A stretch of 63,692 nucleotides of DNA, counting the filler, from Collodictyon triciliatum (taxonomy: Eukaryota): NCBI GenBank assembly GCA_043381765.1. It is 9 parts of 9 records of this genome, joined end to end, with 100 filler letters (N's around TTAATTAATTAA, not from the genome) between each part and the next. Parts side by side here need not be neighbours in the genome. Positions count along the whole stretch, not along the records: positions 1 to 7,401 come from JBHJMP010003917.1; 8 more parts are not named here. One strand, written 5' to 3'. The notes beneath the pieces were generated by a model that was given only the letters and a program-made list of their open reading frames with translations, had not been told where the DNA came from and ran no database searches. Below are positions 1 through 63,692 of this stretch, piece by piece. Each line of letters starts with the position of its first letter. Within the stretch, counting starts at the first letter, position 1. A program made the position numbers and the translations under genes.

Positions 1-176
1 TTTTTGTTTTGTTTTCTTTTTTGTTTTGTTTTCTTTTTTGTTTTGTTTTCTTTTTTTGTTTTGTTTTCTTTTTTGTTTTGTTTTCTTTTTTTTGTTTTGT
101 TTTGTTTTGTTTTGTATTTTGTTGTAAGTTTTCAACTAGGTTGGGCAAGTGGTTTAAAAAATGGCTGTGTCTCTAC

Positions 177-384
177 CTTGACTAGTAAAGGCCAGATGTG
201 TTTGTGTGAAGACAGTTCTGTATAAAGAAAGTCTTGTTATCCAGACCTTTCCATAACCATATGCTGGCGTTAGGATAGAGTAGTTCCGTCGCCGATGCAA
301 GCGGCTCATTGTTTGTGCTACCACCTCATATAATTCCTTGCCTTGCCGATCAAAAAGGAATCTGCCTCTTGTCCATTCACTCAT
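177..384 (-). CDS. Possible first exon of a hypothetical gene, truncated by the window/contig start
   Basis: ATG at 384 opens MSEWTRGRFLFDRQGKELYEVV...AFTSQ in a GC-richer island, ending at a plausible donor CAAG|GTAGAG. No recognisable domain. Confidence 0.35.
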
Positions 385-1774
385 TGATTTGGTTGTTTGG
401 TTTTTTTTGTATCGTTTTATTTTTCATTCTTTTTCGTTTACTTGCTAATTAATTGTTGTGCAATATATCTAAATATCCATCTTTGTTCATATTTATGACT
501 AGAATGAGCTATCCTAATGGGCTATGTAAGAAAAAAATGAGAAAATTATTTGTAGGTGTATCTAAAGTCTCGCCACGATAACAAGCCCCACTTAGTGTAT
601 TAATTTTGAAGTGATTTATTTGGGCATCTGCTATAAGTTTACATGTCCTTTTCAATTTATTCGATATGGTCCTGAAAGGTTTACCTTTTTCATTCGGATT
701 TTTTAAAAAAAGAATCAGTAATTGAAACGCCCCACTCTGTATCTCAAGGAGTTTGATGTTAAAAATATTACAAACTACTATTCAAACATCATTAGAAATT
801 CAAATCACTTAGAGTAATTGCGTAGATATTAGACTGAAACATGTGTGTTGACTTCTTTTTTAATATAAATATATATATTCATAAGAAATATTTAGGGACT
901 TGGGCAGTCAAGATTCAGACACTAAGATTGAACTTATAGAGATAATCCAACTTAAAGAATTATCCAGTTATCTATTTTACGGAAAATACAGAAAATCATG
1001 CCTCATTTACTTTAAAAAATAAAATGTGAATTATTACATTAAATATGACATTAGCTCAATACATCAGTCGCACAAAAGGTATGGCATGGTTGTATGTAGC
1101 TGAGGATAGTAAATCTCTCTTCTAAATCGCATCATACGCATAAAATATAACCATTATCACAAGCTATCACATAATAAGTTGAATTTACAAAAATTCATGG
1201 ATATATTTTATTTAGAAAAAAAATCGAACAAATAATCCGAAAACGTTTCAATTATACGTTTTCAACCATATGAACAGCGGCTATGAGTGGTTCTCTCTAA
1301 AAGAAAAAACATATAATATCATATTTTGATCCAGTAATGATTTAGTAATTTTCTAACGATCTAAGAATGTGAACTCACGGTTCATGATATCATTCAAACT
1401 TCGTTGAATATTCTTATTGACTATAAGATTGAACTATTCACGCAAAATATGTGTGCCATTAGAGATAAGATTAATATTATACACTTCAATTTCTGGAAAG
1501 AAACATGCATACTTTGATTCTTCCTTGTCATCCCACTACATTCTTTTCTGTTAACATAGCCAAGAAAATATTTTTTATAGGGTGTAACTTAAAACCATAA
1601 ATATGAATTGTCCCATTAAATTTGTAATTTTTTAATTGAGAATCTACTTTATGGAAAAATTACACTATAGGCTTCTTGTAAATATATTATAAATTGTATA
1701 AATCCCTGAATCCAACCTCTATATGCAGACTTTTTATTATAATATATCATGTTTACCTTTTTTTATTTATATTT

Positions 1775-1832
1775 ATCATATATACCGCATTCTTTGAATC
1801 GAATAAAGGGAGGAAAATCATTCACACCACAT
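1775..1832 (+). mobile_element. Micro-insertion copy 1 (TCGAATAAAGG family) with diverged flanking direct repeat
   Basis: Insert 1791-1816 TCTTTGAATCGAATAAAGGGAGGAAA between ATCATATATACCGCAT (1775-1790) and ATCATTCACACCACAT (1817-1832), 12/16 identical. Confidence 0.6.
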
Positions 1833-1903
1833 AAACAATCATACAAAAAAAAAACTCAAATATACAAAACGTTACTAAAATTACATTCTTTCTATTTAAG
1901 AAT

Positions 1904-4900
1904 ATGAAGCAATTTATGCTTTTCCTTGTATTACATGCTTCGAATATCTTAGCCACAGATTTCTTTTTTAGAATGAATCAGAGGTATTCCCCTTACAAGA
2001 TATTTTAAATAGAATATATAAACACCCTAAATTGAATTATAAAATCATGTCTGCCATACAACCAAATAATCTATACAATAGTCCTTCCAAACAGTGGTGT
2101 GGCCGTAAAAGAATTTCCATACTACAGTGAGAATTTTTTGTAAACCATAGTAATCTTCACAAATTCTGTGCATAAAAATATTTTTCCTTTTTAACCTTTT
2201 TTAAAAAAATGTTAATTTGGGAATCTACCTTTACTATTGTGTGCATAAATTTTGCAGACACCAAATACTGGCAGTAGCCCTTATTCCAGCAATGCTATTG
2301 ACAGTATCTCCCATAGTGCATGAACCATTTGATAGGTATTATCTAAATTGCTAATATTATATATACGGATCATGTATGTAATTACGAATAAATACAGGTG
2401 CCAGTACTCAAGAGATGAGCTACTATCCATGAAAATTGAGGATGCTTTTCAAATCCTTCTAACCTTGTTCGATGATACTTGCCCATGGGTCTCTGATAAA
2501 ACCAGTAAGTAAAATTTTTACAAATAAAAAAGTATTATAAATAACGCAATCTTTTTCAAAACAGTATTACTAAAGGAGTAATAGATCGTAATTTTGATTT
2601 AATTAAAATAACTGAAGTTCATCACATTTCTCAGTTATAAAATTAAAATGTTAAACAGGCAAAGAGTTGATTTCAAATCACGATGTAAAGTGGAGAAGCA
2701 GTGAATTAATATCATATCAGTATGAACTTCTTGTCCAATTATACGACTTGTTTAATGGAGATGATTGGTATAACAACTATGGATGGAAGAATAATAGTAT
2801 TCCTATTTGCGAATGGTTTGGAGTAGAGTGCTATAATTATTGTTCAAATGATGATTACATGGTAAAGATATCAAATTTTCCTTCAATAAAAAAGAATTCA
2901 CTCTCACCCTTAGCAAATATTTACGTTTCTCTTCTTTGATAACTTTTGTCACAATTTATTTTTTGATAGGATAACATGTGCCCTTTGATTGGATTATGGA
3001 TGTCAAGCATCAATATATGTGGCAATATCGAAGCAGCATCTCCTATATTCGAACAACTTCCCCTCCTTTCTTCCATAGATTTGAGTTCTAATAGGATTTA
3101 CGGGAACTTGTTGGATTTTAATGTGCCGAATCTCGCTTTCTTGGATTTATTTGGGAATAAAATCACTGGAACTATCCCAAATTTTCGATGGATTCATAAC
3201 ATTAACCATCTGGAGATTGACGGAAATATGTTAGAAGGTACCATTCCTGATTTCTCTGATATTCCGAAAACGACAACCCTGTGGATTGGATCAAGTCAAA
3301 AGATCACAGGTTTTTGTTGTTTCTCATTTTCTCTCCTACATGGTGAACTATAATGCAATTTTAAAACCACTATTACTATTCAAAATAAGTCTAGCCTGTA
3401 TAGAAAATTTTTGAGTAATTCATAAAATACGTAGGAAACCTGATAGATTTCTCAGGTTTGCCGAGTCTTCAGCTACTTGGAATTTACAACAGCGAGGTGT
3501 ACGGTTAGTTTTCTAAATACATACGAGATGAATTTAGTCAGATCATTTCTCGAATTATTTGAAGGAACTCACTCATTTAATAATAAATCAGGAACAATCC
3601 CACAGTTCAATGATATCCCTAAAGTTGAATTTATCTATCTATATAATAACCAAATCACTGGTAAGTACTTTATTTAAGCTTGATATAATTAAATTTTCTA
3701 AATATTTTATACCTAGGGACGGTCCCAGACTTTATTTTCATTCCTAAAGCGAGATTGATATATCTCTACAATAATCGATTAAGTGGTACGTATTCCATTA
3801 AATCCAATTATATTTATTCCTAAGCTAATATATACGCTGTCATCAAAGGAACAATTCCAAATTTTCGTGGCATTCCAGATATACGTTATCTCAGTCTTTA
3901 CAGCAACTATCTGATTGGTAGAATTTTTTTCCTATTTGTTGACTATACTTACCAGTCCTTTTTTCAAATATTTCTTCCAAGATGAATTAAAACAAAAATT
4001 CTCGTATATCCTATCTTTATCAGTGTAATAATTATTTCTGACCAAATATCATAAAACTTGATTTTGGTATGAATAATAATCGAATAAAGGAAAAAAATTG
4101 GTATCAATAAAAAGTTTCATTTGCACTTTTCTTTTTATTAAAGGAAGTATCCCAGATTTCAGCTTTATCCCAAATATTGAAGAGCTAAGTCTCTTTAGTA
4201 ATGAATTGGTTGGTAAGTTGCATATGTTTCAGAATAATCTTGTGTATTGTTATCTTCACTTAACAAAACCAATAGGAACGGTTCCTGATTTTAGCAACAT
4301 TCCGTATCTTTTTGAACTTTACATTTACAGCAACAGACTTACTGGTATGCACTATTTTTATGCTTTGAATCGAATAAAGGAAAAATGCACTATTTTATCA
4401 AAATTTTGTCTCCTTCACTGATTTAATTTACTGCAGGTAATGTACCAGATTTTAGGTCTATTGCGAATGTTGTGAATATTTACATTCACGGAAATCAACT
4501 TACCGGTAATTAAACGCAATTTCGTAGCACTGAATTTTCTCTTTAATTTATTTTTTATTCATATAAATAAATGAATGTATTATACGTCTCATGCAAAATT
4601 TAATATATGATTGTAGTAAATTTTGTGCAACAATATGTCTTTATAGCATCAACTTATTGAGTTGTTTTAGGAACCGTTCCTGACTTCACTCACGTGTTGA
4701 ATGTTGAAAGAATTCTACTCGATGGCAATCAATTGATAGGTGAATTCATATTTCCAGATAGATTTTGCATATAAATACACTCTTATTTGTCCCTTTATTA
4801 ATTTATTTTCTACAGGAACAATTCCGGACTTTCATTGCATATATTATCTTCAATGGATAAATTTGTTTGCCAATCGGTTGAGTGGTTTGTGTAATTTTTC

Positions 4901-7230
4901 CACGAAAACGAGGCATTTTATATTCATTCTTAATTTAAAGAAAAATTATCTTAGGAACGATTCCTTACTTCAGTAAAACCCCAAATATTCAAATCATCAA
5001 TATAGATGGAAATGAACTTAAAGGTGGTTATTATACTCAGTAAATTTCCCAAACCTCCCCCCCCCCCCCCCCCCCCTTTATATTTAATTCAACAGAAAGG
5101 GCCCTTCTGAAGCAAAAGTGTGATGGAAATACAATTTGCTGTCTAATACTTGTCACGTAATAGGAACAATTCCAAATTTCTACAATACAACGAATCTTGA
5201 ATACTTTTCAGTATATGACAATCAAATAGTAGGGACTGTTCCGAATTTCGAAAACTGTCCTCAAATAAAGGACATAGTATTATTTAGAAATAATATAAAT
5301 GGGACCCTGCCTTCTTTGAAATCGACGAGGCTTGCTAAACTAGATTTTAGTGAAAATCAAATCGCAGGGTCGATACCTCAAGATTGGTTTATTCCGTCTA
5401 TCGAATACATAGATTTATCCAGAAACGAACTCAACGGTACTATCCCCAATAATTTTGGAGATTTCATCCAACTAAAGTCACTCACTCTCTCACACAACCA
5501 ATTATATGGAAGTTTACCAGTTAACTTTTGGAATTTACCCTCTCTCATATCCATCGATTTAGTAAATAACATATTTTCTGGAGATATTGGTATTTTTCTT
5601 GTGCCTGCCACTGGAAATTACAAATACAATTACGAAAGTCTATTCGTTGATGATAATAAACTGTACGGGGAGCTTGACTGGAGAATTTTTAATTTTGTGA
5701 GTAATATAAAAACTTTGAGCTTAAAAAACAACAACATCACAAAACTTGGTGAACTCACTGGATTATTGAAGTGGAAGTCTATCGAATTATTTGGAAATCC
5801 CTTGAATGGAAATATTCCTGAATCATTTCGCGGATTTTTGAAGCTTGAATACTTGGGCTTAAATAACACTCTTATGAACCATGGAGTAGCAAACTTTCTC
5901 CCAGATTTTATGAACTATACAACAATTTACAGCTTGGAGTCTGAAACAAAGCATTACTTTTGTCCTTCTATTGAAGCAACGTCAGGTCTTGTTGGAATGA
6001 GTGTTGATTTAAGTCCGAGATACTATGATTATGAATTTTGCAAATGTTTGCCAGGATATTTCGGGTTTAGGAACAACTGTATTCAATGCCCCAGAGAGTG
6101 TCAATGTCTAGATGGACTATCTCTGAATTATTGCCACACTTCCCCAAACACTGTTGAGGTGAAATTCATCATTCCTTGCCCCCGACCAGAATCGTGCACG
6201 TCATCCGTCCCTAAAAAGGCTTCCTCATCGAACATTACATCAGAGTTTACCATACTATGTGAAGAGGGCTATGAAGGGCGCGCATGCTCAAAATGTCTTC
6301 TTGGTTATGGAAGACAAGGGCGATTATGCAGCAAATGTGATGAAGGGATTATATACTCGACTTTGATTTTAGGGTTGATTGGGTTTTTCTTTTTCATCGT
6401 GTATTTGTATTACGCGGAAACCTCAAGCTCTGGTAAGTTGTTTTCCATTCCTTGTCTAAACCCTATCATGTAATTGATTAAATCAAAATGAAATGTAATT
6501 TTTATTTGAATATTTTCATAATCACAGCCGAGCTAAGAATCATTCTGATTCACATGCAAACCTTGTCCGTTATCTCTTCTGGCCTGATTCAGTCGGAAGA
6601 TGCCGAAAAATTCATCGATGTTACTTCATCAATCGGCTCGATTCAACTTCCCAATTTTTCATGTGTTTTTCAAATAAATGATGTTTTTGATTCCCTCATA
6701 TTCAGTTTTGCCAGAATCCCATTATTCACTATTGCTGGTTTGATATTATATCATTATGGACGAGGTCACTCACAAAATAAGGTAATTATTTTTTTTCCTT
6801 TATTCGATTCAAAGAAAAAATAAGGTAATTATATTCTTTATCGAATAAAGGGGAAATGGGAATTATATTCTTTAAGTAGATTGCATATATAAACTGTACC
6901 TAATCTTTCTTGGGATAATAGGCGGTTTTTATCACTCTGAATCTCCTGTTTTTTATATACTACTCTGTTGCAAGAGAACTCTTTGGTGTTTTTGGATGCA
7001 CCATTTATGATTACGGAGAAGGCAATTGGTACATGAACTATGCTCCCTGGGTTCAGTGTAGTCCAATATCCCATGAATATAAGAAATTAATTATTATTTC
7101 TGTCCCAGTTTTTATCTCGTTTTTGGTCGGATTGCCGTGCTTTGTTTTGTGGAAAGTCAAAATCATGTTTGAAAGGCCGGGGTATGAACCGAAAGCTCGA
7201 TACGGTTTTTTGTACTTGCCGTTCAAGGAG
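1904..7230 (+). CDS. Leucine-rich-repeat receptor-like membrane protein (signal peptide, LRR N-cap, about 20+ LRRs, Cys-rich EGF-like region, multi-pass TM domain); 3' partial
   Basis: Phase-consistent GT-AG exon chain from ATG 1904 (MKQFMLFLVLHASNILA). LRRNT-type cap DDWYNNYGWKNNSIPICEWFGVEC (2659-2861), LRR exon 2970-3309, ten 69-nt LRR exons (3435-5023). Exon 5164-6432 has LxxLxLxxNxLxGxIP repeats and CEEGYEGRACSKCLLGY followed by a TM helix. TM exons 6528-6781 and 6922-7230 end RYGFLYLPFKE. The contig ends before a stop codon. Confidence 0.9.
4064..4110 (+). mobile_element. Micro-insertion copy 2, intronic
   Basis: Insert 4077-4097 TAATCGAATAAAGGAAAAAAA between TTGGTATGAATAA (4064-4076) and TTGGTATCAATAA (4098-4110), 12/13 identical. 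Confidence 0.75.
4347..4398 (+). mobile_element. Micro-insertion copy 3, intronic
   Basis: Insert 4362-4384 GCTTTGAATCGAATAAAGGAAAA between ATGCACTATTTTTAT (4347-4361) and ATGCACTATTTTAT (4385-4398), differing by one T indel. Confidence 0.8.
6774..6832 (-). mobile_element. Micro-insertion copy 4; its direct repeat duplicates a splice donor
   Basis: Insert 6790-6816 reads TTCTTTGAATCGAATAAAGGAAAAAAA on the minus strand, between exact 16-bp repeats AAAATAAGGTAATTAT (6774-6789, 6817-6832). Confidence 0.85.
6827..6874 (+). mobile_element. Micro-insertion copy 5, abutting copy 4 in the opposite orientation
   Basis: Insert 6841-6860 TCGAATAAAGGGGAAATGGG between exact 14-bp repeats AATTATATTCTTTA (6827-6840, 6861-6874). 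Confidence 0.8.
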
Positions 7231-7401
7231 GTAATTACCATATATGTACCGATTTACTCTTGTTACTCGAATGGGCAGATATTGGATTTACTCCCACTCT
7301 TTTGTTTGTTTGTTTTTTGTTTGTTTGTTTTTTGTTTGTTTGTTTTTTGTTTGTTTGTTTTTTGTTTGTTTGTTTTTTGTTTGTTTGTTTTTTGTTTGTT
7401 T

Positions 7402-7501
7402 NNNNNNNNNNNNNNNNNNNNNNNNNNNNNNNNNNNNNNNNNNNNTTAATTAATTAANNNNNNNNNNNNNNNNNNNNNNNNNNNNNNNNNNNNNNNNNNN
7501 N
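7402..7501. other. Artificial contig-joining spacer
   Basis: 44 N + TTAATTAATTAA (stops in all six frames) + 44 N. Confidence 0.98.

Positions 7502-7573
<72 letters not shown>
7502..7573. repeat. (GA)n microsatellite at contig end
   Basis: Direct reading. Confidence 0.95.
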
Positions 7574-7577
<4 letters not shown>

Positions 7578-7755
7578 ACGCCACCTCGGGTTGTATGAAG
7601 CAGCCTCGAATATCTTATCGTGTATGGATGAAATAATTCCAGGAAGATACCGGTAACTTATGCAGTCTTGGAAATAAGATAGAAAAGGCCATTTTATTAT
7701 CACTCCCTTTGTTATGTAGAATTTTTGTATCCTTCTACCAACCTTGTGGCGTTCC

Positions 7756-10700
7756 TTAATCATAATCTATACCAGTCAGTTCCGAGTGGCTACGCAGGCG
7801 AGAAAATGCTTCTTTGTCACCTAGTGAAGCTGCCTTTTGATAAAATTCTATCGCTGTGTCTACACTCTTTCGAACACCGAATCCTTTCATATGGCAGTCC
7901 CCAAGAGAGGTAAGTGCCGGGACGTAGCCCGAGTTTGCAGCTATCGTAAAGCTCACAAATGCCTGCTCTGGATTAAGATATTTTGGAAAACTAGCATAAA
8001 TTAACCCTAGATTCCACCAAGCACACCCCGTTCCGAAAGATGCAAGGGCATGTATGCGGTTGACTGCGTCACTAACACCATGTTTCACGGAGCTACGATA
8101 CATCTCACATGCTTTTTCGACATTCATCGGCACACCAAATCCTTTTTCAAGATATTCTCCGTACAGATACTCTGACTCTCCGTGAGCTAGAGAAGCTGAT
8201 TTGAATAGCCACTTGTGTGATTCTTTTGGATCGACCCTCGTACCGATTCCTTCTTTGTAGCATTTGGCCAACAAGTTCTGGGTCCTAATTGACCCGTTAG
8301 CGAAATCATCCAGATCCCCGATCGACTGCAGTGAATTTGATTCGATGAGCTCTGCCATATCTTGAATACCTCTCTTGCAGTTTCTTCGGGCTGAACGATA
8401 AATTGCATCAAAAGCCGGTTTACGATCACATTTGGCATGGGTAATGAGGGCTTCTCTGGCTTTGGTGAATCCTTGCTGAGCCAACCTTGATGTGATATGA
8501 AATGCCTCTGGTATGCCTTTGATACACAGACTTTTCAGCTCAGCCAAGGAAGGTTCATATCCCCTTTGAGCTGACAGCTCATACCATCTACAGCCTTCTT
8601 CATAGTTCAGGACGCCATGCCTTTCCTTGGAGTAGTAATCTCCAAGGGCCTTCTGAACAAACAACAAGCCTTTAAACCCAATTTCACGAATCCTATCCAA
8701 CGCTCTAGAATATGCATTATCTTTCAAAATCCTAAACAATGACTCTAAACACTCTCTACTTCCCATCTGACCTCCCAAAGAATAAAGTTCAACTGATTCT
8801 TCCAAGTTCTTCTCATCTTTCAGGCCTTCATATAGCTTACCTAGTTCATAAAGAGCTGGTACATATTTCATCTTTGCAGCATTCTTTAACAAATCTGTCC
8901 GGCTGTCCAATATTTTTTGGTCTTTTGAATACTCCACCAAATTTGCAGCTTCGAACTGCATGCAAGGCACACTCAGTGTCAAAAAAGGCTCAATAAGACT
9001 CAACGAGCTTTTTCCGATTTGCAAGCTGCATAAAGTTCTACTCCGGTCGCTTACAATTCGATAAGTGGACCACACATCAAAGTATTCAATAGCATAGGCA
9101 AAGCATTCTATGGCTTCATTGAATCTCCCTAGTGATAGGCAATACTCACCATAAAAGGATACACATGTAATCCCCCATATTGATTTTACAACTCTGTTAC
9201 GAACATATAAATCTTTAAGGAGCTTATCAAATTCCTTATCAAAGGGAATCTTATGTCTCAGAATCCTGTCAATCTCTTGAACTACTTCGAACTCATAATT
9301 TCCATGGGCCAGTTGGGGGTGTATAGTGAAAAGCATTCGCATGAGCAAGTGGCAACCATAATGAAGTGGTTGTAATTGAATACAAGAGCGAACAATTTTG
9401 AAAGACAAGATGTACTTTCCGATGCTAAAGCACTCAAGCGCTCTCTTGAAAGTGATAAATATATCCCTCTTCAAAATTTCAGGTAAATTAGATAGCATTA
9501 AGCCATTTCTGTCATATTGTTGATAAGTGTTGACGAATTTTCGACGGGAAGTAGTATTTTCGATAAAATAGGTTGAATCTGGGGGAAATACATCAGATGA
9601 ATATCCATCATATGAGCTCTGCTGAGAACATTCCGGTGAAAATGAGCTCGAGCCATCAATCACCTCGGTTGTATTAAGCTCTGATTTGTAAACACCAATA
9701 GAATCAAAATACGATGCAATGTCCTTCAACGACGAATGATCTTGAGCCGCTAGCTTGGCCAAATCATTCCTATCTATTAGTTCCCCATTCAAAAAAGCGC
9801 GTCTTTTAACTTCCCAAATAACTTCACTCTGTTCCAAGAATTCTTTCTGTTGGTCATATATTTGAGATAACTTTAAAAGGCCATATCCGTATTCCAGAAT
9901 GCATAGCTTTTCCATCAAAGGCAAACACTCTCTGTCTCCTAGGATATATCCCATGTAATATAAATCAACAGCTCTGCTGGTACTTTGCTCCACGCAATGA
10001 CCTTCATAATAGCATAAACCTAGGTAACGGAAGCTGCTTGGATCAGATTTACTATTCAACCTCTCCAACCTTGTAATAGCTTCGACAATACCAGACTTTG
10101 CAGCCTTAAAATAATACTCGCCGGCTTTCTGGGGTTGAGAATACGTTGAACGGTATTCCGTATCCAATATCTCTGCAAACAAAAAAATCGCTTGACTGAT
10201 GCCGTAACCCGCTAATACTTCAAGTTGCTGGACTGCAGGTTCGTACTTTTCCAAAGCGGCCTTGTAATAGCACTGTGCTGCATCGTAAAAGTTTTGTTCT
10301 ACACAATGACCAAGCTCAAAACACACTCCTTTGTAATACATAGCTGATGGAACTCCGGCATTGGCATGATGTTCTATCTTTGAATATCCCTCTTGATTAT
10401 TCATAGATGCACATCGATGATATTTTTCTACGGCGATGTTCAAGTCTAATGAGACGATTACACCAGTTTCATAAAGCATTCCCATAGAAATTATGGCCTT
10501 AATGTGACCTTTTTCCTCCATTTTGACGAGTTTTGTCAGTGCTTCTTTATGGCCTTGTTTCGCAGCAGTTAAATACCAATCGATTGCTGTATACCAGTCT
10601 TGCTTAACACAGAGCCCATTTGTATAAGCATCACCTATGTACACAATTGCAGATGCAAAGCCACCTTGAGCTAATTCATGGATTGCATCAAATGACGGTT

Positions 10701-13700
10701 TGTATTTCATCTGCATCGATCTAAGGAAGTAGCTTAATGCAGTTTCTCTGTTTGGTGCGACAGACCATCCGTTCAGGTAGCATAATCCCATGTGGTGATG
10801 CGCCTTTTGAGGATAAATGGAGCACAGACGCGTCAGTCCTGCAATACCACTCCTGATTCCAAGCTTACATGCATTGGAGAAATGATGTGTGGCTTTTTCG
10901 TAGTCTATCGGTAATCCGTTACCTTTGGAATACATCGACCCTAGAAGTTCATGAGATAAACCACACGATTGATTCGATGCTTTTATTGCCCAGTCAAATA
11001 CTTTGTCCCATCGGAAAGATTCCCCAACTTTTACTAATGAGTAAGCCACAGCTACCTGATACTGGGATATTGGCGAACCTTGTTCTGCCAACCCTTCTAA
11101 CTTAGATAGTGCAAAAGGAGAAAGCTGCTCATCTACATATATGACCTTCATGTACCAAAATAAAGCCTTTTCTTCATTTTGAGATGTTCCAATGCCATTC
11201 TCGAAGCATATAGCAAGCTCATACATCGATTTGGCATCGCCAATAATGGCACCCTTTTCGAAGCTCTGAAAAGCAAGGGAAGTGTTTTCACCCACTGACA
11301 AACCTTTGTAGTAACACAATCCAAGCATATACCATGCATAGGCATAGCCCATTTGTGCGATGTCTTCTAATTTTTTAAAAGCGAGCGGGAAGTCATTTTT
11401 GCAAATCTGAAACAAAACATCTGCTATGGATTTTATCGAGACTTCAACAGTTGGGTAATACAGACTGTAACAAGCAGAAATATATAGACCCCAGGGATTT
11501 TTCTCCGATGAAAGTTGCTTCGTTTCCTCTTTGGCTTCATCGCATCCTTCCATGGTAGCCTGATACAGTAATTCCATGGATTTATCCAAGTCAATGTCAA
11601 TATTCCCTACCCCCAAAGCATGCACCTGGCTTAGCAAATATTTTGCATATGCATTTTGTTTTTCAGTGGCATGATGTTGAATTCGATCATATGCCTCTTT
11701 ATGTCCCATTTCAAAAGCACAGTAGTAATAATCCAACGCCAGCCGAAAAATCTTTTGGTGTACTATACCGAGTTCGTACAATCTGCCCATACAAAAAAGC
11801 GATCGTGCATCTTTCTCTAAGCAATATTTCTGGATGAAATCCAAAGAAAGCTCTTCACCTAACAAAGCAGACTCTGTAAAATACTGAATGGCTTTTTCTC
11901 GATCTTTTTTATGTATTAAGCCCCTTTCATATAGACGTCCGATGAAATGAATAGCGAGCTTTTCTTTTTTTTCTGACAGTCTCTCAAGCTCTTGCATAGA
12001 TATGATATCATTCATTTCAGTCGCATTGTAATAGCATCGCACAGCCTCTCGGATATCAACACCAGTCTGATATCCATTTTCGTGACAGTATCCTAGGTGG
12101 CGCATTGCAAAGGTATTTGTTTTGGAAAGTTTTTCTAGCTCTCTGAAACCACTGAGAACTCTGTTCTGTGCTGAGCGAAAATACCATAAAATGTAATTCT
12201 CTGGAGGTGAATTGTATTGCTCATGGGTTTGCATGTAGCGGCCCATGTAATACTGAGCCAACCCATTGTTGCTTTCAGCAATTGGTTTGATGTATTCAAA
12301 TGCATCATGGTTTCCATTCAGTAGGCAGAAGCTGATATGGTCCAACGCTTCATTCTTGTTGACTGGGCATCCAAGTCCTTCCCACATCATTTTGCCTAGA
12401 GCAAATTCTGTATGCACATTTTTATTTTTCGACGATTTTATCAGATTGAATGCCTTCGAATAATCAGCCGGAACATAGTTTCCATTGAAATAAATTAGAC
12501 CTAGCTCAGACATTGCAATATCATCTTTTTTCTCGGATGAGGATGTGAATAAATCAAAAGCTTGTTTCATATCCCTTTCCACAAAAATACCATCCTTGTA
12601 TAAAAATGCCAATTTACGCTGTCCTGCAGCATTTCCGGCCGAAGAAGCCTGCTTGTAATTCTCAAAAGCTCGTTTTAGATCTTTCGAAATTTTTTCACCC
12701 TTTTCATAAATCTCGCCAAGAGCCAAGAAGGCCTTTACATGAGACTGTGCCGCTGCTAGGTTGTAGTATATGATAGCTAGGTGAATATCTGATACAAGAC
12801 CAAAAATTCCATGTTCGTGATAATGTCCATACAAATATTGAGATTTGGCATATCCTGTATGTGAAGAGTACTTTATGAGTGATGTGAATTTTTTTGGATC
12901 TTGGTCCTCTATGTGTTCATTCAAGCATATCTTTCCAAGTTTATATTGAGCGCTGGGGTGACCGCTGTATGCTGCTCTCTTCAGATAAAAAACGGCTTTT
13001 TCATTGTTCTTTCTACCCCGAAGCTTGATGTAGTACGCTCCAAGGAGGAACGATGCTTCTATTCCTCCTTTGTCACTGGCTTTCGTCCACGAGACTACAC
13101 ATCTGTCCGCTTCAGTGTGATGGACATCCTTTCTTAGAGCCAGTCCATGGTATGTCATGGGAAATACATCCTCACCTTCCCCAATCTTGGCTAAGTAGTG
13201 TGCATCAATATGATCTCCTTTGAGGATATTCCAGTATTTCAAAAACAAAAGGATAAGTTTTTGGGTTTCTCTTTTCATCGTTTTAGAAGTAAAATGGTAG
13301 GAAAAACTCTTGAGGGATTCTTGAATCATCAATTTATGTTCGTCAGAGTATTTTTGTGGGCATCTGTTTAAATAAGTTTTTAATGTCTGACAAGTATCCT
13401 TGAAAGATGGCTTTGGTAAAAAGCTCGGGAATTCTCTGTAAACAAAATGCCGTAATACGCAGACGGTAAATTCGTTTGTACAATCTTCACAGAATCGGCA
13501 AAAAAGGTCGAAAAGCCTATCGGATTTGCGAGCGATATTTGCACATAATATTTCAAATGCAACTTGTGTATCCTTTTCTTCATTTCGAACAGATATTGAG
13601 TCGTAAAAGTTCTCTGCTTGAGCCTGAAAATCTTTCGAATAATCATCCAATATAATTGAGTTTCTCTTGGTAGCAATATCAACAATCTGAGGACCATTAT

Positions 13701-14832
13701 AATCTTTTGAATTGATTTCGTATATCAAAATGGGATATCTTGTTATTTTTGGATGTGCCAATAGATCTTCCTTTGACATAAAGTCCACATAATCTATGTG
13801 TCTGAAACGAGGAAAGCATCCACGAATCGAGGCTAAGCTAGCCTGGTCTTTGTAAGTTCTAATGATGCACAAGGCGTCGTAGATATTGCCGATCGATGCT
13901 CTGCAATCTGGATTGCTTTTTAGGCACGCTCTTATAACCGTAATGATTGAAATGGGAATACTGGGCGATATGATGTGAGATTGAGGGGCTTTGGATTGCT
14001 TGGTTATTTGGTCATAGCTCAATCCCTCGTAGGGCACGTAGCCACTAAATAGTGCCAAGGTCACGAGACCAAAAGAGTAAATATCTTCCGATTCGTCAAC
14101 GTATCCGCTCTTAATTGCCTCAGGAGAGCTCCAATTGATGCAACGTGCTGCGACACTGGCCGAGAAGGTGTTATCTCTATGTGATTCACCCGTTGAAACA
14201 CTTTTGTCATCTTCGGGGAGATGTCCAAGCCTTGCTAAGTCCTTAAAGCTGGTAGACAAAGAGTTCGCATCAAGTGGTATTTGCGCAGTTGATGTGTGAG
14301 GCACTTGGCGTTCGTCAGACATGTTTGTGATACTCAAACCATTGGCCACACTTGGTTGATAGAAGACTCCATAATTCGTAAGCTTTATGCCTCTGTCAGA
14401 GACAAGAATGTTTGATGGGTTCAAGTTACCATGGCAAATGTGTGGACTCCATCCATGCAGAGCCTGTAGGCCCAAGCATAATTGAAAGGTGAACTCAACG
14501 AGTCTTTCGTGTGGGGGCGACCTTCCAACCCTGATTTCCTGGGCTATAAAGTCTTCCAGCAATCGCCCTTCTACAGCCTCTGTCACCATAAAAAGATCGG
14601 TTCCATCCACCTTGCAAAGCCCAACATACTCTGTGACGTTGGGATGGCGCACGCCGAAGTATGGCACAAGTGTTGCTACCATGTCTCTCTCGACAGCTGG
14701 GTTGTGAGCAGGATTGTCAGACCCACTGCCACACATTGGTTTCAAAAAAACTGGGCGAGATTCATAGGTTGCTGCGTAGGAAGCGCCGTGTGGAGAGCCA
14801 TCAAGGGCCAGGGGATTATCGACTTTGAGCAT
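7756..14832 (-). CDS. Large intronless protein: N-terminal kinase-like (pseudokinase) domain plus a long Sel1-like repeat array
   Basis: Single 7-kb ORF; first ATG at 14832, and a possible acceptor TTTTAG just upstream means it may be a terminal exon. Kinase motifs VFLK, HGNLNPSNILV, KLTNYG, WSSPE, DIYSFG. Many Sel1 units, e.g. AFLALGEIYEKGEKISKDLKRAFENYKQASSAGN and ALTSLGDCHMKGFGVRKSVDTAIEFYQKAASLG. Confidence 0.92.
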   Translation of the reverse strand: MLKVDNPLALDGSPHGASYAATYESRPVFLKPMCGSGSDNPAHNPAVERDMVATLVPYFGVRHPNVTEYVGLCKVDGTDLFMVTEAVEGRLLEDFIAQEIRVGRSPPHERLVEFTFQLCLGLQALHGWSPHICHGNLNPSNILVSDRGIKLTNYGVFYQPSVANGLSITNMSDERQVPHTSTAQIPLDANSLSTSFKDLARLGHLPEDDKSVSTGESHRDNTFSASVAARCINWSSPEAIKSGYVDESEDIYSFGLVTLALFSGYVPYEGLSYDQITKQSKAPQSHIISPSIPISIITVIRACLKSNPDCRASIGNIYDALCIIRTYKDQASLASIRGCFPRFRHIDYVDFMSKEDLLAHPKITRYPILIYEINSKDYNGPQIVDIATKRNSIILDDYSKDFQAQAENFYDSISVRNEEKDTQVAFEILCANIARKSDRLFDLFCRFCEDCTNEFTVCVLRHFVYREFPSFLPKPSFKDTCQTLKTYLNRCPQKYSDEHKLMIQESLKSFSYHFTSKTMKRETQKLILLFLKYWNILKGDHIDAHYLAKIGEGEDVFPMTYHGLALRKDVHHTEADRCVVSWTKASDKGGIEASFLLGAYYIKLRGRKNNEKAVFYLKRAAYSGHPSAQYKLGKICLNEHIEDQDPKKFTSLIKYSSHTGYAKSQYLYGHYHEHGIFGLVSDIHLAIIYYNLAAAQSHVKAFLALGEIYEKGEKISKDLKRAFENYKQASSAGNAAGQRKLAFLYKDGIFVERDMKQAFDLFTSSSEKKDDIAMSELGLIYFNGNYVPADYSKAFNLIKSSKNKNVHTEFALGKMMWEGLGCPVNKNEALDHISFCLLNGNHDAFEYIKPIAESNNGLAQYYMGRYMQTHEQYNSPPENYILWYFRSAQNRVLSGFRELEKLSKTNTFAMRHLGYCHENGYQTGVDIREAVRCYYNATEMNDIISMQELERLSEKKEKLAIHFIGRLYERGLIHKKDREKAIQYFTESALLGEELSLDFIQKYCLEKDARSLFCMGRLYELGIVHQKIFRLALDYYYCAFEMGHKEAYDRIQHHATEKQNAYAKYLLSQVHALGVGNIDIDLDKSMELLYQATMEGCDEAKEETKQLSSEKNPWGLYISACYSLYYPTVEVSIKSIADVLFQICKNDFPLAFKKLEDIAQMGYAYAWYMLGLCYYKGLSVGENTSLAFQSFEKGAIIGDAKSMYELAICFENGIGTSQNEEKALFWYMKVIYVDEQLSPFALSKLEGLAEQGSPISQYQVAVAYSLVKVGESFRWDKVFDWAIKASNQSCGLSHELLGSMYSKGNGLPIDYEKATHHFSNACKLGIRSGIAGLTRLCSIYPQKAHHHMGLCYLNGWSVAPNRETALSYFLRSMQMKYKPSFDAIHELAQGGFASAIVYIGDAYTNGLCVKQDWYTAIDWYLTAAKQGHKEALTKLVKMEEKGHIKAIISMGMLYETGVIVSLDLNIAVEKYHRCASMNNQEGYSKIEHHANAGVPSAMYYKGVCFELGHCVEQNFYDAAQCYYKAALEKYEPAVQQLEVLAGYGISQAIFLFAEILDTEYRSTYSQPQKAGEYYFKAAKSGIVEAITRLERLNSKSDPSSFRYLGLCYYEGHCVEQSTSRAVDLYYMGYILGDRECLPLMEKLCILEYGYGLLKLSQIYDQQKEFLEQSEVIWEVKRRAFLNGELIDRNDLAKLAAQDHSSLKDIASYFDSIGVYKSELNTTEVIDGSSSFSPECSQQSSYDGYSSDVFPPDSTYFIENTTSRRKFVNTYQQYDRNGLMLSNLPEILKRDIFITFKRALECFSIGKYILSFKIVRSCIQLQPLHYGCHLLMRMLFTIHPQLAHGNYEFEVVQEIDRILRHKIPFDKEFDKLLKDLYVRNRVVKSIWGITCVSFYGEYCLSLGRFNEAIECFAYAIEYFDVWSTYRIVSDRSRTLCSLQIGKSSLSLIEPFLTLSVPCMQFEAANLVEYSKDQKILDSRTDLLKNAAKMKYVPALYELGKLYEGLKDEKNLEESVELYSLGGQMGSRECLESLFRILKDNAYSRALDRIREIGFKGLLFVQKALGDYYSKERHGVLNYEEGCRWYELSAQRGYEPSLAELKSLCIKGIPEAFHITSRLAQQGFTKAREALITHAKCDRKPAFDAIYRSARRNCKRGIQDMAELIESNSLQSIGDLDDFANGSIRTQNLLAKCYKEGIGTRVDPKESHKWLFKSASLAHGESEYLYGEYLEKGFGVPMNVEKACEMYRSSVKHGVSDAVNRIHALASFGTGCAWWNLGLIYASFPKYLNPEQAFVSFTIAANSGYVPALTSLGDCHMKGFGVRKSVDTAIEFYQKAASLGDKEAFSRLRSHSELTGIDYD

Positions 14833-14897
14833 GATCAAAAACCTAAAAGTGTTTTTTTTTTTTTTTTTTTTTTTTTTCCCCTTTTTTTTTTTTTTTT

Positions 14898-14997
14898 NNN
14901 NNNNNNNNNNNNNNNNNNNNNNNNNNNNNNNNNNNNNNNNNTTAATTAATTAANNNNNNNNNNNNNNNNNNNNNNNNNNNNNNNNNNNNNNNNNNNN
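14898..14997. other. Artificial contig-joining spacer
   Basis: 44 N + TTAATTAATTAA + 44 N. Confidence 0.98.
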
Positions 14998-15141
14998 TTT
15001 GTTTGTTTGTTTGTTTGTTTGTTTGTTTGTTTGTTTGTTTGTTTGTTTGTTTGTTTGTTTGTTTGTTTGTTTGTTTGTTAATATTATCCTAATAAACCCT
15101 TTTTCGCGTTTTCATTCCACTCATTTTCTATGCTTGCCCAG

Positions 15142-15461
15142 ATTCAACGGCTGCTCGATATCTGCAACCAGCTGATTGGAATTGAGTCAGACAGGACTTT
15201 GAACGAATCAGACATTTCAAAGTTTTTTGTAGATGAATACTACATGAATCGTTTGGTTTGTGGCATCCTCGTTAATATATACAAAAGGCATGAGCAATAA
15301 TAACAATGAAAATAATGAAAAAAAAATGGAAAAACAAAGAAAAAGAAACACATAATCTGTGTGCTTAATGCTGCGACTCATTTCTTTGAAAACAAATACA
15401 GAACTTTGTCGAGTTTTCCGCCAGTCATCCGGTACTTCGAGTCTTTTTCCCTCAGGAATAG
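15142..15461 (+). CDS. Last two exons of a hypothetical gene (5' partial), weakly EF-hand-like C-terminus
   Basis: Exons 15142-15255 and 15402-15461 join in phase 0: IQRLLDICNQLIGIESDRTLNESDISKFFVDEYYMNRL|NFVEFSASHPVLRVFFPQE*. Confidence 0.4.
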
Positions 15462-15904
15462 ATTGGCAGTAATGATGTATGAATGATGGGCATCCTCCTT
15501 AACAAAAGACAAAAAAAACCGAGATGTGGTAATTTCTTCCTCTTTTTTTTTCTCATCTTCCTTTCCATGGTTCCTTGAGCTCTTACCGAATGAATACTTA
15601 TGTTGCTGTCTGTCAAAACAAAACAAAAAACAGAACAAAAGCAAAAAGAGAGAGAGAGAGAACAAAGAAAGAAAACACATTGAATGAAATTAATGAGCAA
15701 ATAAAAGCCGTCACGTTGTCCTGCAATCAACCGGTGCCAATATCTCAACAAAGTTGGCCTCCTTTTTCTGTCTCTCTCCTTTTCTTTTATCTTTCCGAAA
15801 ATATGTTTGTAAATATCTAAACCGTTTATTTCAGTATCAAAAATGAAATAAAATAAAATAAAATGGGCAAGGTAGGATTCAGAGAGATGAATAATGATAA
15901 ATTT

Positions 15905-15914
15905 AGAAAAGAGA

Positions 15915-16008
<94 letters not shown>

Positions 16009-16190
16009 GAAAAGAAAAAGAGAAAGAAAGAAAGAAAGAAAAAGAAAAAGAGAAAGAAAGATGAAAAGAAAAAGAGAAAGAGAAAGAGAAAGAAAGAAAA
16101 GAAAAAGAAAAAGAGAAAGAAAGAAAGAAAAAGAAAAAGAGAAAGAAAGAAAGAAAAAGAGAAAGAAAGAAAGATGGAAGGAAGGAAGAA
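15905..16190. repeat. (GAAA)n / polypurine low-complexity tract
   Basis: Direct reading; source of the spurious K/E/R-rich and F/L/S-rich ORFs. Confidence 0.9.
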
Positions 16191-16298
16191 AATGGAGAGC
16201 GAGCAGCGAGAACAAAAATCCCGAGAGAAGAGATGAAAAACACTGGAGCTGAGATATCCACAACACCGAACCAAAAATCGCATCCACGTCGCCGATGC

Positions 16299-16557
16299 TT
16301 AGTGGAATGGCGTCACAACGTTTTCCTGATTCCCCCGAACGAAAACCACGCGGGGAAGACCTTTGGAAAGCTCCTCCAGAATCTGGAGATATTGATTGCT
16401 CGTCGTGCTGCGCTTTGGAACCGGTGGCGTTCTAGACCGCATAGTAAATCAGCAGGGGAACACACATATCAATCCGCTTCATGTATATCATCGCATCAGG
16501 AAAGCCGGTTCACGGAATGAAGAAGAAAGCAGAAGGAAGGAAGGAATGAAGAAGAAG

Positions 16558-16652
<95 letters not shown>

Positions 16653-17221
16653 CNNNNNNNNNNNNNNNNNNNNNNNNNNNNNNNNNNNNNNNNNNNNNNN
16701 NNNNNNNNNNNNNNNNNNNNNNNNNNNNNNNNNNNNNNNNNNNNNNNNNNNNNNNNNNNNNNNNNNNNNNNNNNNNNNNNNNNNNNNNNNNNNNNNNNNN
16801 NNNNNNNNNNNNNNNNNNNNNNNNNNNNNNNNNNNNNNNNNNNNNNNNNNNNNNNNNNNNNNNNNNNNNNNNNNNNNNNNNNNNNNNNNNNNNNNNNNNN
16901 NNNNNNNNNNNNNNNNNNNNNNNNNNNNNNNNNNNNNNNNNNNNNNNNNNNNNNNNNNNNNNNNNNNNNNNNNNNNNNNNNNNNNNNNNNNNNNNNNNNN
17001 NNNNNNNNNNNNNNNNNNNNNNNNNNNNNNNNNNNNNNNNNNNNNNNNNNNNNNNNNNNNNNNNNNNNNNNNNNNNNNNNNNNNNNNNNNNNNNNNNNNN
17101 NNNNNNNNNNNNNNNNNNNNNNNNNNNNNNNNNNNNNNNNNNNNNNNNNNNNNNNNNNNNNNNNNNNNNNNNNNNNNNNNNNNNNNNNNNNNNNNNNNNN
17201 NNNNNNNNNNNNNNNNNNNNN

Positions 17222-17293
<72 letters not shown>

Positions 17294-17943
17294 TTTGATA
17301 CAATTTCTTATTAATTCTAGTGTTTGATTTCAAAACAGTGAGATTTTAGAATGTATGAGCTTTTTTCAATAGAATATGTAGAAAGGTATGGGCGATTGTT
17401 TTATTTCATTTTTTTTCATATAAAAAATTACGACTGCATGTCGCCAGAAAATAAGGAATCGGAGACTACCACTACATCTGCTTTTATTCGAAGTTTGGCC
17501 ATCAGCTGTCTCATTTGAGACTGAAACAAGTTTCCGTCGCTAGGTAATCCACTACGAAATTATTTGTCAGTACTTTCAACAGTCGCTTTTTTTTCTTTTT
17601 CTTGATTGATACGATTTCAGCACTATAGAGATGTAACTGACAAAAAAATTCGACAACAAAAAACAAAAAACAAAAAACAAAAAACAAAAAAAAACAAAAA
17701 ACCTAGGACAAAGAACTCTAAGTTTCGTAAGTCTCCATTTTGATTTCAACCGAAGCAAATGCGGAAGCAGAATAGTCAAACCTGTAAAAAAATGCGATGA
17801 TAATGAATAGTTATGTATCTCGTTCTCATTTCAAAGCAATAATATCAAGGATATGTCCAATTCAGCATTATGGTTTAATATGAGGAAAGATCAAAATATC
17901 TGGGGGATATTGTTTTACGAATACTTTTAAAAAAAATAAAGCA

Positions 17944-18037
<94 letters not shown>

Positions 18038-21000
18038 GTCAATTAAGAGAAACATAATGAGTAAAAAAAAATAAATAGCGATGATAGTAATTCTCATCAC
18101 CCCCATCATCAGCTAGCCACCAAACATCGATTGTTCCGATTTTCCTTTCAAAGTCCAACCCACGATAATTTCTCATGATTGCAACCCCAAAGTTTGAATC
18201 AAATGCATCCTCAATGGCGCCAACGTATTCATCCAGTTCCTCTATCGAGCTGGAGATTCGGGAATAGCACAACGAGAGATGTTTAATACGTAAGGCACGC
18301 ACATAATATTCTTCTGTTCAAATGGGCGAAACCAGGCGCAGTTTTTGACGCAAAACTGAGGAAATTCACCAGTTCATCCAATCAGATTTGTATCCCATCA
18401 CTAGAGTGTTTGGACGAACTCCGCCAAGACCAGAAATCTGCAGCAGGCTTCGAACACCCTTTCGAAACGACTGCGCAACAACATAGTCCACAAAGGCATG
18501 AAACTGACCATGAAAAGAGAGGGTGAGAGGAAAAGATTGCCGAAATGATTACTCAAATGCAAAATAATAGTTCATGTACTCAACAAAATGCTCTTATGAA
18601 ATAAACAGTATTTGTGGAGGAAAGGACAAACTCCTCCATTGCGGTAGATCGGGTTAGAATTCCGCTTTGAAATCCATTCATTTTGACTATATTAGAATTT
18701 GAAATTTTAAGCATAATCCCACTAAAATCAAGTTTGCGAATAGATGAAATAAAAAGGAGTAAAAATAGGGACGTTTTCTGTGAACAAAAAGAGTTTGCTC
18801 TCAAAGGCATGGAAAATAGAAGATGCTAATGAATCAATAATAATTACAGGTCTGAAAAATCTCCTATAAGAATGTTTGCAGTGATGAATAGGCTTCTGCT
18901 TTTCATTTGATGAAAAAATCGCACCAACTCATCTCTATTTTTGATATCTCCGGCCAATACAAGGAATTGAGGTCTTGAGTGAAGAGTGGAAAATTACAGT
19001 AAGAAAAGAAAAGTGGCAACAAACATAGAAAGGATTCGAGGATGATAAACACGATTTGAGTTGCAGTGAGACCTAAATATTTTTGCATTCTCTTTGATAT
19101 CTTGAAACTCGAGCGAGTCTTCTAAAGCATCGACATAGAGCCTTGAGTGAGCGGCAGAACCCTGCAATTTGGAATGTGAAGCGGTGCGTAATATATCTTG
19201 GTAAGTCAAATCAGTAACGTGATATATGAGATAGCAATATATATTTCACATTTTTTTATTTATACTTTTCGTGTGCATACCCAATTAACGGGAGGTTTGC
19301 GAATGACGATGGTGTAATAAATAGCTACGAGAATGCTAATTGCGACCAAAGAGATAATCCTATTTCGATCGGAACAAAATAGTAGGGAAACGAATGTTAT
19401 GTATTATCGAGCGTTTCCTTTTCATGGTCCTTTACACAATAGCGCACAAACCAGTTGATGAGAAACATGGTCGCCAAACACAGCAGTCCACCGCAGAAAG
19501 AGAATGCAGGATGAAAGTACTTGAAGGTTGGGCGCCACCCAGGTGATCTACATATATTTTATCCATTTCAGAATATTATCTAAGTCAATACTAAAATAGG
19601 AGGGGGTTAAGTAACTTCAAAGTCTAATATGTTTTATTTTTTCTCTCCGTTTTTCTCAAAAAAGTTTTCTTTACTGGACATCAATAATAATAATTCATTT
19701 CATCACCTAGATACTGATACAGCAAAGCAAGCATAATTGACGAGTCCATACGACGCCAGGAACAGAATTGTAATCAAAGTCGCAATTGTGTTCAAAGAGC
19801 CTGTGAACCATGTATTTTTTTATACTTGAAATGACTACTCCACCCAGCACGATATATTATGCAAGTGCAGATTTTGCATTTGTCTTAACTGTTTTTTCTC
19901 CTTTTTTTTTTTTGAAAAAAATTGCAACGAAAAAATGAGTAAGGGGTTGCTTATCATATGCTAACCTATGAGGATGAAACACGTTGCGATAATGAAGGCG
20001 AGCGTGATGGCATAGACAGGCTCTTGTTTTTTGCCTTTTCTAATGTTTTATTTATTTGATTAGCCTTCATAAGAAAAATTATATGTATATGACAGTGTTG
20101 AGTTTTGGCTGTTTCAGAAAAGAATAGCCCAATTGAACCAAAAAAAAAACTGTTATTACGTTCTTGCAAATATATTGAGAATCGGGAAGATGCCATCAGC
20201 GCAAATAGCCTGAACAACTTGTTTGTCAATACCAATTTCATTACATTACAAGAGAAAGGTTGATTATATATACATATATACATATTATAAGTAAAACCAT
20301 GTAAATGTGTACCTGAAATACTCTAGGCGCACCGACTAGATTTCCTAACGCAGACGAAAGGCTTGCAGCGATGATTCCAACATAAAACAGAGGCCTCCAG
20401 GCTAAACACATCCAAATAATATTTTCCTTAGATGCTCACTCCAAAAGTCGGGTATCAAAACAAAATATAAATAAAGTGGCATAGCAGGAAAATATAAATT
20501 TAAACAATATTTATATTAATAGAAATAATAATGGTAAAAGAGATTACCTGTCATGTCTAACATAATCATGTAGTTCTTCAAAGTTCCTTCTCCATTTGGT
20601 GCCAATCTATACGATATAAAAAAAATTATGTTGATATTTTGCCACAACGAAACGAAAGAGAAAAAAAAGAAATAAGAATCCAGTTAACATCTAAAAATGT
20701 GCCTGCGGAAAACAAATACAAAGAGAAAAGAAAACGAATGTGATTTCCTAATCTGACACAAGTTGTTTTGACTTACTTCACAGTCGTAAAAGCTATAATC
20801 CAAGACAGCAAGAGATACGTTGAACTGGTCGTGCATATTGCGCCGAGTTCGCCTCTAGGGATGTCCTTTTTCGGATTCTGCATGGAAATAACCGTGAAGT
20901 GATTTAATAGACATTCACTATCAACATATGAATCTTGTAGGAGTGCAAGGATTTGAAATAGACTCTATTGTATCCCCGCATGAAAGTTAAGTACATATTT

Positions 21001-24000
21001 GCTACGACAATAAACCTTCAGCACACCAGACATGCTTGCTCCAGTCATGATTCCTGTGACCGCAGGAAAGAAAACAGAAAATACAGAAAAGAATGTCTCG
21101 CCGTCCCACGAGGGAGAGAAATTGTCTTCAAGGGTGGATGCGTTGTAGCCGGTGATTCCTTTCTCGTCGTTATTTGTGATAACAGAGCCAACAATAAACG
21201 CACCGACTGTAGATTGGTTTTGAATAAATGTAAGGGATACTATGTGAGGATAAGAAGAAAAAACGAAGGAAGAAAAAGAGATAAAAATAGAAGAGAAAAG
21301 AGAGAAAAGAGAGAAAAGAGAGAAAAGAGAGAAAAGAGAGAAAAGAGAGAAAAGAGAGAAAAGAGAGAAAAGAGAGAAAAGAGAGAAAAGAGAGAAAAGA
21401 GAAAAAAGAATGGATATTTATATAGACAGAGTTTCATTACTGGAAGAGACCAAAGCCATTAGGAATCCGTGTTGAAACTAGAAGGATGGGTATGAGAGGA
21501 TATACAAAGAATATCATTCTCATATAGTTTTTTTTAGAATAAGTTATGTCTTAGATATATTTGACATTCCTTTTTAGTGGATATTACCCTCAAGACAGAT
21601 TCGACACCGACCAAAACGAGCACGTAACACAGAAAACAAGAGAATACACCTATCAGGCGGATATCCCACTCTCCACCAGGGGTTAATTGAGAATTCTGTC
21701 ACCAAAAAATGTTGAAAATAGTCAACAAAAAAAAAAAACGCATTTAATCGAATCAAACGTATCTTTGCAGTGGTTTTTTTTTTTTAAAAAAAAAAGAGAA
21801 ACAAGTAATTTAAGAAATCAAATTTCAAGGAAAAATTATATAAATGGACAGAGAAAACGAACCAGAAAGTTTGTGATAACTTCAGCAAAGCCAACGATGT
21901 TTAATGCGACAGATACGGTCGCTCCGAAGGAAAAGACAACACCGATGGCGCCGCCAAATTCCGGTCCCAGCGACCTCGACATCATGAAATAGACACCTCC
22001 GCCTTTGATATCACCTGATTAACATATCTTTAATTAGAGCTCGTTCCTTGATCCAGTTCGATGTTCGAGTTTAAGTGACGAGAGAAGAAATCACTTCAAT
22101 GACATAATAAATCAAACATGAACAAAGTCTGAAATATTAGAAGTAGATCAAGGGGCATATAAATAAGCATATTCGTTCTTGTTATTTTTCTTTTGTCAAC
22201 TTTGTGTTTCGAAAAAAAAAATTAATTCGATGTATAATTGTGCTCGAATATACCATTGGATGCAATTGCTGACGAGGCAGAGCAATTGATGTGTGTTTAT
22301 AAGTTGGAACAGCAACATAATCACAAAGTCAAAATCAATGAATTGCAAAGTATTCGAATGTGCAAGACAGCATGATATAAGCATGAAATTAAATTTGATA
22401 ATTCTCTATACTCACCTGAGAGTGATATAATCGTAAGTACAGTGACTGTGGTCGATATCGCGATGATAAGTGTCGCATACCATATTCCAGCTCTGGCCAC
22501 AAGCCACCCCAGTCTCAGAAACAAAACAACGCTGAAGATACTCAACATACAAGGTAGCTAGTGGCAGAAGAGATTGAAGAAAACAATACGACACTTCAAT
22601 TTTTGTTGGAAACCTATGCACGGCTCAATTATCTGAACTAATTTCTGATCAAAAACATCTCTTTGCAGTTGAACCATTATCCATACGAAAGAATGACATA
22701 ATAGTTTGTTTGTTTGTTTTTTTGGCAAAGGAAAAAAGAAAATATGAATGTTGATGAATGGCACACAAAGAAATCATTGGTGGTGACATACCATAACCCC
22801 AAACCACATTCCAAACTTTCCCGAATCATGTTCGTCCTCATCACGGGGCTGGTGATCGACGGTGGATGTCATGCTTTCATTCGGGTCTGTGGTAGTGGTA
22901 GACTAAGAAAGTAAATGAAAGATTGGCAATTAGTGCAAAGCTTCTTTCTACATATTCGTATATCATGGGAGGTGGACAGCCATCCAAAATCGTGCAAAGT
23001 GCGCACAGCCAATTCAAATTGATCATTTGAAAAAGAATATCTCCATAAGCTTCGTTACGTGATGATGTGTATCGCTGTGTTCATAGCAAGCCAGTCCGTT
23101 ATGATCGATTGTAAGGAGATTATCAAGTGTTGGTCTGCTAAGCATCAAACTTTCCTTTCTTGCATAGAGCTTCGCGTCTGGTAATCTATCGCCAGGAAAT
23201 ACTGTGGTGAAAGGATCTGAAGAAGAGCCGTCAAAAGTGAGTATGTGGATGTGGATGTAGATGTAGATGTAGATGTAGATGTAGATGTAGATGTAGATGT
23301 AGATGTAGATGTAGATGTAGATGTAGATGTAGATGTAGATGTAGATGTAGATGTAGATGTAGATGTAGATGTAGATGTAGATGTAGATGTAGATGTAGAT
23401 GTAGATGTAGATGTAGATATAGGTATTGATATATGTAGAGTCTGAAGGTGTTGGAGGAATGTGCAGCAGAAGATAGCATCATTCCGACAGGAGAAAGAAG
23501 CGTGCAGAACCTTGGGTGGGATCAACTTCTGGGAGGACATCGACATTTGCATCCTCGGCGAGAAAGTCAAGCTCGACTTCGGGAAGGGCACCGGTCACCG
23601 CAACCGCCTCTGAAGCAAAGTGGTGTGGTTGCGGTCCTGTGAGTCCCGAGTTGAATTCTGGTCCGTGGAGACAGTGAAAGTAAATTGTTAGACGAGGGAA
23701 GAGCTCTATACCTCACTTGTTTGTTTGTTTATTTGTTTGTTTGTTTGTTTGTTTGTTTGTTTGTTTGTTTGTTTGTTTGTTTGTTTGTTTGTTTGTTTGT
23801 TTCTTGTTTGTTTGTTTGTTTGTTTGTTTGTTTGTTTCTTGTTTGTTTGTTTGTTTGTTTGTTTGTTTGTTTGTTTGTTTGTTTGTTTGTTTGTTTGTTT
23901 GTTTGTTTGTTTTTATCGCAGAAAAAATGTTAAACATTCATATGAATACAAAAGAGAAATAAGATAAAATATAAATAGGAGACAATAACAAATGAGATTG

Positions 24001-24066
24001 TGGGCGGCGAACGGACGCACCATATGGCCGGCCAAACTGATCATAGACTATGTCGGCACAATCCAT
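16299..24066 (-). CDS. SLC12-family cation-chloride cotransporter (multi-exon; some coding sequence lost in the N gap 16654-17221)
   Basis: Spliced TM1 region [59 protein letters not shown] at about 21930-22010. [16 protein letters not shown] at about 21020-21075. C-domain [11 protein letters not shown] (about 18105-18140) and [17 protein letters not shown]. Terminal exon 16299-16431 [30 protein letters not shown]. The 5' exons from ATG 24066 ([15 protein letters not shown]) are phase-consistent but less certain. Confidence 0.92.
16558..17292. repeat. (AAC)n, 568-N scaffold gap, then (AC)n
   Basis: (AAC)n 16558-16653, N 16654-17221, (AC)n 17222-17292. The SLC12 gene continues across the gap, which supports this join. 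Confidence 0.95.
17944..18037. repeat. Intronic (AAT)n microsatellite
   Basis: Direct reading. Confidence 0.95.
21292..21400. repeat. Intronic (AGAGAAAAG)n 9-mer tandem repeat
   Basis: Direct reading. Confidence 0.95.
23254..23418. repeat. Intronic (GATGTA)n hexamer repeat
   Basis: Direct reading; explains the DVDV/HLHL/STST ORFs. Confidence 0.95.
23716..23911. repeat. Intronic (TTTG)n microsatellite
   Basis: Direct reading. Confidence 0.95.
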
Positions 24067-24542
24067 CCTTGACCCACCCAGAAGATGCGTCTTTGCGTGC
24101 CGCAGAAGCAGGAAACAGAACCAGAGCCGCAGAAGCAGAAGCAGAAAGAGGGCGTTATAAAGAGAAAATGGTGAGTTTTTTTTTTCCTGTCTTTTATTTC
24201 GCTTTGAATTACTTTATTTGACAGAGTGAGTTGTAAGAAAGGAAAAGGAAAAGGAAGAAGAGAAGAAGAAGAAAAAAAAAGGAAACCAAAAGAAAACAAA
24301 GCGATTAAAATATTTTGCACTTTTGCAAGGATGAGCTCTGCAGTCATTGTTATTATTGGGATCGTAAATTAAAGTGACACAAAATGAAGAAGGCATCAAA
24401 TAAAAAAAAAGTACGCTCAACGAGCTGGAAAACAGCAACACAGGAAGAACTGGGCAAAGAATTTGTTTCAGCAAGCAAATAAAATACCAGCCGGACACAC
24501 AGCCGAATGAAGGCGAGAGTAAAACAACAATGAGCGGTTTTT

Positions 24543-24614
<72 letters not shown>

Positions 24615-24714
24615 NNNNNNNNNNNNNNNNNNNNNNNNNNNNNNNNNNNNNNNNNNNNTTAATTAATTAANNNNNNNNNNNNNNNNNNNNNNNNNNNNNN
24701 NNNNNNNNNNNNNN
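24615..24714. other. Artificial contig-joining spacer
   Basis: 44 N + TTAATTAATTAA + 44 N. Confidence 0.98.
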
Positions 24715-24813
24715 GTTATGTGTGTTATGTGTGTTATGTGTGTTATGTGTGTTATGTGTGTTATGTGTGTTATGTGTGTTATGTGTGTTATGTGTGTTAT
24801 GTGTGTTATGTGT
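24715..24813. repeat. (GTTATGTGT)n 9-mer repeat at contig end
   Basis: Direct reading. Confidence 0.95.
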
Positions 24814-24894
24814 GCGTTGTGTGTAGTAGCAGGAAGATATCATGCTGCTAAATCTTCCCTGTGTTATAGTTTTTCATCTCTAAATCTTCTTTAG

Positions 24895-25915
24895 GGAAAA
24901 GATTGTAATTGGAATTTCCAGAGGAATGGCTCACCTGCATTCTATGCGCCCCCCGATACTGCACCGCGACCTGAATCCCACAAATATTTTAGTACAAGAA
25001 TTATTTCTTGAATTATGTCCGCAGCAAAAAGAATACTTTTTTTTTGGTCTTATCGATTTTAAATTATCAGATCTTCTATTCAAATTATAGCTATAGTTAT
25101 AGTTATAGTTATAATCCCCTTTTCTTGCATTTTTTTTCATACGTTTACTATTAATTTTTGTTATTTAATTTTTGTTATTTAATTTTTGTTATTTAATTTT
25201 TGTTATTTAATTTTTGTTATTTAATTTTTGTTATTTAATTTTTGTTATTTAATTTTTGCTATTTAATTTATGTTATTTGATTTTTGTTATATAATTTTTG
25301 TTATTTAATTGATTGATTGATTGATTGATATATTATGTATATTTTGCATGAAAAAATGCAGTATTATGATTCATTCAAAAAAATTCCCCTAATTTTTTGC
25401 ATATGTCAAATATCTATGTGAAACTACAGCTCTCTTCCGATGGCAACCCAAAGATATGCGACTTCGGATTGTGTAAGACGAAATCTAAAGGTATCACCAT
25501 GAGCAAGGTGGGGAGCATAGGGTATCAAGCTCCTGAGGTTTGCAACTCCTGTGGAATCCTGATTCAGCTCGGGCGTAGACCATTGTGCTTAAATTGTAAT
25601 TTAACTCAATTTATGCAGATTCTACTCGGCCTCGATTACGATGAGAAGGTGGACGTCTACAGCTTTGGTGTTGTCTTGTGGGAAATATGCAGTAGAAAGA
25701 TTGCATATGAGGGTGTCGAACCTCTCGCAATAGCGCATTTTGTTTGTGAAGGAAAGAGGTTAGACCCTCTACCCAGCGATAGCGAACCCATATTAGTTAG
25801 AATGGTGAGGGACTGTTGCGAGCGCGAACCCAGCCGCCGTCCCGATTTTTACCTCCTTAGTGACTTGCGAGAGTACCACACAAGAGTTCGGGTGAGGTCA
25901 GAGACATCTAGCTGA
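24895..25915 (+). CDS. Tyrosine-kinase-like (TKL) protein kinase, C-terminal three exons (5' partial)
   Basis: Exons 24895-24991 (ISRGMAHLHSMRPPILHRDLNPTNIL), 25430-25537 (KICDFGL...GSIGYQAPE) and 25619-25915 (YDEKVDVYSFGVVLWEI...CCEREPSRRPDF...*). Confidence 0.9.
25151..25310. repeat. Intronic (TTAATTTTTGTTAT)n 14-mer minisatellite
   Basis: Direct reading. Confidence 0.9.
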
Positions 25916-26236
25916 ACATAAACAAAAGGCAGTAGAACCAAAATAGCGGCAGGAAGCATCATTTCCCCCTCATCATTTAATTTATTTTTTTCACCATAAC
26001 ATGACAATCTCATCGACTATTCAAACCAAAACAGATCCCGTATGTCCCTTTGTTGATATTTTTAAAGGAATTATATCGTTTTTATTTTATCAACAATTCA
26101 ACACGAACAGAGCAGATGGTAAACAAAAGGGAAGGAAAACTGGAAAGGAAAACTGGAAAGGGAAAATGAAAGGCTCAATTTGGAATAACTTGCCTCAGAA
26201 GAGAAAAGAGGGAAAAGGGATGATGCATCTGGTATC

Positions 26237-27556
26237 TCAAACGCAGACCCTAGGTGTGAAAATCGACTTTATTTGAACTCCTTGGGTGTCCTTCATCGCG
26301 ATTCTGCTGTGTTTGGCTGTCTCTAAGTCAAATAAGAACACCTCCTTCGACGAGGTAAGCCCAATATGCCTTGAATACGCCAGGGGCCTTGTAGGCTGCA
26401 TCTGTTCTGGTTTGGGCATTGAAAGGCGCCGAATTTGTTTGGTTTCTGGATGAATCATGCGTGGCTGTAGAGAATCGTCTGACATTGCAATCAAACAGTC
26501 TTCAGAGGAATAAAGCAGCGTGTGTAAAATCCTTTCCGTACTTGATGATAAAGGCTGCAAACAGCCAAATACTTTGGTAATATGCGGAAGGAGAACACGA
26601 ATGCGTCTGGCAGGTTTTTTTGGGTCACATACATCCCAAAGATTGATTGTTGAATGTAGCTCATTGCCTTGGCGGCTCGCACTGAGGAGGTAATCTTTGT
26701 GGGAGTTTGGTAGGGAAATGTGCTCGATACTGTACACTTGCGGTTGGTCTGGAAAGGACTCGGCTACTTGCATTGACTCCAAGTCGACCAAGTGCAGAGA
26801 TGGGGTATAGAATGGACGCTTGTTTGTGCTTCCTCCGACAGCAAGATGTATTCCGTTCATAGCTGAAGGCAAGCGCAACGGACAAAATGCAGAAACAGAG
26901 TCCAGGTCCACTCGCACGCACCAGAAATCGTCTTTGGATGGCCTCTCTCCTCTCTCCGTAGGTATTTTCCAAATGGAAACATAGTTCATCTTTCCTCCAG
27001 CCGCAAAGATAGTGTTGTCTATCACCTCGGGCGCTGTTGCATCCTGCGATGACGTTGATAGAGCTTCATAACTAGATGCATGGTTGGCATTCTGTGAAGT
27101 ATTATGCCCTTTTGGTGAATCATCAGAATCATCAGAATCATCAGAATCATCATGGTTTGTCCATGTATGGTTTCCTGCAGAATGTTGATAACAACCCGGA
27201 GAAAAAGAACAAGTGACATCGAATTTGGAGTCAGAGTATGGCGTTTGTAATGGCGACAGCGATATGATGCTGCTGGGTTTTTTTGCTGTACTAGCCCATC
27301 CAAATACGCACGATGAGTCATTCGTAGAAACACCGTGAACAGCAATATGACTGCTGCCTATTGAATAGCCATCCAACCGCACCGACTCAAGCGGCTGTTT
27401 GAGGTTCTCTGAACCAACTAGGATGTATTTTTGGATGACACTGGATTCGCCAGCTTCTGGTATCTGACAACGCTGGAAGATGTGAGTTTTTCCCTTGGTG
27501 CCGTGGAATGAAAACTCGTCAGGTGGCTCTGCTGTTGGGGGATTTCGCTCTTCCAT
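26237..27556 (-). CDS. Hypothetical intronless protein, probable divergent WD40-like beta-propeller
   Basis: Long ORF with likely start MEERNPPTAEPP at 27556. Propeller-like strands IFAAGGKMNYVSIWKI, HLAVGGS...SLHLVDL, YLLSAS...TINLWDV, EVFLFDL. Confidence 0.65.
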   Translation of the reverse strand: MEERNPPTAEPPDEFSFHGTKGKTHIFQRCQIPEAGESSVIQKYILVGSENLKQPLESVRLDGYSIGSSHIAVHGVSTNDSSCVFGWASTAKKPSSIISLSPLQTPYSDSKFDVTCSFSPGCYQHSAGNHTWTNHDDSDDSDDSDDSPKGHNTSQNANHASSYEALSTSSQDATAPEVIDNTIFAAGGKMNYVSIWKIPTERGERPSKDDFWCVRVDLDSVSAFCPLRLPSAMNGIHLAVGGSTNKRPFYTPSLHLVDLESMQVAESFPDQPQVYSIEHISLPNSHKDYLLSASRQGNELHSTINLWDVCDPKKPARRIRVLLPHITKVFGCLQPLSSSTERILHTLLYSSEDCLIAMSDDSLQPRMIHPETKQIRRLSMPKPEQMQPTRPLAYSRHIGLTSSKEVFLFDLETAKHSRIAMKDTQGVQIKSIFTPRVCV

Positions 27557-27914
27557 TTGCTTGCTGTGGAGGTCGGATCGGCTGTGTACTCTTTGTCGGC
27601 CTGCTTTTCTCTTCTCTCTTTGCCCTTTGGCTACAAGCGCGGATTTCAGATGGATTATATATAAAAGATAGAAAGAAACCTTTCTGTTGCTTGCTTTTCT
27701 CGTAGTGCCCGATCGTGTCCTTTGAGCTGTGTGACAATTTAGTTTTTCGTAAAACAACAATAGAAAAAAAAAAGTTTTAGTCTGCGTTTCAAAGTTTGAA
27801 TTTTCAAACACTCTTGATTCTGTGTGCATTTTGCCACCCAAAGCCAAACAAGATGTTCTCAATCTTCCCTACCCGCGACGAGCTTTTTTCTTCCCTTGTC
27901 ATATCTATTTTTCT

Positions 27915-28062
27915 TTCTTTCTCTATCTTTCTCTATCTTTCTCTATCTTTCTCTANNNNNNNNNNNNTTTCTCTATCTTTCTCTATCTTTCTCTATCTTT
28001 CTCTATCTTTCTCTATCTTTCTCCATCTTTCTCCATCTTTCTCCATCTTTCTCTATCTTTCT
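27915..28062. repeat. (CTATCTTTCT)n 10-mer repeat containing a 12-N gap
   Basis: Direct reading; N at 27956-27967. Confidence 0.9.
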
Positions 28063-28215
28063 TTCTCTTTCTCTCTTTCTGTCGGTGTCCCAATATTGGT
28101 AAGCGAAAGAAAAGAAACAAAACAAAGCTTGAAAGACCTACAGTAGTCGCTCAGCACCCTATCTGCCCCTTACGAATACATTTATGCTAAAACAAAAATA
28201 CGGATTTTGGGTTAG

Positions 28216-28636
28216 GATTTGGTAAAACTGAAAGAGGCCGAGATGTACGCCCAAGACGCCCTAAAAACCTTGGCAGTGACTCACGAACCCGGCCACTTTG
28301 ATACAAATAATGCGTATGCATTGTGGACGCGAATCACACGCCAAATATCCACTATGACGAGCTGCTGCGTCTTGTGTCGCATGCGATTCACATTCTTCTA
28401 CCGGAGGCACAGATGCCGGTCGTGTGGCAATATCGTTTGCTCAAGGTATGCCTCCCTCAGTCCCAACTAAATAGCCACCAGCACGATGAAAGCAGCCGTC
28501 TTTGTGCATTTTGGTTGTCTCCTCATCTCGTTTTCTGTGCAGTTGCTCCCCGAAACGAGGGTTTCGTCCTGTCCCTGAAATGGGTCGTCACGCGAATGTC
28601 CGTGTTTGCTTCAACTGCTTCAGGGACTCGGATTGA
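28216..28636 (+). CDS. C-terminal two exons of a TPR-like + FYVE zinc-finger protein (5' missing)
   Basis: Exons 28216-28445 and 28543-28636 splice to EAEMYAQDALKTLAVTHEPGHFDTNNAY...CVLCRMRFTFFYRRHRCRSCGNIVCSSCSPKR...NVRVCFNCFRDSD*. All eight FYVE cysteines and the RVC motif are present. Confidence 0.85.
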
Positions 28637-29214
28637 CTGGGCGATTCATTCGCGTCGAAAACTTTGGTTCGTAAAGAATGGCTGATTGGTATCTTTGCTT
28701 CCTTTTTATCTTTTCTTTCCTTTATAGCCCTTTCTTGAAAGGACTTCTAGCATCAACTAAACTTTAAACGTCAGAGTGTCAATCTATGAAAGAAGGCTGA
28801 AACAGAATGCTTGCGGCATATAGAGGATGCGTGTATTTGAGTTTCTTTCCCCCTTGTATCTGCATCTTTTTCTTTCTTTCCTTCTTTTTTTCAATCATGC
28901 AGTGCACATTTTCTTCATTCTTTCCCTTACATGATACTACTGAATTTGTTTAATGCCACTGTGCTGGAATATTCCATTATTGTGTTGTTTTCGTTTCAGG
29001 TCTATGGTTTATCAATTATTTTGTTCAANNNNNNNNNNNNNNNNNNNNNNNNNNNNNNNNNNNNNNNNNNNNNNNNNNNNNNNNNNNNNNNNNNNNNNNN
29101 NNNNNNNNNNNNNNNNNNNNNNNNNNNNNNNNNNNNNNNNNNNNNNNNNNNNNNNNNNNNNNNNNNNNNNNNNNNNNNNNNNNNNNNNNNNNNNNNNNNN
29201 NNNNNNNNNNNNNN

Positions 29215-29250
<36 letters not shown>

Positions 29251-29609
29251 AAAAGAAAAGGAGAAAGGAAGAATCACGTTAGTGATAGATAGGGAAGAGA
29301 AAAGTGTTTTTACTTGCAGAATATTCTACCCTAAGTAATTCAACCACAACGCCGTTTCTGATTGTATTCGAGACGAGCAGAAGAGCAGACCAAGTTCTCA
29401 GGTCGATGGGAGTACGCACATGGCTGTCACTTCGAAAATCGATTGGGAGGATTCCTTTCGCACGCTTGTGCCAGACATGCTGCCAACCCCTTTTTCATTC
29501 ATTCGGGGTTGGAAATGCGCTGCTCTTGCGATGTGCGGGCTTGTCCGGTGTTGGCGATGAAGGGCTCGAGTGCGAGGATTCTGAAGAGGAACCGAGACTT
29601 CCTTCCATG

Positions 29610-30371
29610 TCATCGTCGCTGTATGCTGTATGCGCGTATCTGCTGTGAGTCTTGTGGACTCTGTTGTTGCCTGGCCTTGGCTTCCTTGACCCGTTGCTGG
29701 TTATCTGCTTGGTAGGTGTATTCTTTTGTGGGGCTTTTACTTGTCGTTCGTTGTTCGCGGCTGGCGGACGCTCTTTGAGGATGCGCTTTGCATAACTTCT
29801 TACCCATGACCGTAAACTTTGCAGGGAGCTGGTTCTTGTGACAAAGAAGCTTCACCACGGCTGTGTCTGTGAAGAAGCCTTTGTTCCTTTTTGATCCCCA
29901 CGTGGGTCGGTCTGAACGGCTTCAGCTCCTCACGAAGGAGTTGCGGCCACACATCCAGCGGTGGTTAATAGAGCATCACCGAGGTCTCTGTTGGTTTACT
30001 TCTGCTGAAGCTGATTGTAATATCGATCAAACTTACCTGCTTCAGTTCCAGAAGCTTTCGGGCGTTTTCTGCAGTGCGGAAGGCAATCAGATAAAGACAT
30101 TCGCTGTCCGGTAATCGCAATTGGATGGACTCTTCCCAAAGTTTGTTCGCTTTCAAGAAGGAGGCGAGCGCATCTGTGAGCCTGCGGGCCTTGTTCTTGT
30201 TATAAACGACTTGCTCGACCCCGTGCAAAAATACTGTCCGATCAGACAGACTTGCAGGCGGCTTCCTTGCACGGTCTTCCTGGACTTATGTGCCACTCGG
30301 GATTTTTTCGCAGCAGCGTTGGAGCCGGAAGAACTGGCTGCAACTTGCAAAGCCTTCGACATGTTGCGCAT
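29610..30371 (-). pseudogene. Decayed ORF resembling non-LTR retrotransposon (L1/Tx1-type) ORF1
   Basis: GC-rich intronless segment broken by frameshifts and an in-frame TAA (29965-29967). It reads YLIAFRTAENARKLLELKQVSLIDITISFSRSKPTETSVMLY*PPLDVWPQLLREELKPF... then, after a frameshift, GFFTDTAVVKLLCHKNQLPAKFTVMGKKLC. This matches the pattern of ORF1 RRM-like domains by eye only. Confidence 0.45.
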
Positions 30372-30931
30372 CGTGCTTCTTAATTAGAGCAGGCCTGTGT
30401 TTAACATTAGTCGAAGCAGGTGTCAAGGCCAACAGACGCGTTTTGTATGCCTAACATTCATTGCCAAGCCTTTCATTCCATCTCACACTGAGGTGTTGAC
30501 AAAGAATGTTTCACTGATTAATTAAATAGCAAATCAGGATGCTTGAATAGCTAAGACCACTTGTCTAATTAATTTATGTGAATAGTATTATATCTTCCAT
30601 GTTGAGAAATGTGTAAGTTTTGACAATATGCCAGATTATTCCACATTAGGAAAATCCAAACAAAATTCAATACAATATTCCCAAGATATCAAAATCTTAA
30701 GAAGTTTTAGATGAAAATAAGTTGTTGGGTCAAAACATTGACAGTTCTTGAGGGATGCTAACAAAATTACAAAAAAAAGCTTGCTAATTGTGCCAAATTG
30801 AAATACAATACAAGCCAGATTGAAATGATGAAGAGGTCTTCTAAGGAAACATTACTAACGACTAGCTCCCAGGATCCAATAGATGGCCGCTCTGCTTTCC
30901 CTTCCTTTTCCTTATCTTTTTCTTCTTCTTC

Positions 30932-31290
30932 CTTTCATTTTTCTTTCATTTTCCTTTCATTTTCCTTTCATTTTCCTTTCATTTTTCTTTCATTTTTCTT
31001 TCATTTTTCTTTCATTTTTCTTTCATTTTTCTTTCATTTTTCTTTCATTTTCCTTTCATTTTCCTTTCATTTTTCATTTCTTTTTCATTTCTTTTTCATT
31101 TCTTTTTCATTTCTTTTTCTTTTTTCTCTTTCCTTTCATTTTCCTTTCATTTTCCTATCATTTTCCTTTCATTTTTCTTTCATTTTCCTTTCATTTTTCG
31201 TTTTCGTTTTCTTTTTTCTCTCTCCTTTCATTTTCCTTTCATTTTCCTTTCATTTTCCTTTCATTTTCCTTTCATTTTCCTTTCATTTTT
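30932..31290. repeat. Degenerate (TTTCATTTTCC)n 11-mer repeat
   Basis: Direct reading. Confidence 0.9.
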
Positions 31291-32106
31291 CGTTTTCTTT
31301 TTTCTCTCTCCTTATGTCACTTCTATTAAATTGAAAATGGAAGAAAGAAAACCCATCAATGAAGAAGGAGGTTATGATCTGAAGCCAACACAACATCACA
31401 ACATCACACTATGATATAATTCAAAGCCTGGGTAGGAAAAAGTCAGAACCTTCAACTTGCTTCACCAGTATTGCTGGGCAGACGTATAAAAACATTTTGT
31501 TGTGCGTAAGACTTCTCGATCATCTTTCACATATATGGTACTCCTTGTCTAACGATTATTTATTCGTCACAATAATACCTCAACAAATAATTTCTTATTG
31601 AAATAATTGACGGAGCAGATTTCCATATAACATTATGATATTGCTTGCCCCTCTTTTCCCAAAGATTGGTCGTTCTTAAGATAAAGCCAGGAGAAAAGAT
31701 GCAACAGGATATCAAAGGGTTTTTTTTTTATTTCTTCGCTATTTTGGACGGCATAATGATTATTGAATATTTCTTTTCAAATTATTGGAATCAAATTTGC
31801 TTGTATGATAATCTTTTTATGCGAGGCGAACTTGAGTTTTGAGGGTAACAATTACAGGCTACACCATGCTTTTCTGTTCGATCACATGGCACACTAGCTC
31901 GACAGCGGCTATAATCCAAATTTGGTATGTAAAACCAGCCGGGGTTGTCGCTCGTTTGAAGGATTGCATCATAACTCTGGCCATGCTGATGTTTAGAAGG
32001 TTTAGCAACATACATACATACATACATACATACATACATACATACATACATACATACATACATACATACATACATACATACATACATACATACATACATA
32101 CATACA

Positions 32107-32206
32107 NNNNNNNNNNNNNNNNNNNNNNNNNNNNNNNNNNNNNNNNNNNNTTAATTAATTAANNNNNNNNNNNNNNNNNNNNNNNNNNNNNNNNNNNNNN
32201 NNNNNN
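32107..32206. other. Artificial contig-joining spacer
   Basis: 44 N + TTAATTAATTAA + 44 N, preceded by (CATA)n at 32008-32106. Confidence 0.98.
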
Positions 32207-32491
32207 TTTCTTTTTTTCTTTTTTCTTTTTTCTTTTTTCTTTTTTCTTTTTTCTTTTTTCTTTTTTCTTTTTTCTTTTTTTTTGATATCCTATTACTCAG
32301 TTCTTTCTATACACTGTCCGATGCGATTGCATTATGAGGATTACTTAATCATTCATTATTTCCTCATCTTAGTGCCGACAGAGTCAAAGATGAAACCAAA
32401 GTCTCAGGCAAGCGTTGGATACGTTTTTCGTTTTTTGCATAGATGCAGAGTACATGCCACGGCTTTCACTAAATGGCAACATCCTCTTTAG

Positions 32492-35400
32492 AGACTGCCG
32501 TCCATTGCAAGGAAAGGCTCCTCCTCCAGCGATTTGGTTGGGAAGCCCCCGCTCAATCCTGGCAGCAGAGGGAGCTCAGGAAAGAGTTCGAATAGGTCCA
32601 CCCGACCAAACTCTGCACTCTCTCCTCGAAATCGCAGTGCCACACAAACCGAAGACGCCAAAGATAATAAGGAACCGAAAAGCATAAAAGACACGAATGC
32701 ATCTTCGGGATCTGGTGGGAATGATTCTCGGTCCAGAAAATCAGTGTCGAAATCAAAACCCGTAAAAAAGGATGCCAAACAAGGGAAACCGAAGGCTTCT
32801 GATGGATCGGATATCAATGTATCCAATCCACGAAATGAACAGGTTTAGCTTCTCATACTTGAGACCAATTTTGCAACCTCTTTTTACTCGTATTCATGTT
32901 TATATTGAAGGTCTGTGTACTGTGGATATTTGATAAATACGGTGTATTCAGTTTACATCCTTCCTCTCTTCTCAGCACAAAATGAACGAAATATAATCCG
33001 CATAGAAACCGAAACCTCTCGTTTCTCAAGATTCATTCTCCTTTCCACCGAGTAACTATGCTCAAAACACAAACGGCTTTCCCCAAGTAAGTCGCACAAG
33101 AATGTATGGAGTTATATATCATGTTTGCTACACAGCAGAAGAAAACTAACCGGCGCCAAAACCACTGGCTTTTAGATGAGAAAACCAAAAGGAAATCACT
33201 TATTCACAGATGATGATGTGGACTTCAATTTCGTGGGTGATTTTAGCAAGCTTTTATCCATGATGAGATACTTGGTTAATACTGTTAACCAACAAGCGGA
33301 AACTATCAAACAACTAGAGCAAACCGTACTGTTACTATAATAAAACCACAACATAACTCCATGTTTGAAAACATCTTTTCTTATCCTATTCGCCTTTATT
33401 GAAATTTTTATCACATAATAGAGGGTCAATTATATGAAGGGAAAAACAGGAATGCCTCAAGATTTTACCATTTCCAAAAAAAAAAAAAGGATTTATTTTG
33501 ATGTAGCTTTTTGTTTTCACCCTAGGTCGAAGTCCACCAGACGCAGCTTGAAGGATTTGGAGCTACTGGCTCAATTGGACCTCAGTTGGCAGTTGAATTA
33601 AGTCGCATGGTTCAGATGCCCGACGGTCGATCAATAGTGGAGGCCGTGGCATCCAGCGAACAAGATGTTGTTCGATCCCTCTCCTACATTCATGGTATTT
33701 TTTTATTTTGCTTTTACTAACAAATTTACATGCAAATCGCTCCGTGATATTTGTTTATATTCCCATCCAAAATTTGCGCAACTATATGGTATGTAATAAA
33801 GTAGACTTCCTACTGGTATCGGTATCCGAGTACTTCCTTTCACTTCAATGCTTTCCATCTTTTAAAATGAGTAAATCTGACAGAGCAGTCAAGTAAAATC
33901 GAGACGATTGAAAAATCTCTTCTTCTGAAGAGTGATCGGGATACGACCGTCAACGTGTTGCTCTACGACAGCTTAGTTAAGGTTTACATAGAATATTTTT
34001 TTTACAAAGCATTTAATTATTTTCTTTTGGTACGTAATCTTGCGAAGGCGAGTTAGAAAAATGGGCTTGATTAAATCCTCCAGGAGTACAAAGAGACCAA
34101 GGAAACTGTGTCCCAATTAAGCAATGAAATGATTCAAGTCAGAATCATGGCATCAGCCCCACAAGCAACTGACGAAGTATGTCGCCAAAAAGTTGATGAT
34201 TTACAGGTATTCTTCAATACACACAATGTATCATTCAACGAGCTTGTTAAAAAAATAACATGCGCAGTTTTCATGTAATCATATTATCGTGTTCCGTAAC
34301 ATGCTGGTATTCATGGTGTAGTATTTAGTTCAAAAGATGGATGAAAGTTTGATTCTTAAATTGGATAAGAGAGAGTACACTTATTTTCTGGAAGGCATGA
34401 TGAAGAAACAAAGAGAAGTTGAGGCTGGGTTGGTTGTCAATTGTTTTATCTATCCTTCCGTTTATGTGTTCAGATCTGTCATTTATTGGGGAAAAAAATA
34501 TCAAAGTTGAATTAATTTAATTTTTTGAAAGGATTCCCGAGGCCAACAAAACAGGTTACAATATAATTTCATGTGTCTCTACTTTACAGCCTTATCTTTA
34601 ATTTTATTTTATTTTTTGTTCTTTATATCATTTTATCATTTCGATCTATCATTTTTATTTTCTTCTTTATTTACTTTCTTTTCTAACTTGTATGTTTCAT
34701 GCTTTTTCGATATTTGGATACAAATTGCTGCTTATCGAACGTTTGAGTCTGTGCAATATTGCTTACATTTTCTTGAAAATCAAAATCGTTTTCAGAACAA
34801 ACCGAGCTCCATGGTACAAATCTTGTTGCAACAGGGTAAATACGCGCAGCTCAAACATATCATATAATCAAAATATTACTCCTTTCACAGATGATATGCC
34901 AATCCATAAACAATTTTACATCTCACAGAGTTATTCATTAGGGTATCAAAGCTACTAAACACTTCAGAGCCTCCCTTCACCTCGGCCATAAAAAATCTAT
35001 CAGGTAGAGACTTTTGGACAGTTTTTTCTCAATTATTTATGATGTTTTAATCTCAATATACCCCAGACGTATTTCTGAAAACATTCTGGTCTGGCCCTGG
35101 GAGGTATCTTTTCTTTCTTGATACCATCTGTGCAAAAATAAATCTTCTCCATCTCATGTGTCCTCTTTGAATCTTGTCCTAATTACGATTCAAATTAAAT
35201 GTATATTCCTCTCTTTTCTTTAATGGTTTTTTTTTGTTTTTTCTTTTATTGTTTTTTCTTTTATTGTTTTTTCTTTTATTGTTTTTTCTTTTATTGTTTT
35301 TTCTTTTATTGTTTTTTCTTTTATTGTTTTTTCGTCTGTTGTTTTTTCGTCTGTTGTTTTTTCGTTTGTTGTTTTGTTGTTTTGTTGTTTTTGTTTGTTG

Positions 35401-37059
35401 TTTTGTTGTTTTGTTGTTTTTGTTGTTTTGTTGTTTTGTTGTTTTGTTGTTTTGTTGTTTTGTTGTTTTGTTGTTTTGTTGTTTTGTTGTTTTGTTGTTT
35501 TCAGTGTAGCGTCATGCATCAGTGACCCTGCGGTATTATCGAGAATTGGTACGAGTCCTTCTTTAATTCACGATGAAAACATTCATGACATTCCTGATTA
35601 TTACCTGTTCCCTCTTTGCTACTTGCACATATAAGTATTAGTATCTTCACCGCTTGCTATTTGCAAAAGGTAAATCAGCAGACAGGTATCAATCAAGTGC
35701 TGACGGTGTGATACTATCCAAGGAAATCGAAAAACTCAATTTCTTGGTTAACTTAAAGGTGAGACAACAGCAATCATCGTGTTAGATTTCTCTCCCAAGC
35801 GTTTTGCGCTTTGTCATGTAATGCAAGTATTGCCATACGAATAATTGATTATTGTCACGAATATAGCCTTACAAGCACGATGTAGAGGAAATAATTGGGC
35901 AGCAATGCATTTCAAAGTCACAACTGGAAGTCCGTTTGAGCGCTTTTTTTAAACAACTGAAGAAAGTATTCCAGACTGACTTGAATGCCTTTTTCCAAAA
36001 GTATGAAGTCTATCGCATAGTATTTGGGGGTTTTTTTATAATTTTTCCATTTCTTTATTCTTTATCATTTCCTTATCAATAATTGTAGTAATAATAATGC
36101 TGAGTGCGGATGCAGATCTCACCAGCCCCATCCCCGGTGATTGGTGTAATCATGGAGGTTTATATCTAAATAAACATGTATTTTCAATAGAATGATGCAA
36201 GAACCTAAGAGCAATTTATCTGACAAGAGACCGGGTAGTGGAATGGACTATAGCCAGGTTATTATTTGCTTATTCCTTTTATTCTACTTCTCAGGAGCAA
36301 AAGATTTTCATGTAATAGATAATTAAATCACAAAAAGTAAAATGGCTTCTTGAATTCTTTTGTTTTTGTTTTTGTTTTTGTTTTTGTTTTTGTTTTTGTT
36401 TTTGTTTTTGTTTTTGTTTTTGTTTTTGTTTTTGTTTTTGTCCCTGTTCTCGCTGGCTCATATTTATCATATAATTATATTTTTAGAGCGATTTCTCGAT
36501 TGGAACAACTGGTACCGGACTTAGTGGTATGTTTGGATCTAAAAATTTTAAAGCCATCGACGAAATTCCAGGAGAAACAGCACGCGGCCATGGAGAGGCA
36601 GCGAAGATTTATGGACCAAGGTTCCCGTTGATGTCAATATCTCCTCTCTTTTTTTTTTAATTTCATTTCGCTTTCCTTTCGCTTTTCTTACGTAATTCAT
36701 GAGACATAAGAGACACCCTGAAATCGGACTTTGTCAGCTGGTCCTCATGCGATTTCTTCGGGGAAATATACATACCTTCATGTAGACATTCCATTGGACA
36801 CATCTTAATCTAACACGCTTCCAGTCCGCGCGTGGGGTCGGCTGACTCGCGAAGCACTCACATCTCGACAGCGGCATCGGCGGTCTCGGGTTTTCCTGGT
36901 GCGAATCTTCGTAATCAGGGCAGACTCAACGAGCTCAGAACTGCAAACGCCTCGGGATTCGGTGCAGCTTCGCAAAGAAACCACCAAAGCGCGCATCATA
37001 GACCAGACAACATGCCAGCCGCTTCATCGGGTGCTGAAGCGCCGCTGCAATGTGTGTGA
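32492..37059 (+). CDS. Multi-exon hypothetical protein with low-complexity termini and coiled-coil segments (5' partial)
   Basis: Chain of GT-AG exons: RLPSIARKGSSSSDLVGKPP..., DFSKLLSMMRYLVNTVNQQAETIKQLEQT, MDESLILKLDKREYTYFLEGMMKKQRE, PYKHDVEEIIGQQCISKSQLEVRL, SDFSIGTTGTGLSGMFG..., and terminal exon 36825-37059 ending APLQCV*. No family recognised. Confidence 0.65.
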
Positions 37060-38921
37060 TTTGTTTTATGGCAAAACATGAAACGACCTGTGTGCTGGGC
37101 ATTCACGAGCACTAGATTCACACACGCATGTATTTCTTTCTGTGAGTGAGGAATGAGCGCGGTCCTGTCTTTTCGATATTGTATTTGTGCAAGTGCATGC
37201 AATGTGCGGCAGCCTCATACATGAGATGAAGAGTTCAGGCTATATCTACGATTTTGCATGATGCTCAATGTATATCTTAATCGCACGTAGCAACCAGAAA
37301 TCTTTCAGGAAAAGGGTCCGGACCTCGCGCTCAGGCAGCTACCGCACCTGCAGAAATCGACCTAACGAGTGAGATAGCCAGCACTTCGGTCTCAGCGACT
37401 CCGCCGCCTCTGGTGCGAGGAGGGTCTTCTAAAGCGCAGTATGTGCGATGTGATTGAGCACGATAGCTGGGGATTAGATGTTTTTCGAAGATGACAACAA
37501 CATTCAACCATTTATGCTTCGATTTTGGCATGTGATATCTAGCTGTAGGCGCGATTCGTGCACGTTTAATGATGTTTTGTACCGTATAATAAGTAATGTG
37601 GCAATTGGTAACATAGGCTACCGAGCGTAGGAAGCGGAGGGCCCGAGGGAGGAGGAGGTCTGAGCTGATAGCAAGGGCAGGGCGAGAGGCGCATAGTCAT
37701 TTGTAACAAATAAAGAGCTACCAAGGAAGTGACCGACTCTGCCACATAAATCCGATGGACGAGCGCTCTCATTAAGTCGTGTAGAAGGGAGATTTTTTTT
37801 TTTAATGGCTGAGGAATTCGCAGTCTTTTCTCAGAGAAGTGAGAGGCACATGGATTGGTCAGCGATGACAAAATGCATCACAGCAGATAACAGAGAAATG
37901 GGTGATTTTGTATTTGTAAGAAAGGTGAGGAGGTGGAGCACAAGAATGGGATGTAGCAATGTCCAAGGGCAAGTCGGGTTGAAATATGACCGGGGCAGAT
38001 TCAAAGGCGGGTCAATCACTCGCTGTACCCTCTGATACAGAGGTTCCACACTAGTTCTTGCGCAGGATGATACGATTTTATGTGGGCAATCAAATTGGGA
38101 AAACGATTATAGGTAGTAACAGATGAGATTCAAGATTTCGTTGGTTTTGAAATCATCGCATGAAAAAGTACCTTTTTTTTTGTTTTCTTGTCCAAATCCG
38201 GCAAAGTTTGAATTTGCTTCTGAATAAAAAAAATAATAATTACGAATAGCAAACTCGAATGATTCAAGTTTAGCAGGCACATTTTTGCATATTTATTTTT
38301 CTTTGGCGAAACAAATACGATTAATTTTACATCTTCCCACTTTTATTGAATGTAAGGAAATGTCAAGATGAAAATTCAAGATCAAATCTAAAAGCTGTTT
38401 ATATAAATACAAAAAAAAAAAAAAAAAAAAAAAAAAACCAATATTATCGAAAAAAATCGCCTCCGAACGGAATCCTTTAATTCCCAATTCCCTTTCCATC
38501 CCAAGTACATGGAAATTATATATTGCTATTAATTTTTTACTCACGCACACTCACGCACAAGCACACAATCATCGAAATCTTGTCCATCTCCAACGAAAGT
38601 TCGAGATGAAAAGAACGTCATGCAAATTCGAAAGATGAAGACAACTTTCTTCGCATCGGCACTAGTATATAAACCAACTCGCCAGCTTTCAAGCATTTGA
38701 AATCCAACACACCAGCAAAAGAAAAAAAACCACCGATGGACTAAATTTCAAGAAAATACAACCAATCGCACCCCTGTCCTTATTCTCACCCAAGATGAGA
38801 GATTAATTGATTGAACATGCTGGTGTTCAAAATAAAGAGTAAGTTATGGTGATCGAACAAACATAACTTGACAAAACAAAGTACAGGAAACCAGGGAGCG
38901 GCAGCCTAGGCACAGAGTATT

Positions 38922-39458
38922 ATGGACAAAGTTATATGCCCGCACTGCATGAAACAGCTTTCTTCCAAGCGTAACCGCCGATTGCATCTGAACGTCTGCA
39001 AACGCAACCCGCAGCGCCACCACATCACTTTCCTATGTCCAACATGCCCAACCTGGTGTGGCTTTTCGGAGCAAGCCCGCACTGAGCATCTCAAGTCCAA
39101 GCTGCATCGAGCATCGACTGCACTCTCTGCTAAACAGTCTGCAGCACCTTTCGCCTCTCCTCTAGCACCACCACCCCTTACTCGTGCAGATTTCTCTGCA
39201 TCTCTCTCAGTTTCTGTCTCTGCATCAGCAACGGCATCGGCATCAGCATCAGCATCGGCATCTACATCGGCACCTGAGTACATCCCCCGCCCATTCAATT
39301 ACCTCGATATTGTCCTCGCCCCACCCCTGCCCTTAGAAGATGGAGTTGATGATAATGAGTATGCCTCTACTCCCATATCAAAGCCTTCCTCAAATGTGGC
39401 ACACTGGCTGCTCACTCTATCCAACGCGGCCACATCCGCCACAAACGCGCTCCCATAG
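38922..39458 (+). CDS. Intronless small protein with two N-terminal zinc fingers and a low-complexity tail
   Basis: CPHCMKQLSSKRNRRLHLNVC (C2HC) and CPTCPTWCGFSEQARTEHLKSKLH (C2H2-like), then a Ser/Ala/Pro-rich region. Confidence 0.6.
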   Translation: MDKVICPHCMKQLSSKRNRRLHLNVCKRNPQRHHITFLCPTCPTWCGFSEQARTEHLKSKLHRASTALSAKQSAAPFASPLAPPPLTRADFSASLSVSVSASATASASASASASTSAPEYIPRPFNYLDIVLAPPLPLEDGVDDNEYASTPISKPSSNVAHWLLTLSNAATSATNALP

Positions 39459-39597
39459 CCATCAACCATTTGAATTATATTCTTCACTTTTCCTATTTTT
39501 CCTTCTCTCTTTTCTTCTCTCTTTTCTTCTCTCTTTTCTTCTCTCTTTTCTTCTCTCTTTTCTTCTCTCTTTTCTTCTCTCTTTTCTTCTCTCTTTT

Positions 39598-39697
39598 NNN
39601 NNNNNNNNNNNNNNNNNNNNNNNNNNNNNNNNNNNNNNNNNTTAATTAATTAANNNNNNNNNNNNNNNNNNNNNNNNNNNNNNNNNNNNNNNNNNNN
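39598..39697. other. Artificial contig-joining spacer
   Basis: 44 N + TTAATTAATTAA + 44 N, followed by (TTTTA)n. Confidence 0.98.
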
Positions 39698-39815
39698 TTA
39701 TTTTATTTTATTTTATTTTATTTTATTTTATTTTATTTTATTTTATTTTATTTTATTTTATTTTATTTTATTTTATTTTATTTTATTTTATTTTTACATC
39801 GAATAGTATATATAC

Positions 39816-42455
39816 CTCCCGAGAGGGCATGTGATTGGTTTCTCAAACTCGAACAGAGCCCACTGCAGATGCCCTCCAGTCTCTGATCCGGTCAGCTCAT
39901 CTTGGTAAAGATAATCTCTGTCCCATCGGAAAGCAACATCTACTAATATATTACTTCGTCACTCTATCAATAACCGAATGGGCAATTACATCTCAAGGAT
40001 AAATAAAGATACAAATAAGATAGCAATTTAGTTAATTATTTTTTAAAAAGAAAAGAAAAAGAAGATAAATTGATTGCAAAAAATAAATAAAAGGAAACTA
40101 TGGGAATCAGTTTAGAGTTGTGCTGTTCAGCTCCAACAAAACGATATATCACTAAGCTCTTCTTATCAAATGCAGACCGCTTGCGGATGACGCACTCTGA
40201 GGCGGAAGGATAAAAAATGTGGCTGATGCAAGTGTTGTCGTGTGGCCAACAGTAACTAGTGTGAATAAATCAATAGTAGAAAGAAATGAGAAAAATGAAA
40301 GAGAAAATGAATTAAGAAAAAAAAAAAAGAAGCAAAAATCATGGATATCATTAAGTACTATGAAACTTGGCTTTTGTCCCCACGGTCCCTTTAAAATACC
40401 GGATCTTCTTCAGTGATCTGGCGTGCATAAATGAAATAGTTAAATTGAATTTAAATTGAGATGAAACAAATTTACATGATTGTTATTGCGAAGGTGGGTG
40501 TAATGATATGTGTGTGTATCGTACACAATTGCAGATGAAAGCGTCGGGACACTTCCAGGAGTACAAGCAAGTCCACGTTCGATTAATTCAGCATCCAATT
40601 GAGTGACACAGATACCAAGACGGTCACCCTATTCAACTTGATTAGAATCATTTTTCATTTATTCATAATGCGAATATAATACTCTTTTTTTTTATTTTAA
40701 TACTGTTATGCATTCGTTGTCGCAGTGAGTATTTAAATACCATCCATTATTCTAACATTATTGAAATACCGCTCCAAGTCGAGATATAGATATAATGGAG
40801 AGAAAAAAAGTCACCTGGGTACCAAGTTGGAGAGGCTTCTTAAACATTTGCATCGACTTTACCTTCTTTTGTAATTTCAGCTCAGGGAATTCAATTGTCT
40901 AGGATTGATTGCAGTATGGTGTCTTGATTAATTTTTTACATAATTTTTCACAATTCGTCTCCTTCTAATCTCATATATCATATATATCAGCTGGAAGTCA
41001 TATTTCTTTCTTCGTTTTTTTCTTTTTCATAGTGATTAAGATCAATCTCATGAATGTATGCTTCTTTTTCTTTTAGAAAAACAATACCTGATTTACTTGA
41101 ACGGACCCAGACAAAACAGTTCCTGTCAATACCGTCCCCTGCCCTCGGATGGCGAAACAATGGTCGATGGAAAAGAGAAACGGCCCATCAGGACTTCTTC
41201 GAGGAAGCTATATAAAATATACAATAAGTTATGATATAAAAAAAAAAAAGGGTGGGGCACGAATATCAAATTTTACATCGGGTTTGTGTACTTTTTCAAT
41301 TGGGGATGAAATTTTTTTGTGCCTAATGAAATTACCAAGTATAGCTTATATAGCTACTAGTATCATGCTGAAAGCTATGTTTCATATTAAATTCGTATAC
41401 AATACTTCCATAAATTAATGTCGTGCCTTTTTTTTTTCTTCTTTTGCGGGTGATTTTGTGTTAATTTAATTTTATCTTTATTTTATGATCATGAAACCCT
41501 TCCTTCATCTTAATCGAATAAAGGAGAAAAAAATTATGTTCATACGAGCACATGTGTGTGCGAATTTGTTCTTGTAAAGACTATTAACTGACCTTCACAA
41601 AGGACTTGAACAAGTCGAAAAAATCGAGAAGGCCGGTGGGCTGACCAGAAGGACTTTATAGATATTATTGTGTGAAGCAATTGATATAGTATGTGGATAG
41701 TGGCATATTTCAAGGCATATTGATGGAGGCAAGAAAAAGGGAGTATCTTACTCTGCCCCTGGACAAGCAGATACAGCTACCATCGGAACATCACCAAACT
41801 TTGTTGCTTGAAAGGTTTTTTTGAGTCTCATTTTCATCTACACGTATGATTCACCTCATGAATTGATATATTTGCATCCGAAAAAAAACAGCATTATTGA
41901 AAAGAAAATTTTGATTGGGAATAGAAGCATATATATATGTATGTCTGTTTTTATCTCTTCGTTTATTCTATTCAAAGAATGTATGTTGTATGAGACTAAG
42001 ATTTGATATTTTAACATTACAGATGTAAATGCGTAAAGATATGGACTAGTCATGGCGTGTCATACGTGCAGAAAAAAAATATTGGTTTGTATGTTTTTAG
42101 GGGTAGTGACATATAGAAGATAAGAAAAACTTTATCAATAGATTTTTCTCTTTCCTCCACCGGCAGCAAGTCGATTTTGTTAATTACAACAATCAATTCG
42201 TTCGTCAAAATCTCTCCAACAATTAAACCCTGGATTATTGTTTCAAAAAAAAATTAAATACATCGACCTCGTTCGCTCTTATTCAGCTCAAATGAGGTGG
42301 TGGTGTATTTTTCATACATCACAAGTAATAAATTCACTTGCAAAAGGGCTTTGTAGATGTAACGTTTAAAAGGGGACTACATACCTCGGCTGTTTGGGTC
42401 TGTATTCCCTTTTGAACGTCTACAACCAAAATCATCATATCAATGATTTGTGCAC
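39816..42455 (-). CDS. EEFSEC: Selenocysteine-specific translation elongation factor (eEFSec/SelB), internal exons; both ends missing
   Basis: Ten small exons absent from the ORF track splice to GAQIIDMMILVVDVQKGIQTQTAE|GLIVGEILTNELIVVINKIDLLP...|MKMRLKKTFQATKFGDVPMVAVSACPG|...|LPRRSPDGPFLFSIDHCFAIRGQGTVLTGTVLSG|...KKVKSMQMF...|GDRLGICVTQLDAELIERG|...KIRYFKG..TKAKFHI|TVGH...|DYLYQDEL...QWALFEFEKPITCP. These are the diagnostic eukaryotic eEFSec motifs. Confidence 0.93.
41483..41543 (+). mobile_element. Micro-insertion copy 6 in an eEFSec intron (longest apparent 5' extension)
   Basis: ATCGAATAAAGG at 41513-41524 followed by AGAAAAAAA. Candidate repeats TTATGATCAT (41483-41492) and TTATGTTCAT (41534-41543), 9/10 identical. 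Confidence 0.55.
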
Positions 42456-43009
42456 CTATCAGTAAAAAAAAAAAAGTAATAAGAATTTACGTCAATCATC
42501 AATCAAATCATTTAACATATTACAACCTTAAACGAAGGGCCTGTAGACATATGTATGTACAGTGACTAAGATCGGATAAGTTCACTTTTGAAACTCTGNN
42601 NNNNNNNNNNNNNNNNNNNNNNNNNNNNNNNNNNNNNNNNNNNNNNNNNNNNNNNNNNNNNNNNNNNNNNNNNNNNNNNNNNNNNNNNNNNNNNNNNNNN
42701 NNNNNNNNNNNNNNNNNNNNNNNNNNNNNNNNNNNNNNNNNNNNNNNNNNNNNNNNNNNNNNNNNNNNNNNNNNNNNNNNNNNNNNNNNNNNNNNNNNNN
42801 NNNNNNNNNNNNNNNNNNNNNNNNNNNNNNNNNNNNNNNNNNNNNNNNNNNNNNNNNNNNNNNNNNNNNNNNNNNNNNNNNNNNNNNNNNNNNNNNNNNN
42901 NNNNNNNNNNNNNNNNNNNNNNNNNNNNNNNNNNNNNNNNNNNNNNNNNNNNNTGAAAGCTTTAAATTGATTTATTTTAAGCAAAACATAATACGGCATC
43001 TCCTTTTCT

Positions 43010-44266
43010 TCAACACGCAAGGGAAATCTCACCAGACACCAGGGCAGAGTTGAAATCAACCAGGACTCGGCCTACACCTGACGCATACGATTCCTCTGGA
43101 CGAAGCCTGAGTGTGGACAACGGGCTTTGCGAATAAAAAGGAGCCTCTTCACTAGTTGCCTCCCAACCCTCGTGATCTGAATCAGTAAATCGATGCTTGA
43201 ACGAAGCCACCATGGGCACTTTTGGACTTGCGAAAAAGGCACTGCGAATTACTAAAAAATCTTCTTGGCCAACGATGGATGTCTGAACACCCAAAAGAGT
43301 CCCCAGCCGGGTCATCGGCGGCAGATTCCCGCCACTGGGTAGCTCGATCATCAACAAGAAAACAGCAGCTCCAGTCGTGTAATCGACATCGACCTTGTAG
43401 ACGTAGATTCTTCCAATCCCGTTTTCTCTTCCTGGAGCGCCGACAGCAGCATATGCGTATGGTTGAGACTGAACCGAGCCAGCCAGCGCCAAAGCCACAG
43501 AAGCCCCAAATTCATCAGATTCTGTGGCGCTTGGGTACTCCGCCTGATTGCTTGGCCTCCAAACACCATCTGAATTTCTGCGAACAAAAGAATATGCGGC
43601 CCCAGCGAGCGCAGTCGAGCCCGTTCTTGCATACGGCGCCCCAACAACTATAATGCCGCCAGCCACTGCCACTGCAGCGCCTGCCTCCTGCATGGATGAG
43701 CCAGGTACTGGAAGGAGACTCATCTGACAAGAAAATGCTCCTTCCTCTCTCCCTTGGTTGGCCCTGCTTGAGGCGTCCAACGCACAGGCGCAGTCGCCCA
43801 CATAAGCCCTGCCCTGCCACATATCGGCGTCGGGCGCCCCAACAACCACAATCGCCTCCGTGTCTGAAAGGTCCCGTCCAAAGCTGGTTGCAGACACATC
43901 AGCCACTGCAACTGCAGCGCCCACACGCTCGGAAAAATGCTGGCCAGCCCCCTGGAGACTCAGCTGCAATCCGCTCCATCCACTCAAGCGGCGATACACA
44001 AAGGCTGCGCCTGCAGCGCCCGTCTCGGCTGCTCCGATGCAGATGTAGTCTTCCGATGCTGCTGCGCTGCTTCCAAAGCCGCGTGTGTCGGGTCCTGCTG
44101 CATCTGCTCCGTTCAGCTCCAGTAACGGCTGCCATGTTTGTGGCGCAGAATACATGCACCTGAGTACTGCTACGGCGATGAAAATTGACAGGTTGTGGAG
44201 TCGACAGCGACCGGATCGGCTTGTACGCATCGAGCAATTATGATCTCTGCAGATGCTCCCTGACAT
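43010..44266 (-). CDS. Secreted FG-GAP repeat (integrin-alpha-like beta-propeller) protein; probably the first exon, ending at donor 43033
   Basis: Hydrophobic leader LSIFIAVAVLRCMYSA. Repeats FGSSAAASEDYICIGA, VGAAVAV...IVVVGAPDADMWQGRAYV, AGAAVAVAGGIIVVGAPYA...AGAAYSF, EFGASVAL...AAVGAPGRENGIGRIYVY. TCTG|GTGAGA donor mid-blade near the ORF end. Confidence 0.85.
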   Translation of the reverse strand: MSGSICRDHNCSMRTSRSGRCRLHNLSIFIAVAVLRCMYSAPQTWQPLLELNGADAAGPDTRGFGSSAAASEDYICIGAAETGAAGAAFVYRRLSGWSGLQLSLQGAGQHFSERVGAAVAVADVSATSFGRDLSDTEAIVVVGAPDADMWQGRAYVGDCACALDASSRANQGREEGAFSCQMSLLPVPGSSMQEAGAAVAVAGGIIVVGAPYARTGSTALAGAAYSFVRRNSDGVWRPSNQAEYPSATESDEFGASVALALAGSVQSQPYAYAAVGAPGRENGIGRIYVYKVDVDYTTGAAVFLLMIELPSGGNLPPMTRLGTLLGVQTSIVGQEDFLVIRSAFFASPKVPMVASFKHRFTDSDHEGWEATSEEAPFYSQSPLSTLRLRPEESYASGVGRVLVDFNSALVSGEISLAC

Positions 44267-47088
44267 CCTGCTGTGTGTCGCGAACTCCGGCTACTGTTGA
44301 TCCAAGCGTATTATTTGTGTTTGCGTGTTGTGTTGTGTTTTGTTTCTGTGTTGTTTTTGTTTCTGTTTTTGTTTCTGTTTATGTTACATTTTTGTGGCGC
44401 TGATTCAAACAGTAACAAAATAAAGATGAATGGAAACGTCTGCTTTTGTTGCGCACTCGCGATCTTTCGCTTTGAATGCTTTGAATCTGCATTTGGAAAC
44501 GCGTTTTCCGGTCATTTGAATTTTTCTAGTTTGCTACACTTAATATTAGCTTATTCAAATAATAATCCTTTTCTGGACTGCACCTGTTTGTGTCTGCAAC
44601 TCCTGGCGACAGGTGCTTTGGTCGCGAGTCATCCTTTTTTTCTCGCAGGGTTGCGCGACGGCGACCCTTAATAGCTACTAGACTGTAAAGGAAGAAGATG
44701 ATATCACGCTTGGTGTTTGTTATCAAACGAGCCGGCAAATTTTACAAAAGTTGCACATCAGCATCGAGTGTTTCTCTTTGAAAACTAGAATGGAGAGCCC
44801 GTGGTACAAACCATTTGAATAATAACATAACAATCCTGTACATTACCACGCTTCGTTTTGACTCATCTGAAGCATTTGCTGACATCAGTCATATCATCAC
44901 TGAATTGCCCAAACAAACGGGCGCTCCTAAGAAAATAAGAGACGCAAGATTTACACGGAGAACCGTTCGAATCAACATCCGAGTGCCGTACAGCCATTCT
45001 ATGACATTGAAGCTCCTTTCGTTTCGACTCGACAAGCTCAATTAAATTGTAAGCAAATGGAACAAATTCATGCTGAGCCTTGGCAGAGGATATAAACCTT
45101 GTGAACTTGAAAAGATTATGTACAGAAAGCTAATAAAAAAATAGGAATAAGGCGATATAAAACAAACTAGGAAAACCCGAAAGTGAAAATCCATAGTACA
45201 GGAAAAGAATGGAACGGACATGCTCATAAATACACTACCTGGTGTTTGACAGAGACCACCATCCACAACACCAATAAAAAAAATTAAAGCTATCGAACGA
45301 AATAAATTTAATAGAGCTCATTACCAAATGAATTTTCGAAGAACGTAGCCCTCTACCGCATTGACTAATTAGATTCCGCATATAATCTAACTAAAAGTAT
45401 ACACACATAAAATTCCTCGGTGTGGATAAATGAATGACAAATAAAGCAATACCATTTTCTGGATTTTTCTGGATTTTTCTATCAAGGCCTTAAGCTGGAT
45501 TTTTAACTACATCGTGATAAATCAGAAGAACGGCCAATAAACCATGTCACAAATAATAAATAATATATATTGTTCATTATTCCGTGTTTGCTGCAGGTTG
45601 ATAAAGACCGCAGTAGCCCATGAATAGGCAGAAATATGACTGTAGATAAGTGCAAACAATAATTTTTTTCTTTTTATGTGCAAACCGTAATTAGACTGAA
45701 AATCTAAAAAAAAAAATGGCGACTACAAACATTCCACTTTTTCAATAGTTTTTTCTTCACTTTTCATTCATTCTTTTAAAATTACAATAAAATATTACTC
45801 TAATGTTTGTTAATGCTTTCTTTATGCTGTTTTTTGTAATTGCGAGATTGATATTTAAAAAAATTACAATTTTAAACTGGTTCTATGATACCACGTTTTT
45901 TTTGAAAGCACTCTGAGTCCAGATTTTCGACAAACTCGTTCGAATAGGTGCTGGCAGGTTTTTTGAATATACACTTTTCTGAACGGAACTCTCCTTGATA
46001 CATGCAACCGCTGATAGAATCATGCTTCCTTGCGATTGTGTAAATTTCTAAATCGAAGCAGAAAAATGGCATAAAGCGTAATTTAAGTTCAAAATCGAGC
46101 CGAAATAGTAAAGTGTTATTGGCATCAACTTTGATAAACAAGTTTTCCTTAAGAGCAATATTTAAATTACAAAAAAAAAAATTAATTATATATGACATCG
46201 ATGCATAAATGGTTTATTTTTGATTCCTTTATTAATCTTTCTATCCATTTATTCCAGTCATGAGCATGAAAGCAAGAACTCATTTGGTTTTGTAAAATTA
46301 GAGCAGAACATCACGTATGGCAATAGAGACAGATTTTGGAGCGCATGACAAATTTTGAATGTAGAACGTGCAAGAAGTCACATTTGGAAGAATCCCGATA
46401 ATGCATGGGCACCAGAAAGTAGACAAAAGTCAAAACAATTTCCTTTAGAAACATGCATTAATTACAGAGCGCTCAAGCTTCGAATAAGAAACAACGCAAT
46501 TGTATTTGGTCAGGATATTTATGATCTTTGTACCTTGCGCACACAACATCAAACCCCTCCAGAGTCATATATCGCCCCAATAAAAAATAAGAGCACTTGT
46601 TTTGATTTCGTCGGCCTCAAATCTGTTCAACCCAACAAACAAGAAAAGCAACTAGCCAGCTTTTGAAGATTGGGTTTGCAAGTCCAATATAGTAATAATA
46701 GTTCTTTTCTCTGGATATTCAGAAAATAACCCCCTCCCCCAGTATTGATTGCAACTGCTATGAAACTCCAATCAATATGATTGATCAAGTATCCATCGCT
46801 ATTTTTTTTTTATTTTTTTTACACGTTTCGAAACAAAAGAAATCGAATTTTACAAAACGGAAGTTGCAAAATGCAGCCGATACACGGAATCCAAACTGTC
46901 CTTTCGTTTGAGGGTTCGGCGTTGTCGTCTGCATGTCGTAGATGTTCTAAGTGATATATTTGAAAAAAATGCAAATGATTCTAGTACTTTGAAAAGAAAA
47001 GAAAAGAAAAGAAAAGAAAAGAAAAGAAAAGAAAAGAAAAGAAAAGAAAAGAAAAGAAAAGAAAAGAAAAGAAAAGAAAAGAAAAGAA

Positions 47089-47188
47089 NNNNNNNNNNNN
47101 NNNNNNNNNNNNNNNNNNNNNNNNNNNNNNNNTTAATTAATTAANNNNNNNNNNNNNNNNNNNNNNNNNNNNNNNNNNNNNNNNNNNN
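47089..47188. other. Artificial contig-joining spacer
   Basis: 44 N + TTAATTAATTAA + 44 N, preceded by (GAAAA)n at 46991-47088. Confidence 0.98.
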
Positions 47189-47240
<52 letters not shown>

Positions 47241-47466
47241 AAAAAACAAAAAAACAAAAAACAAAAAAACAAAAAAACAAAAAAAAGACAACAAAACAAC
47301 AAAACAACAAAACAACAAAAAATCAAAAAATAACAAAAAACAACAACAAAAAACAACAAAAAAACAACAAAAAAACAACAAAAAACAACAAAAAAAAAAC
47401 AATTTAAAACCCCGCTGTAGCACTAGACTTCCAGCAAAAGAGAGATTCGAGGCCCGCTTGAGTTCC

Positions 47467-50400
47467 ATGGGAATCCCAAAAGTATTTTCATTTTTATGAT
47501 CACCTAAATATTCTCTTTCATAATTACATTATGAACATTTATCGGAAGCCCGTACTCAGTATGATAAAAATAAATACTTATATATGAATTAATAAGCGCA
47601 CTACCAATTATATTTGTTGAAATGATAACCACCATTAGTTCTTCCGCTGGTTATCACAGCGCTACCCGAATGCTGTTCACGATGCTGTACCATCAAAACT
47701 ACCACAATATGGTCCGCATATGTCCATTCTTTCACTCACTCATGCCGATTAGTTATATATTTTTCTTTTTAAGAAAACAACTAAATTTGGGTACATTTTT
47801 TCCTAGATAATCTGTATCTGGATATGAATGGCATTATTCATAAATGCACCCACCCCGAAGACTTACCAGAAGGTGCAGTTATAACCGAGGAAGACATGTT
47901 CAGAGGAATTTTTGAATACATAGACTACCTCGTCGATCTCATCAAGCCTAAAAAACTGATCTACATGGCCATCGATGGTATATCTCAAACACTACCGACT
48001 TTTCACAATTGCAATTAGTTAAATTATAGAGCATTAGCTGAAAAACATATCCAAAGCCCACGATGAATTAATAATCAATTAATAATGAACTAAAATGAAC
48101 TTTTAGGCAGTGCCCCTCGTTCAAAGATGAATCAACAACGTTCCCGTCGGTTCCGTTCGGCCCAAGAAGCTATGGAGAAGGAAAGAAGGTTTCACTCAAA
48201 GCATATTCTTCGCGTCTCCCAAGTAGTCAGTTTATGTTTGTTACTGATAATTACACCATCATTAATAGCGACCCACCAAAGGAAGGCGACGAGAATCCTA
48301 AAAGCGTTTTTGATAGCAACTGTATCACCCCTGGGACTGAGTTTATGGACAAGCTGACTGGACTAATTGAATATTATATCCAATCTAAAGTGTCCAATGA
48401 CAAATCTTGGATGTCCTTGAGAGTTATATTCTCATCTCACCAGGTATAATCGTTCATCAAATTTGACTATATTAAGCGTGCTTGGATTCGCACCAGGGAT
48501 TTATCATCGCCTCATTTGCTACATATATCTAAAATCAAATTTGAAACAAATAGGTGCCTGGTGAAGGGGAGCATAAAATTATGGACTTTATCCGACAAGA
48601 GAGACTTAATGAAAATTATAACCCATCTGCATGTCATTGTTTCTACGGGGGAGATGCTGACCTCATAATGTTGGGGCTTGTCACACATGAATATAATTTC
48701 TCTATCCTAAGAGAAACAGCGGACTACAAGAAAAAGTCCAAATCTAAAAAGGTAGATAATCGTTGATTTATTTCCACTATTTCGCTTTTATTTTTACTTT
48801 TGAATAAGACATATAGCTGTAATCATTCAATTTGTCACTGATTTTCCATGAATCTAAAAGTCCTGAACTTATACTCTACCAACCCAGCCCGCCATGGCTA
48901 CTTCAAGTTCCCCTGAAAAGAAATTCCAAATGGTGTTTATTTCCATCCTGCGTGACTATTTAGATTTAGACATCGGGCGAAAAATTGATGGATTCCAATA
49001 TGAAATTGATAGAGTGATTGATGACATTGTCTTGTCCTGTATATTAATCGGGAATGATTTTCTGCCCAATCTACCGGGATTTGACATCGCAGACAATACT
49101 CTTGATCATTTATTTGATATCTATCCCAAATTTCTATCAGAAGAAAAAAGATATCTCCATAAATATGGAGAAATTGATTTACCTGTATTTAGGAAATTTC
49201 TAAAGGTACAGGGCAAACAATTTTTTTCTATTTGAACAGCAGCCGCAAATTAAAATACGTTACTCGAGATGACAGTTCTATTTATAATCAAAAGGACTTA
49301 TTTTACCACTTTTTTGATTATATAAGCATCTCCTTATCGTCGAAACGAAAGCATATGGATCATCTAAAGGTCCTCATCACAAGGGTGAAATAGTAAGTTT
49401 AATTTAGACTCGATAAATAACATCTAAATACTTATTCATATTCAATCATTTAAGGCAAATGACGAAGAAGAAGAAGAAGAAGAAGGTGAAAATGGAATGT
49501 CTGCTTTCTTTTCAGATGGCCGAGAAGGAACTATCGAATACTTGAAATACGAAGAGACAACAAAGCAACCTAGGTAATTATGAATTTCAATAACCTCCTC
49601 CTTTTACACGAATGTATTAGACATCTAACAACTGAATAAGTCCAAACTCTTCTCCCTCTCATAATCACCCAGATGCCTAAAGACAGACAAATTTTTGTCA
49701 TTAACAAAAACAAAAACAAAAAACAAAAAACAAAAAACAAAAAACAAAAACAAAAAGCAAAAAAAAAAAAAAAAAAAAAAACAGAAAAAAATACAAATAA
49801 AAAGCCAAAATTTTGAATGCATACAGGGCCTGCGGTTTCAAAAGGACTTACTATGAAGCCAAGTTCTTTGATAAGAAACCTATGAGGGCTACATTTGTCT
49901 CAGAAATAAGTCAGCATTACATGAGAGGGCTATACTGGACAATCAACTACTATTATCATGGTGTTATCTCCTGGGATTGGTACTTTCCGTACCATTACGC
50001 ACCCTTTTTATCTGGTAATTGCGTTACTAGTTTTACTTTTCCTTTTTTTTTATTTTACAAAAATTCCTTTATACCCATATTTTCTTTATGTATGAGACGC
50101 TAGTCCGTTAAGAAAATTTTGCATTCGATAGATGTTGCTGAAGTGGAGGATGTATCCTTTAACTTTGAAATGGGGGCTCCTTTTCTACCTTACCAGGTTA
50201 AATAAAATTTCACGTACTTGTATAGTTAAGTTTTCCTTTATTCGATTCAAAGTTACTTGTATAGTTAAGTTAATTCCTTTCATTTTTATTCAAATTTTAC
50301 TAATTCCTTCTTCTTTTTTTTTTCTTTTTTCGTATCCTCTCGACACAGCAACTGCTATCAGTCCTGCCACCATATAGCGCTAAATTTCTCCCTGAGGCGT

Positions 50401-51567
50401 ACCGAGGACTGATGTTAGATAAAGGTTAATCTAATGGTCTTTTATCATAGATTACCTTGAAAATTTCAAACAGTTCCTTTCCTTTACTGAAAGATAAATC
50501 AATAGATTCCCCTATTCACGACTTCTACCCAGAAACTATTGAAACAGATTTGAATGGAAAACAGGCAGCGTGGGAGGTTAGATATGAGCATTATTACTTA
50601 ATTTTGGTCTATTTTTCGTATTAGCATATTTCTTCAATTTCTTAATTCGATACAGATATGTTCGCAGTAGCTGAAATAAATACAAAATTATGATATAGAG
50701 TGTCGTTTTGATTCCGTTCATTGACAAAGACAGGCTCTTTCGTGCCTATGATTCAATAAATAAGTATTCGATTACAGAATCTGAAATGTCAAGGTAATTC
50801 AACACATAAGTGCTCTAGGCTCTTCATTATAAAATTTATTCTATTTTTTATTCGATACAAAGAAAGGGTATATATTGTAAATGTATCATTTTCCAAAAAA
50901 CATTTGTAAAAAAACAACCTATTCCTAATGATTGTTTGATAAAAAAAAAATTAAGGAATCGCCTATCAAAGTCAATTGAATACCAGTATTATAAAAGTGG
51001 AATAACCGAAATCCCTTCGCCACTTCCATCCGTCCTTCCAAACACCTCGGTTAGTTCGCTGCTGAATTCTGATTTTTCTATATTTATTAGAAAAGGAATG
51101 ATCCGTTATACCTATAATTATCTTCTCTGAAAATAGAATTTCTCGATCAAAAAAATCGAGATCGGGAGTGCGCATGAGATGCCACTCCGGAGAATAGATC
51201 CACCAACTAGTATGAACCCAATCGATACAAAGTAATGTATTTAAATACACCATTCTTCTTCTGGACTCAGCTTATTTGTATATCTTCCTCACTGCAATTT
51301 TCCTTTCCAATCAGATGTACAATTATCCTCTGTAATATAACTCTCAAAAAATGACTCAGGGAGGATGTATTTCCATCCTTAAAACGAAGAGTCGTTACTT
51401 CATATCGCAAGAGAGGAACCTCATTCTCATGGTCCGGACAAAAAAATCAGTACTTATTCTTAATTATTGGTTTTATTTCATTCTATTTTATTTCTTTAAA
51501 AGAAGAGACGAAGAGCGCCCCCCCCCCCCCCCCCCACCTTTTTTTTTAAATTTTTCTTTTTTTTTTC

Positions 51568-51602
<35 letters not shown>

Positions 51603-53518
51603 GGCCCCCCCCCCCCCCCCGGATATGTTTGGTTACTCGTTTAAAATTGAATTGCAAAAATATTTGCATTCTTACATAGGTTTATTATAAGTAATTGATG
51701 TTATTATTTAGGAGGGAGGCTGTTATAATCCGAGTTCAAAATAGTCTTATTTCCCCATTGACACTACTGCAAGGCAGCTCCGTTGCTGAATGGCCCTTGT
51801 TAAGGAAGGTGCAGACAAATCATTCGCGTTCACGTTGTACCAAAACGTGCTTTAGTTTGTTATACTCTTGCTAATTTTTTTCTTTTTTTTTTTTAAAAAA
51901 AAAAAAGGGAAAAGTTGGCTGTGTCGTAGGCCAATCAAAAATGTATACTCTTGGCAAGGGAGATGAACTAATACATGCTGATATACCCAAAGATACCTAT
52001 GATAAGCTTTGTAAAAGTGTAAAGGTAAGTGATGTAATATATGCATACATCGTAAAAGCAACAATCAAGATATTTTTAATTATTTATTTTGCTTTGCTGA
52101 ACAAGTTGATTATTACGAGAAAATGACTCCCATTTAATCAACAATTGGTTAAATACTGATAGGAATTCTACTTGACCCAAAAAGGAATCGATCTTGGAGA
52201 AGTATGTGCTTTGAACATTTTTATAACATCGGCTCTAGTCGGTGTGATGACATACATACATACATATATATATACATACATACATACATACATACATACA
52301 TACATACATACATACATACATACATACATACATACATACATACATACATACATACATACATACATACATACCATTAATAGCCGTTATTCCCTCCAGATAG
52401 AAACAATTTATTGCATACCAGACAATAAGAGGCAACCCGACTACCTCCTCCAACCACCATGCAATTGGTTTACTCCATTCTCCATCAATGTGGAAACGCC
52501 GAGGTCTCCGACCAATGAATCTGATTCTTTGGCATTAGGCACACCGGTGGTCATTGTTAGTCCAGACCCTCAAATAGTGGGTACATTGTAAGTTTTGTTT
52601 CTCTGACTAAAGAACAATTTCTGCTGTAATACTGACTAATACATACTATTTAGCGGGGTCGTAACAAATGTGATAGCAGACAAAAAATATTCCATCACTG
52701 GTTCCAAATTCTTCAAGACTTATTTGAAGGAGATTGATAACATTATCGGTGGATATATAGTACGCACAAATCTCGATTAATAAAAATAAGAAGGTCAATA
52801 CGGAATCCCTTCATATTGTCTATGTGTTGCATGTGCTATTACACTAAAACCTTAACACTGGGCATTAGAGCTCAGAGGAAGCTGCTGTGAAATTGCAGAT
52901 CACGCACGATGCTTTATTGAGACTATTGGGTTCTTTTCTAGTAACAAAGGATCACGATCTGGGATTATATTTGATTGCAGATAATGGTCATTATGTAAGT
53001 ATATACTAAAATCATATCATTTAAGTTTTGTTTGGAGATACTGAAATTCATGTACAAACTGAATTAAATGATTATAATTGAGTAAAAAGAACATATTTCT
53101 TTAAGGATCTTATCTAATTATCCCTTATTATTATTTTTTTAAATATCAGTGCAACCCTAGACTTTTCAATCCAATATACCACAATATAAATACGACTGAT
53201 TATTTCATATTTTTACAGAGAGCTTGGTATGTTAGGAAACCCTTAAAGCAGACAAAGACTTGGGATATTTCATCTGATGTTGTTTTAATGCTCGAGAATT
53301 ACAGAGCAAATTTTCCTCAGCTATTCGATATTGTGTGTGCAAATCACAAGGGAGGGGAGAAACTTGCACAAGATAGTGAACTCATGGTTTTTTCTTTTCT
53401 TACTCTTTATTTTTGTATATTTACTATAATTATTACTACTACTCTTATTCTTTTATTATTATTATGATTATTTGTTTGTTTGTTTGTTTGTTTGTTTGTT
53501 TGTTGTTTTGTTGTTGTT

Positions 53519-53616
<98 letters not shown>

Positions 53617-54403
53617 AAGCAATCCTCCCCTTTCATTTCCCCTCTGTCTACTAAAGTAACTTGTAGCCTATTCCTATTTGAAAATTGATAGAAAAAAAAA
53701 AAGGGGGGCATCAGTCTCAAAAAGTATTGCATCGATATCTAAATGTTTATATTTTGGTAATATTTCTGTTATATTGGGGTGCTTCTTGGGCCTGGGCATA
53801 TAGACTACAGTCGCGGATTGGAGTGTCTATCGCAGTCGACTTTCGATATATGATTCTAGCCTTTCTCCTACATGTCCTGAGCTTCTCCCAAGGGAGAAAA
53901 TTGAAAAAATACAAAAAGCTATCACGTATGCGACATTTTTTTTTTTTTTTTTTATCATTTATTAGTAGTTGGACACAACCCAATCTTGATTCTTTACAAC
54001 GCAGGAGGCCTTCACATCCATTAGAAGAACATATCGGCAATTACCCCAAACTTTCCCTGATTTTGAAAGATCAGACCCATCCATATATGTAGGAACAATT
54101 TTTTTTTTATTTATTTCATTATTTTAATTTTAATATTTGGATTCTCAAAAGTTTGTGTGACATGTGACTATAACCTGGATATATAATTGGATAATCATAT
54201 ACCAATTAAAATTTAAACAAATGCACACTTGCTGCGGTTTGTCCTAATGTATTCTTGTTTGCATGATTCATCAACCTCTTGATTCACAATTTATTTATTA
54301 AAAGGGATACAAAATTATCTGAATATCATTATGGAGACCAAGTTGTAAACATATGTCCCTCTGACATTCCCTTTGGGATGTATGGCATTATAATCGGAAT
54401 CAA
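47467..54403 (+). CDS. XRN1: 5'-3' exoribonuclease 1 (multi-exon, 3' partial)
   Basis: [124 protein letters not shown]. The long C-terminal extension with [24 protein letters not shown] (SH3-like) indicates XRN1 rather than XRN2. Confidence 0.95.
50215..50271 (-). mobile_element. Micro-insertion copy 7 in an XRN1 intron
   Basis: Insert 50233-50253 reads ACTTTGAATCGAATAAAGGAA on the minus strand, between exact 18-bp repeats TACTTGTATAGTTAAGTT (50215-50232, 50254-50271). Confidence 0.88.
52250..52371. repeat. Intronic (CATA)n microsatellite
   Basis: Direct reading. Confidence 0.95.
53471..53616. repeat. Intronic (TTTG)n/(GTT)n compound microsatellite
   Basis: Direct reading. Confidence 0.95.
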
Positions 54404-54579
54404 GTATGGCCGCCATTTATATACACAGAAAACAAACAGAAGAGTAAACGATATTATCTTTTTCTTCTTTTTTTTTTGTGTGTGTGTGTATGTATGTATG
54501 TATGTATGTATGTATGTATGTATGTATGTATGTATGTATGTATGTATGTATGTATGTATGTATGTATGTATGTATGTAT

Positions 54580-54679
54580 NNNNNNNNNNNNNNNNNNNNN
54601 NNNNNNNNNNNNNNNNNNNNNNNTTAATTAATTAANNNNNNNNNNNNNNNNNNNNNNNNNNNNNNNNNNNNNNNNNNNN
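54580..54679. other. Artificial contig-joining spacer
   Basis: 44 N + TTAATTAATTAA + 44 N, preceded by (TATG)n. Confidence 0.98.
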
Positions 54680-54742
54680 ACATACCAAATATAGTATCAG
54701 CGAACGGTTTCCGGGAGAAATTTCGAGATTGCAGGGTTAAAG

Positions 54743-54784
54743 TGATATCAATATATACTTAATATTAAGTATATATTGATATCA
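54743..54784. repeat. Perfect 42-bp palindrome
   Basis: TGATATCAATATATACTTAATATTAAGTATATATTGATATCA equals its own reverse complement. Confidence 0.95.
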
Positions 54785-55776
54785 TTAATTATAATAAATG
54801 TAATATTTTGCGATATACCCCGCAGGATATTTGAATTTTCAAACAACGCACTTTAAATAGAGGACGAAGAAGGAAATTTCTACAAAGAGAATGCGTTACA
54901 ATATCATGACCAAAATGGGATATTGTTCGACGAATAGTACTCCGTGGAGGAAACCCAATACAGTCAAAAAATATAATATTCAGTGAATTTTTCCATATTT
55001 ATCCACATTGTCGACGTACCCTATATTTTCTTAGGTCCGCTGACTCTTGGTCTGTTTGATGCGTTGAGGGCAGCAAACAACCCAAAGAAAAAAAACCAAC
55101 AAAATGAAGTGGAGCAGTCGACTAAAAAAAAAATCAAGATAAAAGGATTATTGGGAGGTGAAGAAAGGCTTGGGTGTTTGTGTCTTGTGATATAGCTTAA
55201 CTTTGCCCCTTTCGCTTTTCAGTTCTTTTGTTCGCTTTAGTCATTTTTCTCCGCCTCAAAGAACCTTTTGGTTAAACTCGCAAATAGTGTATATAAACGT
55301 TTTCCTCTGGTATCAATTGCCCCAGTCAACACCATTTCTAAAGAGAACGGATACGCCCAGAGGTCGCCGCGCTGCGGTCTTTTCTTTCGTTCGGTTGTGT
55401 TGTTATCCTCACAGCCTGGCTCATTTTTTTTTTCTCCTTTTCTCCTTTCCTCAACCACACAATACTCGACTCAGACGCATCCCAGCAATGTGCCGAGGGA
55501 GAAGATCCATAAGCGATTGCGAGGCGCCATCCTTTCTTTCCCCTTCAATTTTATTGTTTCCCGTTTTCCATCTGTCCCCTCGGCTCACCTTCCCCAAAAA
55601 TAGTACTTCAAACAGAATCCGCCCTCTTGTACTCCATCCCTCATAACCAAATCCTCGCGCGTGTTCTGTGTAAGAAAAAAACAAGAAAATAAAATAATGA
55701 GAATAAGAATAAAAAGAAAAGAAAAGAAAAGAAAAGAAAAGAAAAGAAAAGAAAAGAAAAGAAAAGAAAAGAAAAG

Positions 55777-55807
<31 letters not shown>

Positions 55808-55908
55808 GAAAAGAAAAGAAAAAGAAAAGAAAAAAAGAAAAAAAGAAAAGAGAAATAGAAATGCTAACACATACCCACCTTTCCAAAGCATAGCAACAGC
55901 ACCCAACC

Positions 55909-56740
55909 ATGAAAGAGAGAAGCTCTACAGGTCATGTGTCGTATGGGCAGCAGCTGACCACGATCTGGACGGCCGAGGAGGACCGCGTTCTTTCGGAAGG
56001 GGTCCGAGAAGGGCTCAAATGGGCTGACGTGGCCCGCCGTGTCGCCTCAGTCTGCGTCTCCGTCCCAAAGAGCAGCAAGCAATGCTGTCAGCGCTGGCTT
56101 CGTGTCCTCCACCCTGATATCCGCAAGGTGACTCACCACCCAACTCATCAGCTTATTTTTCTGTCTCCTTTCCCCTCTTTCATTTTAACCATCACCTTCA
56201 CTTTCTCCTCTAGATGATAATCCCGCTTGATCATCTTGGTTACCATTTTTTTTCGCCTCCATGTTTGCACAGCCAATAGATTACTTGACTCCGCAAAGCT
56301 TTAATTTTACAAATACGTACAGATGCCCAACTATTTTTTCTCTCACACTCTTTTCTATGACCATCAAACAACAATACAGTGCCATACAACCTCACCTCAT
56401 TCAAACATCTCTGTCTTTATTCAACCCTCTTCATTCATCGCCATGGTGGGCGCACGATGCGTCGCTCATTCCATCGTCATGATGGTTTTCAACCGCACTC
56501 ACTCACTCACCCATAGGGCAACTGGACTGCATCAGAGGACGCCCAGCTTCTTGCAGCCATCCGCCGCCACGGCATCCATTCATGGAAACTGGTTCGTCTA
56601 CCCAACGTCTTCTCCTTCTTGCTCACAATCTTTTTCCTCCAGACTGGACAGTCACACAAATATATATAAACGGAATGAAAGCGCGTTCACCAAACACAGG
56701 GCCACCAAATAATAATAATAACAATAACAATAACAATAAC

Positions 56741-56832
<92 letters not shown>

Positions 56833-57437
56833 TAATAAAACCCCAAAAACCTTTGCAGATATCGTCAAACATCCCTGGCCGTACCGGGCTTCAGTGCCGC
56901 TCGCGCTACTACCAGCATCATTGCCCATCCTCCGAGTCGCCACCACTGTCATCCGCCTCAGCCTCGGCCTCGACCTTCTCCCACGACCCGCACACACACC
57001 CGCCGCTCACTCCGCCGCATTCCCACCACTGCAGCGAGACAAAGCTGCCGTCCGCGCCTTTTCTCCCGCCCCCACACTTGTCATCTTCGCACGGTCCTCA
57101 GAGGACGGGCCTCCATTCTGGCCGCCTCTCTTCTGTCCAGGTGTCCATCTCGGTGCCTGCGTTGCCGCACTATCCAAGCGTTGCGCTCCACGGCTGGGCT
57201 CGACGCCCCGGTGCTCCCAGCCCTTCTGGCGCCCAGCGACTGGTGCATCCGCACGGACTCGGAGTCGGATTCGGACTTGGACACGGAGCCACCCATCCAC
57301 ACCCACAGATGCAAGGCCAGAAGCGCGGGCTTGCACACGCGCATACTCAGACCCAGACGCAGGCCCAGACCCAGGACTTGTCGGATGGGTGCGACAGGCG
57401 CCCAAAGAAAATGTCCATCCAGTGGATTCTCAACTGA
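55909..57437 (+). CDS. Two-repeat (R2R3-type) Myb transcription factor
   Basis: Exons 55909-56127 (WTAEEDRVL...WADVA...KSSKQCCQRWLRVLHPDIRK), 56517-56591 (GNWTASEDAQLLAAIRRHGIHSWKL) and 56859-57437 (ISSNIPGRTGLQCRSRY...KKMSIQWILN*). Confidence 0.92.
56707..56837. repeat. Intronic (AAT)n microsatellite
   Basis: Direct reading; lies in Myb intron 2. Confidence 0.95.
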
Positions 57438-57816
57438 CGAAATGCCTATCATTGATGTTGCGTTCTCTTTCCACTCATCTTCTTTCTTTTGCACTCCGAA
57501 TAGCATTTCAATATTCCCTGTTCTCTTCGCTCCCTAACTACTTTTCTTCTCCTTTTCCCTGTCTCTGCTCCCTTCTCATAGATATCCTATCCACTCCTCA
57601 CCAACCCTGCCATGACTCTTGCTCAAAACCGCACAGCCAATCGACTGTATTGAACATAAAGAAAGATTGCAAATTAAAAGGATCTGCTCCTCTGGATTCT
57701 AGAAAACAAAAACTGAGCGATTTTAAAACAAAAAACTGTTGCCAACGGGTTAATGACGCTGTTTCTTGCAGCAGTGACAGACACGAAGGAAAAAAAAAAA
57801 AAAGAGAAATGTATAT

Positions 57817-58556
57817 ACGGTTTTTATTCTTTTATTCTTCCTTTCAATTTTGTGTAAAATGGTGAAAATGCTGGCTTTGGTTCGCTAGCCATCGTCTGCA
57901 TGGACGCTACTTGGTGGCCGTGTGGCGGAGAAGAAGTCGGTAATCAGGAATTGCATCCTGCAGTTTGGCCTGTAGCCTGGGTCTTGTGCTTGCATGAGAG
58001 ATACAAGGCGAGGTTTAATATCTTTCTCAGCTTCTTTCCACATGTCTCTTCTCACGGGGTCGGAGTAGTAGAGAAAGTGCAGGTGGCGAAGAAAGCTATT
58101 GAGGAAAGAGATTTGTATGATGTCATTCAGCCTGCTATCAGGAATGGGTGGCTGGTGGTTGAGTCTTGCTTTGTGTGAGTATATGGGTGCTATCCACATA
58201 GTCCATAGCAGATGGCCTCGCGTCACCGCCCATAATGTTTTTGCATTCGGACGCAGCTGTTGCAGAGGCCTAAATATCGCCTGGATTGGGCCAACAGCCG
58301 CAGCCGTCTTGGGTGTCAGTCGAAGAATCTCACCGGCTGTTTCACGCTCCTTTGAGCGAAGAGACATTGCACAAATGTGTGCTCAATGGATTCATCACCG
58401 TTGCTGCAAAGTGTGCATTGTTGGGAGACTTTGCCAGCTTTTGTCGCGCGTGTGCCTATTCATAGCTCCCTGTTGGTGATATTAAGCATTAGAGAGCGGT
58501 GATTTGGAAGGACTTGCGGGGTTCGTGCTTGTCTCAACCTTCCTGGCAGTGTCTAT
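57817..58556 (-). mobile_element. 5'-truncated, decayed L1/Tx1-like non-LTR retrotransposon (ORF2 C-terminus plus 3' UTR)
   Basis: Minus strand reads PQVLPNHRSLMLNITNREL*IGTRATKAGKVSQQ-CTLCSNGDESIEHTFVQC-LFAQ, a Cx2Cx8Hx4C knuckle starting at 58417 with TGA at 58460-58462. After a frameshift come LWAVTRGHLLWTMWIA...DDG* (57885), a short UTR and an A-rich tail. Candidate 7-bp repeat TGTATAT at 57810-57816 and 58557-58563. Confidence 0.75.
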
Positions 58557-58857
58557 TGTATATTTTTTATGGGAGAATCCCATCTCCTTGCAAAACTGCG
58601 CTTAGGCGTCAATGCAGTCCTAAGAATTAAGGTATGTCATGGCCACCGCGTTGGAATCATCACGACCGCCTGCACCAGAGTTACTTTGCATGGAAACGTC
58701 TTCTGGTAGGGGGGTTTTTTATTGCCTTTTCTCAGCGTGTTTATTCATCTGCACACGAAATGGAGAACCTGTTCAGCCTTTCTGGACGCGCAGACATCCG
58801 TGGGGGGAAAAAAAAAAGAAGAAAAAGGGAGGCAATCATAGGGCTGATAGAATATGG

Positions 58858-61743
58858 TTATACAACGCAGAGGACTTCAAACAGCATTTTCCGCCACAGC
58901 ATAACCACGAAGCGTTCTGCCTCGTTTTCTAAAAGCTCTTCTAACTCACTTACGAGACTCTCAGGTTTGATTTGGTTTTTGAGGTTTTCTACCACAATAT
59001 TTGCTATGGATTCTTCGGACATTCCCAAGTACTCGTTGATTTTTTTCGAAATCCAGACCCGGAGCTTATCCATGACATCACCCTAAATCCATCGTGCGAT
59101 GAGTAATAAATATTAATCCTAAGAGCAACAATCAATAATGTGAAGACAAGTGATGTAAAGTTAGAAAAGTTACGCGAGTCGCAACAGCCCAGTCAACAGG
59201 CATTTGGAAGAGAAGCTCCTTTTCTGTGGGGATTCTATCAATAATTTTTTTCATCTCTTCGGGAGTCAACTTGGCACCACCCATACCAGTATTACTGGCT
59301 TGCGGAGCCACCGGACCTGCTGTCCCCTTTTCAGCTCCTTTGGTTGACGATGCAGGCGCGTACGTAAGTTCGGACTTCCGCTCATCCAACTCCAGATTAG
59401 ACTTTCGTCGAAACAATGGGTCGATATCGTCGGGGTCATCGGGATTGAACACATTAGACAAAGAACGCCTCTTCTGTACCGTTTCTGTCACAACAGTGCT
59501 TTGGGTCACACTCTGGGACAAGCCGCGCTTCAGTGACAGGCTGAACGAAGAGGATGGCAAGGAAGCTTTGCTTTGTTCAGAGTCGCCAAGCTCTTCCATT
59601 TCTGACTCTCCGGGATTCGCTCTCTGAACATCATCGGCTCCCACTTGGCCATTCGACTCACCAGACTGATACTGCGAGTCTTGTGCTTCCACCTCTGACA
59701 TGGGTACCAGGTGGTTGTCTCGCTCCTGTTCCTCTTGCTGTTGTCGCAAAGTCTCTTGATATATGGCTTTCTGCAGCCTTTCGTATTCCTTTCTGGCCTC
59801 TTCTGCAATCAGGCTCTGGTCGTCGTATCGGTCTCGCTTCCATTTTCTTCTCAGTTGCTCTCGGTGCGAGCGGAAATACTTTTCTTTCATCTTCTCGTCT
59901 TCATCGCTGTCCGACTGATAATTCTCTAGGAGATACTTCATTTTTTCTTTCTCCTTCGCTTTGCTTCTCCTTTCTTCCTTCTCTGCATCTCGAGCGCGCT
60001 CAACCTCTTTTTCTTTCTCTCGGTGCTCCCATAACTGCTCTTGTCGTCGATACTCGGCATCTTTCTTCTTTTCTCTTTGAGCCTCTTTCTCTTTGTTCCG
60101 TCTTTCCGTTTCTTCCTCGTCCTTTGTGGTATCTTTGTTCTTGGAGTCCCTGCTCACATTCCCACTCTTTTCGCTATCTGTTCCGCATGTAGAGATATTT
60201 TCTTTCAGCGATAATGAAGAACTTATATACAGCTGTATAGTGACGATGTAGTAATAATATACGATGACGTCTCTAATTAAGTATTTATCATTACCTCGAG
60301 ATGGACTGGCACTCTGTTTTGGAATGGTGTGTGTGAGTGTGTGTGTAAAGGGAGGGGATGAAGAGGTTAATAAACATACGATGATTAGAAAATAGGCAAT
60401 TTAGATAAGATAATTGATATTTTGAACCCATCAACAAGAATGAAATGGCTAGACACAGTATATTAAAACAATTCCAGTACCCTTTGAGACCTGTGTGATT
60501 CCATCGAACGATCAAAGAATTTTAAAAAAATGTTTTCATTAAGCACGGTGGTTCAGTATGGATGTGATACAAGTTCCTCAACTGAATATCCTGGAGTAGC
60601 AATTATAAATGCTAGTTAAAAAGCGCATTATCTTACTTGTCAGGGACTATAGCTGCCAATTTCTCTCGTGTTTCGGCATCCTTGGTATCTCTTTCCTCGT
60701 CTGTTTCCTTGCCCTCTTGTTCAGCGGCAGCTTTCTCCGTCTTTTCGTCCATCTTAATCTATGGATAGCATAAGTTTTACGCCATACAGTTCACTAAAGC
60801 CAACATCCCCCACCATCTAGCATAAAATTGAAAGGAAGAATAACAATAATAACAACATACGATTAACTCGACCACTACATGCAAGCGCTACTTGCTAGGA
60901 TGATGTCTTAATTTAATATGCATAACATTTGTAAAGGACTCACTTTGAGCTCCTGGTCGCCGACTTTAAGCCCATTCAGAATACGAACTGCTCTCTTCAC
61001 TTGCTCAACGGTCTCATATTCGCAGAATCCGAATGTGGTCATCTTTTTCCAGCTTTGGACGGAACCACATGTCTACAACGTTTGGACTCTTATGAATAGT
61101 CGTTTACATAAAAATAATAAATTATATCCTTGTTATAATTGCCCTATGTGTCAACAAAATAAGGGAGATTGCTTGGCAAAGCAGACAGAAAACTCACACC
61201 GAGTATGGCCCTGATAGTTGCTTCATCTACAGAAGAACAAATATTGTTGACAAAGATTGTGTTCGTTTTCCCAGCGTTAGCGGCTGTGGTGATGGATGGT
61301 GTTGTTGCCGTTGTTGTGACAGCAGATGCCGTAGAAGCGCTTGTAGAGGATGTATTGGAAGGTGTTTGTATTGGAGCCACAGAGACGGGCGCTCGAACAA
61401 CTGGCATATTGGGCAAAGGTACCATGCCTGGGTGCACCATTGGTGCGCCGTGTATGATTGGAGGTCGGCCAAGTGTACCAGGAACGTGGCCAGAGAGATG
61501 TAAGAGAGGGCCGTGCGGAGGTATTCCAAGGCCCATCGGCATTGGTCCCGGCATTCCCATAGGCATAGGAGGCTTTGGCGCCATGTTGGGATTCAGCGGG
61601 CCAAACATGTTTGGTGGAGCTGGGCCAGGGAATGGGAAGCCAGGCGCTGCCATGTGGGGAGGCGGCGGGAAGTTTAGAGGCGGTGGTGGGAAGTTGGGAG
61701 GCGGTGGGCCACCTGTATTTGACAGCACAGACGCGAATGTCAT
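58858..61743 (-). CDS. RBM25: RNA-binding protein 25 / Snu71-like splicing factor (Pro-rich, RRM, RE/RD-rich, PWI)
   Basis: Pro-rich N-terminus. RRM TIFVNNI...TCGSVQSWKKMTTFGFCEYETVEQVKRAVRILNGLKVGDQELK. Charged region YRRQEQLWEHREKEKE. IIDRIPTEKELLFQMPVDW and PWI exon KLRVWISKKINEYLGMSEE...FVVMLWRKMLFE. The start codon is uncertain. Confidence 0.92.
60783..60867 (+). mobile_element. About 60-nt copy of the 3' terminus of the 57817-58556 retroelement, in an RBM25 intron
   Basis: Exact 20-mer AAAATTGAAAGGAAGAATAA at 60824-60843 (+) and 57832-57851 (-), with alignable sequence a further ~28 nt upstream and an (AAC/AAT) tail. Candidate repeats CATACAGTTCAC (60783-60794) and CATACGATTAAC (60856-60867), 9/12 identical. 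Confidence 0.65.
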
Positions 61744-61943
61744 GGACTTAAATTGAGCATATAATTGGTATTGAACAAAGGAAGAGGATAAACAAAATTA
61801 GACGTATACGGGTGGTCCTTCGATTGAATTTTGCTTTGTGCACAGACTAGAGGGGAGGGAAAAAGAGAGAAAAAGAGAGAAAAAGAGAGAAAAAGAGAGA
61901 AAAAGAGAGAAAAAGAGAAAGAGAGAGAAAGAGAGAGAAAGAG

Positions 61944-61998
<55 letters not shown>

Positions 61999-62068
61999 GA
62001 GAAAGAGAGAGAAAGAGAGAGAAAGAGAGAGAAAGAGAGAGAAAGAGAGAGAAAGAGAGAGAAAGAGA

Positions 62069-62168
62069 NNNNNNNNNNNNNNNNNNNNNNNNNNNNNNNN
62101 NNNNNNNNNNNNTTAATTAATTAANNNNNNNNNNNNNNNNNNNNNNNNNNNNNNNNNNNNNNNNNNNN
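62069..62168. other. Artificial contig-joining spacer
   Basis: 44 N + TTAATTAATTAA + 44 N, preceded by a GA-rich repeat. Confidence 0.98.
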
Positions 62169-62197
62169 CATGACTATATCGCATTTATTTTCTATAG

Positions 62198-63570
62198 TTC
62201 AGCCATTTTGATGATTTGTGGGAAACTTGGTTGACAGATGAATACAGCCAAATGTATGTTGGTAAGTAATTGTGACTAAAAAAATTGCAGTATATGTCGT
62301 CGTCCCAAGGTCAAATCTAAAGCATATTGCTAATGTTGATTGCCCCTTCAATCATTTGTGTCAACTGCTTTTCTTTTTCTTCTTCTTTTTCTTTTTCTTT
62401 TTCTTTTTCTTTTTCTTTTTCTTTTTCTTTTTCTTTTTCTTTTTCTTTTTCTTTTTCTTTTTCTTTTTCTTTTTCTTTAAATATCGTATATGATTTGTTC
62501 CTTGTCTGTACGAAACAAAATCATAAAGCGGAGATGTTTGGCATGCCGATTGCCTTGGCTCGGGTTGTTCAGTTATCTGATATTGAGGTTTGGTGGGAAA
62601 ATATTGAGGAAGACCCACCACACAAAGGACAGGTGAGTTGCTTCGTCTGAGCGGTTTTCGATTTTAATGAGATAGCTTCACATCTGCTGGAATAACTAAC
62701 ATCGCATAGAACATGTTGCAGATATTGATTTACTTCGAATCAAAATAGTCCAAGCTGTGATTGCATGCTTGTTTTAATATTATAACCCAATATTTAGGGA
62801 TTATTCCGCACATTTCAATATCATATCGGCAAAGACCTCGAAAGACAAGGCATTATACTATCAAGGATGGGCGTTTCATCAAACTCAACAACACTAACAA
62901 AACAGCTGGAAGGTTGTCTCAAACTGGTTTTTTTTATGAACCAGATTCGCTTACATTTAAATATATCAATTGCCTTCTTTTTGTGTCATTTTCTCTATAT
63001 TTCAATCAAAGCATTTCTTCGACGTTCGCAGATATTGTAAATTGTCTTATCGAACTCTCGATTATTTCTATAAAAAAAATGACAATATATCCCTCACAAA
63101 CAGAGAATGGAATCAAACCTGTTGCTGCCTTTGCAAAGTTTCAGTCCAGGAATATTTCGGAATCAAGAAGAAGCCCGAAGCAACACGATGTAGATGAGAC
63201 TGAGCTGGAAAAAAGTATGGATAAGCTGCTGATTGAAGATATGGATGACCCTAGAAGCGAGGATGAAGATGGCCTAAAGAACGAAGCGACCACAGCCATC
63301 GACTTTGAAGGTGGGCAGAATGCAGAGGCAGTACAAGAGTTAGAAAAAGAACCTGTTGAGGCTGATTTAGATGAGGACGGAAGTAAAGAAGAACCTGAGC
63401 GTAGTAGGTCAGTGTGGACCGAGCCAGAGTCGCTGAACGGAACATTTTTACAGTTAACACCAAATCATCTCGGCGCTGCCTGGGACTTTATATCAGAAAA
63501 CGAGTATTTCGAAGTGGCGTTCAGCAATCTGTACAGAAGCGTCGAGAGATGTTTTCAGGAGCTAACTGAC
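62198..63570 (+). CDS. Internal exons of a hypothetical protein with an acidic region (both ends missing)
   Basis: Phase-consistent exons FSHFDDLWETWLTDEYSQMYV|AEMFGMPIALARVVQLSDIEVWWENIEEDPPHKGQ|GLFRTFQYHIGKDLERQGIILSRMG...|ENGIKPV...D/E-rich...AAWDFISENEYFEVAFSNLYRSVERCFQELTD. Confidence 0.65.
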
Positions 63571-63622
63571 GTATTGATTCATACAATATCTGGAAAGGAA
63601 AACAGTCAATTATTTCGCTCCT

Positions 63623-63659
<37 letters not shown>

Positions 63660-63692
63660 TTTTTTTTTTTTTTGTATTTTTTTTTTTTTTTT

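Follow-up and report, generated by a model that had tools for sequence, protein, structure and literature searches.

Nine dispersed copies of a short sequence in Collodictyon triciliatum DNA are probably extreme 5'-truncated products of target-primed reverse transcription (TPRT), written from the tail of an L1-like LINE. The window, the whole 63,692-nt stretch that we analyzed, consists of nine short scaffolds concatenated with N/TTAATTAATTAA separators and amounts to a ~61-kb sample. Within it, the 18-mer CTTTGAATCGAATAAAGG occurs exactly at 1792-1809(+), 4363-4380(+), 6797-6814(-) and 50235-50252(-), compared with an expectation of 0.00 from shuffles, and its 12-nt 3' core occurs exactly at 4079, 6840 and 41513 besides. 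This gives seven exact copies, all at positions reported in a first-pass annotation of this DNA, versus 0.62 matches expected for the 12-mer core with one mismatch permitted. Follow-up added two diverged copies, one with 2 mismatches at 41960-41977(-) and one with 3 mismatches at 50845-50862(-), for a total of nine. The copies and the duplications around them, given as target-site duplications (TSDs), are as follows.

1792..1817 (+), copy F: full 18-mer core at 1792-1809 followed by the purine tail GAGGAAAA, without a TSD.
4064..4110 (+), copy E: insert TAATCGAATAAAGGAAAAAAA (4077-4097) between TSDs TTGGTATGAATAA (4064-4076) and TTGGTATCAATAA (4098-4110), 13 bp with 1 mismatch, deep inside a ~226-nt gap separating LRR exons.
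4347..4398 (+), copy A: insert 4362-4384, made up of G, the 18-mer and AAAA, between TSDs 4347-4361 and 4385-4398 (15 versus 14 nt, one T-run indel), at +3..+17 of the 92-nt phase-1 intron 4345-4436, ~55 nt long pre-insertion.
6774..6832 (-), copy B: 27-nt insert 6790-6816 between TSDs of AAAATAAGGTAATTAT at 6774-6789 and 6817-6832 (16/16 bp).
6827..6874 (+), copy C: 20-nt insert TCGAATAAAGGGGAAATGGG (6841-6860) between TSDs of AATTATATTCTTTA at 6827-6840 and 6861-6874 (14/14 bp).
6782-6921, intron common to copies B and C: 140 nt now, ~63 nt before both insertions.
41507..41533 (+), copy G: 12-nt core at 41513-41524 with the tail AGAAAAAAA, without a duplication.
41937..41989 (-), copy H (new): core 41960-41977 with 2 mismatches and the tail AAGAGATAAAA, between duplications ACAACATACAT and ACAGACATACAT (11 versus 12 nt, one indel).
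50215..50271 (-), copy D: 21-nt insert 50233-50253 between TSDs of TACTTGTATAGTTAAGTT at 50215-50232 and 50254-50271 (18/18 bp), antisense, at +19..+36 of an intron in an XRN-like exonuclease gene.
50845..50862 (-), copy I (new, doubtful): CTTTGTATCGAATAAAAA, with 3 mismatches and without a duplication.

As the annotation had stated, the copies lie on three scaffolds (c1, c6 and c7 of the nine) and are always non-coding (9/9), with four falling within introns whose exon borders could be read. At a density of about one copy per 7 kb, the motif is the commonest interspersed repeat in the sample, and the sole one in the window besides one LINE tail, far above chance. The proposal that the insertions reflect activity over a long period fared less well, because seven of the nine cores are exact and motif matches in the window equaled the chance count when five mismatches were allowed. 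A literature search with the 12-mer core and related strings found no paper. In style, the genome is reminiscent of the account given in the Physarum genome paper (PMC4758236), a resemblance and no more.

Locus-specific duplications of variable length, 11-18 bp, flank six of the nine copies (A, B, C, D, E and H). Scored against controls, as the first-pass annotation had suggested, the flanking repeats reached at least 11 in five of the nine copies (A-E) versus 61 of 3000 AT-rich control positions (2.0%). The repeats originally described were thus upheld for five of seven copies (A-E), but not the "diverged 16 bp" repeat at 1792 or the "10 bp" repeat at 41513, and the claim that every copy sits between repeats was overstated: copies F, G and I have no repeat scoring at least 8 beside the insert and none scoring at least 9 within 120 nt upstream. 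Two of these three copies have perfect cores. When the whole window was scanned for direct repeats of at least 11 bp at 8-70 bp spacing, seven rows lay outside simple-repeat arrays as judged by eye, and the motif was the spacer in four of them, the remaining three being at 16514, 24099 and 48456. Window searches revealed no other TSD-flanked short inserts, no "empty" tandem duplications and no larger TSD-flanked elements beyond the motif, nor did these scans show any insert between TSDs that retained fewer than 11 nt of the LINE. The reported T|A at the start of the duplication was found in four of the five clear TSDs, where the boundary beside the A tail is ambiguous by construction; the pattern is partly an artefact, since a duplication abutting an A tail takes in any leading A.

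The 3' end of the copies is constant, reading ...GAATAAAGG (or a diverged form of it) followed by an A/G tail of 2-11 nt in all nine, while the 5' end varies, in agreement with the earlier description. Even where the duplications are perfect, these tails are very short and include G. We infer an RT-based, TPRT-like process from duplications that vary between 11 and 18 bp, from a constant 3' end with its A-rich tail alongside a variable 5' end, and from the occurrence of the copies in both orientations at dispersed sites. The anatomy of the copies therefore supports the core idea of the first-pass annotation, namely that a reverse transcriptase repeatedly writes the same tag into staggered breaks. 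The inserts total 20-27 nt, and the 5' ends fall into two groups, with six of nine at ~18-22 nt, three at ~11-13 nt, none at 14-17 nt and none beyond 22 nt. This two-point clustering is not predicted by random truncation.

A search for the parent element, also suggested in the annotation, led outside the window to a metagenome contig of 1,157 bp (L008). This contig carries an ORF with a zf-RVT domain (Pfam PF13966, 32.4 bits versus a cutoff of 27.5) that covers the ORF2 C-terminus only, then a stop codon, a 75-nt GC-rich 3' UTR, A followed by the exact 18-mer and A10, and an AT-rich flank. The GC-rich LINE sequence stops exactly at the motif, and the sole poly(A) lies 3' of the motif, with the AT-rich flank immediately after it. 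By its sequence layout, the 18-mer is thus the last 18 nt of a predicted L1-like LINE 3' UTR, just 5' of the poly(A), on a single contig that may not come from the window's organism. The motif followed by at least 10 A was found in one of 35 metagenome matches and in none of 21 prokaryote or viral matches; all the remaining matches look like chance. Full-length relatives of the ORF (~30% identical) contain Exo_endo_phos and RVT_1 domains in four of four cases and zf-RVT in three of four, the latter below cutoff, and one of them had human LINE-1 ORF2p as its best match (3.4e-57, versus ~1e-23 for R2). A search of viral contigs for relatives of the LINE protein found none. In the contig's UTR, 26 nt upstream, there is another stretch that resembles the motif in diverged form, CTTTGTATGGCATAA, and the tail may therefore have had a more complex history. 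No TSD was seen around the motif in the contig, and a structural barrier in its 3' UTR was not supported (z +0.57; z -0.92 for the c8 LINE tail).

The structure of the copies and the exact match of their motif to a LINE 3' end were read directly, whereas we infer the enzyme, its nick preference and the reason for the early stop. The APE-type endonuclease of such a LINE, a non-LTR retrotransposon, would nick AT-rich DNA, and the T-ending 3'-OH at the nick would prime on the A tail of the LINE RNA. Synthesis of cDNA would reach just ~12-22 nt into the 3' UTR, the short cDNA would be joined to the other side of the staggered break, and fill-in of the stagger would produce the 11-18 bp duplication. 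Among the origins offered in the first-pass annotation, the best fit is abortive TPRT of an unseen parent LINE, since the 18-mer plus poly(A) forms the 3' terminus of the LINE on L008. The annotation had also cautioned that finding the motif at the 3' end of an ordinary LINE with a normal spread of truncation lengths would reduce the copies to routine truncation products. The motif does prove to be a LINE 3' end, but the truncation lengths are not ordinary: LINE sequence amounts to no more than ~22 nt in all nine copies, with clustered 5' ends, and none continues into the L008 UTR, with at most one extra matching base in copy D.

Although nothing requires the "micro-retroposon" or "dedicated repair template" options of the annotation, a discrete short template is possible, if unlikely. 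The copies would then be complete retro-copies of an abundant oligoadenylated RNA of ~18-22 nt, made by LINE machinery acting in trans rather than by random abortion, and their sharp 5' boundary would be the 5' end of that RNA instead of an RT stop. Such an RNA could be the 3' remnant of a LINE transcript that the host cuts at a fixed position, a dedicated tail-mimic, or a minimal tail-only LINE parasite. Consistent with this, the 5' ends fall at the first C (+/- 0-4 nt) in six of nine copies, longer copies are absent and none shorter than 11 nt was detected, the A tails are very short, metagenome contigs matching other copies halt at the same boundary, and 18-22 nt lies within the small-RNA size range. 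However, three copies begin ~6 nt further in, and the boundary is inexact, with G, TT, A or CATT immediately before the core in different copies. The sample is also nine copies, and the LINE on L008 has the motif as its natural 3' end, making a separate template unnecessary. If the discrete-RNA reading were true, no shorter retroposed unit would be known, the copies would record RNA cleavage in the genome, and in this lineage they would be a quantitatively important cause of longer introns and duplicated splice sites.

It is far less probable that the motif is an independent tag with no LINE origin, written by another RT or by RNA-templated break repair, and that L008 is a chimera or coincidence produced by tag insertion or template switching at a LINE 3' end. 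The link between motif and LINE comes from one contig only, in which the motif lacks a visible TSD, and the three window copies without TSDs are as expected from endonuclease-independent insertion at breaks. In contrast, the order of GC-rich LINE, motif, poly(A) and AT-rich flank on that contig is the arrangement of a native LINE terminus, variable TSDs with an A tail are the standard LINE signature, and related LINEs occur in the window. Explanations at the DNA level are largely refuted, and we give them almost no weight. A polymerase-theta-type templated insertion was rejected even though staggered-break repair is able to duplicate flanks, since the same filler at nine sites on three scaffolds and in other assemblies is unlike local templated repair. 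A DNA transposon footprint or tiny palindromic MITE was likewise rejected, as the TSDs vary from 11 to 18 bp with no fixed length and terminal inverted repeats are absent. Although a 5-bp stem closing a 7-nt loop can be drawn for the core, this hairpin has a negligible folding energy (-0.1 to -0.3 kcal/mol), no better than that of shuffles, and an RNA hairpin in the core was rejected too (-0.1 to -2.2 kcal/mol, z -0.5 to +0.45). Chance or an assembly artefact is opposed by the presence of the motif in independent assemblies, and the motif is not an adapter because only chance-level matches were found in 596 Gb of prokaryote genomes.

The window copies are real DNA: copy E, together with both its flanks, is contained in each of two independent metagenome assemblies, where the site is occupied. 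Other metagenome contigs match the motif plus tails only (6784/6789 to 6814-6821) and diverge beyond. No empty-site alleles were found among the short, near-identical contigs of four metagenome runs, which gave no depth around copy A and motif-limited matches around copies B and C.

Typical L1 copies are hundreds of bases long on average, with a broad length distribution. The copies here resemble 5'-truncated L1-type TPRT insertions: the TSDs vary, the targets are AT-rich, and a variable 5' end is paired with a fixed 3' end whose tail contains AATAAA, plus poly(A). Relatives of the parent carry an APE endonuclease, an RT and a C-terminal Cys/His domain, and one of them had human L1 ORF2p as best match. 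The copies differ in keeping only ~11-22 nt, in ending at two positions, and in having A tails of 2-11 nt despite perfect duplications. In stringent LINE/SINE pairs, non-autonomous retroposons borrow the 3' tail of a LINE, and like SINEs the copies are a short sequence identical to a LINE tail, spread with LINE-type duplications. Unlike SINEs, they are too short for a Pol III promoter or a small-RNA-derived head, and the window copies may not themselves be sources of new copies. A SINE was rejected: the inserts are 20-27 nt versus roughly 70-500 bp, no tRNAs were found in the window, and no Rfam family matched anywhere in it. Platy-1, at ~100 bp, is called the shortest primate SINE in the passages cited (PMC4864456), and 18-22 nt is ~5-fold below this, the shortest SINE cited. 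In template-switch products and chimeras of L1 (U6/L1 and similar), as outlined in the cited part of bioRxiv 10.1101/2025.02.02.635956, an RT leaving its template early can give very short L1 3' segments, but the short tail here joins target DNA directly, with no second RNA copy. Penelope-like elements likewise are heavily 5'-truncated and have short "tail" extensions (30-40 bp) where insertions end; they are characterized in the cited passages of PMC8557442 by pseudo-LTR tandems and a GIY-YIG endonuclease, whereas the parent here has zf-RVT and its relatives are L1-like and have an APE endonuclease.

The window also holds two fragments of a second LINE family, which are of ordinary lengths (~64 and ~750 nt).

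57830..58585 (-): 5'-truncated, degenerate fragment of a related L1-like LINE, with an ORF2 C-terminus bearing a CCHC/zf-RVT-like motif and its own A-rich tail.
60793..60856 (+): ~64-nt 5'-truncated 3' UTR copy of the second family, ~80% identical to 57820-57881.

At the protein level, the longer fragment shares 52% identity with one reading frame of L008 and 36% with the other. Aligning the 3' UTRs of the two LINEs gave no convincing homology, and no micro-copies of the second family's tail were found in the window.

Standard repeat annotation would probably overlook insertions of 20-27 nt. If the pattern extends across the genome, indels and intron expansion in this protist would have a hidden source in abortive LINE integration, and the tight length classes (~12 and ~18-20 nt) would give a natural read-out of where an L1-like RT quits its template. 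Where borders are readable, each event lengthened its intron by 37-43 nt, taking introns from ~55-63 nt to 92-140 nt. The duplication at copy B spans the exon end and 5' splice site (-8..+8), and the splice site is therefore duplicated.

The 18-mer CTTTGAATCGAATAAAGG occurs exactly at the four places reported by the first-pass annotation, where shuffled sequence gives an expectation of 0.00 matches. Exact matches to the 12-nt 3' core alone stand at the three further places also reported, bringing the copies to seven against 0.62 expected. Two diverged copies, H and I, were found when mismatches were allowed. The window holds four matches to the 18-mer with no mismatch, one with two, two with three, four with four and nine with five, against second-order Markov expectations of 0.01, 0.2, 1.24 and 9.11 for two, three, four and five mismatches, respectively; the short copies E and C are two of the four-mismatch matches. 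The window thus holds nine copies, seven of them with exact cores, and its mismatch spectrum shows no pool of old copies. Self-BLAST of the scaffolds gave five matches, four to the motif and one to a LINE tail.

Motif copies in the window, with target-site duplication (TSD) and tail in element orientation
Copy F, 1792: no duplication; tail GAGGAAAA
Copy E, 4079: duplication of 13 with one mismatch; tail AAAAAAA
Copy A, 4363: duplication of 15 versus 14 with one indel; tail AAAA
Copy B, 6797: duplication 16/16; tail AAAAAAA
Copy C, 6840: duplication 14/14; tail GGAAATGGG
Copy G, 41513: no duplication; tail AGAAAAAAA
Copy H, 41960-41977, minus strand, two mismatches: duplication of 11 versus 12 with one indel, the exact part scoring 8; tail AAGAGATAAAA
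Copy D, 50235: duplication 18/18; tail AA
Copy I, 50845-50862, minus strand, three mismatches: no duplication; tail cannot be delimited

Each copy has the same three-part layout in element orientation: 0-4 variable bases, the core and a short purine tail. Copies F, A, B, D, H and I carry the full 18-nt core, which begins at (A)ATCG or TCG in copies E, C and G, and the whole insert measures 20-27 nt where the duplications are clear.

A TSD score of at least 11 was obtained for 5 of the 9 copies, compared with 61 of 3000 AT-rich control positions (2.0%). When all exact direct repeats of 11 bp or longer, spaced 8-70 bp apart, were collected and simple-repeat arrays were set aside by eye, seven rows were left, and the motif formed the spacer in four of them (4347, 6774, 6827 and 50215). 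The other three were:
24099, a 13-mer in a coding repeat
16514, a purine-rich 14-mer
48456, an 11-mer

Neither insert-free tandem duplications nor larger TSD-flanked elements were found in the window. The earlier claim that every copy lies between repeats thus holds for D, B, C, A and E, while the repeats proposed for F and G are unsupported, since none was found beside the insert or within 120 nt upstream; the same search found none for copy I. Directly upstream of copy F, at 1731-1786, a 29-nt unit is imperfectly duplicated in tandem (82% matches). The proposed T|A nick preference was seen at the TSD start in 4 of the 5 clear cases, but we rate it as weak evidence because a duplication that abuts an A tail extends over the leading As by construction.

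The window DNA is AT-rich and carries intron-rich eukaryotic genes, and all nine copies lie in non-coding DNA. Copy A occupies +3 to +17 of a 92-nt intron that measured ~55 nt before insertion, and copies B and C share a 140-nt intron that measured ~63 nt before both insertions. Because the duplication of copy B takes in both the end of the exon and the 5' splice site, that splice site now exists in two copies. Copy D lies at +19 to +36 of an intron of an XRN-like exonuclease gene, and copy E deep within a longer intron-like gap. With introns this short, such proximity to 5' splice sites does not exceed expectation.

Contigs of three metagenome runs match the first scaffold almost perfectly over 151-338 nt, so those runs contain DNA of the window organism or of a near relative. 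Two of these contigs span copy E together with both flanks, and one contig has an extra T at 4097, at the junction of the A tail and right duplication of copy E, so this occupied site is polymorphic in length. At least seven other metagenome records match only from 6784 or 6789 to 6814-6821, that is, the tail, the core and a few As; beyond that the longer ones carry unrelated sequence, which is the pattern that additional short copies at other loci would give. Among the contigs matched, none covers an empty site. The exact 18-mer has 35 matches in the metagenome collection, 20 in prokaryote genomes and 1 in viral contigs, each of them single, and the total is about the number that we reckon by chance for collections so large. 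Copy E and the motif-limited records in metagenome contigs, together with these counts, exclude the adapter or assembly artefact that the first-pass annotation had allowed for. Several of the chance matches (L004, L014, L020, L036, L041, L045 and L054) represent one conserved bacterial coding stretch, flanked by tgcagg.aa.aa ... tcgattgcc and unrelated to the eukaryotic element; those records that carry a name are MAGs of Bacteroidetes type, most of them Crocinitomicaceae.

Only one collection match, the metagenome contig L008 (1,157 bp), has an A10 tail after the exact 18-mer. L008 proved to hold the 3'-terminal part of a non-LTR retrotransposon. Pfam zf-RVT was detected in one of its ORFs (32.4 bits against a cutoff of 27.5, E 1.5e-7), a second frame runs on to a stop codon, and the stop is followed by a 75-nt GC-rich UTR, A, the exact 18-mer, A10 and an AT-rich flank. 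A diverged motif-like stretch, CTTTGTATGGCATAA, also lies in this 3' UTR (L008 130-170, minus strand), 26 nt upstream of the terminal motif; it matches the start of the 18-mer at 12 of 15 positions and shares a GT variant with copy I. Among 1.84 billion representatives searched, the L008 protein has 14 relatives, including a fragment at 98% identity, which shows the family to be multi-copy. Full-length proteins of 1,226-1,275 aa account for four of the 14, all with Exo_endo_phos and RVT_1 and three with sub-threshold zf-RVT; one of the four gave 3.4e-57 against human LINE-1 ORF2p and ~1e-23 against R2. The window itself contains two pieces of a second, sister LINE family, 3 kb apart and of ordinary truncation lengths:
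~57830-58585, minus strand: degenerate, 5'-truncated L1-like fragment with ORF2 C-terminus, CCHC motif, stops and frameshifts; protein 52% and 36% identical to the two L008 frames
60793-60856, plus strand: truncated 3' UTR copy, ~64 nt

The simplest account, drawn from nine copies and a LINE link through the single contig L008, which may come from another organism, is that target-primed reverse transcription (TPRT) by an L1-like LINE yields micro-copies, whereby no more than the final 12-22 nt of the LINE's RNA would be reverse-transcribed by the time the insertion is resolved. Among the earlier proposals, abortive TPRT of an unseen parent LINE fits best, as the L008 LINE ends in the 18-mer and A10. 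The first-pass annotation had said that finding the motif as the 3' end of an ordinary LINE with normal truncation lengths would reduce the inserts to routine truncated copies; on that measure a new class of element is not needed. It is odd, however, that all nine copies are tiny, yet the sister family in the same window has ordinary fragments. This size difference would suit a discrete short RNA as template, as would the 5' ends, which fall into two classes of ~18-22 nt (six copies) and ~11-13 nt (three copies) with none between; window repeat scans found no TSD-flanked insert with less LINE sequence. The A tails of just 2-11 nt, even beside perfect duplications, point the same way, and no RNA structure able to act as a barrier, and so to explain early stops, was found in the core, where a possible 5-bp hairpin is energetically negligible, or in the L008 3' UTR. 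For these reasons we give a discrete template a small but appreciable probability, well below that of TPRT from the LINE RNA itself.

The window comprises nine short scaffolds of ~7.4 kb each, except one of 9.6 kb and the last, which is cut off (63,692 nt in all; first scaffold 1-7401, last 62169-63692). They are joined by N44-TTAATTAATTAA-N44 separators at 7402-7501, 14898-14997, 24615-24714, 32107-32206, 39598-39697, 47089-47188, 54580-54679 and 62069-62168. Nearly all scaffold ends fall within microsatellites or homopolymers, indicating that the assembly breaks at simple repeats. The genome style is similar to that described for the Physarum genome (PMC4758236), though this is no more than a resemblance. 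Two further genes were delimited:
3168-5303, plus strand: LRR gene of 72-nt exons, one G-x-[IV]-P-x-F...N-x-L-x-G repeat per exon
7756-14847, minus strand: single uninterrupted ORF of 2,363 aa, kinase and Sel1

The LRR gene has phase-1 introns at G|GT and gaps of ~53-89 nt between exons; decayed exons may be concealed in two wider gaps of 223 and 162 nt. In the 2,363-aa ORF a protein kinase domain is joined to a very long array of Sel1 repeats (Pfam Sel1, 299 bits), and the ORF is free of introns, although the rest of the sample is intron-rich.

What the first reader, a model, noticed from the sequence alone, without database searches (positions are those of the whole stretch)
3435..5023. Array of ten identical-length 69-nt symmetric exons, one variable LRR each
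Seen: exons 3435-3503, 3592-3660, 3717-3785, 3849-3917, 4144-4212, 4276-4344, 4437-4505, 4671-4739, 4816-4884 and 4955-5023 are all exactly 69 nt and phase 1-1, splitting the same Gly codon. Each encodes a 23-aa LRR, GT(I/V)P(D/N)FxxIPxxxxIx(L/I)xxNx(L/I)x. The framework is conserved but the beta-strand surface positions differ in every unit (QLLGIYN, EFIYLYN, RLIYLYN, RYLSLYS, EELSLFS, FELYIYS, VNIYIHG, ERILLDG, QWINLFA, QIINIDG). The flanking LRRs are in large uninterrupted exons. Established: one-repeat-per-exon LRR arrays underlie exon shuffling in brown-algal LRR-ROCO candidate immune receptors, and modular LRR assembly underlies agnathan VLRs. Inference: any subset can be skipped, duplicated or swapped in frame, so this may be a combinatorially diversified recognition receptor (prey, pathogen or kin) in a protist.
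Basis: partly seen in the sequence, partly recalled or inferred. Interest (0 to 1): 0.72.

Follow-up and report, generated by a model that had tools for sequence, protein, structure and literature searches.

The report
One-repeat-per-exon LRR receptor gene
A protist surface-receptor gene has ten of its leucine-rich repeats each in its own 69-base exon; the layout is real and neat, but it looks like an old inherited trait of a large gene family, not a proven way of mixing receptors by splicing.

Summary
All ten exons are 69 nt, have AG/GT splice borders and split a Gly codon in phase 1. They sit in an 18-exon open model of 1110 codons, 1904-7230, cut short by a scaffold gap. The spliced product is collinear with transcript-derived Diphylleia rotans proteins.

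The protein reads signal peptide, LRRNT cap, about 22 plant-type LRRs, Cys-rich stalk, then a multi-pass membrane domain distantly tied to Pfam PF06011. At least 15 Trinity genes in Diphylleia share this build.

The combinatorial reading is not supported:
- The units are old, with mean 52% nt identity.
- No relic LRR exons lie in the introns, and no paralogue lies in the window.
- None of 45 Diphylleia isoform proteins lacks a whole 23-aa unit.
- Intron-retaining Diphylleia transcripts imply the same Gly phase-1 introns, so the layout is inherited.

Two points fit a diversifying receptor family. Unit number differs between paralogues. Near-identical Diphylleia variants differ mainly at exposed LRR positions, 11 of 15.

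Verdict: a new variant of a known kind, of moderate interest.

The parts
1904..1983 (+). Probable first coding exon: start codon and signal-peptide-like N-terminus. The boundary is inferred.
   Evidence: The phase fits the next exons, and the whole 18-exon model is open. There is no homology support for this exon itself.
2258..2335 (+). Probable exon 2, a hydrophobic stretch. The boundary is inferred.
   Evidence: AG/GT borders and phase 2-2 are consistent with the neighbouring exons.
2398..2504 (+). Exon 3, a conserved N-terminal Cys-flanked motif shared with Diphylleia family proteins.
   Evidence: tblastn with P0154: 50% identity over 34 aa, E 2.8e-4. P0104 and P0113 give weaker hits at the same place.
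2659..2861 (+). Exon 4, the LRR N-terminal cap (LRRNT_2).
   Evidence: Pfam PF08263 scores 22.1 bits against a cut-off of 20.7. It aligns to the cap of P0104.
2970..3309 (+). Exon 5, the first four or so LRRs in one uninterrupted 340-nt exon. It ends in phase 1 in a Gly codon.
   Evidence: Pfam LRR_4 and LRR_1 hits; alignment; phases.
3435..3503 (+). 69-nt LRR exon e1. It is divergent and matches by position the unit of P0104 in the same place.
   Evidence: Its score to Diphylleia unit 1 is the second highest in its row (41, against 43 for unit 9).
3592..3660 (+). 69-nt LRR exon e2.
   Evidence: i-E 1.2e-5 with the Diphylleia-unit HMM.
3717..3785 (+). 69-nt LRR exon e3.
   Evidence: i-E 0.011.
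3849..3917 (+). 69-nt LRR exon e4.
   Evidence: i-E 1.6e-7.
4144..4212 (+). 69-nt LRR exon e5.
   Evidence: i-E 2.3e-5.
4276..4344 (+). 69-nt LRR exon e6.
   Evidence: i-E 1.1e-7.
4437..4505 (+). 69-nt LRR exon e7.
   Evidence: i-E 1.4e-4.
4671..4739 (+). 69-nt LRR exon e8.
   Evidence: i-E 5.5e-6.
4816..4884 (+). 69-nt LRR exon e9.
   Evidence: i-E 0.0081.
4955..5023 (+). 69-nt LRR exon e10.
   Evidence: i-E 0.051.
5164..6432 (+). Large exon holding about ten further LRRs, the Cys-rich stalk and the first membrane helix.
   Evidence: Translation P0001. Pfam LRR_8 at 1.8e-18. The best solved relatives are plant LRR-kinase ectodomains: GSO1 at 1.2e-70, then FLS2 and PEPR1. The closest homologues are P0002 at 58% and Diphylleia P0003 and P0004 at 39-42%.
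6528..6781 (+). Exon in the multi-pass membrane domain.
   Evidence: Collinear with P0104 and P0120; phases.
6922..7230 (+). Last visible exon, the most conserved segment of the membrane domain. Its 3' border coincides with an inferred intron in Diphylleia DN7662.
   Evidence: phmmer gives 58 relatives at E<=1e-3, the best 49% identical. P0109 and P0119 stop one residue after the same ...YKE motif.
7403..7502 (.). Scaffold gap: runs of N around a TTAATTAATTAA linker. It removes the C-terminal part of the gene, roughly 250 aa judged by relatives.
   Evidence: Sequence. No family hits lie anywhere else in the window.

Best explanation
The ten exons are ordinary, probably constitutive coding exons of a germline-encoded surface receptor-like gene.

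Protein build: signal peptide, LRRNT cap, about 22 plant-type LRRs with a 23-residue period, a Cys-rich stalk, and a multi-pass membrane domain distantly related to Pfam PF06011.

The one-LRR-per-exon layout, with a phase-1 intron inside the Gly codon that opens each repeat, is an inherited trait of a large gene family. That family is so far seen almost only in Diphylleia rotans transcriptomes. The layout is not a recent or active diversification device.

Its likely consequence is evolutionary. Whole repeats can be gained or lost without breaking the frame, which fits the differences in unit number between family members. Recognition diversity in the family would come from many paralogues and from substitutions on the concave LRR face.

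Shown: the exon anatomy, the protein architecture, family membership, the age of the units, the lack of shuffling relics, and the lack of unit-skipping isoforms in the relative.

Inferred: constitutive splicing in the source organism, ligand binding by the concave face, and signalling through the membrane domain. That signalling could be ion or solute flux by analogy with fungal PF06011 proteins, but no solved fold matches the domain.
For: Anatomy:
- 10 of 10 exons are 69 nt, AG/GT and phase 1-1.
- The 18-exon model has 1110 open codons and consistent phases.

Family:
- The spliced model is 32-38% identical over about 950-1120 columns to the 22 best-scoring Diphylleia-type proteins, and 30-40% over all 30 listed. 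The best is P0120 at 36.9% over 1065 columns.
- In a tree the window gene lies inside a 99/97-supported clade of 24 rows that holds 14 Diphylleia rows.

Inherited introns:
- P0105 and P0106 run past an LRR-final Gly into unrelated residues and a stop. So does P0115.
- P0114 starts in unrelated sequence that joins at an LRR-initial Gly.
- P0109 and P0119 stop right after the motif where window exon 6922-7230 ends.

Old units:
- Pairwise nucleotide identity averages 52% (range 33-65).
- Array units are no closer to each other (43.1% aa) than to the upstream unsplit unit (40.6%).
- No DNA-level tandem repeat is present.

No shuffling relics:
- No LRR-like hit below E=60 lies in any array intron on either strand.
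- The independent HMM finds none either.
- Among 210 tblastn matches from 12 family proteins, none lies outside 2400-7400.

No unit skipping: in 45 isoform proteins of 11 Trinity groups, the only internal in-frame difference with clean flanks is 12 aa.

Membrane domain:
- 58 relatives at E<=1e-3.
- 27 of the 34 long ones carry LRR domains.
- PF06011 hits occur in 9 of 55 scanned, 3 at or above the curated cut-off.
- A family profile links to those proteins at E 2.7e-54, 4.8e-24 and 2.6e-18.
Against: - No RNA data from the window's organism were available, so constitutive splicing is assumed, not shown.
- The Diphylleia isoforms are short-read Trinity assemblies. I saw only those in the 90%-identity clusters that I looked up. 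Repeat arrays assemble poorly, so skipped forms could be missed.
- One 12-aa in-frame difference starts exactly at an LRR-initial Gly (DN449, P0190 against P0192). Some alternative splice-site use inside the array therefore probably exists in the relative.
- Order conservation of the inner units between the window gene and P0104 is not significant (p=0.18). Long-term turnover or shuffling of inner units is therefore not excluded.
- Clustered differences inside single LRR units between otherwise identical Diphylleia transcripts could reflect exon-variant mosaics and not alleles.
- The window and Diphylleia sequences give no direct PF06011 hit at E<=0.1.
- A confident model of family member P0155 (pLDDT 87) has no PDB match: 0 hits at E<=0.001, and the best has E 0.45 and TM 0.17-0.19. 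The signalling mechanism is therefore open.
Confidence: 0.6

Rival explanations
1. The array is a cassette set used combinatorially by exon skipping, so that one gene yields many receptor isoforms with different LRR combinations.
For: All ten exons are symmetric (phase 1-1) and equal in length, so every subset is in frame. Donor sites are heterogeneous: GTAAGT twice, the rest varied. Brown-algal ROCO genes with 72-nt LRR exons do show splice variants with different LRR content (PMC11378527, passages). One 12-aa in-frame difference begins at an LRR border in Diphylleia DN449.
Against: None of 45 isoform proteins in 11 Diphylleia gene groups lacks 23 aa or a multiple of it. Their differences are truncations, inferred intron retention and alternative C-termini. 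Donor-site variety is the same in the non-array introns of the gene. No sequence shared by the array introns was seen: direct-repeat search of 3300-5300 found only the unit starts and the 18-nt motif in 2 introns. The recurring motif GAATCGAATAAAGG lies in only 2 of the 9 introns inside the array and also occurs elsewhere in the window. Ectocarpus LRR-kinases share the layout yet show no reshuffled or inactivated exons (PMC3341825, section 15 read), and SERK genes encode their domains in separate exons within a conserved 11-exon structure (PMC3061892, passages).
Confidence: 0.12
2. Evolutionary exon shuffling as in brown-algal ROCO genes. LRR exons are duplicated, deleted and exchanged within and between paralogues at a high rate, producing fast-changing binding surfaces.
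For: Unit number differs between family members. Two whole-unit gaps separate the window gene from P0104, and about 18-35 LRR cores are counted among 16 proteins. Inner units show no significant order conservation against P0104 (p=0.18). In Diphylleia, variant differences cluster in single LRR units at exposed positions, 11 of 15 with binomial p 3e-5.
Against: No pair of the ten exons exceeds 65% nucleotide identity. No relic or reverse-strand LRR exons lie in the introns, and no paralogue lies within 63.7 kb. The terminal units (e1 and the Cys-bearing unit in the large exon) correspond by position to those of P0104. Loss of order signal is expected anyway for 23-residue units at about 36% overall identity.
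Confidence: 0.15
3. The array is an annotation artefact or a decaying pseudogene, not a working gene.
For: The gene is cut by a scaffold gap at 7403-7502, and its C-terminal quarter is missing from the window. No transcript evidence from this organism was seen.
Against: The model has 1110 open codons, all 17 acceptors are AG and all 18 donors are GT, and phases are consistent. It is collinear with expressed homologues across 890-1065 columns. Exon and intron GC differ.
Confidence: 0.03

Closest known systems
Brown-algal LRR-ROCO genes with 'type I' LRR exons (Ectocarpus, Saccharina)
   Same: Each has one LRR per exon, equal exon length, the same intron phase throughout, and an exon that opens at the Gly of the GxxP motif. 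The arrays reach ten or more exons. (PMC3341825, section 15 read; PMC11378527, passages.)
   Different: The algal exons are 72 nt, which the 2024 paper reports as phase 2. Here they are 69 nt in phase 1. The algal genes have relic and reverse-strand LRR exons in introns, recombined arrays between recent duplicates, and splice variants. None of the first two was found here, and the third was not seen in the relative. The signalling part there is a cytosolic ROC-COR GTPase. Here it is a membrane domain behind a secreted ectodomain.
Ectocarpus LRR-kinases with repetitive LRR exons
   Same: They have one LRR per exon with no detectable reshuffled or inactivated exons (PMC3341825, section 15). That is the state found here.
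   Different: They carry a kinase output domain. Some use a different exon register (type II).
Vertebrate glycoprotein-hormone receptor and LGR genes
   Same: An LRR ectodomain encoded by a run of small in-phase exons is followed by a hinge and a multi-pass membrane domain in large exons. This is cited as exon duplication from one prototype exon (PMC11378527 passage citing Koo 1991; further details recalled).
   Different: Their introns are phase 2, exon sizes vary, and the membrane domain is a rhodopsin-type 7TM. Here no 7TM family was among the Pfam hits listed for the membrane-domain proteins scanned, and the fold search gave no significant match.
Plant SERK / LRR-RLK II genes
   Same: The LRRs are plant-type with an LRRNT_2 cap. 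SERK genes have 11 exons with conserved boundaries, and each exon tends to encode one domain, including single LRRs (PMC3061892, passages). Solved plant LRR-kinase ectodomains are the best sequence matches of P0001.
   Different: SERKs have only five LRRs of 24 residues and a kinase output. They are not described as a diversification system.
Fungal PF06011 'TRP-like' membrane proteins (Flc1, TrpR)
   Same: The membrane domain of this family links by profile to proteins that pass the PF06011 cut-off. Fungal members are tied to calcium homeostasis (PMC9600462 and PMC8618638, search listing and abstract openings only).
   Different: The window and Diphylleia sequences give no direct Pfam hit. The ectodomain is LRR plus a Cys-rich stalk. 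No solved structure resembles the model.
Agnathan variable lymphocyte receptors
   Same: They have a modular LRR binding surface (recalled, not from a call).
   Different: VLRs are assembled somatically from flanking cassettes into an incomplete germline gene. Here the germline gene is complete and spliceable, and no spare cassettes lie in the window.

Membership tests
One-LRR-per-exon symmetric exon array | Each repeat lies in its own exon with canonical splice borders. | tested here: met
   10 of 10 exons have AG/GT borders.
One-LRR-per-exon symmetric exon array | Equal exon length and the same phase at both ends. | tested here: met
   All are 69 nt and phase 1-1.
Dynamically shuffled LRR exon arrays (brown-algal ROCO type) | Closely related, inactivated or reverse-strand LRR exons lie in the introns of the array. 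| tested here: not met
   Six-frame HMM scans with two different models find no intronic hit below E=60 and none at all.
Dynamically shuffled LRR exon arrays (brown-algal ROCO type) | Recent exon copies: near-identical exons within or between loci. | tested here: not met
   The highest pairwise nucleotide identity is 65% and the mean is 52%. No second family locus lies in the window. Other loci of the source genome could not be seen.
Dynamically shuffled LRR exon arrays (brown-algal ROCO type) | Splice variants with different LRR exon content. | not testable with these tools
   No RNA data exist for the source organism. In the relative, 0 of 45 isoform proteins lack a whole unit.
Dynamically shuffled LRR exon arrays (brown-algal ROCO type) | Positive selection on exposed LRR residues. 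| tested here: inconclusive
   No orthologous nucleotide sequences were available. At protein level in Diphylleia, 11 of 15 variant sites fall on x positions of LxxLxLxxN. The pairs were chosen after the fact and dN/dS was not computed.
Dynamically shuffled LRR exon arrays (brown-algal ROCO type) | A ROC-COR GTPase output domain. | tested here: not met
   Pfam shows only LRR families on the window's pieces and relatives.
Plant-type LRR receptor ectodomain | An LRRNT_2 cap followed by LRRs with a GxIP motif. | tested here: met
   PF08263 scores 22.1 bits against a cut-off of 20.7. LRR_8, LRR_4 and LRR_1 all pass their cut-offs. The best PDB sequence matches are plant LRR-kinase ectodomains.
Plant LRR receptor kinase | A cytoplasmic protein kinase domain. 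| tested here: not met
   No kinase domain occurs in the model or in the full-length relatives scanned. The C-terminus of the window gene itself is hidden by the gap.
PF06011 (TRP-like, Flc/Pkd2 type) membrane domain | A match to the Pfam model at the curated cut-off. | tested here: inconclusive
   There is no direct hit for window pieces or P0003 at E<=0.1. Three distant family members pass: P0169 at 28.9, P0171 at 29.0 and P0174 at 31.3 bits, against 28.5. Six more hit weakly. The family profile reaches the three that pass at E 2.7e-54 to 2.6e-18.
Canonical TRP, polycystin or rhodopsin-type 7TM receptor fold | Structural similarity of the membrane domain to solved members. | tested here: not met
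   The P0155 model has pLDDT 87.1 and pTM 0.85. Foldseek against PDB gives 0 matches at E<=0.001, and the best hit has E 0.45 and TM 0.17-0.19.
VLR-type somatic LRR assembly | An incomplete germline gene flanked by donor LRR cassettes. | tested here: not met
   The germline ORF across the array is complete and spliceable. No LRR cassettes lie elsewhere in the window.

The most novel reading that the evidence does not exclude
This gene belongs to an undescribed class of protist surface receptors. In it, a plant-type LRR ectodomain is wired directly to a multi-pass membrane domain of a fold with no solved relative, possibly a ligand-gated transport or channel module.

The family would use its cassette-exon LRR array, together with many paralogues and hypervariable concave-face residues, to build a diversified repertoire. 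That repertoire could serve recognition of prey, pathogens or kin. Some of the diversity would arise from alternative use of LRR exons or exon variants.
Probability: 0.15. Interest if true: 0.8.

Novelty: new variant of a known kind. Interest (0 to 1): 0.45.

Why it matters
One-repeat-per-exon LRR arrays are already known from brown algae, vertebrate hormone receptors and plant SERKs, so the layout alone is not new.

What is new here:
- It occurs with 69-nt phase-1 exons in a deep-branching heterotrophic protist lineage. Its closest sequenced relative in this family is Diphylleia (CRuMs).
- The LRRs are joined to a Cys-rich stalk and a multi-pass membrane domain that has no solved structural relative.
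- I found no paper describing this family. Searches for 'Diphylleia rotans' with 'leucine-rich repeat' and for 'DUF7630' each returned 0 papers.

If the family proves to be a diversifying recognition system, it would add an independent case of LRR-based surface recognition outside plants, animals and brown algae. It would also give a tractable test of whether cassette exons are used for diversity or only tolerated.

Tried and rejected
- Pfam on each 22-aa exon translation alone. Only 1 of 10 gave a hit (LRR_4, E 0.076), because the pieces are too short to be informative.
- First structure job: P0112 with 8 aligned sequences. It gave pLDDT 41 and pTM 0.28, so it was unusable and I did not search with it.
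- Second structure job: P0155 with 34 sequences. The model was confident, but no PDB fold matched it.
- Sequence search of the membrane segment against PDB found nothing at E<=1.
- Order-conservation test of inner units against P0104 was not significant (p=0.18), so it is uninformative either way.
- Test of whether array units form a tighter group than the flanking unsplit units found no clear difference: 43.1% against 40.6, 34.8 and 35.3%. There is therefore no evidence for a separate burst of exon duplication.
- Rfam on the whole window found no match.
- Pfam on 20 other long ORFs found only a kinase fragment and an FG-GAP ORF. The FG-GAP ORF is not a family member by tblastn.
- The last homologue search, with longer lengths, gave only one protein, P0198.
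- Literature search for symmetric phase-1 LRR exons returned only unrelated papers. PMC5296948 and PMC10588794 held nothing useful on exon-per-LRR phase.
- I considered whether GAATCGAATAAAGG is a splicing selector. I set this aside because it lies in only 2 of the 9 introns inside the array and also elsewhere in the window.

Not run or not available:
- I did not scan the genome-contig collection, which holds bacteria and archaea only.
- No eukaryotic genome collection was available, so intron positions in relatives rest on inferred intron-retaining transcripts.

Full report
OBSERVATION. Each is preceded by AG and followed by GT. Each begins with the last two bases of a Gly codon whose first base ends the previous exon, so all are phase 1-1.

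The exons are embedded in a model of 18 exons from an ATG at 1904 to 7230. The model has 1110 open codons. All 17 acceptors are AG, all 18 donors are GT, and the phases are consistent throughout.

Given the local base composition, about 7% of random codons would be stops, so ten open 23-codon frames have P about 3e-8. Exon GC is 0.36. Ten of the 11 introns inside and bordering the array have GC 0.18-0.29, and the poly-C intron has 0.43.

An HMM built only from 19 LRR units of two Diphylleia proteins finds e2-e9 at i-E 1e-7 to 0.011. It finds e10 at 0.051 and part of e1 at 0.06. It searched 2113 six-frame pieces of the window, and nothing outside this gene scored below 0.17.

The flanking LRRs are indeed in large exons, 2970-3309 and 5164-6432. 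At the DNA level the array is not a tandem repeat.

WHAT THE GENE IS. The exon at 2659-2861 carries an LRRNT_2 cap. The large exon carries LRR_8, LRR_4 and LRR_1 matches, a Cys-rich region and a first membrane helix. Its best solved relatives by sequence are plant LRR-kinase ectodomains: GSO1 at 1.2e-70, then FLS2 and PEPR1.

Two further exons, 6528-6781 and 6922-7230, encode part of a multi-pass membrane domain. The gene then runs into a scaffold gap at 7403-7502, made of N runs around a TTAATTAATTAA linker. No remainder of the gene lies elsewhere in the window.

The closest homologues of the large exon are an unnamed 294-aa protein (58% identity) and two EukProt transcripts of Diphylleia rotans (39-42%). 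The spliced model, computed in a script, is collinear with the full-length Diphylleia protein P0104 at 35.8% over 890 columns. Two gaps of 23 and 24 residues show that the window gene has two whole LRR units more. The model is 32-38% identical to the 22 best-scoring Diphylleia-type proteins, and 30-40% over all 30 listed.

THE FAMILY. A phmmer search with the 103-aa membrane segment against 1.84 billion representatives gave 58 proteins at E<=1e-3 and 34 at E<=1e-10.

I scanned 34 long hits with Pfam:
- 27 carry LRR domains.
- 4 also carry FG-GAP_2.
- 1 carries NIDO.
- 1 carries DUF7630.

Of the 16 proteins I looked up, 13 are Diphylleia rotans Trinity products from 15 Trinity genes. One is from Cavostelium, one from Rhodelphis, and one is unnamed.

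In a maximum-likelihood tree the window gene sits inside a 99/97-supported clade of 24 rows that includes 14 Diphylleia rows. It is a weakly supported sister (83/68) of a 7-row Diphylleia clade. The family therefore diversified before, or independently of, the split between the window's organism and Diphylleia.

THE MEMBRANE DOMAIN. The window pieces and P0003 give no direct Pfam hit for it. Nine of 55 scanned relatives do hit PF06011 ('TRP'), three of them at or above the curated cut-off. A 17-sequence family profile reaches those three at E 2.7e-54, 4.8e-24 and 2.6e-18, scaled to the whole library. The protein atlas gives look-alike clusters in several protist groups with PF06011, DUF7630 or Ephrin_rec_like on a minority of members.

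A first model (P0112) was poor, with pLDDT 41. A model of the membrane-only member P0155 with 34 aligned sequences was confident, with pLDDT 87.1 and pTM 0.85, and shows about nine to ten long helices and a small hairpin. Foldseek against PDB gave no match at E<=0.001, and the best hit had E 0.45 and TM 0.17-0.19. The domain is therefore a PF06011-like family by sequence chaining, with no solved structural relative, and its activity is unknown.

IS THE ARRAY A DIVERSITY MACHINE? Against that reading:
1. The ten exons are 33-65% identical in nucleotides (mean 52%) and 13-57% in residues. They are no more alike than they are to the upstream unsplit unit. So there are no recent duplications.
2. 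No LRR-like relics lie in the array introns on either strand with two different HMMs. Such relics were the core evidence for shuffling in Ectocarpus ROCO genes (PMC3341825, section 15 read).
3. No second family gene lies in the window.
4. The layout is inherited, as Diphylleia isoforms imply. P0105 and P0106 read past an LRR-final Gly into unrelated residues and a stop, and so does P0115. P0114 begins in unrelated sequence that joins at an LRR-initial Gly. P0109 and P0119 end one residue after the motif where window exon 6922-7230 ends. These are inferences from proteins, because the nucleotides were not available.
5. Among 45 isoform proteins in 11 Trinity groups, no internal in-frame difference of 23 aa or a multiple was found. 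The differences are truncations, inferred intron retention, alternative C-termini, and one 12-aa difference that starts at an LRR-initial Gly.

In favour of a diversifying receptor family, though not of splicing:
- Unit number varies. The window gene has two more units than P0104, and a regex count gives about 18-35 LRR cores among 16 family proteins.
- The order of inner units is not significantly conserved against P0104 (p=0.18). This is uninformative at this divergence.
- Near-identical Diphylleia variants differ in tight clusters inside single LRR units. Of 15 unique sites, 11 fall on the x positions of LxxLxLxxN, where 5/23 would be expected (binomial p 3e-5). In the five LRR-variant pairs (P0134 against P0192, P0194 and P0195; P0184 against P0185; P0120 against P0177) there were no differences in the Cys-rich and membrane parts.
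- Caveats on the last point: I chose the pairs after seeing the data. I left out the differences in the cap and in an irregular stretch (residues 711-770). One other pair (P0124 against P0182) differs only near the C-terminus. No dN/dS could be computed.

COMPARISON WITH KNOWN SYSTEMS.
- Brown-algal ROCO genes are the nearest analogue. They have one LRR per 72-nt exon opening at the Gly of GxxP, with shuffling relics and splice variants (PMC3341825; PMC11378527, passages).
- In the same alga, LRR-kinases have the layout without any sign of shuffling. That is the state seen here.
- Gonadotrophin-receptor genes (cited in PMC11378527) and SERK genes (PMC3061892, passages) show the same exon-per-repeat idea in stably organised receptor genes: the SERK exon structure is described as conserved, and I recall, from no call, that both are normally spliced as a whole.
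- VLRs (recalled) work by somatic assembly, which the complete germline ORF here excludes.

VERDICT. The structural inference, in-frame modularity, is correct. The functional inference, combinatorial diversification, is unsupported by every test I could run, but no RNA data from the source organism exist to refute it.

The most likely reading is a stable, germline-encoded LRR ectodomain whose cassette layout is an old family trait. That layout eases gain and loss of whole repeats over evolutionary time.

The protein architecture is LRR, then Cys-rich stalk, then a PF06011-like membrane domain of unmatched fold. Neither it nor its large family in Diphylleia appears in the literature searched: (with 'leucine-rich repeat'; 'DUF7630') each returned 0 papers. 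This is the more novel part of the finding.

Noticed in passing
window 1796, 4077, 4367, 6797(-), 6838, 41511, 41960(-), 50235(-): The short motif GAATCGAATAAAGG, with a core of about 23 nt, occurs 8 times at up to 2 mismatches. Shuffles give 0.86 on average, and 0 of 100 shuffles reach 8. Five copies lie in or just upstream of this gene, including an inverted pair in intron 6782-6921. The copies share no longer flanks.
   Followed up: partly
window 4213-4275: This 63-nt intron between e5 and e6 is a multiple of three and has no in-frame stop, so retaining it would add 21 residues in frame. Its GC of 0.29 and the lack of an insertion in relatives suggest it is still an intron.
   Followed up: partly
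window 5057-5076: A run of 20 C lies inside the intron between e10 and the large exon. It raises that intron's GC to 0.43.
   Followed up: no
window 7300-7575: The scaffold join has a (TTTTGTTTGTTTGTT)n array, N runs around a TTAATTAATTAA six-frame-stop linker, and then (GA)n. The LRR gene's C-terminal part is lost here, so the two sides may be unrelated contigs.
   Followed up: partly
window 7756-14949 (-): An intronless 2397-codon open frame carries a split protein kinase domain near its N-terminus and at least 12 Sel1 repeats (Pfam Sel1 9.8e-92). It is a very large kinase plus Sel1 protein lying next to the LRR gene.
   Followed up: no
P0134 vs P0195 (residues 560-570), P0184 vs P0185 (241-249), P0134 vs P0192 (537-611), Diphylleia rotans EukProt: Transcripts that are otherwise 99-100% identical differ in tight clusters inside single LRR units, mostly at exposed strand positions (11 of 15). 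This could mean allelic diversifying selection, very recent paralogues, or alternative exon variants.
   Followed up: partly
P0190 vs P0192 (Diphylleia DN449), residue 548: A 12-residue in-frame difference begins exactly at an LRR-initial Gly. It is consistent with an alternative acceptor inside an LRR exon or with an assembly artefact.
   Followed up: no
window, whole: The window is rich in microsatellites and low-complexity arrays, with 30 TRF rows at score >=150. Region 15.4-17.3 kb is open in many frames because of AAAG and AAC repeats. Rfam finds no RNA family.
   Followed up: no
window 43013-44290 (-) and 25370-25912 (+): One open frame has FG-GAP_2 repeats (8.3e-9), and a separate fragment is a kinase (PK_Tyr_Ser-Thr, 2.7e-16). 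FG-GAP is fused to LRRs in four Diphylleia-type family members, but tblastn with family proteins, three of them FG-GAP-bearing, found no match to this ORF.
   Followed up: partly
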